64,000 nucleotides of DNA from Octopus vulgaris. Taxonomy: Eukaryota. Positions 1 through 64,000 of this stretch are shown here, piece after piece. The notes under the pieces were generated by a model. The model searched no databases. It saw only the letters and a program-made list of their open reading frames with translations, and was not told where the DNA came from. The first letter of the stretch is position 1. Each line of letters begins with the position of its first letter. Made by a program: the position numbers and the translations under genes. The stretch is taken from positions 107,942,001 to 108,006,000 of the forward strand of contig OX597819.1 in NCBI GenBank assembly GCA_951406725.2, in the 5' to 3' direction.

Positions 1-285
1 ATATGTATGTGTATGCATGCGTTTTATCTATGTGCGTATATCTGTGTACATATGTATGCATATATGTCTGTGCATCTCTATACATGTGGACGTCTGAATT
101 CGTGTGGCTGGGTTTTATGTCTGTGTTTGTTCATCTATATATGTATGTGTATGTGAATATATTTCCATAAGTTTGTCAGCATACATGTCTGTGCTTGCTT
201 GAGTATGTACATGTGTGTCGATCTTTATGTATATGTCATTGTGGTTGTATTTGTTTATGTCTGTATTTTTATATATATATATATA

Positions 286-671
286 CTAGCAGTATCACTG
301 GGCGTTGCTCGGGTTTGTAAGGGAAATAACTATATAAGCATTTTTAGAGAGTTATAGCAAAAAAATGCATTAAAAATGGGAAAGAAATGATGGTAAATTT
401 TTTTAAAATCATTGACTCATCGTAGACATTTTTAGAGAGTTACTTCCCTTATATAATAGCGAAAAAAATGCATTAAAATGGAAAAAAATGATGGTAAATT
501 TTTTTTAAATCGTAGACTCATTGTAGACGCGCGCTAATACCCAGAAGGGCTCGATATGAATCACAACTATAAGATACCCGGTTTTGGTTAAACTGCACCG
601 CAAAATGTGGGAGTAGTTAGGAATCTAAATCGTAGGAGACAGACACACAACTTCACTTTTATATATAAAGA
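286..671 (-). mobile_element. Non-autonomous Helitron-like element (Lep1/HINE-type) inserted in (TA)n
   Basis: On the minus strand it starts A|TCTTTATATATAAAAGTGAAGTTGTGTGTCTGTCT and ends CCCGAGCAACGCCCAGTGATACTGCTAG|T. This gives 5' TC, a 3' hairpin + CTAG, and an A|T target. It has an internal ~90-100 bp duplication (~340-530). Confidence 0.75.
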
Positions 672-795
672 TATATATATATATATATATATACACGTAC
701 GCATCAATATTTGCATATATGTTAATGTGCTTCTATGCATGCCTTTGTGTATATGTTTATGTGGTGTCTCATTGGTTGCTTATCTACATGGATAT

Positions 796-960
796 AAGCA
801 TGACTGACTAGTTAAGACGTGTTTTCTTCACTATCAGGAGATAGTAAGTTCAATCCCACAGTATGACATCTTTGGCAAATGTCTTCTACAATAGCTCCAG
901 ACTAACCAATTCCTTGTGAGTGAATGTGATAAGCAAAAAACTGTGAAAGCCAGTCACGCG
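796..960 (+). mobile_element. Degenerate tRNA-derived SINE fragment
   Basis: Similar to the better-preserved SINE at 59283: B-box-like AGTTCAATCCC, GGCAAATGTCTTCTACAATAGC, CCTTGTGAGTG. Confidence 0.55.
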
Positions 961-1246
961 CATGCATACATAATACATACATACTTATATGTATGCATGC
1001 ATGTATGTATGTATTGTTATATTATTATGCTTTAAATTTCAATCTAGAACAATTCAGAGGAAAATGTAATTCTCACCAGCTAGGTAAACCCACTATTCTT
1101 CAGCCTGTAACTAGTTTGATAAGTGCCAACGTAAGAGACTCTGGGACCTTGAGTCACTCTGTTGCTTCTGCTAAATAATAATACAAACATACATATACTC
1201 ATACACTCTTAGTTTGAGTACAATTCTTCATGTTTGCATCACCATA

Positions 1247-1282
<36 letters not shown>

Positions 1283-1369
1283 CATGCTGAGGACCTATAA
1301 TCCTTTAAGGGATGTTTGCATCCTAGTTTTCCAGTGTTCATTGAAAACTAAATACTGGAAAACTAGGAT

Positions 1370-1535
1370 GCCAACCACTCCGAGAATGTAGTGGGTGCTT
1401 TTATGTGCCACTGGCATGGGGCCAGTCAGGCGGTGCTAGCAACGATCTCACTCGAATCTTATACACATGCCACCGGCACAGGTGCCAGTAAGGTAATGCT
1501 GGTAACGATCATGCTCCAATGGTGTCTTTTACGTG
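1370..1535 (-). repeat. RTE 3'UTR-related dispersed repeat fragment
   Basis: GCCAACCACTCCGAGAATGTAGTGGGTGCTTTTATGTGCCAC matches the motif at 8640, 23421 and 36531. Confidence 0.7.
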
Positions 1536-1734
1536 AACCCTAATCTTACCTTGGCAGCATCCCTCTTCTACGGGTACCACAAAGAAATACATCCACTACA
1601 CCAGTAAAGTGATTGGCAGTTGTGTGGAGACATCATTGGGTCTTATCAAAGACATAACAACAGCTCTAGTGTTGGTGATAGAAAGGGCTTCCAGCCATAG
1701 AAATCATGCCAGATGAAAATGGATGAAATTTCTA

Positions 1735-1862
1735 CAACTGAGTGAACTGGAGCAACGTGAAATAAAGTGCCTTGCTCAAGAGCACAACACACAGCCCACT
1801 TTGAGAATCAAACTCACTAACCCATGACTGTGAGCCTGACACACTAACCACTGAGTCATGCG
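1735..1862 (-). mobile_element. tRNA-derived SINE head
   Basis: Minus strand CGCATGACTCAGTGGTTAG (A box) ... GAGTTTGATTCTC (B-box-like), followed by CTTGAGCAAGGCACTTTATTTCACGTTGCTCCAG. Confidence 0.55.
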
Positions 1863-2177
1863 TATATATGTATGTACCTTTTTATGTGCTTTATATGTAT
1901 GTATCTTTTTATGTGCTTTATAGTCCAAAGGCTATGTTCATACTCTGGCGACATCACAAGAATTCATAAACTCTGAGAGAACATGAAATAATTCTTTTTT
2001 GGAATGGTGGGTCTCAATGCATATAAAGCTATAAATAATAGTGGGTAAATACTGGGTTAAGAAAATGCCTTTGGATAGTAAAATATTAAAAGCTACCTAT
2101 GGGACTTGAACCAACATTTCCTGTAAATATGGTGTGTGTGTGTGCACATGTATGTGTGCATGTGTTTGTTTAGGTGT

Positions 2178-2254
<77 letters not shown>

Positions 2255-2273
2255 CAACACAATTATATATATA

Positions 2274-3017
2274 TGTAACGGTAGATATTTGATTTGGTAC
2301 ACAATATTATAAAGAAATGTTGGAGCCAGCAGTTGTGACGATAAGAGTTTGTTATTAAAAGGGCAAGTTGTAAAATGTGTAAGATGACCAATGCATGAAG
2401 ATGTAAGGAAATGTTTATTTACCGTTACGTTACAATACCTTGCCTCGACGGGCAGGTTGATAAATCCAAAAGCATGCGAAAGTTAGATGCTGTAGAATAT
2501 TTGAGTTGGGTTCTCTTCGTTGTTAGTAGTAATTGCTGAGAGAGATAGAATGACGTTGTAAGAGAACAGAGTTCGAGCTAGTGAGAGTGTGGGACGTTAT
2601 CTGAAGTTGCTGGTAGAAATTTTTCTTTCTCTCTCTGACCATTAAATTCTAGCAGTCTTTTCCTTACTAATTGAGTCGTCACGAAATGCTTTATTCAGTT
2701 GCCAACAAGCTACTGACTGATTTTTGCTTGGGATGTGCTTGCTTATATTAAGATCCAGAAGGATAGATATATCATTTAGAACAATAGATTTAGTTGGTGG
2801 TCTTGTCATCTCTATTCTAGCTTTAGTGAAGTAGAAGAGGTTAGAAAGGGTCAATTGGTGAAGCCGTTATTTTGGCCTAGCTAGTGGCATCTGGGAAATA
2901 TAAAACTGCTGTCAGAGAAAAACCATTGTTCCATCCTAGGAAAAGTTCTGTAGCAGTGTTGATTTAAATTTAGCTATGATGGATTGAATCCACTTCATGC
3001 TTGCAAGATTCACTACA
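2274..3017. mobile_element. LTR-like (solo-LTR-type) repeat, copy 1
   Basis: Starts TGTAACG and ends CACTACA (TG...CA), with TA runs on both sides. Homologous to 3841-4231. Confidence 0.5.
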
Positions 3018-3578
3018 TATATATGTGTGTATATACATATGTGTGTGTGTGTATAAAATACAAAATGGAACAAGAATGCAAGACATCTGGACAAATAGGT
3101 GATACAAAAAGGGACAACAAAACATCCAGATAGACGATACAAAAAAACAAGGATGGGTCATTCAAAGCTTTCTATCCTCAGTCAAGAACCAGATCATCCT
3201 CGCAATTTCAGCTATTAATCTTGAGATTGCTCCAATCTGGCCAGACCCAAGGAAAAACTAAGCTAAGAGCATTAAATTCCTTGGAGGAAAGCATCAAATG
3301 TATATGAAAACAAGGACAGAAAAACAGACGATGTTACACAAAGATAAATACAAAATACATTAAAATCAATAACAGGACATTGCAACAGGTGTCTTTCGAC
3401 TGGGAACAAATTGAATTCACCTGGCATGTGTGGAAAGGAAGCCTTATGGCAGAGATACAAATATTTCACAAACACAGGGAAGGAGGGCCGAAAACAGAAG
3501 CAATGACCAAGAGAGAGAGAAAGAAAGAATTAAAGAGGATGGGAGGAAGAGGCGCCAAAATACCTTGGGGAAGAAGCA

Positions 3579-3613
<35 letters not shown>

Positions 3614-3840
3614 TGCATATGTATATTATGCAGGTAGGGTTAAAATTCAAGCTGTGTCCTCTTGAAGCAGATCTGCTTATTCCAGTATTCTAATTTTGTA
3701 TATGGTTTTTATATTTATGTGATGTATGCATTAGAGTTGAAAATTCTGGATATATTGTTTGCAGAGTAATTATATATCAAAACACGAAATTGGAAAAATA
3801 AATAACATCAAACATTTTACTTACCTCCAGTTTATATATA

Positions 3841-4231
3841 TGTAGCGGGAGAAATTGATTGGTAAATATTATTATGAAATGTTGGAGTCAGCAGTTGTAA
3901 CGATAATAATTTGTTGTTATAGTTGCATACTGTAGGATGTGAAAGATGAACAATGTATGAAGTTTTAAGAAAGTATTTATTTACCGTTATGTTACACTAC
4001 CTTGCCTTGATGGGCAGGTTATGATATATCCAAAAGCATACAAAGAAAGTTAGATGCGGTAGAATGTTTCTTTACATAGTTTGGCGTAAACAAATAGTTA
4101 GTAGTAATCTGCAGATAACCTTAGAATGATGTTGTAAGAGAACAGAATTAGAACTAGAGATAACATGTAGTGGATGTATTAATAAATACATAAGTTCTTT
4201 TGTAATAAATTAGAGATTTATTTTCACTACA
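3841..4231. mobile_element. LTR-like repeat, copy 2 (shorter); related fragment at ~4450-4860
   Basis: TGTAGCG...CACTACA termini. Shares AAATGTTGGAG.CAGCAGTTGT.ACGATAA, TTTATTTACCGTTA and AAAGTTAGATGC.GTAGAAT with 2274-3017. Confidence 0.5.
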
Positions 4232-4859
4232 TCAATTTGTAAGCAATGCTACACATTGCTTGTACAAAAATGCATATTAAATAATGCTTGCAAAGAATAC
4301 ATATTAAAGAAATGCATAATACATGATACATATTAAAGAAGAATATGTTTGATGGTGTGTGTGTGTGTGTGTGTGTGAGTAAATCATGCAGGACAGTCAC
4401 CTTTATGCATATTCTCTCTCGTCGTCTCCTGAAATGCGTGGCGTTCATTTAGGCGTCAGCTCTGGTTCTCTCTAGATACCGATTTTTCCGTTCTATTTAT
4501 AAAATCTCAAATAGCCAGAAAAATAGATATATCGCAAGAGAGTTATCGTTAAAGTAGGTCACTGGTCGTTCAGTTAAACTTCGCCTGACCTGGCTCAGGC
4601 CAAAGGTCGAAGGGAGACGATCCATCACTTTTTGTCAGAACAAAGAAATTCTGATTTCGCGCCTTTTTATGCATTGGTATTTGACGACCAATGATTCTTG
4701 GGTTTGATTTCGAATCCAAGCTTAGAGAAGGAAGTGCTAATTCTTACAAACAGTAAGCTTCATTTCTCCCTCTGACCAAGATTGTAGCTGGTCAGCCAGA
4801 CTTTGTTGTCATGGAGTTGTCACCATGTGACTGAACTAATTGAGTCATCACGGACGATG

Positions 4860-7800
4860 AACAGAAAGACCGATTCTATGACACCCTCTTGCAGACTACT
4901 GCGTTGACGAATGACAGGGACTTCCTCTTTGTGGCTGGTGACTTCAATGGACATGTTGGACAACATACAGGGGGCTTCCATGGTGTACATGGATGCTACG
5001 GTTTTGGTTCCCGCAATGAGAAGGGAACCAGGCTGCTGGAGTTGTGCGATGCAAATGATCTCATTGTTTGCAATACTAACTTCAGAAAACCTGCCAGTCA
5101 CCTAGTCACCTACCATTCTGGCAGACACATTAGCCAAATTGACTACATCCTCACCAGAAAAAGGGAAAGATGGCTGCTTATAAATGCCCAAACCTTCCAG
5201 GTGAAGAATGTACCTCACAACATAGACTGGTAGTTAGTGACTTCAAGATGACCAACATGGAGGAGAAGGGTCTGGAAGCTTAAAGATCCTGCAAATGGAC
5301 AGAGATTTAGAGACATATTACTCGAAGCCTTTGACAAAATAGAAGGGGATATAGCTCACACGATGTAGAAGACAACTGGAGGTTTCTATGGGACAACCTG
5401 CTGAGTGCCACTGACCAGAGCTGTGGATGGTACAAAGTCTCCTCCCGACCCAAAATAACATTGGTGGTGGAACAATGTGGTTGACAGGGCTATTAGAGAA
5501 AAGAAACAGGCTTAGAAGGACTGAAAGAATGGTGGTAGCAGGGAATTGTATCAGACTGCGAAAAGAGAAGCTAGGAGGCAGGTTTATTTAGTCAGAGGGG
5601 AAGCAGATAAAAAAATATTTGCCAATGTTCTGCACCATGAGGACCAAAGTCTTGAGGTATTTCGTGTTGCAAGACAGTGTGTGAGAGAGAATCGTGATGT
5701 TGTAGGAGAGAAATGTGTTCGCATGGATGATGGTTCACTTGCACTAAATGAGGAAGCAAAGAGAGAGGTTTGAAGATGCCACTATGAAAGATTGCTGAAT
5801 AAAGAAAATGAATGGGAAAAAGAGAGTCTGCCGAATGTCGTCCCAACAGAGGGACCAGCTATCCATGTTGACAGTACCTTGGTAGATAAAGCAATTAAGA
5901 GTATGAAGACAGGGAAAGCCCCAGGCCCATCAGGAATCACTGCAGAGATGCTCAAAATATCTGGCAGTGTCGGCTATAGCCTAGTCACCCGTATAGTTAA
6001 TCAGGTGATACATGAAGGAATCATACCCAATGACTGGTGTAGTAGCATAATAGTCAACTGCTACAAAGGTAAAGGTGACGCTTTAGATACAAATAATTAC
6101 AGAGGTATTAAGCTGTTGGATCAGGTAATGAAGGTCACGGAGAGGGTCATAGCCCAACAAATTAGGGAGAGAGTCAGTTTAGATGAGATGCAGTTTGGTT
6201 TCGTGCCAAGGAAAAGCACCACTGATGCTATATTTCTGGTAAGACTGTTACAGGAGAAATACCTAGCCAAAGATAAACCTCTGTACCTGGCATTTGTTGA
6301 CATGAAGAAAGCCTTTGACAGGTCCCCCGATCCCTGATCTGGTGGTCAATGAGGAAAGTAGGGATAGATGAATGGTTAGTGAGAGCTGTGCAAGCCATGT
6401 ACAGGGACGCCGTCAGTAAGGTGAGGGTTGGCAACGAGGAGTCCACCAAGGTTCAGTCGTTAGTCCCCAGGCAATAACGGAGGAATTCAAGACAGGATGC
6501 CCTTGGGAGCTCCTCTATGCTGACGATCTTGCTCTAATTGCTGAGTTACTATCAGAACTCAAGAAGAAGTTTTAGGTGTGGAAACAAGGATTAGAATCAA
6601 AGGGCCTTAAAGTCAACCTAGCTAAAACCAAAGTCCTAATAACTAGGAAGGCAGGCAAACCACAAATCCCTTCAGGTAGATGACCCTGCTCAATCTGTAG
6701 AAAAGGCATAGGCAGAAAATCTGTAAGATGTATCCAGTGTAAGATATGGACACATAAGAAGGGTGGCAATATCAAAGGAAGGCTAACTGGAAAGATAGTT
6801 TTTGTATGTGGCAGATGATCAGGAGCAATAAACACTGAAAATGTGCAGAGAACAACTTACGCCACATTCCAGGGAGAAAAACTAGAAGTAGTTGATAGCT
6901 TCTGTTACCTAGGTGACCAAGTCAGTAGTGGGGTAGGGTGTGTTGAAAGTGTAGCTGCTAGAATAAGAATAGCCTGATCAAAGTTCAAACAGCTCTTACC
7001 TCTGCTGGTGACAAAGGGCCTCTCGCTCAGAGTAAAAGGTAGACTGCATGATGCATGTGTACAAACAGCCATGCTACATGGCAGTGAAATATAGGCCGTG
7101 ACTGCTGAGGACATGCGCAAGCTCCCAAGGAATGAAGCCAATATGCTCCGGTCGATGTGTAATGCCAGTGTGCATACTCGACGGAGTGTAAGTACCTTGA
7201 GAGAAAAGTTTGACCTAACAAGCATCAGATGTGGTGTGCAAGAGAGATGACTCCACTGGTATGATCACGTGGCAAGAATGGATGAGGATAACTGTGTGAA
7301 AAGTTGCCACACCCTAGCAGTTAAGGGAGCCTGTGGAAGAGGTAGACCCATGAAGACCTGGGATGAAGTGGTGAAGCACAACCTTTGAACGAGACAATGA
7401 CTAATGACCGAGACTTTTGGAAATATGCTGTGCATGAGAAGACCCGGCAAGCCAATTGAGACCAAAACCTCGTGGCCTATGCCAGGGGTGTAACCAGCCC
7501 ACTTATGCATACCCTTCCTTCATAGGACACTAAACTCTGCTTGCGAAGACCTGTTGAGGCAAGTGAGATCGAAATCAAATTTGATGACTGGCATCCGTGC
7601 TAGTGGAGCGCTTAAAGCACCATCCAAGTGTGATCATTGCCAGAGCGGCTAACTGGCTTCCATGCCGGTGGCACATATAGAGCATCATTCGAGCGTGATT
7701 GTTACCAGCGTTGCCTTACTGGCATGTGAAACAACATCCGAGTGAGGTCGTTGCCAGTGCTGCTGGATGGGCTCCTGTGCAGGTGGCACATAAAAAAACA

Positions 7801-8022
7801 CCGTTTGAGCGTAGCCATTACCAGTACTGCCTGACTGGCCCTCGTGCCGGTGGCACGTAAAAGCACCCACTACACTCTTGGAGTGGTTGGCATTAGAAAG
7901 GGCTTCCAGCTGTACAAACTCTGCCAGATCAAGATTGGAGCAACCATCTGGTCCACCAGTCCTAAGTCAAATTGTCCAACCCATGCTAGCATGGAAAGTG
8001 GATGTTAAACGATGATGATGAT
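4860..8022 (+). mobile_element. 5'-truncated, degenerate RTE-clade LINE (APE + RT + PHD-like insert) with 3'UTR and (GAT)n tail
   Basis: APE motifs GDFNGHVG and QIDYIL. RT motifs KAPGPSGI, NYRGIKLL, QFGF, FVDMKKAFD and YADD (~6517). Many stops and frameshifts. Ends GTTAAACGATGATGATGATG. Confidence 0.92.
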
Positions 8023-8024
8023 GA

Positions 8025-8393
8025 GATATAAGACCCAAGTTAAAGAGATTCTCAAAAATTCAACTTCTCTGGTTGACATTAAGACACCCACCCCCAATAG
8101 GGGCCTTAACTCCCACATTTTAGAGCTCCATGACCTCCATTTTTCAGGTACAAAATCCTTTTAACAGGTTCTACGGGACTGGAATTTTGGAATATGCACA
8201 TAAAAATCAGTAGTATGCGATATATGTGTCACGATTACAATTTTTTTAGGGTGTGTTCAGAGGGAAAGAAACCTCATCTGCAATTTTGATGAAATTTGAA
8301 TCATAAGTATTCCAGTTCATTACAGAAAATATAACAGAAAAGTCTAATTCTTCAATTGCATGTAACACAAGCAACACCAGGTATCTCTGCTAG
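8025..8393 (+). mobile_element. Possible decayed non-autonomous Helitron
   Basis: 3' end CACAAGCAACACCAGGTATCTCTGCTAG|T resembles the termini at 286-312 and 61881-61909. The 5' end is not identified. Confidence 0.4.
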
Positions 8394-8471
8394 TAAATAA
8401 ATAAATTGACATATAATGTTTAAAAGTTGATGAATGAATACCACCTATTGATCCCCTCCATTTTCTTATTG

Positions 8472-8502
<31 letters not shown>

Positions 8503-8505
<3 letters not shown>

Positions 8506-9172
8506 TCATCATCATCGTTTAACGTCCGCTTTCCATGCTAGCATGGGTTGGACGGTTCAACTGGGGTCTGGGAAGCCCGAAGGCTGCACCAGGCCAGTCA
8601 GATGTGGCAGTGTTTCTACAGCTGGATGCCCTTCCTAACGCCAACCACTCCGAGAGTGTAGTGGGTGATTTTATGTGCCACCGACACAGGTGCCAGACGA
8701 GGCTGGCAGACGGCCACGCTCGGATGGTGTTTTTTATGTGCCACCGACACAGGTGCCAGACGAGGCTGGCAGACGGCCACGCTCGGATGGTGTTTTCTTA
8801 TGTGTCACCGACACAGGTGCCAGACGAGGCTGGCGGACGGCCACGCTCGGATGGTGTTTGTTACGTGCCCTCAGCACGGAGGCCAGTCATTGCGGTACTG
8901 GCTACGGTCACGTTCGGATGGTTTTCTTATGTGCCACCGGCACTGGTACCACAAGGATACAAATTCCATTGATGTTCATCTATTTTGATTTGGTTCGATT
9001 TGATTCGATACGATTCGATTCTCACTTGCCTCAACAGGTCTTCACAAGTGTCACAAGAAGGAAGGTATGCACAGGTGGACTGACTACGTCCCAGGTAGGG
9101 GCCACGGATTATGGCTTCACTAGTCTTGCCGGGTCTTCTCACGCACAGCATACTTCCATAGGTCTCGGCATA
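8503..9172 (-). mobile_element. 5'-truncated RTE LINE 3' end with ~62-bp module in three tandem copies
   Basis: (CAT)n tail at 8503-8516. High similarity to 21520-22038. Tandem ATGTGCCACCGACACAGGTGCCAGACGAGGCTGGC units at ~8673, 8737 and 8800. Confidence 0.88.
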
Positions 9173-9173
9173 C

Positions 9174-9174
9174 T

Positions 9175-9206
<32 letters not shown>

Positions 9207-9245
9207 CATATATACATACATACATAAATATATATATATATACAC

Positions 9246-9311
<66 letters not shown>
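9174..9311. repeat. (TA)n/(TACA)n microsatellite
   Basis: Seen directly. Confidence 0.95.
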
Positions 9312-9313
<2 letters not shown>

Positions 9314-9420
9314 CAATAAATGATGGGGTTGTGTTGACCGTACGTGGAGAAATGATAGGCAACGAAAAATTATAAAAAGGCAGAATGCTAAGTAGAAGGA
9401 AAATTTTAATGAAAATGGGT

Positions 9421-11852
9421 TTGATTGATTGATTGATTGATTCTAGTTTCAGCTCATGAGCTGTGGCCATGCTGGGGCACTGCCATTTGGTGTTGCTACA
9501 TGGTTTTACTTCACGAAAGCTTTTAGCAACTGCCATTTGGTGCATGAGAGAGTTCGATGCAGCTGCCCTCATCTGCACCTCCTGCCGTGAAGTTGGTTCA
9601 TCTGGGACACCCGACAGGAAGAGATCCAGTTTCATTTTAAAGACATCTGCATCCACCCCATGCAGGTCTCTCAGGTTCTTCGAGAGGATATTGAAGAGCT
9701 GTGGGCCTCGGAAGTCCAGACTATCACAGTATCTTGTCCTACATCTTGATGGCAAATTTGGAGTCCTAGGCACCACGCAGTGGCGCCCAGTTCTGGGATT
9801 TGTGTAACTCTCGATGCCAAAGTTTGGGACACGTCCCTCCAGGATCTTCCAGATGTATATTATGGCATATCTTTCCCGCCTACGCTCCAAGGAATATAGT
9901 TTTAATCTCTTGAGTCTTTCCCAGTAGCTTACATTCTGCATAGAGGCTATCTTCTTCGTGTAGCTACGCTGGATCGCCTCGAGCTCTGTGATCAACTTGA
10001 CACTGGATGGTGACCATAACTGAGAGCAATAGTCAAAGTGGCTTAGGACAAGTGTCCTCCAGAGGACCATCATGGTTTCTTGTTCTCTTGTTCTAAAGGT
10101 TCTGAGAATCCATCCGGCCAGTCGTCTACATTTCATTGCCAATTTAGCAACATGTACACGAAAGGTTGCGTCATCACTCATGTAAATACCCAGGTCACGC
10201 ACTGATTGTGCCTCTGGGATTGCTATTCCTCCGGGTCCAGTGTATTCATTGGGTATTGCATTTAGTTTTGCATACTGATAGTATAAAGCTTGAAACTTTT
10301 CAGCATTGAACTGCATGCTATTCCTTTCAGCCCACTTGTATATTTTGTCCAGCACACATTGCAGGCGTTTAGTGTCCTCAGGGTTCTGTATTGCATGTGA
10401 AACTTTTGTATCATCTGCATAACTTGTGATCGTGGCTCTCTGCATGGCTGAGGGCATGTCTGAGAGGGCCATTATGAACAGTAGTGGTCCCAGAACAGTG
10501 CCCTGCAGAACACCGCTCACTATTTGCGTGTTAATGGAAGTGAAAAGTCCCGCCTAAAAATTATTGGCTACTACCACCTGACTTCTATCTTTCAGAAAGT
10601 CATGAAGCCATTCTCCCAGTTTTCCAACTATGTTGAGATCACGCAGTTTGTGACATATCATTCCATGATCGACTTTATCAAAGGCCTTTGCAAAGTCGAG
10701 ATATATCACTTCCACATTTGAGTGGTTGAGCACCCGTTTCAGCACCCAGTCATAGTGTTGTAGGAGCTGAGTTAAACAGCTTCTCCCTGGTCGGAAACCA
10801 TGTTGGGTGTCGGGCAGCAAGTCATTTTCTTCAAGGAAGGTGATCAGTTTCCTTCTGACTATTCGTTCCATGACCTTGCTTATGTGTGAGGTCAGAGAGA
10901 TAGGTCTGTAGTTCTTGGCCTCCGCTCTGCTACCTCCTTTATGAATGGGGCATATTTTACCTTCCTTCAGTTTTCTTGGAAGTTTGCCAGCTGCAAGGAA
11001 GCTCTGAAAGAGGAACTGCAGTGGTCTTGCTAGGACTCTCTTACATGCTTTTAGGAGGATTGCCGGGAATCCATCGGGGCCAGTAGCTGAGTCTGTTTTC
11101 ATTTCATCTATAGCCTTTATTACATCGTCTTCCTTTATATCGATGTAATCTATCGTCGCCGCCTCTGATTTTATATCTGTAGTGGTAAAGAAGTCAGTTG
11201 GATTGGTGATTTGGAGATGCCCAAGGGGTGGAGTGAAAACACTCTTGAATTGCTCATTCAGTATTTCACTTACCCTCATTGGTTTTCCTGTAAGTGTGCC
11301 ATCCTTTTCAAGGAGTGGCCCTATTCTACAGTGCACCGTAGCTGTTTCTTTGGCATACCTGTAGAAAGCTCTGGGGTTAGATTTTATGTTGTCTATAGCC
11401 CAGGCTTCTTTGTCTGCTCTTTCCTTTTCATGGGAGAGTTGCAGACATTTTTCAATTTCCAACAGTTTTATTTTTAGGCGGGACTTTTCACTGCTTTCAA
11501 TCTGTTTGTTTAGGCGATTTGAAATTTCTGTATGCCGTCTCATTAAAATTTTCCTCTCTCTGGGGATTTTGTTCTTGTGTACAGTGGCCTTTCTCTCTGG
11601 GACACATTTGTAGCATATGGCTTGCATTACAGACATGAATTGTTGAAGTTTCACGTTGATGTCTGGCGAGGAGAGACATTTAGGCCAGTTTTGTTTGAGG
11701 ATCTCTTTCTCAATTTGTTTCCAGTTTGCCTTATGGTAGTTCAAGCTGGAAAGATTCTGAGGGTTTCTTGTAGGCTGCATGTCCGTGCTCTCTTTTGGCC
11801 CGTACATGGTCAGCTCTACTATGTTGTGATCCGAGAGTAGTGTCGGTGTCAC
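9421..11852 (-). mobile_element. CR1/L2/Jockey-group LINE ORF2 (end of APE, RT, C-terminus) with (TCAA)n tail, disrupted at ~10540
   Basis: SDH motif, then ATGPDG, NYRPISLT, QHGFRPGRS and YLDFAKAFDKV (10554-11852). SGVLQGTVLGP, YADDTK and RDLG in the next segment (up to 10520). (TTGA)n at 9421-9442. Confidence 0.9.
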
Positions 11853-12009
11853 GGTGTATGGAAAATTTTGAAAAATTAATAATATATATATACATTAATT
11901 CAAACCAGTTTTTGTCACAACCGGTTTTCGTCAAGAATTGTAAAGTGAAAAGAAAAAAAAATTTTTTTTATGTTTGAGTAACCAGCGTTTTTTTCCCCCT
12001 CCTCAAACA

Positions 12010-13651
12010 TAAAAAAAAAATTTCCTGTTTCATTAAGTTTTTATTTCGAGCCACGCCCTGCCATAGAGAATTCTCCATCGTGGCATCTCCTCTCTCTTTC
12101 TCTCTCTCTCTCCCTCCCCATCTCCGATCTAAAACACCAAATCACCCCCCCCCCAAAACCCCTAATCTCTATATAAACCAGCGTTTGCTCTGTCCTTGCC
12201 TCTACTCGATTCTCACCGCTTTGCTTCGGATGATAAACTCGGATCTCAGAAATGTGCAGCTAAGATATATATTTTGACGCTAACCTTAGTTCATTACCGT
12301 TTAAGCGTTGATCTAACGCTAATATCTTCTCCGTATATTATCTATCGCTCTATCTTCTTCCTCTCTCTATTTTTTATCTCTATGTATTGTAAACATGATG
12401 CCGCTAGCTTCCTATTTGTCCATTTCGATATATTTTCTATATTCCTCATATATTTCAGGGTATCATGTTTACAATACAGAGAGATAAAAAATAGAGAGAG
12501 GAAGAAGATAGAGAGATAGATAATATAGGGAGAAGATATTAGGGTTAGATCAACGCTTAAACGGTAATGAACTAAGGTTAGCGTCAAAATATATATCTTA
12601 GCTGCACATTTCTGAGATCCGAGTTTATCATCCGAAGCAAAGAAGTGAGAATCGAGTAGAGGCAAGGACAGAGCAAATGCTGGGTTATATGGAGATTAGT
12701 GGTTTGGGTGGGGGTGGGGAAGATTTGGAGTGTTAGATCGGAGATGGGGAGGGAGAGAGAGAAAGAGAGAGGACACGCCATGAGGGCGAATTGTCCATCG
12801 CAGGACGTGGTTCGAAATAAAAAATTAAAGAAACAGGAAATGCCGCAAAAAAAAAAAAAAAGCGAGACAAGGTTAAAGCCGAATTCAATTTAGGGAATTT
12901 TGGGAGAAAGGAAATACCCTGAAATAAATGAGGAATATAGAAAATGTATATTATCTATTTCTCTATCTTCTTCCTGTCTCTATTTTTTATCTCTCTCTAT
13001 TGTAAACATGATGCCGCTAGCTTCCTATTTGTCCTTTTCGATACATTTTCTATATTCCTCATTTATTTCAGGGTATTTCCTTTTCTCCCAAAATTCCCTA
13101 GAATGATTTCGGCTTTCAGCTTTTCTCGATTTTTTTTTTCGGCATTTCCTGTTTCATTAAGTTTTTATTTCGAACCACGTCCTGCCATAGGGAATTCTAC
13201 TTCGTGGCGTTGCCTCTCTCTCTCTCTCTCACTTTCTCTCTCTCTCTCTCCCTCCCCGTCTTCGATCTAACACACCAAATCGTCCCACCCCCAAACACCT
13301 AATCTCTATATAGACCAGCGTTTGCTCTGTCCTAATTTAAGCGTTGATCTAACCCTAATATCTTCTCCCTATATTATCAATCTCTCTATCTTCTTCCTCT
13401 CTCTATTTTTTATCTCTCTCTATTGTAAACATGATGCCGCTAGCTTCCTACTTGTCCTTTTCGATGCATTTTCTATATTCCTCATTTATTTCAGGGTATT
13501 TCCTTTCTCCCAAAATTCTGTAAAATGATATCGGCTTTCAGCTTGTATCGCGTTGTTTTTCGGCATTTCCTGTTTCTTTAAGTTTTTATTTCGAAGCACG
13601 TCCTGCCATAGAGAATTCTCCTTCGTGGCGTCGCCTCTCTCTCTCTCACTC

Positions 13652-13707
<56 letters not shown>

Positions 13708-15903
13708 TCTCTCCTTCCCCGTCTCTGATCTAACACACCAAATCGTCCCACCCCCAAACACCTAATCTCTATATAAACCAGCGTTTGCTCTGTCCTCCTA
13801 ATTTAAGCATTGATCTAACCCTAATATCTTCTCCGTATATTATCTATCTCTTTTTCTTCTTCCTCTCTCTATTTTTTATCTCTCTGTATTGTAAACATGA
13901 TGTTGCTAGCTTCCTATTTGTCCTTTTCGATACATTTTCTATATTCCTAATTTATTTCAGGGTATTTCCTTTTCTCCCAAAATTCCCTAGAATGATTTCG
14001 GCTTTCAGCTTTTCTCGATTTTTTTTTCCGGCATTTCCTGTTTCATTAAGTTTTTATTTCGAACCACGTCCTGCCATAGAAAATACTCCCTCATGGCGTC
14101 TCCTCTCTCTTTCTCTATCTCTCTCTCCCTCCCCATCTCCGATCTAACACACCAAATCGTCCCCCCCCCCCAAACCACTAATCTCTATATAAACCAGCGT
14201 TTGCTCTGTCCTTGCCTCTACTCAATTCTCACTGCTTTGCTTCGGATGATAAACTCGGATCTCAGAAATGTGCAGCTAAGATATATATTTTGACGCTAAC
14301 CTTAGTTCATTACCGTTTAAACGTTGATCTAACACCCCAAATCTTCCCCACCCGAAACCCCCAAATCTCTATATAAACCAGCGTTTGCTCTGTCCTTGCC
14401 TCTACTCGATTCTCACTGCTTTGCTTCGGATGATAAACTCGGATCTCAGAAATGTGCAGCTAAGATATATATTTTGACGCTAACCTTAGTTCATTACCGT
14501 TTAAGCGTTGATCTAACCCTAATATCTTCTCCGTATATTATCTATCTCTCTATCTTCTTCCTCTCTCTATTTTTTATCTCTCTCTATTGTAAACATGATG
14601 CCGCTAGCTTCCTATTTGTCCTTTTCGATACATTTTCTATATTCCCTATTTATTTCAGGATATTTTCTTTCTCCGAAACTTCCCTGAAATGATTTCGGCA
14701 TTTCTTGTTTCTTTAAGAAAGGACAAATAGGAAGCTTATGGCATCATGTTTACAATAGAGAGAGATAAAAAACAGAGAGAGGAAGAAGATAGAGAGATAG
14801 ATAATATACGGAGAAGATATTAGGGTTAGATCAACGCTTAAACGGTAATGAACTAAGGTTATCGTCAAAATATATATCTTAGCTGCACATTTCTGAGATC
14901 CGAGTTTATCATCCGAAGCAAAGAAGTGAGAATCGAGTAGAGGCAAGGACAGAGCAAATGCTGGGTTATATGGAGATTAGTGGTTTGGGTGGGGGGGAAG
15001 ATTTGGTGTGTTAGATCGGAGATGGGGAGGGAGAGAGAGAAAGAGAGAGGACACGCCATGAGGGCGAATTCTCCATCGCAGGACGTGGTTCGAAATAAAA
15101 ACTTAAAGAAACAGGAAATGCCGCAAAAAAAAAAAAAAACGCGAGACAAGGTTAAAGCCGAATTCAATTTAGGGAATTTTGGGAGAAAGGAAATACCCTG
15201 AAATAAATGAGGAATATAGAAAATGTATATTATCTATTTCTCTATCTTCTTCCTGTCTCTATTTTTTATCTCTCTCTATTGTAAACATGATGCCGCTAGC
15301 TTCCTATTTGTCCTTTTCGATACATTTTCTATATTCCTCATTTATTTCAGGGTATTTCCTTTTCTCCCTAAATTCCCCAAAATGATTTCGGCTTTCAGCT
15401 TTTCTCGATTTTTTTTTTCGGCATTTCCCGTTTCATTAAGTTTTTATTTCGAACCACGTCCTGCCATAGGGAATTCTACTTCGTGGCGTTGCCTCTCTCT
15501 CTCCCTCCCCGTCTTCGATCTAACACACCAAGTCGTCCCACCACCAAACACCTAATCTCTATATAGACCAGCGTTTGCTCTGTCCTAATTTAAGCGTTGA
15601 TCTAACCCTAATATCTTCTCCCTATATTATCTATCTCTCTATCTTCTTCCTCTCTCTATTTTTTATCTCTATTGTAAACATGATGCCGCTAGCTTCCTAT
15701 TTGTCCTTTTCGATGCATTTTCTATATTCCTCATTTAGTTCAGGGTATTTCCTTTCTCCCAAAATTCTGTTAAATGATTTCGGCTTTCAGCTTGTATCGC
15801 GTTGTTTTTCGGCATTTCCTGTTTCTTTAAGTTTTTATTTCGAAGCACGTCCTGCCACAGAGAATACTCCTTCGTGGCGTCACCTCTCTCTCTCTCTCTC
15901 TCA

Positions 15904-15940
<37 letters not shown>

Positions 15941-18720
15941 TCCTTCCCCATCTCTGATCTAACACACCAAATCGTCCCACCCCCAAACACCTAATCTCTA
16001 TATAAACCAGCATTTGCTCTGTCCTCCTAATTTAAGCGTTGATCTAACCCTAATATCTTCTCCGTATATTATCTATCTCTCTATCTTCTTCCTCTCTCTA
16101 TTTTTTATCTCTTTGTATTGTAAACATGATGCTGCTAGCTTCCTATTTGTCCTTTTCGATACATTTTCTATATTCCTAATTTATTTCAGGGTATTTCCTT
16201 TTCTCCCAAAATTCCCTAGAATGATTTCGGCTTTCAGCTTTTCTCGATTTTTTTTTCCGGTATTTCCTGTTTCATTAAGTTTTTATTTCGAACCACGTCC
16301 TGCCATAGAGAATTCTCCCTCATGGCGTCGCCTCTCTCTTTCTCTCTCTCTCCCTCCCCATCTCCGATCTAACACACCAAATCGTCCCCCCCCCCCCAAA
16401 CCCCTAATCTCTATATAAACCAGCATTTGCTCTGTCCTCCTAATCTCTATATAAACCAGCATTTGCTCTGTCCTTGCCTCTACTCGATTCTCACTGCTTT
16501 GCTTCGGATGATGAACTTGGATCTCAGAAATGTGCAGCTTAGATATATATTTTGACGCTAACCTTAGTTCATTACCGTTTAAGCGTTGATCTAACCCTAA
16601 TATCTTCTCCGTATATTATCTATCTCTCTATCTTCTTCCTCTCTCTATTTTTTATCTCTCTGTATTGTAAACATGATGCTGCTAGCTTCCTATTTGTCCT
16701 TTTCGATACATTTTCTATATTCCTAATTTATTTCAGGGTATTTCCTTTTTTCGCAAAATTCCCTAGAATGATTTCGGTTTTCAGCTTTTCTCGATTTTTT
16801 TTTTCGGCATTTCCTGTTTCATTAAGTTTTTATTTCGAACCATGTCCTGCCATAGAGAATTCTACTTTATGGCGTGTCCTCTCTCTTTCTCTCTCTCCCT
16901 CCCCATCTCCGATCTAACACACCAGATCGTCCCCCCCCCCAAACCACTAATCTCTATATAAACCAGCGTTTGCTCTGTCCTTGCCTCTACTCGATTCTCA
17001 CTGCTTTGCTTCGGATGATAAACTCGGATCTCAGAAATGTGCAGCTAAGATATATATTTTGACGCTAACCTTAGTTCATTACCGTTTAAACGTTGATCTA
17101 ACACCCCAAATCTTCCCCACCCGAAACCCCCAAATCTCTATATAAACCAGCGTTTGCTCTGTCCTTGCCTCTACTCGATTCTCACTGCTTTGCTTCGGAT
17201 GAGAAACTCAGATCTCTCTATCTTCTTCCTCTCTCTATTTTTTATCTCTCTCTATTGGACATTTCTGAGATCCAAGTTCGGATGATAAACTCGGATCTCA
17301 GAAATTTGCAGCTAAGATATACATTTTGACGCTAACCTTAGTTCATTACCGTTTAAGCGTTGATCTAACCCTAATATCTTCTCCGTATATTATCTATCTC
17401 TCTATCTTCTTCTTCTCTCTATTTTTTATCTCTCTCTATTGTAAACATGATGCCGCTAGCTTCCTATTTGTCCTTTTCGATACATTTTCTATATTCTTCA
17501 TTTATTTCAGGGTATTTTCTTTCTCCCAAAATTCCCTGAAATGATTTCGGCATTTCTTGTTTCTTTAAGTTTTTATTTCGAACAACGTCCTGCCATAGAG
17601 AATTCTCCCTCGTGGTGTCTCCTCTCTCTTTCTCTCTCTCTCTCTCCTCCCCTCTCCGATCTAACACACCAAATCTTCCCCACCCGAAACCCCCAAATTT
17701 CCATATAAACCAGCGTTTGCTCTGTCCTTGCCTCTACTCGATTCTCACTGCTTTGCTTTGGATGATAAACTCGGATCTCAGAAATGTGCCGCTAAGATAT
17801 ATATTTTGACGCTAGCCTTAGTTCATTACCGTTTAAACGTTGATCTAACACCCCAAATCTTCCCCACCCGAGACCCCCAAATCTCTATATAAACCAGTGT
17901 TTGCTCTGTCCTTGCCTCTACTCGATTCTCACTGCTTTGCTTCGGATGATAAACTCGGATCTCAGAAATTTGCAGCTAAGATATATATTTTGACGCTAAC
18001 CTTAGTTCATTACCATTTAAGCGTTGATCTAACACTAATATCTTCTCCGTATATTATCTATCTCTCTACCTTCTTCCTGTCTCTATTTTTTATCTCTCTC
18101 TATTGTAAACATGATGCCGCTAGCTTCCTATCTGTCATTTTCGATACATTTTCTATATTCCTTTTATTTCAGGGTATTTGCTTTCTCCCAAACTTCCCTG
18201 AAATGATTTCGGCATTTCTTGTTTCTTTAAGTTTTTATTTCGAACCACGTCCTGCCATAGAGAATTCTCCCTCGTGGCGTCTCCTCTCTCTTTCTCTCTC
18301 TCTCTCTCCCTCCCCATCTCCGATCTAACACCCCAAATCTTCCCCACCCGAAACCCCCAAATCTCTATATAAACCAGCGTTTGCTCCGTCCTTGCCTCTA
18401 CTCGATTCTCACTGCTTTGCTTCGGATGATAAACTCGGATCTCAGAAATTTGCAGCTAAGATATATATTTTGACGCTAACCTTAGTTCATTACCGTTTAA
18501 GCGTTGATCTAACCCTAATATCTTCTCCGTATATTATCTATCTCTCTATCTTCTTCCTCTCTCTATTTTTTATCTCTCTCTATTGTAAACATGATGCCGC
18601 TAGCTTACTATTTGTCCTTTTCGATACATTTTCTATATTCCTCATTTATTTCAGGGTATTTCCTTTTCTCCCCAAATTCCCTAAAATGATTTCGGCATTT
18701 GCTGTTTCGCGGTACCCCCG
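12010..18720 (+). repeat. Modular CT-rich tandem satellite (unit ~400 bp, ~510 bp with optional module), left block
   Basis: Recurrent TGTAAACATGATGCCGCTAGCTTCC, TTTCGAACCACGTCCTGCCATAG, (CT)n and ATCTCTATATAAACCAGCG, with optional GCTTCGGATGATAAACTCGGATCTCAG module. Inverted segments at 12462-12949 and ~14718-15228. Confidence 0.92.
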
Positions 18721-18879
18721 CCCTCCCACCCCTTCCACCAAAACCTGAAGTTAGTACGAAGTTAGTACCTCAGTCTGTTTCTCCCCTCCCGCAGACACTC
18801 CCACACCCCTATAGTAGGGCTATTCGATCATATAGCGCAAAAACTATAGTGTATGAAGGTTGTAGTCTAGTGTTTATTT

Positions 18880-21800
18880 ATGAAATTTGCCAATCGCAAG
18901 TCTTCTTTTCAGGTACATGACACTTCTGTCCCACATCCCAGGGTCCCACAGGCCCACTCCTCTCACACCCTCAGTGTTGGTACACTCAATGTTGGCACAT
19001 TGAAAGGTAGGTCTGGTGAGATTGTCGAGCTGCTTGAACGGAGACGTGTGGATGTGCTGCATCCAAGAAGTAAGGTGGAGAGGAGGTTCCGCTAGGCTCC
19101 TCACAGGCAAGGAACACAGGTACAAGATTTTCTGGGCAGGGAACACTGACGGGGTTGGGGGCGTGGGTATACTTCTTGCAGAGAAATGGGTAGATAAAGT
19201 AATCGAGATAGTCAGAGTAAGTGACAGTGTACTTAAGGTTAGATTAGTGCCTCACCATTGGTCAGCTACCACCATCTTGGCATATGCCCCTCAAACAGGG
19301 CTACCGGAAGGACAGAAAGACCAATTCTATGACACCCTATTACAAACTACCTCGTTGACAAATGACAGTGACCTTCTATTTGTGGCAGGTGACTTCAATG
19401 GACATGTTTGAATGCATGTCGGGGGCTACGGTTTTGGTTCTCGCAATGAGGAGGGAACCGGGCTGCTGGAGTTCGGCGATGCAAATGACCTAATGATTTG
19501 CAATACCAGCTTCAGGAAACCCACCTCTCACCTTGTCACTTACCGTTCTGGCAGACACACTACCCAGATCGACTACATCCTTGCCAGAAAGAGGGAAAAA
19601 GGGCTGCCCAGAAGAAGAATAGCTCGGAGGAGAAGAGTCTGGAAACTTAAAGATCCTGTAAATGGACGGAGATTTAGAGAAGTTCTACTCGAAGCTTTCG
19701 ATGAAATAGAAGGGGATATAACATCACATAATGTGGAAGCCAACTGGAGGTTTCTACGGGACAATCTGCTGAGAGCTACTGACCACATCTGTGGATGGAG
19801 CAAAGTCCCATCTCGTCCCAGGGTAACGTGGTGGTAGAATATTGTTGTAGACAGGGCTATTAAAGACAAGAGACAGGCTTGGAAGGACTGGAGGAAAGGC
19901 GGTTGTAGGGAATTGTATCAGACTGCGAAAAGAGAAGCTGGGAGACAGGTATATCTAGCTAGAGGGGAAGCAGATAAGAAAAAATTTGCCAATGTTCTGC
20001 GCCATGAGGACCAAAGACTTGAGTTGTTTCGTGTTGCAAGACAGTGTGTGAGAGAGAATCGTGATGTGGTAGGAGAGAAATGTGTTTGCATGGATGATGG
20101 TTCACTTGCGTTAAATGAGGATGCAAAGAGAGAGGTTTGAAGATGCCACTATGAAAGGTTGCTCAAAAAAGAGAATGAATGGGATAAAGAGAGTCTGCCG
20201 AATGTCGACCCAATAGAGGGACCAGCTATCCGAGTTGACAGTTCCATGGTAGTTAAGGCAATTGGAAGCATGAAGACAGGGAAAGCCCCAGGCCCGTCAG
20301 GAATTACTGCTGAGATGCTCAAAATATCTGGCAGTGTCGGCTATAGCCTAGTCACCCGTATAGTTAACCAGGTGATACACGAAGGAGTCATACCCAATGA
20401 CTGGTGTAGTAGCATAATAGTCAACTGCTACAAAGGTAAAGGTGACGCCCTAGATACAAGTAATTACAGAGGTATTAAGCTGTTGGATCAAGTAATGAAG
20501 GTTACAGAAAGGGTCATTGCCCAACTGATTAGAGAGAGAGTCAACCTAGACGAGATGCAGTTTGGTTTTGTGCCAGGGAAAAGCACCACTGATGCGATAT
20601 TTCTGGTGAGACAGCTGCAGGACCTTGCTCTAATTGCTGAGTGACTATCAGAACTGGAGGAGAAGTTTCAGGTGTGGAAGCAAGGATTAGAATCAAAGGG
20701 CCTTAGAGTCAATCTAGCTAAAACCAAAGTCCTAATAAGTAGGAAGGTAGACAAATCTCAAACACCTTCAGGTAGATGGCCCTGCTCGATCTGTAGAAAA
20801 GGCGTAGGTAGGAACTCTATAAGATGCACCAAGTGTAAGCTATGAACACATAAGAGGTGCAGCAATGTCAAAGGAAGGCTAACCAGGAAGATAGTTTTTG
20901 TATGTGGCAGATGCTCTGGTTCAATAAAGACTGAAGATGCGCAGAGACCATCTTCCGCCACATTCCAGGGAGAAAAACTTGAAATAGTTGATAGTTTCCG
21001 TTACCTAGGTGACCAAGTCAGTAGCGGGGGTGGGTGTGCCAAAAGTGTAACTGCTAGAGTAAGAATAGCCTGGGCAAAGTTCAGAGAGCTCTTACCTCTG
21101 CTGGTGACAAAGGGCCTTTCACTCAGAGTAAAAGGCAGACTGTATGACGCATGTGTGCGAACAGCCATGCTACATGGCAGTGAAACATGGGTCGTGACTG
21201 CTGAGGATATGCGTAAGCTCGCAAGAAATGAAGCCAGTATGCTCTGTTGGATGTGTAATGTCAGTGTTCATACCCGACAGAGTGTAAGTGCCTTGAGAGA
21301 AAAGTTGGAGCTAAGAAGCATCAGATGTGGTGTGCAAGAGATGCGTCTACGCTGGTATGGACACGTAGTAAGAATGGATGAAGATAGTTGTGTGAAAAAG
21401 TGCTACACCCTAGAGGTTGAGGGAACCTGTGGAAGAGGTAGACCCAGGAAAGCCTGGGACGAGGTGGTGAAGAACGACCTTCGCGCTTTAGGTCTTACCG
21501 AGGAAATGACCAGAGACCGAGACCTTTGGAAGTATGCTGTGTGCGAGAAGACCCAGCAGGACACATGAGGCCATAACCCATGGCCCCTCCCTGGGACGTA
21601 GTCAGTCCACCTGTGCATACCTTCCTTCTTGGGACACTTGTGAAGACCTGTTGAGGCAAGTGAAAATCAAAATCAAAATAAAAATCAAACCAAATCAAAA
21701 TCGATGACCATCAATGGAATTTGTATCTTTGTGGTACCAGTGCCGGTGGCACATAAGAAGATCATCCGAACGTGGCCGTAGCCAGTACCGCATCGTCTGA

Positions 21801-22038
21801 CCTCCGTGCTGTGGGCACGTAACAAACACCATCCGATCATGGCCGTTCGCCAGCCACGTCTGGCACCTGTGTCGGTGGCACATAAAATCACTCACTACAC
21901 TCTCGGAGTGGTTGGCGTTAGGAAGGGCATCCAGCTGTAGAAACACTGACTGGCCTGGTGCAGCCTTCGGGCTTCCCAGACCCCAGTTGAACCGTCCAAC
22001 CCATGCTAGCATGGAAAGTGGACGTTAAACGATGATGA
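18880..22038 (+). mobile_element. Near full-length but internally deleted RTE LINE
   Basis: APE N-terminus GTLNVGTL, CCIQEVRW, GDFNGHV and QIDYIL. RT start present, but RT motifs A-C deleted at ~20620 (RQLQ|DLALIAE). PHD-like insert. C-terminal RLRWYGHV and GRGRPRKAW. (GAT)n tail. Confidence 0.93.
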
Positions 22039-22281
22039 TATATGTATGTATGTACATATGTATGTGTGTATATATATATTTGAGTAATTGAATGAATTAT
22101 CTTATTAAGGATAATTCGAAAGATAACCGATACCTGGGTAGCAAATTCACATCAGAAAGAACATGGTTGAAGCTACGTCCCTAGGGCATAGACTACGTGT
22201 CTTCGTGCGGAAATTTCTATGTTTATTTTAAAAATTATCAGTATATGAAAGAATGGAGTTGAACAACTAGTTAACAAATAT

Positions 22282-22376
22282 CCTTTATTCTCGACATATG
22301 TTTCGAAGGCTGCATATTCCTAATTCCGAAGGAATAAGGAGTACATTATGCAGATTTCTCATCAGGAAAATCAAGG
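22282..22376 (-). ncRNA. Type I hammerhead ribozyme with extended stem II
   Basis: Minus strand ATTTTC-CTGATGA-GAA..CTGCATA...TATGCAG..TTC-GAAA-CATAT-GTC-GAGAAT. Stem I ATTTTC/GAGAAT; palindromic stem III ACATATGT. Confidence 0.8.
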
Positions 22377-22573
22377 AACTTATGTCGACATCAAAATGCA
22401 CAAAAAACTTTTAGCTGACCGCTCTCAAGGAGTGTTACTTTATAATGAGTGACGTCAGAGTGGCTGAATGTAGAAGAATCTAGAAGTTTCTAAAGGTTCA
22501 AGAGTTCAAACGAAGTAGGAGGAGGGAGGCATAAGAATAGTAAGGTGAGAGAGTGCAGGTCAAAAGAATGGTG

Positions 22574-22998
22574 GGTTTAAATGATTTCTTTTGTGAATGA
22601 GTGCCTGTGTGTGTGACTGTATATAACTGTCTTAATGTGTGTATGTGTGTGTCTGAATGCGTGATTGTGTTTGTGGATGGGTAGATGTCAGAAAACTGAC
22701 AGCTGTGAGTTGAAAGGTCTGTATCTGTGTGTTCGATTATGTTTACTGTAGGGAAAAGAAAGTAGATAGCGAAAGGGAGAAAGAATCGGGCGAGGTGAGA
22801 GGCTATCTACTTTCCTTTCCCTACAATAAACATAATCGAACACACAGATACAGACCTTTCAACTCACAGCTGTCAGTTTTCTGACATCTACCCATCCACA
22901 AACACAATCACGCATTCAGACACACACATACACACATTAAGACAGTTATATACAGTCACACACACAGGCACTCATTCACAAAAGAAATCATTTAAACC
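22574..22998. repeat. 197-bp inverted repeat with 31-nt loop
   Basis: 22574-22770 is the reverse complement of 22802-22998, with two mismatches seen. Confidence 0.93.
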
Positions 22999-23280
22999 AC
23001 TGACACAGGATTTATCCTTCGAAACGTAGAGTAGATGAAACCTTAGCGACTGAAGAAGGGGTTTTTTCGTTGTCTTAATTGTCCTGTACTCCATTTTCTG
23101 TTGTTTTTAAAAAAATCTCCTGTTCCTTTGGTTTGTGTCTATGTTTTCGTTTCTCTTTGTGTTCGACGTCCCTTTGGTGTCCTGTACTCATATATGCGTG
23201 TATATGTACATGTAGAGGTAGGTACGTACATATATGTTTATATATATGCATATGTTTTATTTCATTTATTAATATATATA

Positions 23281-23444
23281 TCATCATCATCATCATCATC
23301 ATCATCATTTAGCGTCCGTTTTCCATGGGTTGGACGGTTCAACTGGGGTCTGGGGAGCCCGAAGGCTGCACCAGGCCAGTCAGATCTGGCAGTGTTTCTA
23401 CAGCTGGATGCCCTTCCTAACGCCAACCACTCCGAGAGTGTAGT
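23281..23444 (-). repeat. RTE 3' terminal fragment with (GAT)n tail
   Basis: Matches 8503-8662 and is truncated at the (TA)n where the Penelope 3' end lies. Confidence 0.85.
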
Positions 23445-23554
23445 ATATATATATATATATATATAATATAATTCGAGACAAAACCACTATTTTAAAACCA
23501 AACAAGGAAAGACTTAATCAATACATAAAATTTTAATATAAATTAAATAAACCG

Positions 23555-23597
23555 CCACTACAAATGTTTCATGTCTGCTCCGACAATCTTCAGGTGG
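23555..23597 (-). ncRNA. Minimal type I hammerhead ribozyme (PLE, downstream pLTR)
   Basis: CCAC-CTGAAGA-T-TGTC(GGAGCA)GACA-T-GAAA-CATTT-GTA-GTGG. Conserved core with stems I, II and a minimal stem III. Confidence 0.8.
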
Positions 23598-24100
23598 ATT
23601 TTCGATCTAAAAATAGCAATATTTTAAAATATAATTTAAAATAATTTCAAATATTAAAACAATAAAATTATCAATGAAAGAATGTAAAAAAATAAAAATA
23701 TAATCTATATATAATCTATATATAATCTATATATAATCAATATATAATCTAAAATAATCTAAAATAAACCCTATAAACAATTGAATATAAAAACCTATTA
23801 TAAAAGTTCTCATATTTAAAAATGTACAAAAACCAAAAAACAACAAGCAAGAAACAAAAACCAAAACCTAAAAACAAAAAACAAAAAACAAAAAATAAAC
23901 TATATATACACATACATGCTCATACACTCAACACATTACTTATTCATACTTCCTCACACACACATACAACACTCAATTCATAAACAATATACATATACCC
24001 GCTCACACATACATATACATACACATACATACAGAACACGATATATACCAATATATAAACACCCACACCCATACAGATAAATAAATTACGCAAACAATCA

Positions 24101-24134
<34 letters not shown>

Positions 24135-27040
24135 TTTTCACACATACATAAACACTCAAAAGAAAACCGAACAATTCTTAGCACGTGGATATCAAACATT
24201 TAAAAAAAATTATGAATAGAAATGAAATCCATACATTCAAGTATAAATATAACTATACAAACCCTAACACAATACACACAAATACACACACATATATACA
24301 CACACCCACAAACATAACCATATACACACTCACACATACATATACATACGTACAAGTCCCGATACAAACAAACTTTAATAAAACGACCATGAAAAACGAA
24401 AACTCATATATATTAATATATATATAAAAGAGTGTGTACACGCAGACGGGTCCAATCACACGCACATTCAAAACTTACATATATACAAGTGCATAAATAA
24501 TCACACCCAATTACATAGCACTCATACACTCCCACATCTACACTTACACTTGTACACTCTCACACATACATACACACCCATACCCACATACAAAAAATTC
24601 TTAGTAAAATAATCATGATAAATAAAATCCATACATACAAGTATAAATATAAAGATACAACCCATTACACAATACACATAAATACACACACATATATACA
24701 CACACCCACAAACATAACCATATACACACTCACACATACAAATAATACGTACAAAACTCGATACAATCAAATACACACACGCACACAAATTCACACATAC
24801 ATAAACATACAAAAGAAAACAACATCTCTACACATAATACGATATATAAAATACTCCATAAGAAATCAGATTATCATAAGTAACAAGATTAACAAAGGAG
24901 AAATATACATACCTTCTAATCAGTATCAAATTTTGAAGTGAATAACTTTATCCGTTATTACAATAAACAAAAATTGCGTTACCATGGAACCGAACATATA
25001 AAAATTATTAGCGCCGCGTAAAACAGCGTCTTTAAAATTATGAATGGAATATAAAATTCTTAGCGCGTAATAAACAAACGTAAATTAAAAAATTATGAAT
25101 GGATATACAAAACTTTCTACAAATTCTTTAAAAAAACCATAAAAAACGAAAACTCATATAGATATTAATATATATATTAAAAAAATGAATGTGTACACGC
25201 AGACGGGTGCAATCACACGGACATTCAAAACTTGCATGTATACAAGTACATAAATAATCACACTCAATTACATAGCACTCATACACTACCGCATCTATAC
25301 TTACACTTTTACACACGCACACATACATACACACCCATACCTACATACAAAATACTTATTAAACTAATCATGATAATGAAGTCTATACATACAAATATAA
25401 AGATAAAGATAAAACCCCATTCATACACAATACACACAAATACACACACATATATACACACACACAAACATAACCATATACACACTCACACATACATATA
25501 CATACGTACAAACTCAATATATACACTAATATTCATTCACACACTCAATAAAATATTAAGTAAATACAAAACAAAGAAATACCAATTAAATACTAGCTAT
25601 AATTAAAGTCTAAACTATATAACTAAAAATATATATATGGTACTCTAAACTAAAAACAAATTAATCTACAGTAACCTTTAATAGGGGGCTATTAATTTTA
25701 TTAATTTATATATCATTTATGAATGAAATCCATACATACAAGTATAAATATAACTATACAACCCCTAACACAATACACACAAATACACACACATATATAC
25801 ACACCCCCACAAACATAACCTTATACACACTCACACATACATATACATACGTACAAATCTCGATACAAACAAACTTTAATAAAACGACCATGATAAACGA
25901 AAACTCATATATATATATTAAAATATATATAAAAGAGTGTGTACACGCAGACGGGTGCAATCACACGCACATTCAAAACTTACATGTATACAAGTGCATA
26001 AATAATCACACCCAATTACATAGCACTCATACACTCCCACATCTACACTAACACTTATACACACTCACACATACATACACACCCATACCTACATACAAAA
26101 ATTCTTATTAAAATAATCATGATAAATAAAATCCATACATACAAGTATAAATATAAAGATACAACCCCTTACACAATACACACAAATACACACACATATA
26201 TACACACACCCTCAAACATAACCATATACTCACTCACACATACAAATACATACGTACAAAACTCGATACAAGCAAAAACGCACACACACACACATTCACA
26301 CATACATAAACACACAAAAGAAAAACAACATTTCTACACATAATATGAATGGAATATACAAAACTTTCTACAATTCTTTAAAAAAACCATAAAAACTAAA
26401 ACTCAAATAGATATTAATATATATATATATAAAAATGAGTGTGTACACGCAGACGGGTGCAATCACACAGACATTCAAAACTTGCATGTATACAATTGCA
26501 TAAATAATTACACTCAATTACATAGCACTCATACACTACCGCATCTATACTTACACTTGTACACACGCACACCTACATACACACCCATACCTTTATGCAA
26601 AATACTTATTAAACTAATCATGATAATGAAGTCCATACATACAAATAAAAAGATAAAGATAAAACCCCTTTCATACACAATACACACAAATACACACACA
26701 TATATACACACACCCACAAACATAACCAAATACACACTCACACATACATATACTTACGTACAAACTCGATATATACACTATTATTCATTCCCACACTCAA
26801 TAAAATATTAATTAAATACAAAACAAAGAAATACCAATTAAATACTAACTATAATAAAAGCCTAAACTATAAAACTATAAATATATACTTGGTACTCTAA
26901 ACTAGAAACAAATTAAACTAAAATAACCTATAATAGGGGGCTATTAATTTTATTTATCAGGGAACCTATTATATAGGTAAAGTAATCTATGTCTACATTT
27001 TATTTTACGCTCTTCACCTATATTAAGTAAATTATCATAC

Positions 27041-27848
27041 TTATAAAATAAAAATTTCTTTAAACTCATTAGAGCATAAATAACAACAATTCGCTCCTAT
27101 AGTATATGATTTAGTTTTACAAATTATTTCCCAATTAAAACTATAATTAATATTTTGTGATTTAATTCTCCAAATGTACTTACTAAGTCCAGTGGAGTTG
27201 ATTAAGTTTTTATTTTTAAAAGAATTCATATGTTGTGCGATTCTTAATTTTATTTTAGAGGAAGTAGACCCTATATAAACCGCTGTTGGGTAATTATTCT
27301 TCTTAAAGTTATTATCATGTAATGTAACTATACATTTATACACTACATCTTTAATATCACATTTATTATTTAATTTACATTTAGATTTATCTCTACAAGT
27401 ACAATTAATATATGTCTTATCCTTATTAATATTATCAAATAATTTATTTTTATAAAAATTATTCAGTTTAAATTTATTAAATGAAGAAATAATGTTACCT
27501 ACATTATTAGTAGTGGAATAACCTACTCCAAAATTATCACTAGAGAAAATATTTTTATATTTACGATTATCTCTAATAAATAGTTCTATAATATCCAAAA
27601 TCTCTTTGATAATATTCGTTTTTACTTGATCACCATAAGGAACTATTAACCAAATTTTATTCTTATTCACCTTATTATAATTGTCAGTATTATAATTATT
27701 AAATTTAGAATTCTTCATATTATCAAAATTATTATCAGAATTATATTTATATACAGCATTTAAGGAATTATTAATGTTATTAATTTTATCCATATTATTA
27801 TTATTATTATTATTCAATTTATTTTTATTTTTATTTTTATTTTTATTA

Positions 27849-27910
<62 letters not shown>

Positions 27911-29491
27911 TTTATTTTTATTATTTTTATTTTTATTTTTTATTTTATAATTTCTAATATTTATACCACTAATACCAACAAAATTATAATTATTATTATA
28001 ATTATCTCGAAAATTATTTAAATCTATATCATCAATATTATAAAATTTAATATTCCTATTATAACCTGCCCCTCTAAGGGCCTCATTATAATAAGTGGCA
28101 TGTCTATTAAAAATCTCTATATCATAAGAGAGTAATGAAATACGTTTACTTATATTATTAATCAACGAATTTTTAATAGAATTTGGGTGATTACTATTAA
28201 CATTTATATACCTAAGGTTCTCATTAATTTTATGATATGGTTGTGTTTTACCTGTAATTAGATTAAAATTAACATCTAGATAATTAACATTATAATTCTC
28301 CTTATATATAGTAATACTTAAACCATATCTTTTAAAGAAACTATATAGTTTTTTCTTATATACTTCTAGATTCCTTTTAGTACAATTCTTTGTAATTAGT
28401 AGAAGATCATCTCTATATAAACCACCCTCTATCTTAAGATTTTCTAATTGGAGTTCAGATAAAAGATAAATACCTACTAAATCAGTAGCTTGTGCAGAAT
28501 CTGGTGCTCCCATAGGTATATCAAAACAATCCCTAGTATCATTCCTAGCCCATAATTTATTTTTATATTTAATGAGCGATTTCCTAGCCATTTTAATTAC
28601 ATTAACTTCTTCACGTGACATTCCAACTTTATTCATTGCGAAAATAAGTGCTTTATTAAACACAATTTCATTAATAGAAGAATAATAATTATCTAAATCT
28701 ATTTGAATAAATTTAAAACGATTTTTATCTTTAATATTATTAAACCATCTCAATGTATTGTTATTACTAAACCATAATTTCAAATAATTAAGTTTATTTA
28801 ATTTATTGATATATTTATCTAAAATAAATTTACTTAATTTACCTAAGTCAGATTTACATGGGCAAATTAATCTAACTTTAGGGTCTGAATAAAAATTATC
28901 TTTATGGTCTTTAAGAGTAATTCTGGGGTTCAAAGGTACATATGGTTCAGTTTTATTATCCAATTCATATTTTAACATTACTAATTTAGAGGCCTTATTA
29001 ATATTATAAAGTATATCATCTGGAACAATTTTATATTTTTTAATTATTTCTTTCCCTAAAAGTTTATCATATAAATTAACATCTAATTTATATAAATTCC
29101 TAGTTTTATCAGATTGTACTATAATACCATCCATATTTCTCATATCTTTAATTTTAATTGCTAAGTTTCTTAAATATTCATTATTTCTATTTGGGTATTT
29201 ATAGAATTCAATATTTTTTACTACCTTCCATATATTATCTTCTAGTAATTGTAATTCTTTATTAAATGGAGGTTCCTTTCTAGATTTAAATTTAGAGGTA
29301 AAAATATCATTCCTACTATCATTATCATTAAATAAATAAAAATTATAGTAATAAGATTTCCATTTAATTCTAGAAATAAAATCTTTAACATTATTAATAA
29401 GTTTCAAAATAAATTCCTTTCTAGAAGGTATAGGAATATCTTTCAAAGATGAATCCCAAAACAGTGGTTCTATCTTACCTGTAAATTCCAT
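27041..29491 (-). CDS. Penelope-like RT + C-terminal GIY-YIG endonuclease, 816 aa; C-terminus apparently frameshifted
   Basis: SDKT (DKG-type motif), PKVRLI, IDLDNYYSSI, IPMGAPDS, YRDDLL, NYLDV and SNHP. EN motifs CTCRDKSKC, VVYKC..VYIGST, RIAQH and CYLCSNE. Confidence 0.92.
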
Positions 29492-29721
29492 AATTACGAA
29501 ATTGAGGTATTACACTCAATATACAAAATTATCAATATATTAAATAATAATAAATATTAGGGAATGAATCCAAAATTACAGGGAAAAATCAGATTTAGGG
29601 TTAAATCCAATTTTATAGTAAAATATTATATAATATAATTCGAGACAAAACCACTATTTTAAAACCAAACAAGGAAAGACTTAATCAATACATAAAATTT
29701 TAATATAAATTAAATAAACCG

Positions 29722-29764
29722 CCACTACAAATGTTTCATGTCTGCTCCGACAATCTTCAGGTGG
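29722..29764 (-). ncRNA. Minimal type I hammerhead ribozyme (upstream pLTR)
   Basis: Same sequence as 23555-23597, ~230 nt upstream of the ORF ATG. Confidence 0.8.
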
Positions 29765-30257
29765 ATTTTCGATCTAAAAATAGCAATATTTTAAAATATA
29801 ATTTAAAATAATTTCAAATATTAAAACAATAAAATTATCAATGAAAGAATGTAAAAAAATAAAAATATAATCTATATATAATCTATATATAATCTATATA
29901 TAATCAATATATAATCTAAAATAATCTAAAATAAACCCTATAAACAATTGAATATAAAAACCTATTATAAAAGTTCTCATATTTAAAAATGTACAAAAAC
30001 CAAAGAACAACAAGCAAAAAACAAAAACCAAAACCTAAAAACAAAAAACAAAAAATAAACTATATATACACATACATGCTCATACACTCAACACATTACT
30101 TATTCATACTTCCTCACACACACATACAACACTCAATTCATAAACAATATACATATACCCGCTCACACATACATATACATACACATACATACAGAACACG
30201 ATATATACCAATATATAAACACCCACACCCATACAGATAAATAAATTACGCAAACAA

Positions 30258-30289
<32 letters not shown>

Positions 30290-31026
30290 TTTCACACATA
30301 CATAAACACTCAAAAGAAAACCGAACAATTCTTAGCACGTGGATATCAAACATTTAAAAAAAATTATGAATGGAAATTAAATCCATACATTCAAGTATAA
30401 ATATAACTATACAAACCCTAACACAATACACACAAATACACACACACATATATACACACACCCACAAACATAACCATATACACACTCACACATACATATA
30501 CATACGTACAAGTCCCGATACAAACAAACTTTAATAAAACGACCATGAAAAACGAAAACTCATATATATTAATATATATATAAAAGAGTGTGTACACGCA
30601 GACGGGTCCAATCACACGCACATTCAAAACTTACATGTATACAAGTGCATAAATAATCACACCCATTACATAGCGCTCATACACTCCCACATCTACACTT
30701 ACACTTGTACACTCTCACACATACATACACACCCATACCTACATACAAAAAATTCTTAGTAAAATAATCATGATAAATAAAATCCATACATACAAGTATA
30801 AATATAAAGATACAACCCATTACACAATACACATAAATACACACACATATATACACACACCCACAAACATAACCATATACACACTCACACATACAAATAA
30901 TACGTACAAAACTCGATACAATCAAATACACACACGCACAAAAATTCACACATACATAAACATCCAAAAGAAAACAACATCTCTACACATAATACGATAT
31001 ATAAAATACTCCATAAGAAATCAGAT

Positions 31027-34000
31027 TAATAAATGTGATATTAAAGATGTAGTGTATAAATGTATAGTTACATTACATGATAATAACTTTAAGAAGAATA
31101 ATTACCCAAAAGCGGTTTATATAGGGTCTACTTCCTCTAAAATAAAATTAAGAATCGCACAACATATGAATTCTTTTAGAAATAAAAACTTAATCAACTC
31201 CACTGGACTTAGTAAGTACATTTGGAGAATTAAATCACAAAATATTAATTATAGTTTTAATTGGGAAATAATTTGTAAAACTAAATCATATACTATAGGA
31301 GCGAATTGTTGTTATTTATGCTCTAATGAGTTTAAAGAAATTTTTATTTTATAAGTATGATAATTTACTTAATATAGGTGAAGAGCGTAAAATAAAATGT
31401 AGACATAGATTACTTTACCTATATAATAGGTTCCCTGATAAATAAAATTAATAGCCCCCTATTATAGGTTATTTTAGTTTAATTTGTTTCTAGTTTAGAG
31501 TACCAAGTATATATTTATAGTTTTATAGTTTAGGCTTTTATTATAGTTAGTATTTAATTGGTATTTCTTTGTTTTGTATTTAATTAATATTTTATTGAGT
31601 GTGGGAATGAATAATAGTGTATATATCGAGTTTGTACGTAAGTATATGTATGTGTGAGTGTGTATTTGGTTATGTTTGTGGGTGTGTGTATATATGTGTG
31701 TGTATTTGTGTGTATTGTGTATGAAAGGGGTTTTATCTTTATCTTTTTATTTGTATGTATGGACTTCATTATCATGATTAGTTTAATAAGTATTTTGCAT
31801 AAAGGTATGGGTGTGTATGTAGGTGTGCGTGTGTACAAGTGTAAGTATAGATGCGGTAGTGTATGAGTGCTATGTAATTGAGTGTAATTATTTATGCAAT
31901 TGTATACATGCAAGTTTTGAATGTCTGTGTGATTGCACCCGTCTGCGTGTACACACTCATTTTTATATATATATATATTAATATCTATTTGAGTTTTAGT
32001 TTTTATGGTTTTTTTAAAGAATTGTAGAAAGTTTTGTATATTCCATTCATATTATGTGTAGAAATGTTGTTTTTCTTTTGTATGTTTATGTATGTGTGAA
32101 TGTGTGTGTGTGTGTGCGTTTTTGCTTGTATCGAGTTTTGTACGTATGTATTTGTATGTGTGAGTGAGTATATGGTTATGTTTGAGGGTGTGTGTATATA
32201 TGTGTGTATTTGTGTGTATTGTGTAAGGGGTTGTATCTTTATATTTATACTTGTATGTATGGATTTTATTTATCATGATTATTTTAATAAGAATTTTTGT
32301 ATGCAGGTATGGGTGTGTATGTATGTGTGAGTGTGTATAAGTGTTAGTGTAGATGTGGGAGTGTATGAGTGCTATGTAATTGGGTGTGATTATTTATGCA
32401 CTTGTATACATGTAAGTTTTGAATGTGCGTGTGATTGCACCCGTCTGCGTGTACACACTCTTTTATATATATTTTAATATATATATATGAGTTTTCGTTT
32501 ATCATGGTCGTTTTATTAAAGTTTGTTTGTATCGAGATTTGTACGTATGTATATGTATGTGTGAGTGTGTATAAGGTTATGTTTGTGGGTGTGTGTATAT
32601 ATGTGTGTGTATTTGTGTGTATTGTGTTAGGGGTTGTATAGTTATATTTATACTTGTATGTATGGATTTCATTCATAAATGATATATAAATTAATAAAAT
32701 TAATAGCCCCCTATTAAAGGTTACTGTAGATTAATTTGTTTTTAGTTTAGAGTACCATATATATATTTTTAGTTATATAGTTTAGACTTTAATTATAGCT
32801 AGTATTTAATTGGTATTTCTTTGTTTTGTATTTACTTAATATTTTATTGAGTGTGTGAATGAATATTAGTGTATATATTGAGTTTGTACGTATGTATATG
32901 TATGTGTGAGTGTGTATATGGTTATGTTTGTGTGTGTGTATATATGTGTGTGTATTTGTGTGTATTGTGTATGAATGGGGTTTTATCTTTATCTTTATAT
33001 TTGTATGTATAGACTTCATTATCATGATTAGTTTAATAAGTATTTTGTATGTAGGTATGGGTGTGTATGTATGTGTGCGTGTGTAAAAGTGTAAGTATAG
33101 ATGCGGTAGTGTATGAGTGCTATGTAATTGAGTGTGATTATTTATGTACTTGTATACATGCAAGTTTTGAATGTCCGTGTGATTGCACCCGTCTGCGTGT
33201 ACACATTCATTTTTTTTAATATATATATTAATATCTATATGAGTTTTCGTTTTTTATGGTTTTTTTAAAGAATTTGTAGAAAGTTTTGTATATCCATTCA
33301 TAATTTTTTAATTTACGTTTGTTTATTACGCGCTAAGAATTTTATATTCCATTCATAATTTTAAAGACGCTGTTTTACGCGGCGCTAATAATTTTTATAT
33401 GTTCGGTTCCATGGTAACGCAATTTTTGTTTATTGTAATAACGGATAAAGTTATTCACTTCAAAATTTGATACTGATTAGAAGGTATGTATATTTCTCCT
33501 TTGTTAATCTTGTTACTTATGATAATCTGATTTCTTATGGAGTATTTTATATATCGTATTATGTGTAGAGATGTTGTTTTCTTTTGTATGTTTATGTATG
33601 TGTGAATTTGTGTGCGTGTGTGTATTTGATTGTATCGAGTTTTGTACGTATTATTTGTATGTGTGAGTGTGTATATGGTTATGTTTGTGGGTGTGTGTAT
33701 ATATGTGTGTGTATTTATGTGTATTGTGTAATGGGTTGTATCTTTATATTTATACTTGTATGTATGGATTTTATTTATCATGATTATTTTACTAAGAATT
33801 TTTTGTATGTGGGTATGGGTGTGTATGTATGTGTGAGAGTGTACAAGTGTAAGTGTAGATGTGGGAGTGTATGAGTGCTATGTAATTGGGTGTGATTATT
33901 TATGCACTTGTATATATGTAAGTTTTGAATGTGCGTGTGATTGGACCCGTCTGCGTGTACACACTCTTTTATATATATATTAATATATATGAGTTTTCGT

Positions 34001-34258
34001 TTTTCATGGTCGTTTTATTAAAGTTTGTTTGTATCGGGACTTGTACGTATGTATATGTATGTGTGAGTGTGTATATGGTTATGTTTGTGGGTGTGTGTAT
34101 ATATGTGTGTGTATTTGTGTGTATTGTGTTAGGGTTTGTATAGTTATATTTATACTTGAATGTATGGATTTCATTTCTATTCATAATTTTTTTTAAATGT
34201 TTGATATCCACGTGCTAAGAATTGTTCGGTTTTCTTTTGAGTGTTTATGTATGTGTGA

Positions 34259-34298
<40 letters not shown>

Positions 34299-34936
34299 TT
34301 GTTTGAGTAATTTATTTATCTGTATGGGTGTGGGTGTTTATATATTGGTATATATCGTGTTCTGTATGTATGTGTATGTATATGTATGTGTGAGCGGGTA
34401 TATGTATATTGTTTATGAATTGAGTGTTGTATGTGTGTGTGAGGAAGTATGAATAAGTAATGTGTTGAGTGTATGAGCATGTATGTGTATATATAGTTTA
34501 TTTTTTGTTTTTTGTTTTTTGTTTTTAGGTTTTGGTTTTTGTTTCTTGCTTGTTGTTTTTTGGTTTTTGTACATTTTTAAATATGAGAACTTTTATAATA
34601 GGTTTTTATATTCAATTGTTTATAGGGTTTATTTTAGATTATTTTAGATTATATATTGATTATATATAGATTATATATAGATTATATATAGATTATATTT
34701 TTATTTTTTTACATTCTTTCATTGATAATTTTATTGTTTTAATATTTGAAATTATTTTAAATTATATTTTAAAATATTGCTATTTTTAGATCGAAAATCC
34801 ACCTGAAGATTGTCGGAGCAGACATGAAACATTTGTAGTGGCGGTTTATTTAATTTATATTAAAATTTTATGTATTGATTAAGTCTTTCCTTGTTTGGTT
34901 TTAAAATAGTGGTTTTGTCTCGAATTATATTATATA
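31027..34936 (+). mobile_element. Inverted 5'-truncated Penelope copy (GIY-YIG coding part + whole 3'UTR)
   Basis: Reverse complement of 23460-27368. Encodes NKCDIKDVVYKC...EFKEIFIL. Confidence 0.93.
34799..34841 (+). ncRNA. Minimal type I hammerhead ribozyme (inverted copy)
   Basis: CCACCTGAAGATTGTCGGAGCAGACATGAAACATTTGTAGTGG read directly on +. Confidence 0.8.
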
Positions 34937-35399
34937 TATATATATATATATATACTACACTCTCGGAGTGGTTGGCGTTAGGAAGGGCATCCAGCTGTAG
35001 AAACACTGCCAGATCTGACTGGCCTGGTGCAGCCTTCGGGCTCCCCAGACCCCAGTTGAACCGTCCAACCCATGGAAAACGGACGCTAAATGATGATGAT
35101 GATGATGATGATGATGATATATATATTAATAAATGAAATAAAACATATGCATATATATAAACATATATGTACGTACCTACCTCTACATGTACATATACAC
35201 GCATATATGAGTACAGGACACCAAAGGGACGTCGAACACAAAGAGAAACGAAAACATAGACACAAACCAAAGGAACAGGAGATTTTTTTAAAAACAACAG
35301 AAAATGGAGTACAGGACAATTAAGACAACGAAAAAACCCCTTCTTCAGTCGCTAAGGTTTCATCTACTCTACGTTTCGAAGGATAAATCCTGTGTCAGT

Positions 35400-35824
35400 G
35401 GTTTAAATGATTTCTTTTGTGAATGAGTGCCTGTGTGTGTGACTGTATATAACTGTCTTAATGTGTGTATGTGTGTGTCTGAATGCGTGATTGTGTTTGT
35501 GGATGGGTAGATGTCAGAAAACTGACAGCTGTGAGTTGAAAGGTCTGTATCTGTGTGTTCGATTATGTTTATTGTAGGGAAAGGAAAGTAGATAGCCTCT
35601 CACCTCGCCCGATTCTTTCTCCCTTTCGCTATCTACTTTCTTTTCCCTACAGTAAACATAATCGAACACACAGATACAGACCTTTCAACTCACAGCTGTC
35701 AGTTTTCTGACATCTACCCATCCACAAACACAATCACGCATTCAGACACACACATACACACATTAAGACAGTTATATACAGTCACACACACAGGCACTCA
35801 TTCACAAAAGAAATCATTTAAACC
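35400..35824. repeat. Mirror copy of the 197-bp hairpin
   Basis: Reverse complement of 22574-22998. Confidence 0.9.
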
Positions 35825-36021
35825 CACCATTCTTTTGACCTGCACTCTCTCACCTTACTATTCTTATGCCTCCCTCCTCCTACTTCGTTTGAACTCTTGA
35901 ACCTTTAGAAACTTCTAGATTCTTCTACATTCAGCCACTCTGACGTCACTCATTATAAAGTAACACTCCTTGAGAGCGGTCAGCTAAAAGTTTTTTGTGC
36001 ATTTTGATGTCGACATAAGTT

Positions 36022-36116
36022 CCTTGATTTTCCTGATGAGAAATCTGCATAATGTACTCCTTATTCCTTCGGAATTAGGAATATGCAGCCTTCGAAACAT
36101 ATGTCGAGAATAAAGG
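36022..36116 (+). ncRNA. Type I hammerhead ribozyme with extended stem II (mirror copy)
   Basis: CTGATGA at 36033-36039, GAAA at 36094-36097, GTC at 36103-36105. Confidence 0.8.
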
Positions 36117-36315
36117 ATATTTGTTAACTAGTTGTTCAACTCCATTCTTTCATATACTGATAATTTTTAAAATAAACATAGAAATTTCCGCACGAAGACA
36201 CGTAGTCTATGCCCTAGGGACGTAGCTTCAACCATGTTCTTTCTGATGTGAATTTGCTACCCAGGTATCGGTTATCTTTCGAATTATCCTTAATAAGATA
36301 ATTCATTCAATTACT

Positions 36316-36388
<73 letters not shown>

Positions 36389-36407
36389 ATATGTACATAC
36401 ATACATA

Positions 36408-39400
36408 TATCATCATCGTTTAACGTCCACTTTCCATGCTAGCATGGGTTGGACGGTTCAACTGGGGTCTGGGAAGCCCGAAGGCTGCACCAGGCCAGTC
36501 AGTGTTTCTACAGCTGGATGCCCTTCCTAACGCCAACCACTCCGAGAGTGTAGTGAGTGATTTTATGTGCCACCGACACAGGTGCCAGACGTGGCTGGCG
36601 AACGGCCATGATCGGATGGTGTTTGTTACGTGCCCACAGCACGGAGGTCAGACGATGCGGTACTGGCTACGGCCACGTTCGGATGATCTTCTTATGTGCC
36701 ACCGGCACTAATTTTACAAAGATACAAATTCCATTGATGGTCATCGATTTTGATTTGGTTTGATTTTTATTTTGATTTTCACTTGCCTCAACAGGTCTTC
36801 ACAAGTGTCCCAAGAAGGAAGGTATGCACAGGTGGACTGACTACGTCCCAGGGAGGGGCCATGGGTTATGGCCTCATGTGTCCTGCTGGGTCTTCTCGCA
36901 CACAGCATACTTCCAAAGGTCTCGGTCTCTGGTCATTTCCTCGGTAAGACCTAAAGCGCGAAGGTCGTTCTTCACCACCTCGTCCCAGGCTTTCCTGGGT
37001 CTACCTCTTCCACAGGTTCCCTCAACCTCTAGGGTGTAGCACTTTTTCACACAACTATCTTCATCCATTCTTACTACGTGTCCATACCAGCGTAGACGCA
37101 TCTCTTGCACACCACATCTGATGCTTCTTAGCTCCAACTTTTCTCTCAAGGCACTTACACTCTGTCGGGTATGAACACTGACATTACACATCCAACAGAG
37201 CATACTGGCTTCATTTCTTGCGAGCTTACGCATATCCTCAGCAGTCACGACCCATGTTTCACTGCCATGTAGCATGGCTGTTCGCACACATGCGTCATAC
37301 AGTCTGCCTTTTACTCTGAGTGAAAGGCCCTTTGTCACCAGCAGAGGTAAGAGCTCTCTGAACTTTGCCCAGGCTATTCTTACTCTAGCAGTTACACTTT
37401 TGGCACACCCACCCCCGCTACTGACTTGGTCACCTAGGTAACGGAAACTATCAACTATTTCAAGTTTTTCTCCCTGGAATGTGGCGGAAGATGGTCTCTG
37501 CGCATCTTCAGTCTTTATTGAACCAGAGCATCTGCCACATACAAAAACTATCTTCCTGGTTAGCCTTCCTTTGACATTGCTGCACCTCTTATGTGTTCAT
37601 AGCTTACACTTGGTGCATCTTATAGAGTTCCTACCTACGCCTTTTCTACAGATCGAGCAGGGCCATCTACCTGAAGGTGTTTGAGATTTGTCTACCTTCC
37701 TACTTATTAGGACTTTGGTTTTAGCTAGATTGACTCTAAGGCCCTTTGATTCTAATCCTTGCTTCCACACCTGAAACTTCTCCTCCAGTTCTGATAGTCA
37801 CTCAGCAATTAGAGCAAGGTCCTGCAGCTGTCTCACCAGAAATATCGCATCAGTGGTGCTTTTCCCTGGCACAAAACCAAACTGCATCTCGTCTAGGTTG
37901 ACTCTCTCTCTAATCAGTTGGGCAATGACCCTTTCTGTAACCTTCATTACTTGATCCAACAGCTTAATACCTCTGTAATTACTTGTATCTAGGGCGTCAC
38001 CTTTACCTTTGTAGCAGTTGACTATTATGCTACTACACCAGTCATTGGGTATGACTCCTTCGTGTATCACCTGGTTAACTATACGGGTGACTAGGCTATA
38101 GCCGACACTGCCAGATATTTTGAGCATCTCAGCAGTAATTCCTGACGGGCCTGGGGCTTTCCCTGTCTTCATGCTTCCAATTGCCTTAACTACCATGGAA
38201 CTGTCAACTCGGATAGCTGGTCCCTCTATTGGGTCGACATTCGGCAGACTCTCTTTATCCCATTCATTCTCTTTTTTGAGCAACCTTTCATAGTGGCATC
38301 TTCAAACCTCTCTCTTTGCATCCTCATTTAACGCAAGTGAACCATCATCCATGCAAACACATTTCTCTCCTACCACATCACGATTCTCTCTCACACACTG
38401 TCTTGCAACACGAAACAACTCAAGTCTTTGGTCCTCATGGCGCAGAACATTGGCAAATTTTTCTTATCTGCTTCCCCTCTAGCTAGATATACCTGTCTCC
38501 CAGCTTCTCTTTTCGCAGTCTGATACAATTCCCTACAACCGCCTTTCCTCCAGTCCTTCCAAGCCTGTCTCTTGTCTTTAATAGCCCTGTCTACAACAAT
38601 ATTCTACCACCACGTTACCCTGGGACGAGATGGGACTTTGCTCCATCCACAGATGTGGTCAGTAGCTCTCAGCAGATTGTCCCGTAGAAACCTCCAGTTG
38701 GCTTCCACATTATGTGATGTTATATCCCCTTCTATTTCATCGAAAGCTTCGAGTAGAACTTCTCTAAATCTCCGTCCATTTACAGGATCTTTAAGTTTCC
38801 AGACTCTTCTCCTCCGAGCTATTCTTCTTCTGGGCAGCCCTTTTTCCCTCTTTCTGGCAAGGATGTAGTCGATCTGGGTAGTGTGTCTGCCAGAACGGTA
38901 AGTGACAAGGTGAGAGGTGGGTTTCCTGAAGCTGGTATTGCAAATCATTAGGTCATTTGCATCGCCGAACTCCAGCAGCCCGGTTCCCTCCTCATTGCGA
39001 GAACCAAAACCGTAGCCCCCGACATGCATTCAAACATGTCCATTGAAGTCACCTGCCACAAATAGAAGGTCACTGTCATTTGTCAACGAGGTAGTTTGTA
39101 ATAGGGTGTCGTAGAATTGGTCTTTCTGTCCTTCCGGTAGCCCTGTTTGAGGGGCATATGCCAAGATGGTGGTAGCTGACCAATGGTGAGGCACTAATCT
39201 AACCTTAAGTACACTGTCACTTACTCTGACTATCTCGATTACTTTATCTACCCATTTCTCTGCAAGAAGTATACCCACGCCCCCAACCCCGTCAGTGTTC
39301 CCTGCCCAGAAAATCTTGTACCTGTGTTCCTTGCCTGTGAGGAGCCTAGCGGAACCTCCTCTCCACCTTACTTCTTGGATGCAGCACATCCACACGTCTC

Positions 39401-39561
39401 CGTTCAAGCAGCTCGACAATCTCACCAGACCTACCTTTCAATGTGCCAACATTGAGTGTACCAACACTGAGGGTGTGAGAGGAGTGGGCCTGTGGGACCC
39501 TGGGATGTGGGACAGAAGTGTCATGTACCTGAAAAGAAGACTTGCGATAGGCAAATTTCAT
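36408..39561 (-). mobile_element. RTE LINE, mirror copy of 18880-22038
   Basis: Essentially identical translations and the same deletions and stops. Confidence 0.93.
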
Positions 39562-39719
39562 AAATAAACACTAGACTACAACCTTCATACACTATAGTTT
39601 TTGCGCTATATGATCGAATAGCCCTACTATAGGGGTGTGGGAGTGTCTGCGGGAGGGGGAGAAACAGACTGAGGTACTAACTTCGTACTAACTTCAGGTT
39701 TTGGTGGAAGGGGTGGGAG

Positions 39720-42700
39720 GGCGGGGGTACCGCGAAACAGCAAATGCCGAAATCATTTTAGGGAATTTGGGGAGAAAAGGAAATACCCTGAAATAAATGA
39801 GGAATATAGAAAATGTATCGAAAAGGACAAATAGTAAGCTAGCGGCATCATGTTTACAATAGAGAGAGATAAAAAATAGAGAGAGGAAGAAGATAGAGAG
39901 ATAGATAATATACGGAGAAGATATTAGGGTTAGATCAACGCTTAAACGGTAATGAACTAAGGTTAGCGTCAAAATATATATCTTAGCTGCAAATTTCTGA
40001 GATCCGAGTTTATCATCCGAAGCAAAGCAGTGAGAATCGAGTAGAGGCAAGGACGGAGCAAACGCTGGTTTATATAGAGATTTGGGGGTTTCGGGTGGGG
40101 AAGATTTGGGGTGTTAGATCGGAGATGGGGAGGGAGAGAGAGAGAGAGAAAGAGAGAAAAGACGCCACGAGGGAGAATTCTCTATGGCAGGACGTGGTTC
40201 GAAATAAAAACTTAAAGAAACAAGAAATGCCGAAATCATTTCAGGGAATTTTGGGAGAAAGCAAATACCCTGAAATAAAAGGAATATAGAAAATGTATCG
40301 AAAATGACAGATAGGAAGCTAGCGGCATCATGTTTACAATAGAGGGAGATAAAAAATAGAGAGAGAGGAAGAAGGTAGAGAGATAGATAATATACGGAGA
40401 AGATATTAGTGTTAGATCAACGCTTAAATGGTAATGAACTAAGGTTAGCGTCAAAATATATATCTTAGCTGCAAATTTCTGAGATCCGAGTTTATCATCC
40501 GAAGCAAAGCAGTGAGAATCGAGTAGAGGCAAGGACAGAGCAAACACTGGTTTATATAGAGATTTGGGGGTCTCGGGTGGGGAAGATTTGGGGTGTTAGA
40601 TCAACGTTTAAACGGTAATGAACTAAGGCTAGCGTCAAAATATATATCTTAGCGGCACATTTCTGAGATCCGAGTTTATCATCCAAAGCAAAGCAGTGAG
40701 AATCGAGTAGAGGCAAGGACAGAGCAAACGCTGGTTTATATGGAAATTTGGGGGTTTCGGGTGGGGAAGATTTGGTGTGTTAGATCGGAGAGGGAGGGAG
40801 AGAGAGAGAGAGAAAGAGAGAGGAGACACCACGAGGGAGAATTCTCTATGGCAGGACGTTGTTCGAAATAAAAACTTAAAGAAACAAGAAATGCCGAAAT
40901 CATTTCAGGGAATTTTGGGAGAAAGAAAATACCCTGAAATAAATGAAGAATATAGAAAATGTATCGAAAAGGACAAATAGGAAGCTAGCGGCATCATGTT
41001 TACAATAGAGAGAGATAAAAAATAGAGAGAAGAAGAAGATAGAGAGATAGATAATATACGGAGAAGATATTAGGGTTAGATCAACGCTTAAACGGTAATG
41101 AACTAAGGTTAGCGTCAAAATGTATATCTTAGTTGCAAATTTCTGAGATCCGAGTTTATCATCCGAACTTGGATCTCAGAAATGTCCAATAGAGAGAGAT
41201 AAAAAATAGAGAGAGGAAGAAGATAGAGAGATCTGAGTTTCTCATCCGAAGCAAAGCAGTGAGAATCGAGTAGAGGCAAGGACAGAGCAAACGCTGGTTT
41301 ATATAGAGATTTGGGGGTTTCGGGTGGGGAAGATTTGGGGTGTTAGATCAACGTTTAAACGGTAATGAACTAAGGTTAGCGTCAAAATATATATCTTAGC
41401 TGCACATTTCTGAGATCCGAGTTTATCATCCGAAGCAAAGCAGTGAGAATCGAGTAGAGGCAAGGACAGAGCAAACGCTGGTTTATATAGAGATTAGTGG
41501 TTTGGGGGGGGGACGATCTGGTGTGTTAGATCGGAGATGGGGAGGGAGAGAGAGAAAGAGAGAGGACACGCCATAAAGTAGAATTCTCTATGGCAGGACG
41601 TGGTTCGAAATAAAAACTTAATGAAACAGGAAATGCCGGAAAAAAAAATCGAGAAAAGCTGAAAGCCGAAATCATTCTAGGGAATTTGGGAGAAAAGGAA
41701 ATACCCTGAAATAAATTAGGAATATAGAAAATGTATCGAAAAGGACAAATAGGAAGCTAGCAGCATCATGTTTACAATACAAAGAGATAAAAAATAGAGA
41801 GAGGAAGAAGATAGAGAGATAGATAATATACGGAGAAGATATTAGGGTTAGATCAACGCTTAAATTAGGAGGACAGAGCAAACGCTGGTTTATATAGAGA
41901 TTAGGTGTTTGGGGGTGGGACGATTTGGTGTGTTAGATCAGAGATGGGGAAGGAGAGAGAGGGAGAGAGAGTGAGAGAGAGAGAGAGAGAGGCGACGCCA
42001 CAAAGGAGTATTCTCTGTGGCAGGACGTGCTTCGAAATAAAAACTTAAAGAAACAGGAAATGCCGAAAAACAACGCGATACAAGCTGAAAGCCGAAATCA
42101 TTTAACAGAATTTTGGGAGAAAGGAAATACCCTGAAATAAATGAGGAATATAGAAAATGCATCGAAAAGGACAAATAGGAAGCTAGCGGCATCATGTTTA
42201 CAATAGAGAGAGATAAAAAATAGAGAGAGGAAGAAGATAGAGAGATAGATAATATAGGGAGAAGATATTAGGGTTAGATCAACGCTTAAATTAGGACAGA
42301 GCAAACGCTGGTCTATATAGAGATTAGGTGTTTGGTGGTGGGACGACTTGGTGTGTTAGATCGAAGACGGGGAGGGAGAGAGAGAAGAGGCAACGCCACG
42401 AAGTAGAATTCCCTATGGCAGGACGTGGTTCGAAATAAAAACTTAATGAAACAGGAAATGCCGAAAAAAAAAATCGAGAAAAGCTGAAAGCCGAAATCAT
42501 TCTGGGGAATTTAGGGAGAAAAGGAAATACCCTGAAATAAATGAGGAATATAGAAAATGTATCGAAAAGGACAAATAGGAAGCTAGCGGCATCATGTTTA
42601 CAATAGAGAGAGATAAAAAATAGAGACAGGAAGAAGATAGAGAAATTGATAATATACATTTTCTATATTCCTCATTTATTTCAGGGTATTTCCTTTCTCC

Positions 42701-45700
42701 CAAAATTCCCTAAATTGAATTCGGCTTTAACCTTGTCTCGGGTTTTTTTTTTTTTTGCGGCATTTCCTGTTTCTTTAAGTTTTTATTTCGAACCACGTCC
42801 TGCGATGGAGAATTCGCCCTCATGGCGTGTCCTCTCTCTTTCTCTCTCTCCCTCCCCATCTCCGATCTAACACACCAAATCTTCCCCCCCACCCAAACCA
42901 CTAATCTCCATATAACCCAGCATTTGCTCTGTCCTTGCCTCTACTCGATTCTCACTTCTTTGCTTCGGATGATAAACTCGGATCTCAGAAATGTGCAGCT
43001 AAGATATATATTTTGACGCTAACCTTAGTTCATTACCGTTTAAGCGTTGATCTAACCCTAATATCTTCTCCGTATATTATCTATCTCTCTATCTTCTTCC
43101 TCTCTCTATTTTTTATCTCTCTCTATTGTAAACATGATGCCGCTAGCTTCCTATTTGTCCTTTCTTAAAGAAACAAGAAATGCCGAAATCATTTCAGGGA
43201 ATTTTCGGAGAAAGAAAATATCCTGAAATAAATAGGGAATATAGAAAATGTATCGAAAAGGACAAATAGGAAGCTAGCGGCATCATGTTTACAATAGAGA
43301 GAGATAAAAAATAGAGAGAGGAAGAAGATAGAGAAATAGATAATATACGGAGAAGATATTAGGGTTAGATCAACGCTTAAACGGTAATGAACTAAGGTTA
43401 GCGTCAAAATATATATCTTAGCTGCACATTTCTGAGATCCGAGTTTATCATCCGAAGCAAAGCAGTGAGAATCGAGTGGAGGCAAGGACAGAGCAAACGC
43501 TGGTTTATATAGAGATTTGGGGGTTTCGGGTGGGGAAGATTTGGGGTGTTAGATCAACGTTTAAACGGTAATGAACTAAGGTTAGCGTCAAAATATATAT
43601 CTTAGCTGCACATTTCTGAGATCCGAGTTTATCATCCGAAGCAAAGCAGTGAGAATTGAGTAGAGGCAAGGACAGAGCAAACGCTGGTTTATATAGAGAT
43701 TAGGTGTTTGGGGGTGGGACGATTTGGTGTGTTAGATCGGAGATGGGGAGGGAGAGAGAGAAGAGAGAGGACACGCCATGAGGGAGAATTTTCTATGGCA
43801 GGACGTGGTTCGAAATAAAAACTTAATGAAACAGGAAATGCCGAAAAAAAAAACGAGAAAAGCTGAAAGCCGAAATCATTCTAGGGAATTTTGGGAGAAA
43901 ATGAAATACCCTGAAATAAATGAGGAATATAGAAAATGTATCGAAAAGGACAAATAGGAAGCTAGCGGCATCATGTTTACAATACAGAGAGATAAAAAAT
44001 AGAGAGAGGAAGAAGATAGAGAGATAGATAATATACGGAGAAGATATTAGTGTTAGATCAACGTTTAAACGGTAATGAACTAAGGTTAGCGTCAAAATAT
44101 ATATCTTAGCTGCACATTTCTGAGATCCGAGTTTATCATCCGAAGCAAAGCAGTGAGAATTGAGTAGAGGCAAGGACAGAGCAAACGCTGGTTTATATAG
44201 AGATTAGTGGTTTGGGGGGGGGACGATTTGGTGTGTTAGATCGGAGATGGGGAGGGAGAGAGAGAAAGTGAGAGGACACGCCATGAGGGCGAATTCTCTT
44301 TGGCAGGACGTGGTTTGAAATAATAACTTAAAGAAACAGGAAATGCCGAAAAAAAAAAAACGCGAGACAAGGTGAAAGCCGAATTCAATTTAGGGAATTT
44401 TGGGAGAAAGGAAATACCCTGAAATAAATGAGGAATATAGAAAATGTATCGAAAAGGACAAATAGGAAGCTAGTAGCATCATGTTTACGATACAGAGAGA
44501 TAAAAAATAGAGAGAGGAAGAAGATAGAGAGATAGATAATATACGGAGAAGATATTAGTGTTAGATCAACGCTTAAATTAGGACAGAGCAAACGCTGGTT
44601 TATATATAGATTAGGTGTTTGGGGGTGGGATGATTTGGTGTGTTAGATCGGAGATGGGGAGGGAGAGAGAGAGAGAGAAAGTGAGAGAGAGAGAGAGAGA
44701 GGCGATGCCACGAAGGAGAATTCTCTATGGCAGGACGTGGTTCGAAATAAAAACTTAATGAAACAGGAAATGCCGAAAAAAAAAAACGAGAAAAGCTGAA
44801 AGCCGAAATCATTCTAGGGAATTTTGGGAGAAAATGAAATACCCTGAAATAAATGAGGAATATAGAAAATGTATCGAAAAGGACAAATAGGAAGCTAGCG
44901 GAATCATGTTTCCAATACAGAGAGATAAAAAATAGAGAGAGGAAGATGATAGAGAAATAGATAATATCGGGAGAAGATATTAGGGTTAGATCAACGCTTA
45001 AACGGTAATGAACTAAGGTTAGCGTCAAAATACATATATCTTAGCTGCACATTTCTGAGATCCGAGTTTATCATCCGAAGCAAAGCAGTGAGAATCGAGT
45101 AGAGGCATGGACAGAGCAAACGCTGGTTTAAATAGAGATTAGGGGTTTGGAGGGGGGACGATTTGGTGTGTTAGATCGGAGATGGGGAGGGAGAGAGAGA
45201 AAGAGAGAGGACACGCCATGAGGGCGAATTCTCTATGGCAGGACGTGGTTCGAAATAAAAACTTAATGAAACAGGAAATGCCGAAAAAAAAAATCGAGAA
45301 AAGCTGAAAGCCGAAATCATTCTAGGGAATTTTGGGAGAAAAGGAAATACCCTGAAATAAATGAGGAATATAGAAAATGTATCGAAAAGGACAAATAGGA
45401 AGCTAGTAGCATCATGTTTACAATACAGAGAGATAAAAAATAGAGAGAGGAAGAAGATAGAGAGATAGATAATATACGGAGAAGATATTAGGGTTAGATC
45501 AACGCTTAAATTAGGAGGACAGAGGAAACGCTGGTTTATATAGAGATTAGGTGTTTGGGGGTGGGACGATTTGGTGTGTTAGGTCGGAGATGGGGAGGGA
45601 GAGAGAGAGAGGCGACGCCACGAAGGAGAATTCTCTATGGCAGGACGTGGTTCGAAATAAAAACTTAAAGAAACAGGAAATGCTGAAAAACAACGCGATA

Positions 45701-46425
45701 CAAGCTGAAAGCCGAAATCATTTTACAGAATTTTGGGAGAAAGGAAATACCCTGAAATAAATGAGGAATATAGAAAATGTATCGAAAAGGACAAATAGGA
45801 AGCTAGCGGCATCATGTTTACAATAGAGAGAGGAAGAAGATAGAGAGATAGATAATATAGGGAGAAGATATTAGGGTTAGATCAACGCTTAAATTAGGAC
45901 AGAGGAAACGCTGGTCTATATAGAGATTAGGTGTTTGGGGGTGGGACGATTTGGTGTGTTAGATCGAAGACGGGGAGGGAGAGAGAGAGAGAGAAAGTGA
46001 GAGAGAGAGAGAGAGGCAACGCCACGAAGTAGAATTCCCTATGGCAGGACGTGGTTCGAAATAAAAACTTAATGAAACAGGAAATGCCGAAAAAAAAAAT
46101 CGTGAAAAGCTGAAAGCCGAAATCATTCTAGGGAATTTTGGGAGAAAAGGAAATACCCTGAAATAAATGAGGAATATAGAAAATGTATCGAAAAGGACAA
46201 ATAGGAAGCTTGTAGCATCATGTTTACAATACAGAGAGATAAAAAATAGAGAGAGGAAGAAGATAGAGAGATAGATAATATACGGAAAAGATATTAGGGT
46301 TAGATCAACGCTTAAATTAGGAGGACAGAGGAAACGCTGGTTTATATAGAGATTAGGTGTTTGGGGGTGGGACGATTTGGTGTGTTAGATCGGAGATGGG
46401 GAGGGAGAGAGAGAGAGAGAGAGAA

Positions 46426-46461
<36 letters not shown>

Positions 46462-47160
46462 CGCCACGAGGGCGAATTCTCTATGGCAGGACGTGGTTCG
46501 AAATAAAAACTTAATGAAACAGGAAATGCCGAAAAAAAAAATCGAGAAAAGCTGAAAGCTGAAATCATTCTAGGGAATTTTGGGAGAAAGGAAATACCCT
46601 GAAATAAATGAGGAATATAGAAAATGTATCGAAAAGGACAAATAGGAAGCTAGTAGCATCATGTTTACAATACAGAGAGATAAAAAATAGAGAGAGAAAG
46701 ATGATAGAGAGATAGATAATATACGGAGAAGATATTAGGGTTAGATCAACGCTTAAACGGTAATGAACTAAGGTTAGCGTCAAAATATATATCTAAGCTG
46801 CACATTTCTGAGATCTGAGTTTATCATCCGAAGCAAAGCAGTGAGAATCGAGTAGAGGCAAGGACAGAGCAAATGCTGGTTTATATAGAGATCAGGAGGA
46901 CAGAGCAAACGCTGGTTTATATAGAGATTAGGGGTTTTGGGGGGGACGATTTGGTGTGTTAGATCGGAGATGGGGAGGGAGAGAGAGAGAAAGAGAGAGG
47001 AGACGCCACGAGGGAGAATTCTCTACGGCAGGACGTGGTTCAAATAAAAACTTAATGAAACAGGAAATGCCGAAAAAAAAAACGCGAGAGAAGCTGAAAG
47101 CCGAAATCATTTTAGGGAATTTTGGGAGAAAAGGAAATACCCTGAAATAAATGAGGAATG
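39720..47160 (-). repeat. Modular satellite, right block (reverse orientation; forward island at ~42653-43165)
   Basis: Reverse complement of the units in 12010-18720. Confidence 0.92.
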
Positions 47161-47204
47161 TATATATATATATACACATATTTATATATATGTGTATATA
47201 TATA

Positions 47205-47872
47205 TCATCATCATCATCATCATCGTTTAACGTTCGTTCTCCATGCTAGCATGGATTGGACGATTTAACCGGGGATCTGGGAAGCCAGAAGGCTGCACCA
47301 GGCTCCAGTCTGATGTGGCAGTGTTTCTACAGCTGGATGCCCTTCCTAACGCCAACCATTCCGTGAGCGTAGTGGATGCTTTTTACGTGCCACCTGCACA
47401 AGTGCCAGGCAAGGCTGGCAACGGCCACGGTCGGATTGGTGCATTTTACGTGCCACTGGCACAGAAGCCAGTCAAGGCGGCACTGGCATCGGCCACGATT
47501 CGGATGGTGCTTTTTACGTACCACCAGTCCAGGGGTCCTGGCAACTGCCGGGTGCCAATCATAGGATTGGTTCAATTTCGATTCCGATTTCGATTTCACT
47601 TGCTCCAACAGGTCTTCGTAAGCAGAGAAGTGGGGTTGGCATAGGTGCCTGTTGTCGGATGAGGTTCGATTTCCACTTCGCTTGCCTCAACAGGTCTTTG
47701 TGTGTCCAAGGGAGGAAAGACATGCATAAGTGGGCTGGACTCACTTGTCCTGCCTGGTCTTCTCACGCACAGCATATTTCCAAAGGTCTCGGTCGCTGGT
47801 CATTGCCTCGGTGAGGCCTAAAGTTCGAAGGTCGTGCTTCACCAACTCGTCCCAAGTTTTCCTGGGTCTACC
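47205..47872 (-). mobile_element. RTE LINE 3' fragment with (GAT)n tail
   Basis: (CAT)n at 47205-47224, then the UTR modules, then GGTCGTGCTTCACC..CCTGGGTCTACCTC (GRPRKTWDE on the minus strand). Confidence 0.85.
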
Positions 47873-47874
47873 TC

Positions 47875-48220
47875 AGGTTGACATTAAGAAGGGCATCAAG
47901 TCATAGAAACCATGCCAAGACAGGGATTGGAGCTCACTACATTCCTCCGGCTCATTAGATCTTGTTAAACCATCCGGCCCATGGAAGATGGATGTTAAAT
48001 GATGACAATGGTGATGACAGCATACATGTATGTAGACATATACGTTGAGCTTTAGAAGAGGACTGATCAAATCGAGCAGGGTCGCAGTCATGGCTGATAT
48101 CAGTGTCACACAAATGGCACATAAAAAGCATCCATTGCACTCTCGGAGTGGTTGGCATAGGGAGGGACATCCAACTGAGGAAGGCTATGCCAAATCAGAC
48201 TGGATCCTGGCACAGTTATA

Positions 48221-48257
<37 letters not shown>

Positions 48258-48668
48258 CTGTGTGTGTGTGTGTTGGACCTCATGGAGGTAAGGTGGCTGA
48301 GTTCCTTTCGAGTGTTTGGCCCCTTGGAGGCAAAGAGGTCAAGTTCCTTTTGAGTGTTGGGCCTCACGGAGGCAATGACTGAGACCTGTGGCATTATGTT
48401 GTGCTTGAAAAGAAGACACATCAAACTGAGTAAAATCACAGTCGTGGCAGATACCAGTGTCAGGCAAATGGCACCTGTGTCGTTGGTATGTAAAAGTACC
48501 CATTATACTCTCAGAGTTGTTGGCATTAGGAAGGGCATCCAGCTGATGAAAACCATGTGAAATCAGACTGGAACCTGGTGCAGTCTTCCAGTTTACCAGC
48601 CCCGTCAAACCATCCAACTCACACCAGCATGGACAATGGACATTAAATGATGATGATAATGATGATGT
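47875..48668 (+). repeat. Cluster of decayed RTE-tail/SINE fragments
   Basis: Three AAGGGCATC(C)AG-type motifs (~47889, ~48162, ~48531) and GATGAT tails at ~48000 and ~48650. Confidence 0.65.
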
Positions 48669-49134
48669 TGTTTTCAATTTCAATGATGTTGTTGGAATTT
48701 CTCATGAATCTTTGACAGATTCAGCAAGCAGAAGTTTCCATGAGCAGTTGGTCTTAAATTCCTCAGCCAAGAAGTATAACAAACAGGTAGTGCTAAGAAC
48801 CAAACCTTGATGAATAGCTACCTGCACACTGAAGTCATTACTAATTCCTTCCTAGCTAATGACATTTTTGTATCAGGCTTGCAGATCCCTTACAAGCCAT
48901 GTACATATGTTTTCTTAGCAATCACCAGGCTACAGCTGGTGGTATTCTTCTGCAGACTGACAAATGCTAGGTATAGTGGATTACTCTTAGCTATGAACTT
49001 ATTTTGCAATTGTTATGCTTGGAAGAAGACATTGATGATACTTTTGATTTTGCACAAACCTGAATTACATCTCATCTAAGTGATTTTCTCTCAAGTAAGT
49101 TGTGCTGTAACTCTACCCCTTTCTTAAACTAGTC

Positions 49135-49403
49135 CAGTGGTTCCCAAACTTTTTCCAGGCTGGGTGTCCACTTAGCTCCCAGGCTACATTCCTAGCACCC
49201 CCTCCCATTCACCACCACAAACACAGCCCACTTTCTGAAGCAAATTCAAAACAACCATATTTTACAAATAAAACTTAACCTAATTAACCCATTATTTTCT
49301 TTTTTTTTATATTCATTGCCCCCTTTCGGCTACCTCGTTATCATCCCAATTTTCTTCAATGCGCTCCCACTGGATCTTTAACCACCCACTTTGGGAACCA
49401 CTG
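49135..49403. mobile_element. hAT/Charlie-type MITE
   Basis: Perfect 14-bp TIR CAGTGGTTCCCAAA / TTTGGGAACCACTG. An 8-bp TSD is not conserved. Confidence 0.75.
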
Positions 49404-51926
49404 ATTATGCCAGTCATATGTTTGACACTCCAACTTGATTGACTCTGTGAGTGGCTATGTCCTACTTCACTAGATATTTTCAATGTCTTAGCAACTATCC
49501 TTAATTGTCCAGCTGCTTTCTATGAATTCATATCCTTAACTGTGCTACCAATTGTAAATCTGTTAAGAGCTGGTGCCTCTTTAATGCATTCTTACCATTT
49601 AGCAACCTCTTGTAATATTTCTCTGCATCTTTCCCTTTTTATGTCAGTAAAAGCAAGTGCACCATTATCTTCTTGATTTGTAATAGTAAAACGATACAGG
49701 TGAAAAGTATGACTAAAAGATTATATCACTCGGACCTTTTGAATTCTCAAGCTTGGCTGCAACTTGGAATGTTTCTAGAGCTTGGCGACTAAGAATGTTA
49801 ATCTCTTCAGAAGACATCATGAGGTAAGCCCTGATTCTTAGTGACTGAATTTTATAAAACAGTAGCTCTATCATTTTGCTGGAAACAGTAAAATATCGTT
49901 GTTACTGATACGAAAGGAAAGGATTCTATACCCAAAGCAACGGAGCAATCTTGCTGAATATTGAAGTTTAATGGCATGTACTAAGTGAATGAAATGTTTG
50001 AGATGATAATTTCAGGTTATTTTACGAAATAATTTCTAACTTCGACCGAGAGATAAACCAGAATTTTTTTCTTATTTTATCATATAAAACAATATATTTT
50101 ATTTGAATATTATCTAAAATTAATATTTTTCATTTTTTTTTTATCTAAAAACAAAAAATAAAAAAAAATAAAAATTGATGATCAGTTCTAAAGTAAATTT
50201 GCTACTAATAATCACCAGTGACCTCATTTTTCTGTCGCTTAATCTCCGGTCTTCGCAAAAAAATGGTATTTTGAAAAATTCTCTCGAATCTTAACGGGGA
50301 AAAAAAGGCTTATTTAACGATCTATGTTATTCTACCTCTTAATTAAAAAAAAATTCAAAGTTAACAACAAAACTCGACCGCACAAAAGAAGCCGGCCTAT
50401 GATTACCATAAAAGAACAAGAAACAAAAAAACAGCATCGCTACCACAGGAAAGAAATTATCTGCCTGACAAATTAACAAACAAAGAATTCCCGGACTTCA
50501 TCATCTAATATATCCCTCTTTGAAAGAGAGAAGGATGTTATTTGAAGGAAATATGACGACTGTATCTTGTAAGTCGAACGGTTAAAGCTCCCACCAGGTT
50601 CAGGTGAAAGGTCAGATATTCCTTCTTGAATATCTCATCCGTTGTTGACAGGAATCGTTATTACTTAGTTTAGCCATGTGCTGGCAATGATCGCTTACTT
50701 TTGTCTTCTTTACCGGTCAGCCAGACCGTGTTACACCACCTCTTTGGAATCCAGTCGTTTATGTGTAAATAGTGAATATATTGTTCTTATTGTTGTTTAG
50801 CTATTTTCATCTTTGATCAAACACATTCCAGCCTTGACTTTCTCATATTTTTCCCAGGTATAGACTATCTAGCTATTTTCGGGAAATACACGCTACCATC
50901 TTATTGTAATTGCTAGCCAATGTTCCGTCCCTATTTCTAAGACAATAGGGGTAGATTTGGCTGTTATTTCTTGCACGTAGAAGTTCCCTCGGTACTTAAA
51001 CGATGTGTTATTTAAAAAGAGAAAGAAACTGAGACCAGAAGAAGCAGTGTTGATGTAAGATATCTTTTGTCTGATTTATTTAGCATATATAGTTGTTGTG
51101 TTAGTAGTTTACAGATGTATTTTATTGTTATCTATGTTTCGGTAATGCGTTTTGTGAAGACTGACATTTTAAATGTTATATGAGTTTACTTAAACAGTAT
51201 CAAGGGATTGCCGTAGATGGTAATTGAGAAATGTAAACACTCTTGAAACTATACTACAATACTGGAAGATCGGAGGTCTAGTTCGAATGCTTATAACTCC
51301 GCTAAAACACTCAAGAACTACTAACAATATGTTCTCAAATTTGTGCTCCCTCAATATAGTGGACTGATTCGTAAGACTTGATTCATTGGTGTGAGGTACA
51401 TCTATCTAAATGGATGTGTACAGCTCTTGTGAAATATATATGAATTATTCACCCACCAACTTATCAACAAATACTGTGTGGCCTATAATAAAGTCGGCTC
51501 GATTCTTGAATGATGTCTGATGGCCAGGGATTGACTATGATAAAAAGAAAATCTGCCCCTGGGGAAAGAGTTACTGTATTAGTTTCTTTGCTCCGTGCTA
51601 CTGATGTTGCCCAAGGAAAAGGCAAGGATCGATTTAGTTTGCATCAGTAGAGTTGCAAACGAACTTAGAACGTAAATAACTAATCTAAATAGCTGTCTCT
51701 ACGGGCACAAATCAGAAATTTGGAGGGATTAGTCGATTAAGTCGACAACAGTTCTTGGCTAGTAGTTTATTTTATCGACGAATAAACGATAAAAAGTAAA
51801 GTTAACGGTAGCTGAAAATAAAGAACCAGTACAGATAACGCAAGGCATATTTTGTCCAACTTGCAAATTCCTCGCCCTGAACTGTCACTTTATTTAGGTT
51901 AAAATCTAAGTAGACATCAGAAAAAA

Positions 51927-52116
51927 GGCATTCCTTCGATATAACTCGACAAAATCAAAACATTTCACTGGTATTTCCGTGGAAGAAAATGACAGTTCGA
52001 TTCTGCTTTCTGCTTGGAAATTTGCGGATTTTACATACACACATGAAACAGGTAAAAACAAATATGAAAGGCTTTTTTTCTTCAAGTTTAAATGAGACAT
52101 TGCTGGCATAATTTCG

Positions 52117-52176
<60 letters not shown>

Positions 52177-52243
52177 TCCACAACCCACGGAAATACCCGA
52201 AGAGAATGTTTTTTTATTTTGTCGAGTTATATCGAAAGAATGC
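51927..52243. repeat. Imperfect ~55-bp inverted repeat (MITE-like) enclosing (TA)n
   Basis: GGCATTCCTTCGATATAACTCGACAAAAT..TATTTCCGTGG versus CCACGGAAATA..ATTTTGTCGAGTTATATCGAAAGAATGCC. Confidence 0.7.
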
Positions 52244-53414
52244 CGAAAAAACTGTTAACTCCATGAAGATGTACATATAATCATGTTAAATAAATACGTT
52301 TGTGTCTAGAACTGGTGGGAAAGAGTACTCAATGCATTCCTTGAAGTTTATGCTTATAATCAAACTAATTCGGTAACTGCATGACTTTACAACTTCACTC
52401 ACTTGTAAAGTACATTTATGATCTTTTAAATGCATTTCGTTAACTATATTAATTATAAAAATTAACTAGCAGAAAGCCTCCAATGCCATTTAATGGAAAG
52501 GGCCACAATGCATTTCTGCCAGTTTTGTCTATTTTGTTGCCCATTCTTAATGTCCTATCTGCATTGCATTGTCTTCAGTCAAGTGGGCCTAAGTTTTTTC
52601 CCTCCTTCTGGTCCTTTGACAGTCCGTTCTACTACTTGGCATATTACCCAACCTTCAGATACATTATCTACTTCTCATTTCTTCATCTGTGTACGGCACT
52701 TTCGTTGTCTTGACCCATTTTATTTCCTACAAAATCATACCATTTGATCTCCAAGATTCTTTGTAATGCCTTATTCTAAAAAACTCTATTACCAATAGTT
52801 TGGTTGTTATGTCATGATTCCTTTCATATATTAAAACTCTTCTTGCTAGTGACTTTCACAGTTAAATTTTCGTATGACTCACCACTGTTAGTTTTGCCTT
52901 CTTAAATTATTTAGCATTACAGTATGTTAAAATAAAAATAAGATAATACCATAAATTATTAAGCTTTGGAATCCTTGATGCTTTGTATGACTATCTAGCT
53001 TGGCTTCATCATGCATCTGCGAGATCTGTATCTTTACAATTTTCATACACTTAACACCATTAATTTTTAGTTTCATTTATCTGTGGTAAATAACAGTTCA
53101 ACTTCAAAGCTACTTGTCCACTAACTCTGAAATTCTCACTGCCCATACAAACTTGCTAGTTTGTCTTCACATCTTCCTCAAGATTTGTATTTCCGCAGCT
53201 CTTACACATTTCCTTGTTTTATGAGATGATGTTTTAGAATTTATATTGACTTTGAATTTCAAAGAAAAGCCAATGAATTTGTACTTAATCTTACACATGT
53301 TAAGAACTTTTTTTTTTTGCTGTACCATTAGTTTTTTAAACTGGTTTCCTATTAGATATTATCCTGCTATAGATATTCAGTTTTATATTACTGAAGTTAT
53401 TATAGTTAACTCCA

Positions 53415-53442
53415 TGCTAATGTCAGTTTTCTTATATTTCAG
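53415..53442 (+). promoter_or_regulatory. Putative branch point + 3' splice acceptor for the zinc-finger coding exon
   Basis: TGCTAAT...TTTTCTTATATTTCAG|G, 172 nt upstream of the ATG. Confidence 0.6.
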
Positions 53443-53614
53443 GAATTGTTTGTATCATGAAAACTATTTCTAAATGAAGATGGAATCATTGAACTGTGTT
53501 AACTAAAATATACACTGCAGAATTTATAGAAAATTGAAAACTTATCTTGTCTGTTGAAAGTACAGTCATATTGTAAGTATTTAAAGTTGCATTGTTAGAA
53601 AGCATAACAGTATA

Positions 53615-55171
53615 ATGGAAGACTCTATGGTTGATGCAGAAGAGACAAAATACTACTGTGAGATTTGTAATAAAAAGTTCTCATGCATTTCACATTTTGA
53701 TTTACATAAGCAGCCTCATACTGAAGAGACACTATATCACTGTAATATATGTAGTAAAACATTTATATCTAATACTTATTTAAAGTCACATAAACTTGTT
53801 CATACTGTAGAGAAACCATACAAATGTGATGTTTGTGGTAAAACTTTCAAAAGAAGTCCTAACTTAAAGAAACATAAAATTATTCACACAGGAGAGAAAC
53901 CATTCCACTGTGAGATTTGTGATAAAACTTTCTCTCGAAATGGTGCTTTGAAATACCATCTTTTAGTTCATTCAGGAGAGAGGCCCTTCCGCTGTGAAAT
54001 TTGTGGTAAATGCTTCTCAAGTAAAGGTGTATTAAAACAACATATAGTGCTTCATACAGGGGAAAAATTATACAAATGTGACTTTTGTGACAAAGCCTTC
54101 TCCAGAAGAAATGACTTAACAAAGCATAAGATGATTCACACTGGGCAGAAACCATTTTTTTGTGAAATTTGTGGGAAAATGTTTTTCAGTGATTGTTACT
54201 TGAAGAAGCACAGAATGATTCATACTGGGGAAAGTCCATATCATTGTGACATCTGTGGTAAAATATTTGCTTACAAAAGTATCTTAATGGACCATCAACT
54301 TGTTCATACAACAGAGAAACCATATACATGTGATGTGTGCAGCAAATCTTTTAACAGACGTTCTACTCTAAAAAGGCATATCATGATTCATACAGGGGAG
54401 AAACCATTCCACTGTGAAATTTGTGGTAAAACTTTTCCAATTAACAGTGGATTAAAGCAGCATATGTTGATTCATACTGGAGATAAAATATATGAATGTG
54501 AAGTTTGTGATACATCATTCCCTAGAAAAAGCGATTTAACTAAGCATAAAATGGCTCACACAGGTGTGAAACCTTATTACTGTAACTTTTGTGGTAATAC
54601 TTTCTGGGATAACGCTGATTTAATAAAGCATAAGATGCTCCATACACAAAAGTGTGATATTTGTGATAAAGTATTTGCAAAAAGTCATAATTTAAAGAGG
54701 CATAAAGCCCTTCATACTGGAGAGAAACCTTACATCTGTGAAACTTGTGGTAAATCTTTCTCGTGCAATGATTACTTGAAGAACCATAGAGTGGTTCATA
54801 GTGGAGAGAGACCATTTAGTTGTGACATTTGTGGTAAATCATTTTCATTAAAATCAAACAAAGATAGACATAGAAAGGTCCACACAGGAGAGAAACAATA
54901 CTACTGTGAAGATTGTGATAAAACTTTTTCAGAAAGTTCTACCTTGAAAAAACATAAGTTACTTCATTCAGGAGAGAGGCCCTTTCAGTGTGAGCTTTGT
55001 CCTAAATCCTATTTGTGTATTAAAGACTTAAAGAAACATTATGTAACTCATACAAGTGACAAAACACACAAATGTGAAGTCTGTGGTAAAGCTTTCTGGT
55101 ATAAAGGTGACTTAAATAAGCATTTCATAATTCATACAGGAAAGAAATCTTCTTCAACCACACCATTTTAA
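53615..55171 (+). CDS. Tandem C2H2 zinc-finger protein, 518 aa, 18 fingers, no effector domain in this exon
   Basis: 18 CxxC-x12-HxxxH units with HTGEKP-type linkers in an uninterrupted ORF. Confidence 0.95.
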   Translation: MEDSMVDAEETKYYCEICNKKFSCISHFDLHKQPHTEETLYHCNICSKTFISNTYLKSHKLVHTVEKPYKCDVCGKTFKRSPNLKKHKIIHTGEKPFHCEICDKTFSRNGALKYHLLVHSGERPFRCEICGKCFSSKGVLKQHIVLHTGEKLYKCDFCDKAFSRRNDLTKHKMIHTGQKPFFCEICGKMFFSDCYLKKHRMIHTGESPYHCDICGKIFAYKSILMDHQLVHTTEKPYTCDVCSKSFNRRSTLKRHIMIHTGEKPFHCEICGKTFPINSGLKQHMLIHTGDKIYECEVCDTSFPRKSDLTKHKMAHTGVKPYYCNFCGNTFWDNADLIKHKMLHTQKCDICDKVFAKSHNLKRHKALHTGEKPYICETCGKSFSCNDYLKNHRVVHSGERPFSCDICGKSFSLKSNKDRHRKVHTGEKQYYCEDCDKTFSESSTLKKHKLLHSGERPFQCELCPKSYLCIKDLKKHYVTHTSDKTHKCEVCGKAFWYKGDLNKHFIIHTGKKSSSTTPF

Positions 55172-55264
55172 TTTTTGTCATCCTCATTGACGTGGTTTTC
55201 TTACAGTACATTGACATTTTATCTCGATTCATTGCTATCTGGTCTGTGGGACCCACATTCTGAT

Positions 55265-55475
55265 ATTGGTTTCGAATTTTAGCGCAATGTCAGCGGTGTT
55301 AGGAAGAGGGCAAGCTGATTGCATCAATCCCAGTCCTCAAATGGTATTTATTTTATCAACCCTGAAAGGATGAAAGGCAAAGTCAGCCTCAGTGGAATTT
55401 GAACTCCTAACATAAAAACAGACTGAAAGCCATTAAGTTTTTTGCCCAACATGCTAACAATTCTGCCATTTCACC
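55265..55475 (-). mobile_element. tRNA-derived (CORE-like) SINE; relatives at ~51700-51880 (-), ~59750-59950, ~62130-62340 and ~62870-62990 (+)
   Basis: Minus strand TGGCAGAATTGTTAGCATG (A box), GAGTTCAAATTCC (B box), CTTTGCCTTTCATCCTTTCAGGGTTGATAAAATAAATACCA. Confidence 0.7.
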
Positions 55476-55594
55476 ATCCCACATTCTGATATTACCTCTT
55501 CTTTCTATTCTCCACTGTCAGCGCATGGAATTTTCTCATCCAATATATCCTTTTTAAATAACATCACTGACCCAAACCTGTGTAGTTGTACATT

Positions 55595-55950
55595 GACTTG
55601 ATTTATGCTGCTGTCCTCATCCATATGCATCACATGACAAAACCAGCACAGTCTGCTCTTTTGCGCACTACATCTAATTCCTCTTATGCTTAACTTTTCT
55701 CTCAATATACTTGCACTCTGTCACACATGTACATTGACATTGCACATCTAGTGGAGCATACTAACTTCATTCCTCTCTAGCTTGCTCATGTCCTCTGTAT
55801 TCAAGGCTCATATCTCTCTACCTTATAGTATTGCTGTTCTTATACATGCATCATACAACCTTCCTTTCACTTGGAGGAAAGAACCTTTGGTTGCCAACAG
55901 ACAAAAGTTCTCTCAGCTTTCTCCATCCTGTTCTTATTCTAATGTGTGTG
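55595..55950 (-). mobile_element. Old RTE C-terminal fragment
   Basis: REKLSIRGIRC..RLCWFCHVMHMDEDS resembles REKLELRSIRC..RLRWYGHVVRMDEDS at 21104-21568. Confidence 0.75.
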
Positions 55951-57771
55951 TGTTGTACTATCAGTAGGAGTAATTTTACCAATAAAATTACACGCTAGTT
56001 AAATTTTGCTTCTTTTTTTGTTATTATTAATTAACTAATTAAACAATTATCTAGGCCATTTCTTATTCAATCATCTAATTAGTTTGCTTGAGTTTTTTTC
56101 TTACCATCCACTTCTGGTCTGTTACAGCCACAAACGAGATACATTGTTTTTTCTTCAGTACTTTTGAATTTTGTGTGTTTATGGGTGTTCATTTGGATTT
56201 AAGTGGTATTTGTAATCATTAATTTTGCTGTGGAGACTATTTATGAAAGTGAGGTAGAGTTCTACACTCGATATCAATTAAAACTGGATCTTTTCCTAAA
56301 ACAATGTCAATGACTAGATAGATATGAAATAAAAAAAAACATTTTACCTCACCAGATTTGATCAAGGCAGACTACCTACCATAACCTCAACAGTAAAAAA
56401 AAAAAAAAGAACCCCACTGAACAAGGGTAATATAAACTGACTCAGAGAGTTTGGAACGATTTACAGTACAAACTTTTTCAATTTTCTTTCTGCTCAATCT
56501 CATTGATATTCAAAGTTTTCTTTGCTTTCTGCAAGAGCTTAATTTTCAAGGAATTGGACTGATGCAAGAAGACATGCAGAAAATAACCTCATCTACCATA
56601 AGGCCATGCTCAAAGCAAGAAAAATTTTGAAAGTAACTCTTTTACAATATTTTAAAATCAATAAAAACATTTCATTTTCGTGTATAGGTTGATTCATGAC
56701 AATAAACCCATCCAAACTCCAGAAAACTATAATTGGTCGAGCAAGGTGATCATGCATTGAAAGGTGATAGATTTAGATTCAACTACAAATTACACATGAA
56801 AAATGGAGCTGTCATCATTATCAGTATTGCTGGAGATGTGATCAGCCTCTTTGTGGTTTGTTGGAATAGAAGACTTAGGCAATGTTTAGAAGAGAATCCC
56901 TTAACTATGATTAAACGGATCTTATATATAGACTGTATAAATCTTCTAGTTAAGGCCTCACAAAACAATAGCTATAAACTCAGAAAGCTTCCTGCTTTTA
57001 GTGAGCTCCATTCATCTGAGTTACAATAGACTACCTATCCAAACATACAAATAATTGCTTGCCTGTCCTTGATAATAAACTGGCTTGAAACAATAAATGA
57101 CAAAATACAGCTCTTCCAGTCACATTAATGGAACCCCATTTCCATTAAATATTTAGTTTACAAAAACTCTGTTGTATATAAAAATATATTAAAGGTAAAC
57201 TTATTAAAGATAATGAAAATTATATTCCTCTTTTGCTAAACTTGTAAAATAAATATACACAAGATTCCATTTACTGTATGAAGTTTTCCAAATGATACAA
57301 AAAGGACAGGATCAGGGTGCACAAGTGGGGACAAGAAAATGTTAGAAAATATCTTAAGAGATTATACAAAGACATTTGGAGACACACATGCACACATAAC
57401 AGGTGCACATACATACTCATACACATAGACATACTCAAACATGCACATGCAAGGAAGCAGAGTTACACTCACATACACAAAGGCATGCACACAAACACGA
57501 ATATATAAGATACATGCATATACACATATACCTAAGCACACTCACACAATTTCTCAAAAAAAAAAAAAGCTTCAATAATGGACAGTCAAAGTCAAAATCC
57601 TTCGATATGGTTGCAAATGCAGTAACAAAAAAGCTTTCTGAAATAAATAAATGAGTGGAAAGTGAATATGTTATATTAAGGCACTATGACTCTCCCCAGA
57701 CACAACAAAATCTATTTCAACACATAAATTCACATAAGGAATCTTGCAAACCAGATACAAAAATGAAGTGT

Positions 57772-58090
57772 ATCATCATCATCGATTAATGTTCGTTTTC
57801 CATGCTGGCATGGGTTGGACTGTTTGAGGTTTGGAGTGTCAGCAGCTGGTCGTTCATCTTAACGCCAACCATTCTGAGAGTGTAGTGGGTGCTTTTTACA
57901 TGCCACTGGCACAGGAGCCAGTTAGGCGGGCCTTGCAACAATCAAGTTCAGATGGCACTTAAGTGCCACCAGTACCGGGGTACTTACATCGGTCAGGATT
58001 GGTTGGTGCTTTTTACGTACCACCAGCACCAGAGCCAGTATGGCGGGCCTGGCAACGAACTCGTTAAGATGTTGGTTTTTAAGTGCCACC
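57772..58090 (-). repeat. Decayed RTE-UTR/SINE repeat
   Basis: (CAT)n, CCATGCTGGCATGGGTTGGAC and GTGCCAC modules. Confidence 0.7.
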
Positions 58091-58324
58091 GATCTGGATT
58101 TGTATAAGCAGGCATAAGACAAGGGACTGGGAGATATGGCAATTTGCTGTACTTGATAAGATGCATCAAGCTAAGTTAAATTACTGTCTTTCACACATAC
58201 AGACTTGTCCTTTCAGTTGCCAGTGCCATATAAAAAGCACATGTGCCAGTGCTGCACAAGCACACATGCTGGTGGCTCATAAAAAACACCCAGCACTTGG
58301 AAGGGCATCCAGCCAGAGAACCCA

Positions 58325-59187
58325 CAACAACTGACAGTTTGTGTCTGGACAGCTACAACTCTTTCCTGCAATCAGACCTAGACACAATGCAGCAATGGAT
58401 CACAGACTGGCAACTGAAATTGGCTGTGGACAAGTGTACCACCATGCATTTTGGGAGAAAAAACCCTGCGTTCACATACTCCCTCCACAACACTGATATC
58501 AAGAAATCCTCTTGTGAGCGTGACCTAGGCATCACTGTCAGCAGTGATTTGCGTTGGTCAAAGCATATCTCTAAGATTGTCAGGAAGGCCGAGGGTGTCT
58601 TGGCATCACTCAGCAGGTCTTTTGTTAGCCGCTCTCCAGCCATCTATTTAAAACTGTATACAGCTATGGTACGACCACACTTGGAATTCGCATCATCAGT
58701 TTGGAACCCCTATCTTGCACAGAACATTGACCTCCTGGAATCTGTCCAGAGACGTGCAACCAAACGCATACCCTCCATCAGACACCTACCATATTCTGAG
58801 CGCCTTGTTTCCCTGGGCATGGATTCACTGAAGCTCTGGCGTTTGGCGACGGACTTGGTAAACACCCACAAAGTTATCAACCACCTCACCAACAACAACA
58901 CTGAACACCTTTTTGATCTCCATGTGTCTAACACACGTGGACATGCCTACAAAGTCAGAAAACAATACAGCTCCCATGACTTTCGGAAACATTTTTTCAC
59001 GCTCAGAGTTGCTGAAGCATGGAATAAACTGCCTGCGTCAGTTGTTGACTGCCATGACACTGCATCTTTTAAGGCCCTCATGCTTTCCGAAATCCGCCGA
59101 AACTACACCTGATTATATATACACTTTAGATGAGTTGTAGTGCACCTGAGCACTGTACACAATTATTATTATTATTATTATTATTAT
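58325..59187 (+). mobile_element. 5'-truncated CR1/L2-group LINE 3' end with (ATT)n tail
   Basis: LQSDLD, KCTTMHFG, ERDLGI, VRPHLEFASSVWNP, LESVQRRATK, TRGH and FFTLRV..WNKLP. (ATT)n at 59161-59187. It interrupts an RTE-tail repeat. Confidence 0.9.
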
Positions 59188-59282
59188 AGCCAACTCCGTG
59201 TCAAACTATCCAACCCATGCCAGCATGGAAAGTGGATGTTAAACAATGATGATATATATATATATATATATCATCATATATA

Positions 59283-59665
59283 GGAGTGGCTGTGTGGTAA
59301 GTAGCTTGCTTACCAACCACATGGTTCCAGGTTCAGTCCCACTGCGTGGCACCTTGGGCAAGTGTCTTCTACTATAGCCTCAGGCCGACCAAAGCCTTGT
59401 GAGTGGATTTGGTAGACGAAATCTGAAAGAAGCCCATTGTATATATGTATATATATATATGTAAATGTATGTGTGTATATGTTTGCATGTCTGTGTTTGT
59501 CCCCCAGCATCGCTTGTCAACCAATGCTGGTGTGTTTACATCCCCGTAACTTAGCGGTTCAGCAAAAGGGACCGATAGAATAAGTCCTGGGGTCGATTTG
59601 CTTGACTAAAGGTGGTGCTCCAGCATGGCCGCAGTCAAATGACTGAAACAAGTAAAAGAAAAAAG
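59283..59665 (+). mobile_element. tRNA-derived SINE, well preserved
   Basis: A box TGGCTGTGTGG, B box GGTTCAGTCCC, internal (TA/TG)n, and 3' end CAGCATGGCCGCAGTCAAATGACTGAAACAAGTAAAAGA. Confidence 0.85.
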
Positions 59666-59667
59666 AG

Positions 59668-59699
<32 letters not shown>

Positions 59700-60469
59700 C
59701 ACACACACACCTGTGTGTGTAAGTACTATGTTTATTTATATATACTTAGTAAACTGGAAGAATAGCTAGACCATTGAACAAATGCCTTGTAGTATTTATT
59801 CATGCCCTTTAAGTTCTGATTTCAAATCCTGATAAGATTACCTCTGCCATTCATCCTTCCAGAGTAGGCAATTAAAGCACCAGTCAAGTACTGGAGGCGA
59901 TATAATCAGCTATTCTCCACTCACATGTTTTTGGCCTTATGCTTATGTTATAGGCAATTCTCATATTCTTGTATGCATAAGTGCAGAAGGTAATACAGAA
60001 GAACTGGCAAAGATATCACCACCACCTGATTCTAGACATGTTCCCTACCACTACTGTATATAGTAGTCCAAGTCATGCCACTATGGAACATGGATGTTAA
60101 ATGATGACAATACATATGTATATGGGAGTAGTGAAAGTAAATATATGTGAATAGATTTATGCGAAATCTCTTCAGAAAGAAAGCACTAAACCACAGCAAC
60201 CATGACATACCAAACATTGCCACAAAGGAACAAACATACACACTCATGCATTCTTCTCAGCAGAAGTTGCTATTGATGATGAATAATAAAAATGAAATAT
60301 GTAAAACAAAATGATAACATTTGGGCATGGTTGAACAGCAGGTGTAATTTTTTTTTTAAAGCTTCCAAGGGAAGTAACTCATTCCCTCCTTCGTAAATTA
60401 ATTGGTGAAAATGAAATTGAGTATGCTTATTTCTTAGTATTTGAACTATTTTAATTGTTTTCTCAATTT

Positions 60470-61909
60470 ATCCAGTACAACGCTTAAACAAGTAAATATA
60501 AACTTCACACGCACACTGCTTATGTGTCTGAGGAGGTTCTAAGTATAAATTGATTTCGAAAAAATGTTCGGGTAAACGGCAGAGGAATAACATTTGCAGC
60601 TGACAGGCTAAGACTTCAACGGCCCTCAAGTTTTGGTCATTAAAGGCTTTCACTTATGATCCCAGCTGTGACTACAGCAGCAGATTGGACATTACAGTTG
60701 GCACAATGAGTAGGATCTGCAACTTTTGTTAGGCCAAAAAGTGACCCGAGGAAACCCCAGGCATGTGCTGCTCAAATGGTAAGATTAAAATACCTCCATT
60801 AGAAAATCCCCCCAGTCTTTTGGTTGACCTTTACCTTTTGACTGGGGCTTCGCCTTTCTCTACTGAATTTCTTAAGCACTTTCGCACCTACAACTGCGCC
60901 TTCCAAATGACTTCATTCAGGGCTAACATCATTACAGGACAATTCATGCCATCCTTTAAAGTTCGGGGGCAAATATATCACATGCTTGGTTCTCTTCAGC
61001 CAATCGATATTTCCTTGCCTCAATTTCTACAACTTTACTACTTTGGTGACTATGCAAACCAGGCTACCAGATAGCAGTTCTTCTTACCTGGTACCGTCCT
61101 AGCCTTAATATGTCAGCTCCAGGCGTTGATTCATGAAACAAACAGCTCTGTTCGCAGTTTTAAGTCAGTAGACACCATTCCCAATTAGGATGAGGTAGTT
61201 GATTATCCCACTGAATTTCTTGGAGCCTTCAGATGTACCTCCACGTATTCTTACTCTTCAAATAGGTAGCCCTCTTATGATAATAAAGAATTTAAATTCA
61301 CTGACATTGTGCAACAGTACATGCTTTGTTATCACAAAATTACTTCACAATGTCATTGAAGCAACGATTATGACCGTCTGTGGTAAAGGTCAAGACGTCT
61401 TCATACCACGAATTCTCCTTGTGCCTTCAGCTGCTGACTTACCGTTCACATTCCGCAGAGTTCAGTTTCTGATTAGATTCAGTTACGTCAAGTCCATTAA
61501 TAAGTCCCAGGGGCAGTCGTTGTCTGTCGTTGGACTTTACTTAGCCGAACCATGCATTTCATACGGTCAACTGTACATTGGCTGCTCAAGAGTGGGTTGT
61601 AGGAACAGTTTACATGCCTTCATTCACCAGGGGAAAACTAAAAATGTTGTTTATAAGGAAGTTTTGTAGACTTACCGTACTGGTGCCATATTTCAGTCCT
61701 ACATTATTGCTGTTATAATTTTCGTTGCTTTATTTGTTCACTTGATTGTTGTTGTAATATTACACGTGCGGTTCCCTTAAAGAGTTACTTAGGTGTTCAC
61801 CTTGCCATAAAGCGTGAAAGGTGCTTAAAGGAGTGGGTGTTAATCACTTTATTAGTTATTAAGCCTTTTCGAACTAATGCACTCGGGCAACGCCGGGTAC
61901 TCCTGCTAC
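60470..61909 (+). mobile_element. Internally deleted Helitron (RepHel N-terminal region fused to PIF1 helicase C-terminus)
   Basis: MCCSNGK, YNCAFQMTSF, FKVRGQIYH and PQFLQLY, then YPTEFL, IPRI, INKSQGQSL and GQLYIGCSRV. 3' hairpin ACTCGG-GCAACG-CCGGGT followed by CTAC|T (CTAG variant). The 5' limit is approximate. Confidence 0.85.
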
Positions 61910-62538
61910 TTTAGATTAAATGCTATGGTAAGCATTCAGAATCTGGAGGAGGACATTATGCAACTGTTGGCTACAGGTATCAACTGCCTACTGAACATTT
62001 CGTATGCTCAGTCAGATGCTTCCTGGCGAGTTCGTGTCCAAACGAGTAGGAGCAGGTTTTGCATTGCGAAAACGCAACCAGGGACATATATGGGTTAACT
62101 ACTACTGCATCAAATATTTTATAGTATTAAGAGGCAAGCTGGCAGAATTAACAACACTGGGGAAAATGGCTATCAACATTCTTACTGATGTTTTTATGTT
62201 CTGAGTTTAAATGCTGTTGAGGTCAGCTTTGCTTTTCATTCTTTTAGGGTTGATAAAATAAGTACCAGTTGATCACTGGGGTTAATGTAATTGACTTCCC
62301 CCTCCCCTCAAAATATCTCTCTTTTGCCAGAATTTAGAAGAATTGCATAAAGTATAAAGAATTACAGCAAGTGCATGAAAATGTGTGTATATATATGTTA
62401 ATTTATGTTAATTTGAACTAAGAATCAGAATAATAGTTGTAACACTGGAAATTTTCAGTGAACACAGTGCTGGTGACTTTTTTCTCTTTGACATTGCTAT
62501 TTTATCTGTTATACCTTGTATTCTTCTTGACACAACTA

Positions 62539-62736
62539 CAGTAGCACTTCGACTATCACGGGTGTTACATTCCAAAACCCACCGCAATAGGTGAAAATCC
62601 ACAAAGTAGAAACAGTACTGTACTGTATATTTTTTTAGCATTAAAATTTGTATATTTTATTATAAATGTAAAACAACACCACGGAGGAATCGACATAAGC
62701 TTAAATGATAAGCTGCAATATGGCAAGGGATTACTG
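62539..62736. mobile_element. Tc1/mariner (Tigger/pogo-like) MITE
   Basis: TA|CAGTA...GGGATTACTG|TA, giving imperfect TIRs with a TA target duplication. Confidence 0.65.
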
Positions 62737-63669
62737 TATATGCAACTGTCCATGTGTGAATAGATCAGTATCATACATCACATATTTCTTTAGAGTTTAT
62801 CTCTAAATATTGCCATGCAAATACTCATACACATTTTCACAAGCATATGATACTTCAGTAAATTTGCATGGCAGCAAATTTACAGATAGTAGCATGTTGG
62901 ATACAGTTCAAATTCTACTAAGATCATTTGCTTGCCGCACCTTCAGGTTGATAAATAGAGTACCAGTCCAGAGTAGTGGATTGGTGGAATTAGATTGTTG
63001 GACTAGATGTTTTGCAGTGTTTGTGCTTGTTCTGAGTTCAAATCCTTCTACTCTTACAAAAAAAAAACAAAAACAAAAACAAAAAAACAGAAAGAAAAAA
63101 ATATGACAACACTTCTGTTATAAGTTGCAGCCTAGAAAAACCATTTCCTTCGGTTGATTAAAGAATCAGCTGTCATACTTCTTTGAACCACATATATTTG
63201 GCCATGCATGTATGTATGATAGATTACTCAGTTATTTTGTAATATTGTACTGTAGGTTATGTTGCATTAAATTTTGTTAAACACTCCTATCTCTTCTTTC
63301 ATGACCAGTGCATCAATTATGCCTCAAAAATTCAGCAGAGCAATGTTACTGGTCCTGTACAGTGCTATGTATCAATGATATTGTTAGGATGGAGTTTGAC
63401 TAGGATCTGAATGTTTGGTATTGTAATGATGCACTTTTGTTGACCAATAAAATAAAGCCCATGATATAACGAAGTTGATGAAGAACTTGAACTCACAGGT
63501 CAAGTTAACAGTTCTAAACATATACAACAGGTACTTAATTATCCATTTTTCACAACATCAAGTCACAGTGGAACTATTCATCAAATTCATCATCACACCT
63601 TTCTCATTTCTGATCTTACTTTTGAGCCCACTTTCTTTGTAAGATATTAAACCTTAAACTATTACTTAA

Positions 63670-64000
63670 AAATTGTCAAGAAGGCCAAGGGTGTCTTAGC
63701 ATCACTCAGCAAGACTTTTGTTAGCCGCTCTCCAGCCATCTATTTAAAACTGTATACAGCTATGGTACGACCACACTTGGAATTCGCATCATCAGTTTGG
63801 AACCCCTATCTTGCTCAGAACATTGACCTCCTGGAATCTGTCCAGAGACGTGCAACCAAACGCATACCCTCCATCAGACACCTACCATATTCTGAGCGCC
63901 TTGTTTCCCTGGGCATGGATTCACTGAAGCTCCGGCGTTAGGCGACGGACTTGGTAAACACCCACAAAGTTATCAACCACCTCACCAACAACAACACTGA
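63670..64000 (+). mobile_element. Second 5'-truncated copy of the CR1/L2-group LINE (runs off the window)
   Basis: Nearly identical to ~58572-58904. Confidence 0.9.

Follow-up and report, generated by a model that had tools for sequence, protein, structure and literature searches.

A Palindrome of About 30 kb Centered on a Penelope-Like Element in an Octopus vulgaris Genome Assembly

The 64-kb window analyzed here, that is, the whole stretch of assembled DNA, contains a mirror-image duplication of ~30 kb. Its arms (~14.1–27.4 kb and 31.0–43.7 kb) are ~99.1–99.9% alike; length and identity are far beyond chance. The palindrome surrounds a Penelope-like element (PLE) and is confirmed as assembled sequence, not as presence in the chromosome. 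We favor, with a probability of about 0.45, the explanation that an ordinary PLE insertion was followed by host recombination or repair between nested repeats, which copied the right flank over the left.

Results

Self-BLAST returned both arms of the palindrome: positions 22038–27368 are mirrored by 36360–31027 at 99.55%, and 16578–22079 by 41864–36369 at 99.4%. The mirror runs on inside a satellite up to about 14026–14180 on the left and 43700–43846 on the right. The window contains no N, and the DNA continues beyond the palindrome on both sides within a 135.6-Mb contig. An earlier note on this DNA had described the palindrome, a 3.66-kb spacer without mirror and a breakpoint at 31027/28 with a 2-bp TA overlap, and we found all three (Table 1). 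At the breakpoint, the upstream partial tandem copy of the PLE (pseudo-LTR, pLTR) switches to the endonuclease region at 27368, read in reverse complement. The note placed the breakpoint exactly at the 5′ edge of the pLTR, a circular statement, since this edge is defined by the junction itself. The use of the junction position to link the duplication to retrotransposition is equally circular; moreover, other pairs have such internal head-to-head junctions. The identification of the PLE inverted repeat as the center of the palindrome is supported.

Table 1. Features of the palindromic locus in window coordinates.
Feature	Position	Strand	Remark
Dispersed repeat of left flank, broken at 11978	11853..11978	+	
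Left outer junction	11979..12023	.	templated-insertion type scar; putative repair pathway
Left array of amplified, partly inverted ~500-bp RTE 5′-region units	12020..18711	+	
Left palindrome arm	14180..27368	+	flank and PLE 3′ end, probably the copied side
Satellite stretch only in left arm	16031..16577	+	547 bp
RTE-type LINE body	18712..22038	+	internally deleted relative to other copies
Dispersed hairpin element	22090..22998	.	body about 714 bp plus inverted piece of about 197 bp
RTE 3′-tail fragment, then (TA)n target of PLE	23280..23444	-	
Full PLE unit	23457..29623	-	about 6.17 kb
Hammerhead-like core motif CTGANGA...GAAA	23567-23593; 29734-29760; 34803-34829	-; -; +	motif only
816-aa ORF	27041..29491	-	C-terminal GIY-YIG-type endonuclease
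Non-mirrored spacer	27369..31026	.	3,658 bp
Upstream partial tandem copy (pLTR)	29624..31028	-	9 SNVs in 1401 bp vs left 3′ end
Head-to-head junction	31027..31028	.	TA microhomology of 2 bp
Inverted 5′-truncated PLE copy	31027..34939	+	endonuclease region to tail-less 3′ end
Right arm flank	34940..43700	-	(TA)n, RTE tail, hairpin element, longer (TA)n, RTE body 36410-39730, inner satellite; probably the resident side
Right satellite array	39731..47160	-	ends in (TA)n at 47161-47205

The full PLE unit consists of a tail-less 3′ end at about 23457, a long repetitive 3′ UTR, the ORF and a tail segment (29535–29623). The encoded protein contains the reverse transcriptase (RT) motif YRDD at residue 359, invariant across 38 aligned sequences and followed by an N-rich insert, then a CxCx4xC linker at 697, YIG at 739 and CCYLC at 802. 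Pfam and PDB searches with this ORF gave no significant match; its closest homolog, P0001, resembles clusters with RVT_1, HTH_animal and GIY-YIG. As in endonuclease-containing (EN+) PLEs, a single ORF thus places an RT before a C-terminal GIY-YIG endonuclease, and the Cys linker fits the CX2-5CxxC-like motif described for Neptune and Nematis only loosely (PMC8557442). The partial tandem pLTR and the inverted 5′-truncated copy of such elements are also present. The inverted copy and the left copy share their end base and both outer ends are tail-less, so that the one-sided tail is missing. We read this absence as probable later overwriting, not as a sign that the element lies outside the EN+ PLEs. 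The hammerhead-like motifs found no match in Rfam, and the three-stem form was absent from the minimum-energy fold; all Rfam miRNA-family matches fell under the gathering scores.

Other copies of the PLE family provide the background against which this locus must be judged. We sampled 31 head-to-head loci from the best 40 of 466–1446 candidates per search. From the 37 groups of the second survey batch, we left out of the count 14 without a pair in the DNA examined, 2 repeats of earlier loci and one locus with no right flank (L112); one with two small pairs (L116) was counted once, and probe ends of 239–255 were scored as tail-less. One tailed and one tail-less end were present in 31/31 loci, and back-to-back copies are the normal insertion form of this family. 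None of the 31 carries an adjacent mirrored flank (95% upper bound 9%). The flank-inclusive mirror is therefore as unusual as the earlier note had held, and the same count speaks against a general association of the family with flank-inclusive inversions, an outcome that the note itself had named as telling against its reading. A pair at C13:0.098 Mb was considered as flank-mirrored and rejected, as its mirror is offset by about 700 bp. This pair lies within one arm of another palindrome and was counted among the 31 as non-adjacent. From the family pattern we infer that the inverted repeat existed before the palindrome.

The mirrored flank consists of repeats. Between the two arms, the RTE body differs by 2 SNVs, one 6-bp block and 3 small indels, and no difference was found over 22090–23444. 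The mirror does continue into DNA that had been called a satellite. This DNA derives from the RTE LINE next to it, whose 5′ region has been amplified. The amplified units occur at this locus only and in both orientations, so that two nested inverted repeats are present, and the satellite contains fold-back junctions of its own. Within the left array, an orphan unit (12020–12463) is about 3–4% from any other unit, and 12463–14026 repeats the block that starts near 14743. The right array past about 43850 is not collinear with the left one, and 3.3 kb of it have no mirror on the left. No satellite array was found on another contig (28/28 candidates scored). Among the best 40 candidates scored per search, no place other than the two arms carries the flank at 100%, and neither these candidates nor the 28 array candidates include a donor locus with the PLE and the same downstream flank.

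Every difference between the arms listed in the earlier note was found: T/K at 27285/31110, K/R at 27216/31179, a (TA)n that is 50 bp longer in the right arm, a 6-bp block change at 21733–21738 and the left-arm satellite unit of ~550 bp. We assigned 34 derived variants to the arms (15 left, 17 right, 2 without polarity), most of them private. Divergence drops from the satellite (0.7–0.9%) toward the center (0–0.06%), with zero SNVs over 21740–24089. The satellite arms differ at 31/3961 positions and RTE plus hairpin element at 3/4675, about 12-fold less (p = 6e-8). The PLE-adjoining flank also differs less between the arms (1/4760) than do the inner PLE arms (6/3280, p = 0.02, with bins chosen after the fact), whereas the comparison of the entire flank (3/4675) with the entire PLE arms (6/3922) is not significant (p = 0.32).

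Contigs from another individual (run X1) carry the right-arm states at 18782 and 18892. Left-arm states do not occur in these contigs, an absence that is weak evidence. The presence of right-arm states only suggests that the arm variants behave like alleles. The X1 contigs have depths of 42–76; in view of the missing single-copy baseline, we rejected these values as a measure of copy number. The raw runs X20, X21 and X22 placed 0, 9 and 0 reads at the locus, too few for depth. In a search with sampled words, none of the 19 records listed contained half of them.

The outer ends of the locus are of two kinds. On the left, the scar at the broken dispersed repeat begins with 9 nt that match a satellite unit, as read by eye; the next ~30 nt repeat, in inverted orientation, the end of the broken repeat itself together with its continuation, and the last part shows 3–4 nt of microhomology into the satellite. 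The usual continuation of the broken repeat is missing within the window. Such a scar marks a real repair and shows that the inverted satellite beside the left flank has a biological origin. At the right outer end, which lies in (TA)n, the boundary is like the 5′ boundary of an RTE, as in the copy L051, the one of four compared that comes this close. The mirror itself ends within homologous satellite units and no new non-homologous junction occurs there.

Discussion

These observations raise the question as to how a flank-inclusive palindrome may have formed around an otherwise ordinary PLE. In the model that we favor, a young PLE would have landed in a (TA)n tract in the head-to-head layout of its family. 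The initial insertion would have had one tailed end and two differing flanks, like the sampled relatives. Since both ends are now tail-less at the same base, unlike in any of these relatives, overwriting of the left end together with its flank is likely. The left 3′ end and the original left flank would have been replaced after a break or exchange close to the 3.9-kb inverted repeat, possibly by fold-back or inter-sister annealing, by gap repair or by crossover in an inversion heterozygote, routes that would look the same here. The 3.9-kb PLE arms probably served as inner homology and the inverted satellite as outer homology, with the outer switch presumably within the satellite near 14.1/43.8 kb. 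Such a switch would imply that the original left-flank segment was lost and that the chromosome stayed monocentric. Inverted repeats near a break are indeed described in yeast as making fold-backs and inverted dimers despite kilobase spacers (PMC6103520; PMC10164571). The locus has the corresponding geometry: an inverted repeat forms the center, the spacer is kept and the arm extends past the repeat. The pair of tail-less ends, the restriction of the 100% flank to the arms, the end of the mirror in homologous satellite and the even split of variants all support host repair, as do the RTE-like boundary at the right outer end, the scar at the left one and the lower divergence of the PLE-adjoining flank relative to the inner PLE arms. 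Against it stand the allele-like behavior of the arm variants in the X1 contigs and the non-significant comparison of the entire flank with the entire PLE arms. We also did not find the left flank that would have been lost. A single copying event leaves the ~12-fold satellite divergence unexplained, for which an older palindrome and two haplotypes would be equally good accounts. Under host repair, this older-looking divergence could stem from an allelic template or from later allelic exchange.

An assembly artifact is a less probable explanation. In the true chromosome, two satellite blocks in inverted orientation would then border a PLE of the ordinary head-to-head kind. The assembly would have used the RTE–hairpin flank twice and dropped the true left flank, because of two haplotypes or of a switch of haplotype within the 3.9-kb repeat. 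An assembly graph with nested inverted repeats presumably lends itself to such an error. The microsatellite lengths, the satellite-unit indel and the patchy SNV density are allele-like, and X1 carries right-arm states only. The earlier note had held the arm differences against an artifact. This argument stands against one noisy fold-back read, which should leave errors in one arm and no consistent private substitutions, whereas private substitutions are spread evenly over both. It fails for a mis-join of two haplotypes, since alleles would differ likewise. Against a mis-join, the join would have to cross the 3.9-kb repeat plus a roughly 2-kb satellite block, which long reads should span, the window is free of N, and the satellite array is on no other scored contig.

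We consider it a little less probable still that the fold-back was coupled to the insertion itself. During second-strand synthesis, a nascent strand could have changed templates within the repeat, from the left cDNA to the right one, and then run into the host flank; alternatively, a bridge could have formed between two sister chromatids that both carried a nick at this (TA)n. The sister-bridging version resembles L1-mediated fold-back inversions. This proposal accounts for a center at the PLE junction and for the absence of SNVs beside the PLE over 21740–24089. It also draws on in vitro work with a PLE enzyme, which cut and extended both strands (PMC11167929), and on reports that L1 bridges sister chromatids in tumors (PMC7058536). 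However, the junction is of the ordinary kind, none of the 31 relatives shows such an event, and the predicted even divergence along the arms is not observed. A second, outer event would still be required to avoid a dicentric or acentric product.

Slightly lower again we rank a palindrome that is older than the PLE. RTE and satellite would already have been mirrored when the PLE landed near the center, and arm-to-arm conversion would have erased the tail and homogenized about 4–5 kb. The fall in divergence from satellite to center, the satellite's own fold-back junctions and the multi-kilobase conversion tracts described for Y palindromes (PMC3723533) are consistent with this order of events, and the C13:0.098 Mb copy shows that the family does land inside existing palindromes. 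On the other side, the outer arrays are not mirror images, an old center is required that is now gone, and X1 contigs show no left-arm state, a weak point.

A very long 3′ transduction is highly improbable and already largely refuted. Under this reading, reverse transcription of a read-through PLE transcript with >9 kb of flank would have been followed by insertion beside its source. PLEs are described as able to carry host sequence in trans (PMC3846280), and (TA)n, the target of the family, is found at the right outer end. However, the scored matches include no third flank copy or separate donor locus, the boundary at the right outer end corresponds to that of an RTE, the left side has no mirror for 3.3 kb of the right array, and the right side appears resident because its alleles are common to X1.

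Comparison with known systems

A literature search found no published PLE-centered, flank-inclusive palindrome, with most subscription titles and supplements outside its scope. If real, the locus would be a clear natural germline case in which an inverted repeat made by a retroelement led to a palindromic duplication of host DNA. The lost one-sided tail would then be a built-in marker that tells overwritten ends from ordinary insertions, and would make a genome-wide count possible; such a count could reveal if local inverted duplication of genes in this animal is fed by the activity of PLEs. The locus itself duplicates repeats only, and the class of mechanism is already known. More broadly, and rather speculatively, each head-to-head PLE insertion plants a multi-kilobase inverted repeat in one step, and this active family would therefore be a standing generator of germline palindromic host duplications in this genome, with the insertion intermediate sometimes itself folding back and copying flank.

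Canonical EN+ PLE insertions are described as a pLTR partial tandem with an adjacent inverted 5′-truncated copy, a one-sided tail and a microsatellite target (PMC8557442; PMC3846280; PMC11167929). The element studied here shares the full ORF, the N-rich insert between RT and EN, the upstream pLTR, the inverted truncated copy and the (TA)n target. In contrast to canonical insertions, neither outer end has a tail, both stop at the same base, and >9 kb of host flank are mirrored. As in the yeast fold-backs and inverted dimers (PMC6103520; PMC10164571), an inverted repeat with a kilobase spacer becomes the center of a longer palindrome, and a non-homologous end is removed. Unlike in yeast, the repeat was made by a retroelement in a single insertion step, and the product is short, apparently stable in a germline assembly and resolved at its outer end in local satellite. 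The L1 fold-back inversions and breakage-fusion-bridge (BFB) events of tumors also involve a retroelement that bridges a head-to-head duplication of host DNA. Those described are somatic and megabase-scale, with copy-number steps and one L1 bridge (PMC7058536), whereas the present case comprises about 9 kb and a double-armed PLE, with no sign of repeated BFB. Finally, Y-chromosome palindromes have arms that are >99% alike with patchy differences and multi-kilobase identical tracts (PMC3723533), as observed here; in contrast to them, the octopus palindrome is young, has no gene in its arms and shows arm-to-arm conversion that is only putative.

Structure and divergence of the palindrome

The ~30-kb palindrome claimed by the earlier note is present in the assembly (2.80 Gb, 227 contigs; window at G000:C6:107942001-108006000), where self-comparison and unique anchors match its two arms. 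The mirror reaches outward to ~14.0-14.2 kb on the left and 43.7-43.8 kb on the right. The claimed spacer without a mirror image and the 2-bp overlap at the junction were also found, and all listed arm differences were recovered.

Features of the window, with coordinates
Feature	Position	Strand	Description
Left outer junction	11979-12023		9-nt satellite-like insert, ~30-nt inverted copy of a broken repeat, short microhomology; one templated insert copies broken-repeat sequence otherwise missing from the window
Locus-specific satellite	12020-18711, 39731-47160		~14 kb in total, built from 5' sequence of a single RTE LINE; higher-order repeats, and fold-back junctions within the arrays
Outer mirrored segment	16578-22079 / 41864-36369		99.4% identity (self-comparison)
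6-bp block substitution	21733-21738 / 36710-36715		Right arm, beside an (AAAATC)n tract
Inner mirrored segment	22038-27368 / 36360-31027		99.55% identity (self-comparison)
PLE 3' UTR	24200-26960		Internal direct repeats of ~620 bp; number differs among copies
PLE ORF, 816 aa	27041-29491	minus	Invariant YRDD, N-rich insert, Cys linker, C-terminal YIG motif
Asn-rich in-frame insert	27767-27952		Separates RT from endonuclease in the PLE ORF
Non-mirrored spacer	27369-31026		Self-comparison
Head-to-head junction	31027/28		Pseudo-LTR (pLTR) and endonuclease sequence overlap by 2 bp (TA)
Zinc-finger frame	53585-55171	plus	528 aa, tandem C2H2 fingers (family named from sequence pattern); beyond the palindrome
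Helicase fragment	61199-61669	plus	Matches Pif1 helicase 2B domain (E 3e-7); possibly Helitron-derived

Divergence is uneven along the arms. Among 3961 aligned satellite bases, 31 distinguish the arms, against 3 events in 4675 for the RTE and hairpin element (p=6e-8); between the arms of the Penelope-like element (PLE) there are 6 clear SNVs in 3922. In a post hoc split, the PLE-proximal flank is more similar between the two sides than the inner PLE arms are (p=0.02), with no significant difference over the whole region (p=0.32). In ordinary PLE pairs, arm differences range from 1/2878 to 6/392. When other copies are used to polarise the differences, 15 derived states fall on the left and 17 on the right (2 unresolved), most of them private. 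This even split speaks against a single error-prone fold-back read, and also against polishing with reads from paralogues. The 6-bp block of the right arm is absent from the other RTE copies examined and possibly arose by a short template switch.

The mirrored "satellite", listed beside the RTE LINE in the earlier note, matches the 5' part of the neighbouring RTE. Outside the window this sequence precedes RTE copies as one unit or slightly more, or occurs as isolated diverged units, and the array was confined to this locus in the assembly (28 of 28 candidates scored), where it lies in both orientations with its own internal inversions. The right array terminates in (TA)n at 47160, near the boundary of an RTE copy (L051); the starts of three other RTE copies compared differ from that boundary. 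The left array begins where a dispersed repeat is broken. This left outer junction is a repair scar of a putative pathway, so that the inverted satellite beside the left flank is real. The right side is probably the resident one, with the left side its copy.

The element and its relatives

The PLE ORF gave a significant match in neither Pfam nor PDB searches; clusters with RVT_1, HTH_animal and GIY-YIG resemble its closest homologue. The element combines a partial tandem with an inverted truncated copy and a (TA)n target, an arrangement described for endonuclease-bearing PLEs in excerpts of PMC8557442 and PMC3846280, and its Asn-rich insert resembles those of Adineta Penelope ORFs in the latter. 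The family is young: among the matches listed its closest copies are 98-99% identical, and several copies keep open frames >800 aa. A sister subfamily, ~96% identical over the ORF with a different 3' UTR, is probably active, since many of its 3' ends are 100% identical and several copies have open frames >800 aa.

We surveyed 31 other head-to-head loci, 11 plus 20 from the sister subfamily (37 groups examined, less 14 without a pair, 2 repeats and 1 without right flank). These came from the best 40 of 466-1446 candidates per search, so that rarer cases would be missed. Within 2.5 kb beyond both ends, mirrored flank adjoined the element at 0 of these 31 best-ranked loci (95% upper bound 9%). 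The family thus sampled shows no general association with flank-inclusive inversion, an outcome that the earlier note had named as refuting its reading. At one locus (L085, G000:C13:92001-102000, near 0.098 Mb), a small PLE pair (2860-9502) occupies a (TA)n tract in an arm of a different palindrome, whose arms measure ~2 kb at 96-98% identity and flank a short spacer. The junction at the pLTR edge, to which special meaning had been given, is uninformative, since comparable internal head-to-head junctions occur in other pairs.

All 31 loci have one end with a ~90-bp tail and one without, a feature that in vitro work on a PLE accounts for by two sites at which reverse transcription starts (excerpts of PMC11167929). 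The window PLE lacks the tail at both outer ends, which stop at the same base and are distinguished by a single TA unit alone. Most simply read, one end has been replaced, flank included, by a copy of its counterpart.

Three further loci deserve mention. One close family copy has, ~25 bp past its truncated pLTR, the start of a 746-bp near-perfect hairpin (98.7%; L037 1696-2438, C4 near 94.61 Mb). A direct repeat >20 bp flanking a head-to-head pair (L074 3794-6291, C2 near 151.67 Mb) reads as a target-site duplication, rare for this family. Near another close copy (L039-L042, C6, 135.26-135.30 Mb) lie long tandem arrays with units of 32 bp and 194 bp, together with an inverted repeat of 2.8 kb (93-95%).

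Origin of the palindrome

We favour, at a probability of about 0.45, an ordinary head-to-head PLE insertion followed by host copying. The insertion, within an already existing pair of inverted satellite blocks, would make a 3.9-kb inverted repeat. Host recombination or repair would then act between the nested repeats, PLE inside and satellite outside, and a copy of the right end and flank would replace the left.

An assembly mis-join is unlikely, yet it is the strongest rival: the arm differences, earlier held against a fold-back artefact, disfavour a single noisy read, but two haplotypes would give the same picture. Three raw-read runs yielded 0, 9 and 0 aligned reads, too few to bear on this. 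Contigs of sequencing run X1 (~80% of the run covered) carry right-arm states at 18782 and 18892, no left-arm state and, at 18887, a variant in neither arm, which indicates that X1 is from another individual. This pattern fits a resident right arm exchanging with ordinary alleles and also a haplotype mis-join. Somewhat less probable is a fold-back arising during the insertion itself, of the kind that L1 causes in tumours (excerpts of PMC7058536), given the 0/31 among best-ranked head-to-head relatives. We consider a palindrome older than the PLE, homogenised later by conversion (precedent in excerpts of PMC3723533), slightly less probable still. Very long 3' transduction, one of the earlier note's proposals, is very improbable: among the best 40 candidates scored, flank at full identity occurs in the two arms only, and thus no donor was found.

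Each single ingredient of the proposed history is already known. No account of a PLE-centred palindrome extending into host flank turned up in a literature search covering few subscription papers. The new point is that symmetric loss of the one-sided tail can serve as a marker of overwritten PLE ends. The proposed copying of the right end over the left has a parallel in yeast, where, according to excerpts of PMC6103520 and PMC10164571, inverted repeats near a break give rise to fold-backs and inverted dimers and likewise tolerate a kilobase spacer between the repeats.

What the first reader, a model, noticed from the sequence alone, without database searches (positions are those of the whole stretch)
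23555..34841. Three minimal hammerhead ribozymes define a 6167-nt unit-length Penelope RNA
Seen: an identical CUGAAGA/GAAA/GUA core at 23555-23597 (-), 29722-29764 (-) and 34799-34841 (+). Known: PLE pseudo-LTRs carry minimal type I hammerheads, often active as dimers. Inference: cleavage after GUA in both minus-strand repeats would release an RNA of 29725 to 23559 (6167 nt) holding the whole ORF, possibly circularisable. Stem II has an unusual U-U juxtaposition at its base.
Basis: partly seen in the sequence, partly recalled or inferred. Interest (0 to 1): 0.72.

Follow-up and report, generated by a model that had tools for sequence, protein, structure and literature searches.

The report
Hydra-type Penelope element with hammerheads
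This is an octopus-type jumping gene of a known group whose repeated ends carry the self-cutting RNA motif typical of that group; only its unusual length and a mirrored copy of neighbouring DNA stand out.

Summary
One identical 43-nt type I hammerhead (HHR) lies at all three places, and the two minus-strand cut sites are 6167 nt apart. [quoted passage not shown] HHRs are published as universal in this clade. The U·U under stem II is not unusual: it occurs in 14 of 25 published Hydra families and 24 of 55 distinct motifs in related loci.

(1) The motif has a helix III, so it is not 'minimal'.
(2) Only two HHRs bound the unit. The third belongs to a mirrored copy that also duplicates at least 8.8 kb of host flank.
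(3) The element ends about 99 nt past the cut, so the doubly cut linear RNA cannot be this insertion's template.
(4) The ORF's terminal CxH motif is out of frame.

What is unusual: the unit is 2.6 times the relatives' median length, and the roughly 12.7-kb inverted arms may be a real fold-back or an assembly artefact (unresolved). Cleavage and circularisation remain untested.

The parts
29722..29764 (-). Type I hammerhead in the 5' pseudo-LTR; predicted cut after 29726
23555..23597 (-). Type I hammerhead in the 3' pseudo-LTR; predicted cut after 23559, about 99 nt before the element's 3' end
34799..34841 (+). Third hammerhead, in the mirrored 5'-truncated copy; no same-strand partner
23559..29725 (-). 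Predicted cut-to-cut unit, 6167 nt (relatives 2386-2847 nt)
27041..29491 (-). ORF, 816 codons from the ATG: telomerase-like RT, Asn-rich insert (residues 491-615 of P0001, 50% N), CxCx5C linker, C-terminal GIY-YIG-type domain ending after CxxC-E
26950..27045 (-). Out-of-frame C-terminal tail with the LLN...EE...CRH motif of Hydra endonucleases; the frame shifts near 27045-27055
   Evidence: coordinates counted by hand
29614..31028 (-). 5' pseudo-LTR (copy B), about 1.4 kb, 98% identical to the 3' copy, with 12 private differences
23446..27040 (-). 3' UTR, 3.6 kb, built of internal 400-630 nt repeats (80-95% alike); its last 1.4 kb is the 3' pseudo-LTR (copy A)
23443..23464 (.). (TA)n target at the element's 3' end, next to a SINE-like repeat
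31027..34952 (+). Inverted 5'-truncated copy (C): last ~109 codons plus the whole 3' UTR, 99.6% identical to 23446-27368
31027..31028 (.). Inversion junction: 5' end of the pseudo-LTR joined to ORF position 27368 through 2 nt of microhomology (TA)
27369..31026 (.). Single-copy spacer of the palindrome, 3658 bp
14615..23445 (.). Host flank of the left arm (satellite, decayed RTE LINE, second PLE-like fragment, SINEs)
34953..43266 (.). The same host flank in inverted orientation (right arm); collinear except for one ~570-nt difference in the satellite

Best explanation
A young insertion of an octopus family of Hydra-clade Penelope-like elements into (TA)n, in the clade's standard layout: partial tandem (pLTR-ORF-3'UTR/pLTR) plus an inverted 5'-truncated copy. 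Each pLTR carries the clade's normal type I hammerhead. The motif most likely cuts weakly and conditionally, as a dimer through its quasi-palindromic helix III and/or with help from the element's protein. Cutting would trim read-through transcripts and could release a 6167-nt RNA, but as a side or late step. Reverse transcription for this insertion began about 99 nt downstream of the 3' cut site, on an RNA that still ran through that site, most simply an uncut read-through transcript. The third hammerhead is a passive copy within an inverted duplication. Shown: sequence, layout, motifs, conservation of the motif in relatives. Inferred: activity, dimer or protein dependence, template identity.
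For: Hydra motifs in P0001: KWK49, DKT134, YRDD365, CTCRDKSKC703, VYKC/YIG, CYLC809 (against the definition in PMC8557442 section 11). The predicted model (pLDDT 84.7) has telomerase RTs as its 8 best Foldseek matches. Closest named relatives are octopus fragments (63% over 13% of the query; 77% over a short stretch). 59 of 79 related loci hold a sense-strand HHR against 2 of 79 antisense, and shuffles give 0. In 21 hand-picked motifs, stem I, stem II and helix III show two-sided changes (covariation 0.69 against 0.19 shuffled). U·U occurs in 24 of 55 distinct motifs and 14 of 25 published families. The cofold minimum of the 43-mer is the double hammerhead. The two pLTRs stay identical for 99 nt past the cut. 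In 4 of the 11 matched-pair relatives where a (TA)n run is visible, it begins about 33-92 nt past the cut, never at it (read by eye). [quoted passage not shown]
Against: There is no cleavage or expression data for this motif. Rfam does not recognise it. Competing folds beat the double hammerhead in 4 of 6 context lengths, by 0.7-6.7 kcal/mol. The pair counts come from motifs found by a descriptor that demands pairing, hand-picked (20 of 73 hits, plus this one), so they lean towards the structure. No whole genome was held, so conservation within this family's own copies was not tested. Pfam found no domain in P0001, and no solved structure matched by sequence. The Anolis results are for a Poseidon element, not a Hydra element.
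Confidence: 0.78

Rival explanations
1. One reading: the two pLTR hammerheads pair, cut, and the 6167-nt RNA is ligated into a circle. RT starts about 99 nt past the junction and goes round more than once, which creates the 5' pLTR.
For: It explains the partial tandem and the 3' end beyond the cut in one step. The dimer fold is favourable for the core. It was proposed tentatively in PMC4209133. The motif is strongly conserved in 59 of 79 relatives.
Against: Both pLTRs would be copied from the same nucleotides and start identical. Yet copy B has 12 private differences against 2 for C and 0 for A; 2 further columns differ in all three (p = 8e-5 against equal branches). This argues against the circle only if C is as old as the insertion. 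The two motifs are 6.1 kb apart. In vitro activity of PLE dimers and trimers was low, and no cut-site read ends were seen for the Anolis element.
Confidence: 0.25
2. The mirrored flank (and possibly the exact sequence of the third hammerhead copy) is an assembly artefact. The real locus is flank-A-spacer-C-other flank, and the assembler left the 3.9-kb inverted repeat into the same flank or its second haplotype, then jumped out within the satellite.
For: The arms are nearly identical: 1201 of 1201 nt in one stretch, and 7 substitutions (5 of them in one cluster) in 4747 nt of flank. Collinearity is lost inside a satellite array. PMC8557442 notes that such insertions trouble assemblies.
Against: The window has no N. 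The arm differences include a 6-nt indel, a clustered multi-base change, a ~50-nt TA expansion and a ~570-nt satellite difference. These look biological rather than like consensus errors, although two haplotypes could give them.
Confidence: 0.4
3. The palindrome is real but arose after the insertion, by ordinary fold-back repair of a chromosome break that happened to fall at the head of the element. It is independent of RT and of the ribozymes.
For: The 3658-bp spacer and 2-nt microhomology match human fold-back inverted duplications (median spacer 3428 bp; 2 bp in 7 of 13 junctions; PMC3907307 passages). A and C are closer to each other than to B, as expected of a later DNA-level copy.
Against: The junction coincides with the 5' truncation point of the pLTR and reproduces the standard PLE layout of an inverted 5'-truncated copy, which points to formation during insertion. 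A 2-nt TA match is weak evidence in DNA that is 22-29% GC.
Confidence: 0.3
4. The motif is a vestigial or parasitic passenger with no role for this element.
For: PMC8557442 notes that Naiad elements thrive without HHRs and raises the parasite idea. HHR mutants still insert in vitro. This copy's endonuclease tail is out of frame.
Against: Core invariance, compensatory stem changes, sense-strand bias and a fixed position near the 3' end across relatives only ~35% identical in protein imply selection on the fold.
Confidence: 0.12

Closest known systems
Hydra clade of Penelope-like elements (Craig et al. 2021, PMC8557442), including Hydra-1_Obim from Octopus bimaculoides
   Same: Single ORF with RT and C-terminal GIY-YIG; RWK-type, DKT, CxCx5C and CxxC motifs; (TA)n target; HHR near the 3' end with the same layout, including U·U under stem II; inverted 5'-truncated copy (listed for Penelope-13_HM).
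   Different: Unit of 6167 nt against 'generally <3 kb'. The HHR is 3.45 kb after the stop, against 74-524 nt (median 132) for 38 downstream motifs in relatives. It has an Asn-rich insert. The protein and HHR differ by eye from Hydra-1_Obim, so this is another family. The CxH tail is out of frame. The inverted copy continues into the host flank.
min-HHRs and short-helix-III HHRs of metazoan PLEs (Cervera and de la Peña 2014, PMC4209133)
   Same: Type I motif in both pLTRs, 4-bp helix I, weak helix III with near-palindromic sequence, predicted dimer dependence.
   Different: It has a real helix III (8-nt segment), a short 4-bp helix II, and U·U instead of the G10.1-C11.1 pair reported as highly conserved there.
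Poseidon element of Anolis carolinensis, PAc (Frangieh et al. 2024, PMC11167929)
   Same: pLTR-ORF-pLTR layout; the element ends downstream of the HHR cut, implying an internal RT start; AT-rich target.
   Different: Other clade. The PAc HHR overlaps the ORF start, whereas here the cut is 234 nt upstream of the ATG. Activity was measured there, not here.
Adineta vaga Penelope families (Arkhipova et al. 2013, PMC3846280)
   Same: Asn-rich inserts in the ORF, long spacers before the 3' pLTR (0.9-1.5 kb), inverted pLTR structures attributed to self-priming.
   Different: In the passages seen, the inserts are flanked by target-site duplications or microhomology joins; no kilobase mirrored host flank is described.
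Fold-back inverted duplications with a disomic spacer (Hermetz et al. 2014, PMC3907307)
   Same: Arms around a 3-4 kb single-copy spacer, with 2-nt junction microhomology.
   Different: Human constitutional rearrangements with terminal deletions and much longer arms; here the junction is the 5' end of a retroelement.

Membership tests
Hydra-clade PLE | Telomerase-like RT followed by a C-terminal GIY-YIG-type endonuclease in one ORF | tested here: met
   The best Foldseek matches are TERTs. VYKC/YIG and KLRIAQH motifs are present. One aligned relative matches Pfam GIY-YIG weakly (E 0.0011, 1 of 12); P0001 itself has no Pfam hit.
Hydra-clade PLE | RWK motif near the N-terminus | tested here: met
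   KWK at 49, aligned to RWK in relatives
Hydra-clade PLE | DKG changed to DKT | tested here: met
   DKT at 134, invariant in 12 of 12 rows
Hydra-clade PLE | CxCX5C linker | tested here: met
   CTCRDKSKC at 703-711
Hydra-clade PLE | CxxC and CxH motifs around the conserved E and N | tested here: inconclusive
   CYLC809 and E815 are in frame; LLN...CRH is encoded but in another frame, in both copies
Hydra-clade PLE | Insertion into (TA)n | tested here: met
   TA runs of 22-23 nt at both 3' ends; these are one site duplicated
Hydra-clade PLE | Canonical HHR in the pLTR | tested here: met
   Same column layout as File S2 rows
Hydra-clade PLE | Generally short (<3 kb) - a described tendency, not a diagnostic | tested here: not met
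   6167 nt against 2386-2847 nt in 11 of 14 two-HHR loci with matching motifs
Hydra-clade PLE | RT groups with Hydra references in a tree | not tested
   Reference sequences were seen only as supplement text. P0007 (34% to P0001, E 1e-97) resembles Hydra-2_Amil closely by eye.
Type I hammerhead ribozyme | CUGANGA, GAAA and NUH core in type I order | tested here: met
Type I hammerhead ribozyme | Helices I-III supported by compensatory change | tested here: met
   8 of 11 pairs have two-sided changes among 21 selected motifs; the selection leans towards the structure
Type I hammerhead ribozyme | G10.1-C11.1 pair | tested here: not met
   U·U here. It is a clade-wide alternative: U·U 24, G-C 21, G·U 4, other 6 of 55.
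Type I hammerhead ribozyme | Self-cleavage 3' of H17 | not testable with these tools
   Needs an in vitro assay or RNA end mapping
min-HHR (Cervera 2014) | No helix III / loop 3 beyond the conserved nucleotides | tested here: not met
   8-nt helix III segment ACAUUUGU with 3 pairs possible
Naiad/Chlamys PLE | N-terminal GIY-YIG and no canonical HHR | tested here: not met
   The endonuclease is C-terminal and an HHR is present

The most novel reading that the evidence does not exclude
The palindrome is real and was made during insertion. The first-strand cDNA stopped at 31028, folded back on itself at 27368 through 2 nt of microhomology, and DNA synthesis ran back through the new element and on for at least 8.8 kb into the host flank before switching out in the satellite. 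The locus would then be a footprint showing that the inverted copies typical of PLEs are DNA-templated fold-back copies, and that a PLE insertion can duplicate kilobases of host DNA into a 28-kb palindrome. The 12 private differences of the 5' pLTR would also show that the template was a linear read-through RNA, not a ribozyme-made circle.
Probability: 0.2. Interest if true: 0.62.

Novelty: new member of a known kind. Interest (0 to 1): 0.3.

Why it matters
The hammerheads themselves are expected and already catalogued for this clade. Two modest points have value. First, the U10.1·U11.1 core is the majority form in Hydra elements, and I found no activity test of it (one full-text search, 0 papers). 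A simple assay would test whether this variant cuts and whether HHRs matter for PLE transposition, which PMC8557442 calls unclear. Second, if long reads confirm the mirrored host flank, the locus bears directly on how PLE inverted copies form and on PLEs as a source of large palindromes in cephalopod genomes.

Tried and rejected
- Rfam scans gave no hammerhead hit.
- Monomer folding z-scores were uninformative (0.00 to 1.04 for 4 lengths).
- No whole genome was held, so family copies could not be compared.
- Viral contigs: 20 pattern matches, 0 relatives.
- Pfam on P0001: 0 families. PDB by sequence profile: 0 matches.
- Sequencing-run search: 20 of 24 listed runs hold part of 27041-31400, none half of its words, and no RNA holder is listed. 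No reads were laid, so this is not used as evidence; the junctions, the frameshift and expression remain unchecked at read level.
- Earlier findings of this scan: nothing by place, words or sequence.
- Literature searches for a U-U 10.1/11.1 hammerhead and for Penelope self-priming with flank copying returned 0 papers. A looser search listed 15 of 74 papers, of which I opened one (PMC3846280). These blanks are weak, because only open-licence full text is searched.
Rejected:
- Twin target-primed RT as the sole explanation of the inverted copy: it would give two different flanks.
- U·U as a copy-specific defect: it is clade-wide.
- The third HHR as a boundary of the unit: it is on the opposite strand.
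- Identity with Hydra-1_Obim: the protein and HHR differ by eye.
- A programmed frameshift at the ORF end: I saw no standard slippery heptamer by eye (pattern recalled); not tested further.
Full report
OBSERVATION. The three motifs are real and identical over 43 nt. The predicted cuts after 29726 and 23559 give 6167 nt. A structure descriptor (core, stem I of at least 3 bp, stem II of at least 3 bp, helix III) finds exactly these 3 on both strands of the window. It finds none in 20 block-shuffled windows or in 1.40 Mb of shuffled related loci. Rfam did not call the motif, and its monomer fold is unremarkable, so the case rests on the core and on relatives.

THE CARRIER. The ORF at 27041-29509(-) (P0001; ATG at 29491) has no Pfam hit. 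It has 17 relatives in the first search and 245 at E <= 1e-30 among cluster representatives. Its predicted structure (mean pLDDT 84.7) matches telomerase RTs in the top 8 Foldseek ranks. It carries KWK, DKT, YRDD, CxCx5C, VYKC/YIG and CxxC, which is the motif set given for the Hydra clade in section 11 of PMC8557442. Both 3' ends run into (TA)n. The nearest named sequences are fragments in Octopus bimaculoides and O. vulgaris gene models. That the SINE-like and simple repeats look octopus-like is recalled, not tested. An octopus Hydra family is in print (Hydra-1_Obim, 2507 nt), but its protein and HHR differ by eye. Relatives end in CxxC..E..LLN.R.E....CxH. Here the frame stops seven residues after the E, and the LLN...CRH tail lies in another frame. 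The inverted copy has the same break. As assembled, this copy's endonuclease is probably impaired (inference).

LAYOUT. Read on the minus strand, the order is: inverted 5'-truncated copy C (34952-31027), 5' pLTR B (31028-29614), ORF, a 3.6-kb 3' UTR of internal repeats ending in pLTR A (24873-23446), then (TA)n. A partial tandem with an inverted truncated copy is the standard PLE arrangement (PMC8557442 passages). Two things are not standard. First, the unit is 6167 nt, against 2386-2847 nt (median 2411) in the 11 of 14 two-HHR relatives whose motifs match. The HHR lies 3.45 kb after the stop, against 74-524 nt for 38 downstream motifs. Long spacers and Asn-rich inserts have precedent in rotifer elements (PMC3846280 passages). 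Second, the mirror does not stop at the element's end: unique 32-mers chain 14615-27368 to 43266-31027, with one ~570-nt step in a satellite. The arms differ by 9 substitutions in 3923 nt of element and 7 in 4747 nt of non-satellite flank. The junction joins the 5' end of B to ORF position 27368 through TA, leaving a 3658-bp spacer. Outside the satellite arrays, the left and right sides share only short dispersed matches of 72-93% identity (16 rows).

THE RIBOZYME. Of 495 metagenome stretches encoding relatives, the tool kept the best 80 (79 loci). 59 of 79 hold a sense HHR (73 hits, 55 distinct) and 2 of 79 an antisense one. Of the 58 loci with at least 150 nt after the ORF, 36 have one downstream. 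Positions 10.1/11.1 are U·U in 24, G-C in 21, G·U in 4 and other in 6 of the 55; after coarse clustering, U·U is 21 of 40. File S2 of PMC8557442 shows U·U in 14 of 25 Hydra families (my count). In 21 motifs (this one plus 20 picked by hand from the 73 hits), 8 of 11 pairs show two-sided changes, with covariation 0.689 against 0.185 shuffled. The picking and the descriptor bias this, and three rows with a longer helix III are out of register. The motif has an 8-nt helix III segment, so it is not the helix-III-less min-HHR. The monomer active fold is rare (p = 0.008), whereas two 43-mers cofold best as a double hammerhead. With 15 nt of flank, stem I extends by 7 bp beyond a 5-nt bulge and the double hammerhead is again the minimum, but in 4 of 6 context lengths other folds win by 0.7-6.7 kcal/mol.

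HOW IT LIKELY WORKS. A minus-strand read-through transcript carries two sense HHRs 6.1 kb apart. Cleavage, probably slow and dependent on dimer formation or on the element's protein (as measured for other PLEs), could release the 6167-nt RNA. But pLTRs A and B stay identical for 99 nt beyond the cut, so RT started downstream of the 3' HHR. The template was either uncut at that site or circular. Copy B has 12 private differences against 2 for C and 0 for A, with 2 columns differing in all three. If C formed at insertion, B's differences pre-existed in the RNA, which favours a linear transcript from a tandem donor. If C is a later duplicate or a second haplotype, the test is silent. A transcript starting within C would be antisense to the UTR and could fold back over both ribozymes as long double-stranded RNA (inference), which fits a silenced locus better than an active one.

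THE MIRROR. Three readings remain: an assembly or haplotype artefact (about 0.4), a later fold-back repair (about 0.3; spacer and microhomology match PMC3907307), and fold-back during insertion with run-on into the flank (about 0.2). The remainder covers mechanisms not considered. No read-level evidence was obtained.

PAPERS SEEN. PMC8557442: passages, section 11, supplement part 2 of 59 and search passages. PMC4209133: parts 1-2 of 4; its supplements were not seen and may show U·U motifs or assays. PMC11167929: parts 1-2 of 4. bioRxiv 10.64898/2026.07.22.740005: part 1 of 5, not used for a claim. PMC3907307, PMC3846280 and PMC13282606: passages only; the last lists 31 recently active Penelope-like families in O. 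vulgaris and has no mention of hammerheads in its main text.

VERDICT. A correct sighting of a known feature in a new, oversized family of a known clade. The ribozyme and circle ideas are in print and unproven. The only part that could surprise a specialist is the mirrored host flank, which needs long-read confirmation. Interest 0.3.

Noticed in passing
window 22080-23280 (mirrored 35118-36318): Looks like a decayed fragment of a second PLE-like element (clade recalled, not tested). It has its own ~425-nt hairpin (22574-22998, 93%) and a degenerate hammerhead-like motif at 23000-23028(+), with a CUGACAC core and GAAACGUA.
   Followed up: partly
window 12020-18659 and 39783-47159: Two arrays of a ~444-nt satellite-like unit in opposite orientations, each with short internal inversions and both ending in TA-rich DNA; possibly a mobile tandem element.
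   Followed up: partly
window 18700-22000 (+), mirrored 36400-39700; related copy 5259-7579: Decayed LINE with endonuclease- and RT-like remnants by eye (RTE-type label recalled), 84-89% to the copy at 5259-7579.
   Followed up: partly
window 9174-11894 (-) and 58234-59112 (+): Further RT (RVT_1) fragments.
   Followed up: no
window 53585-55171 (+): Tandem C2H2 zinc-finger ORF, 528 aa, 84-nt period.
   Followed up: no
protein P0018: An O. bimaculoides gene model with a precomputed PF00685 domain (sulfotransferase, name recalled) contains ~100 residues of this PLE family; probably a chimeric annotation.
   Followed up: no
L002 2263 and 2400; L007 136 and 311; L055 2507, 2675, 2956: Related loci with two different hammerheads 130-175 nt apart, or with a tandem pair of antisense hammerheads next to the element, suggesting retrozyme-like repeats beside Hydra elements.
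   Followed up: no
window 21733-21738 and about 22068 versus the right arm: A clustered five-base difference and a ~50-nt (TA)n length difference between otherwise near-identical arms.
   Followed up: partly
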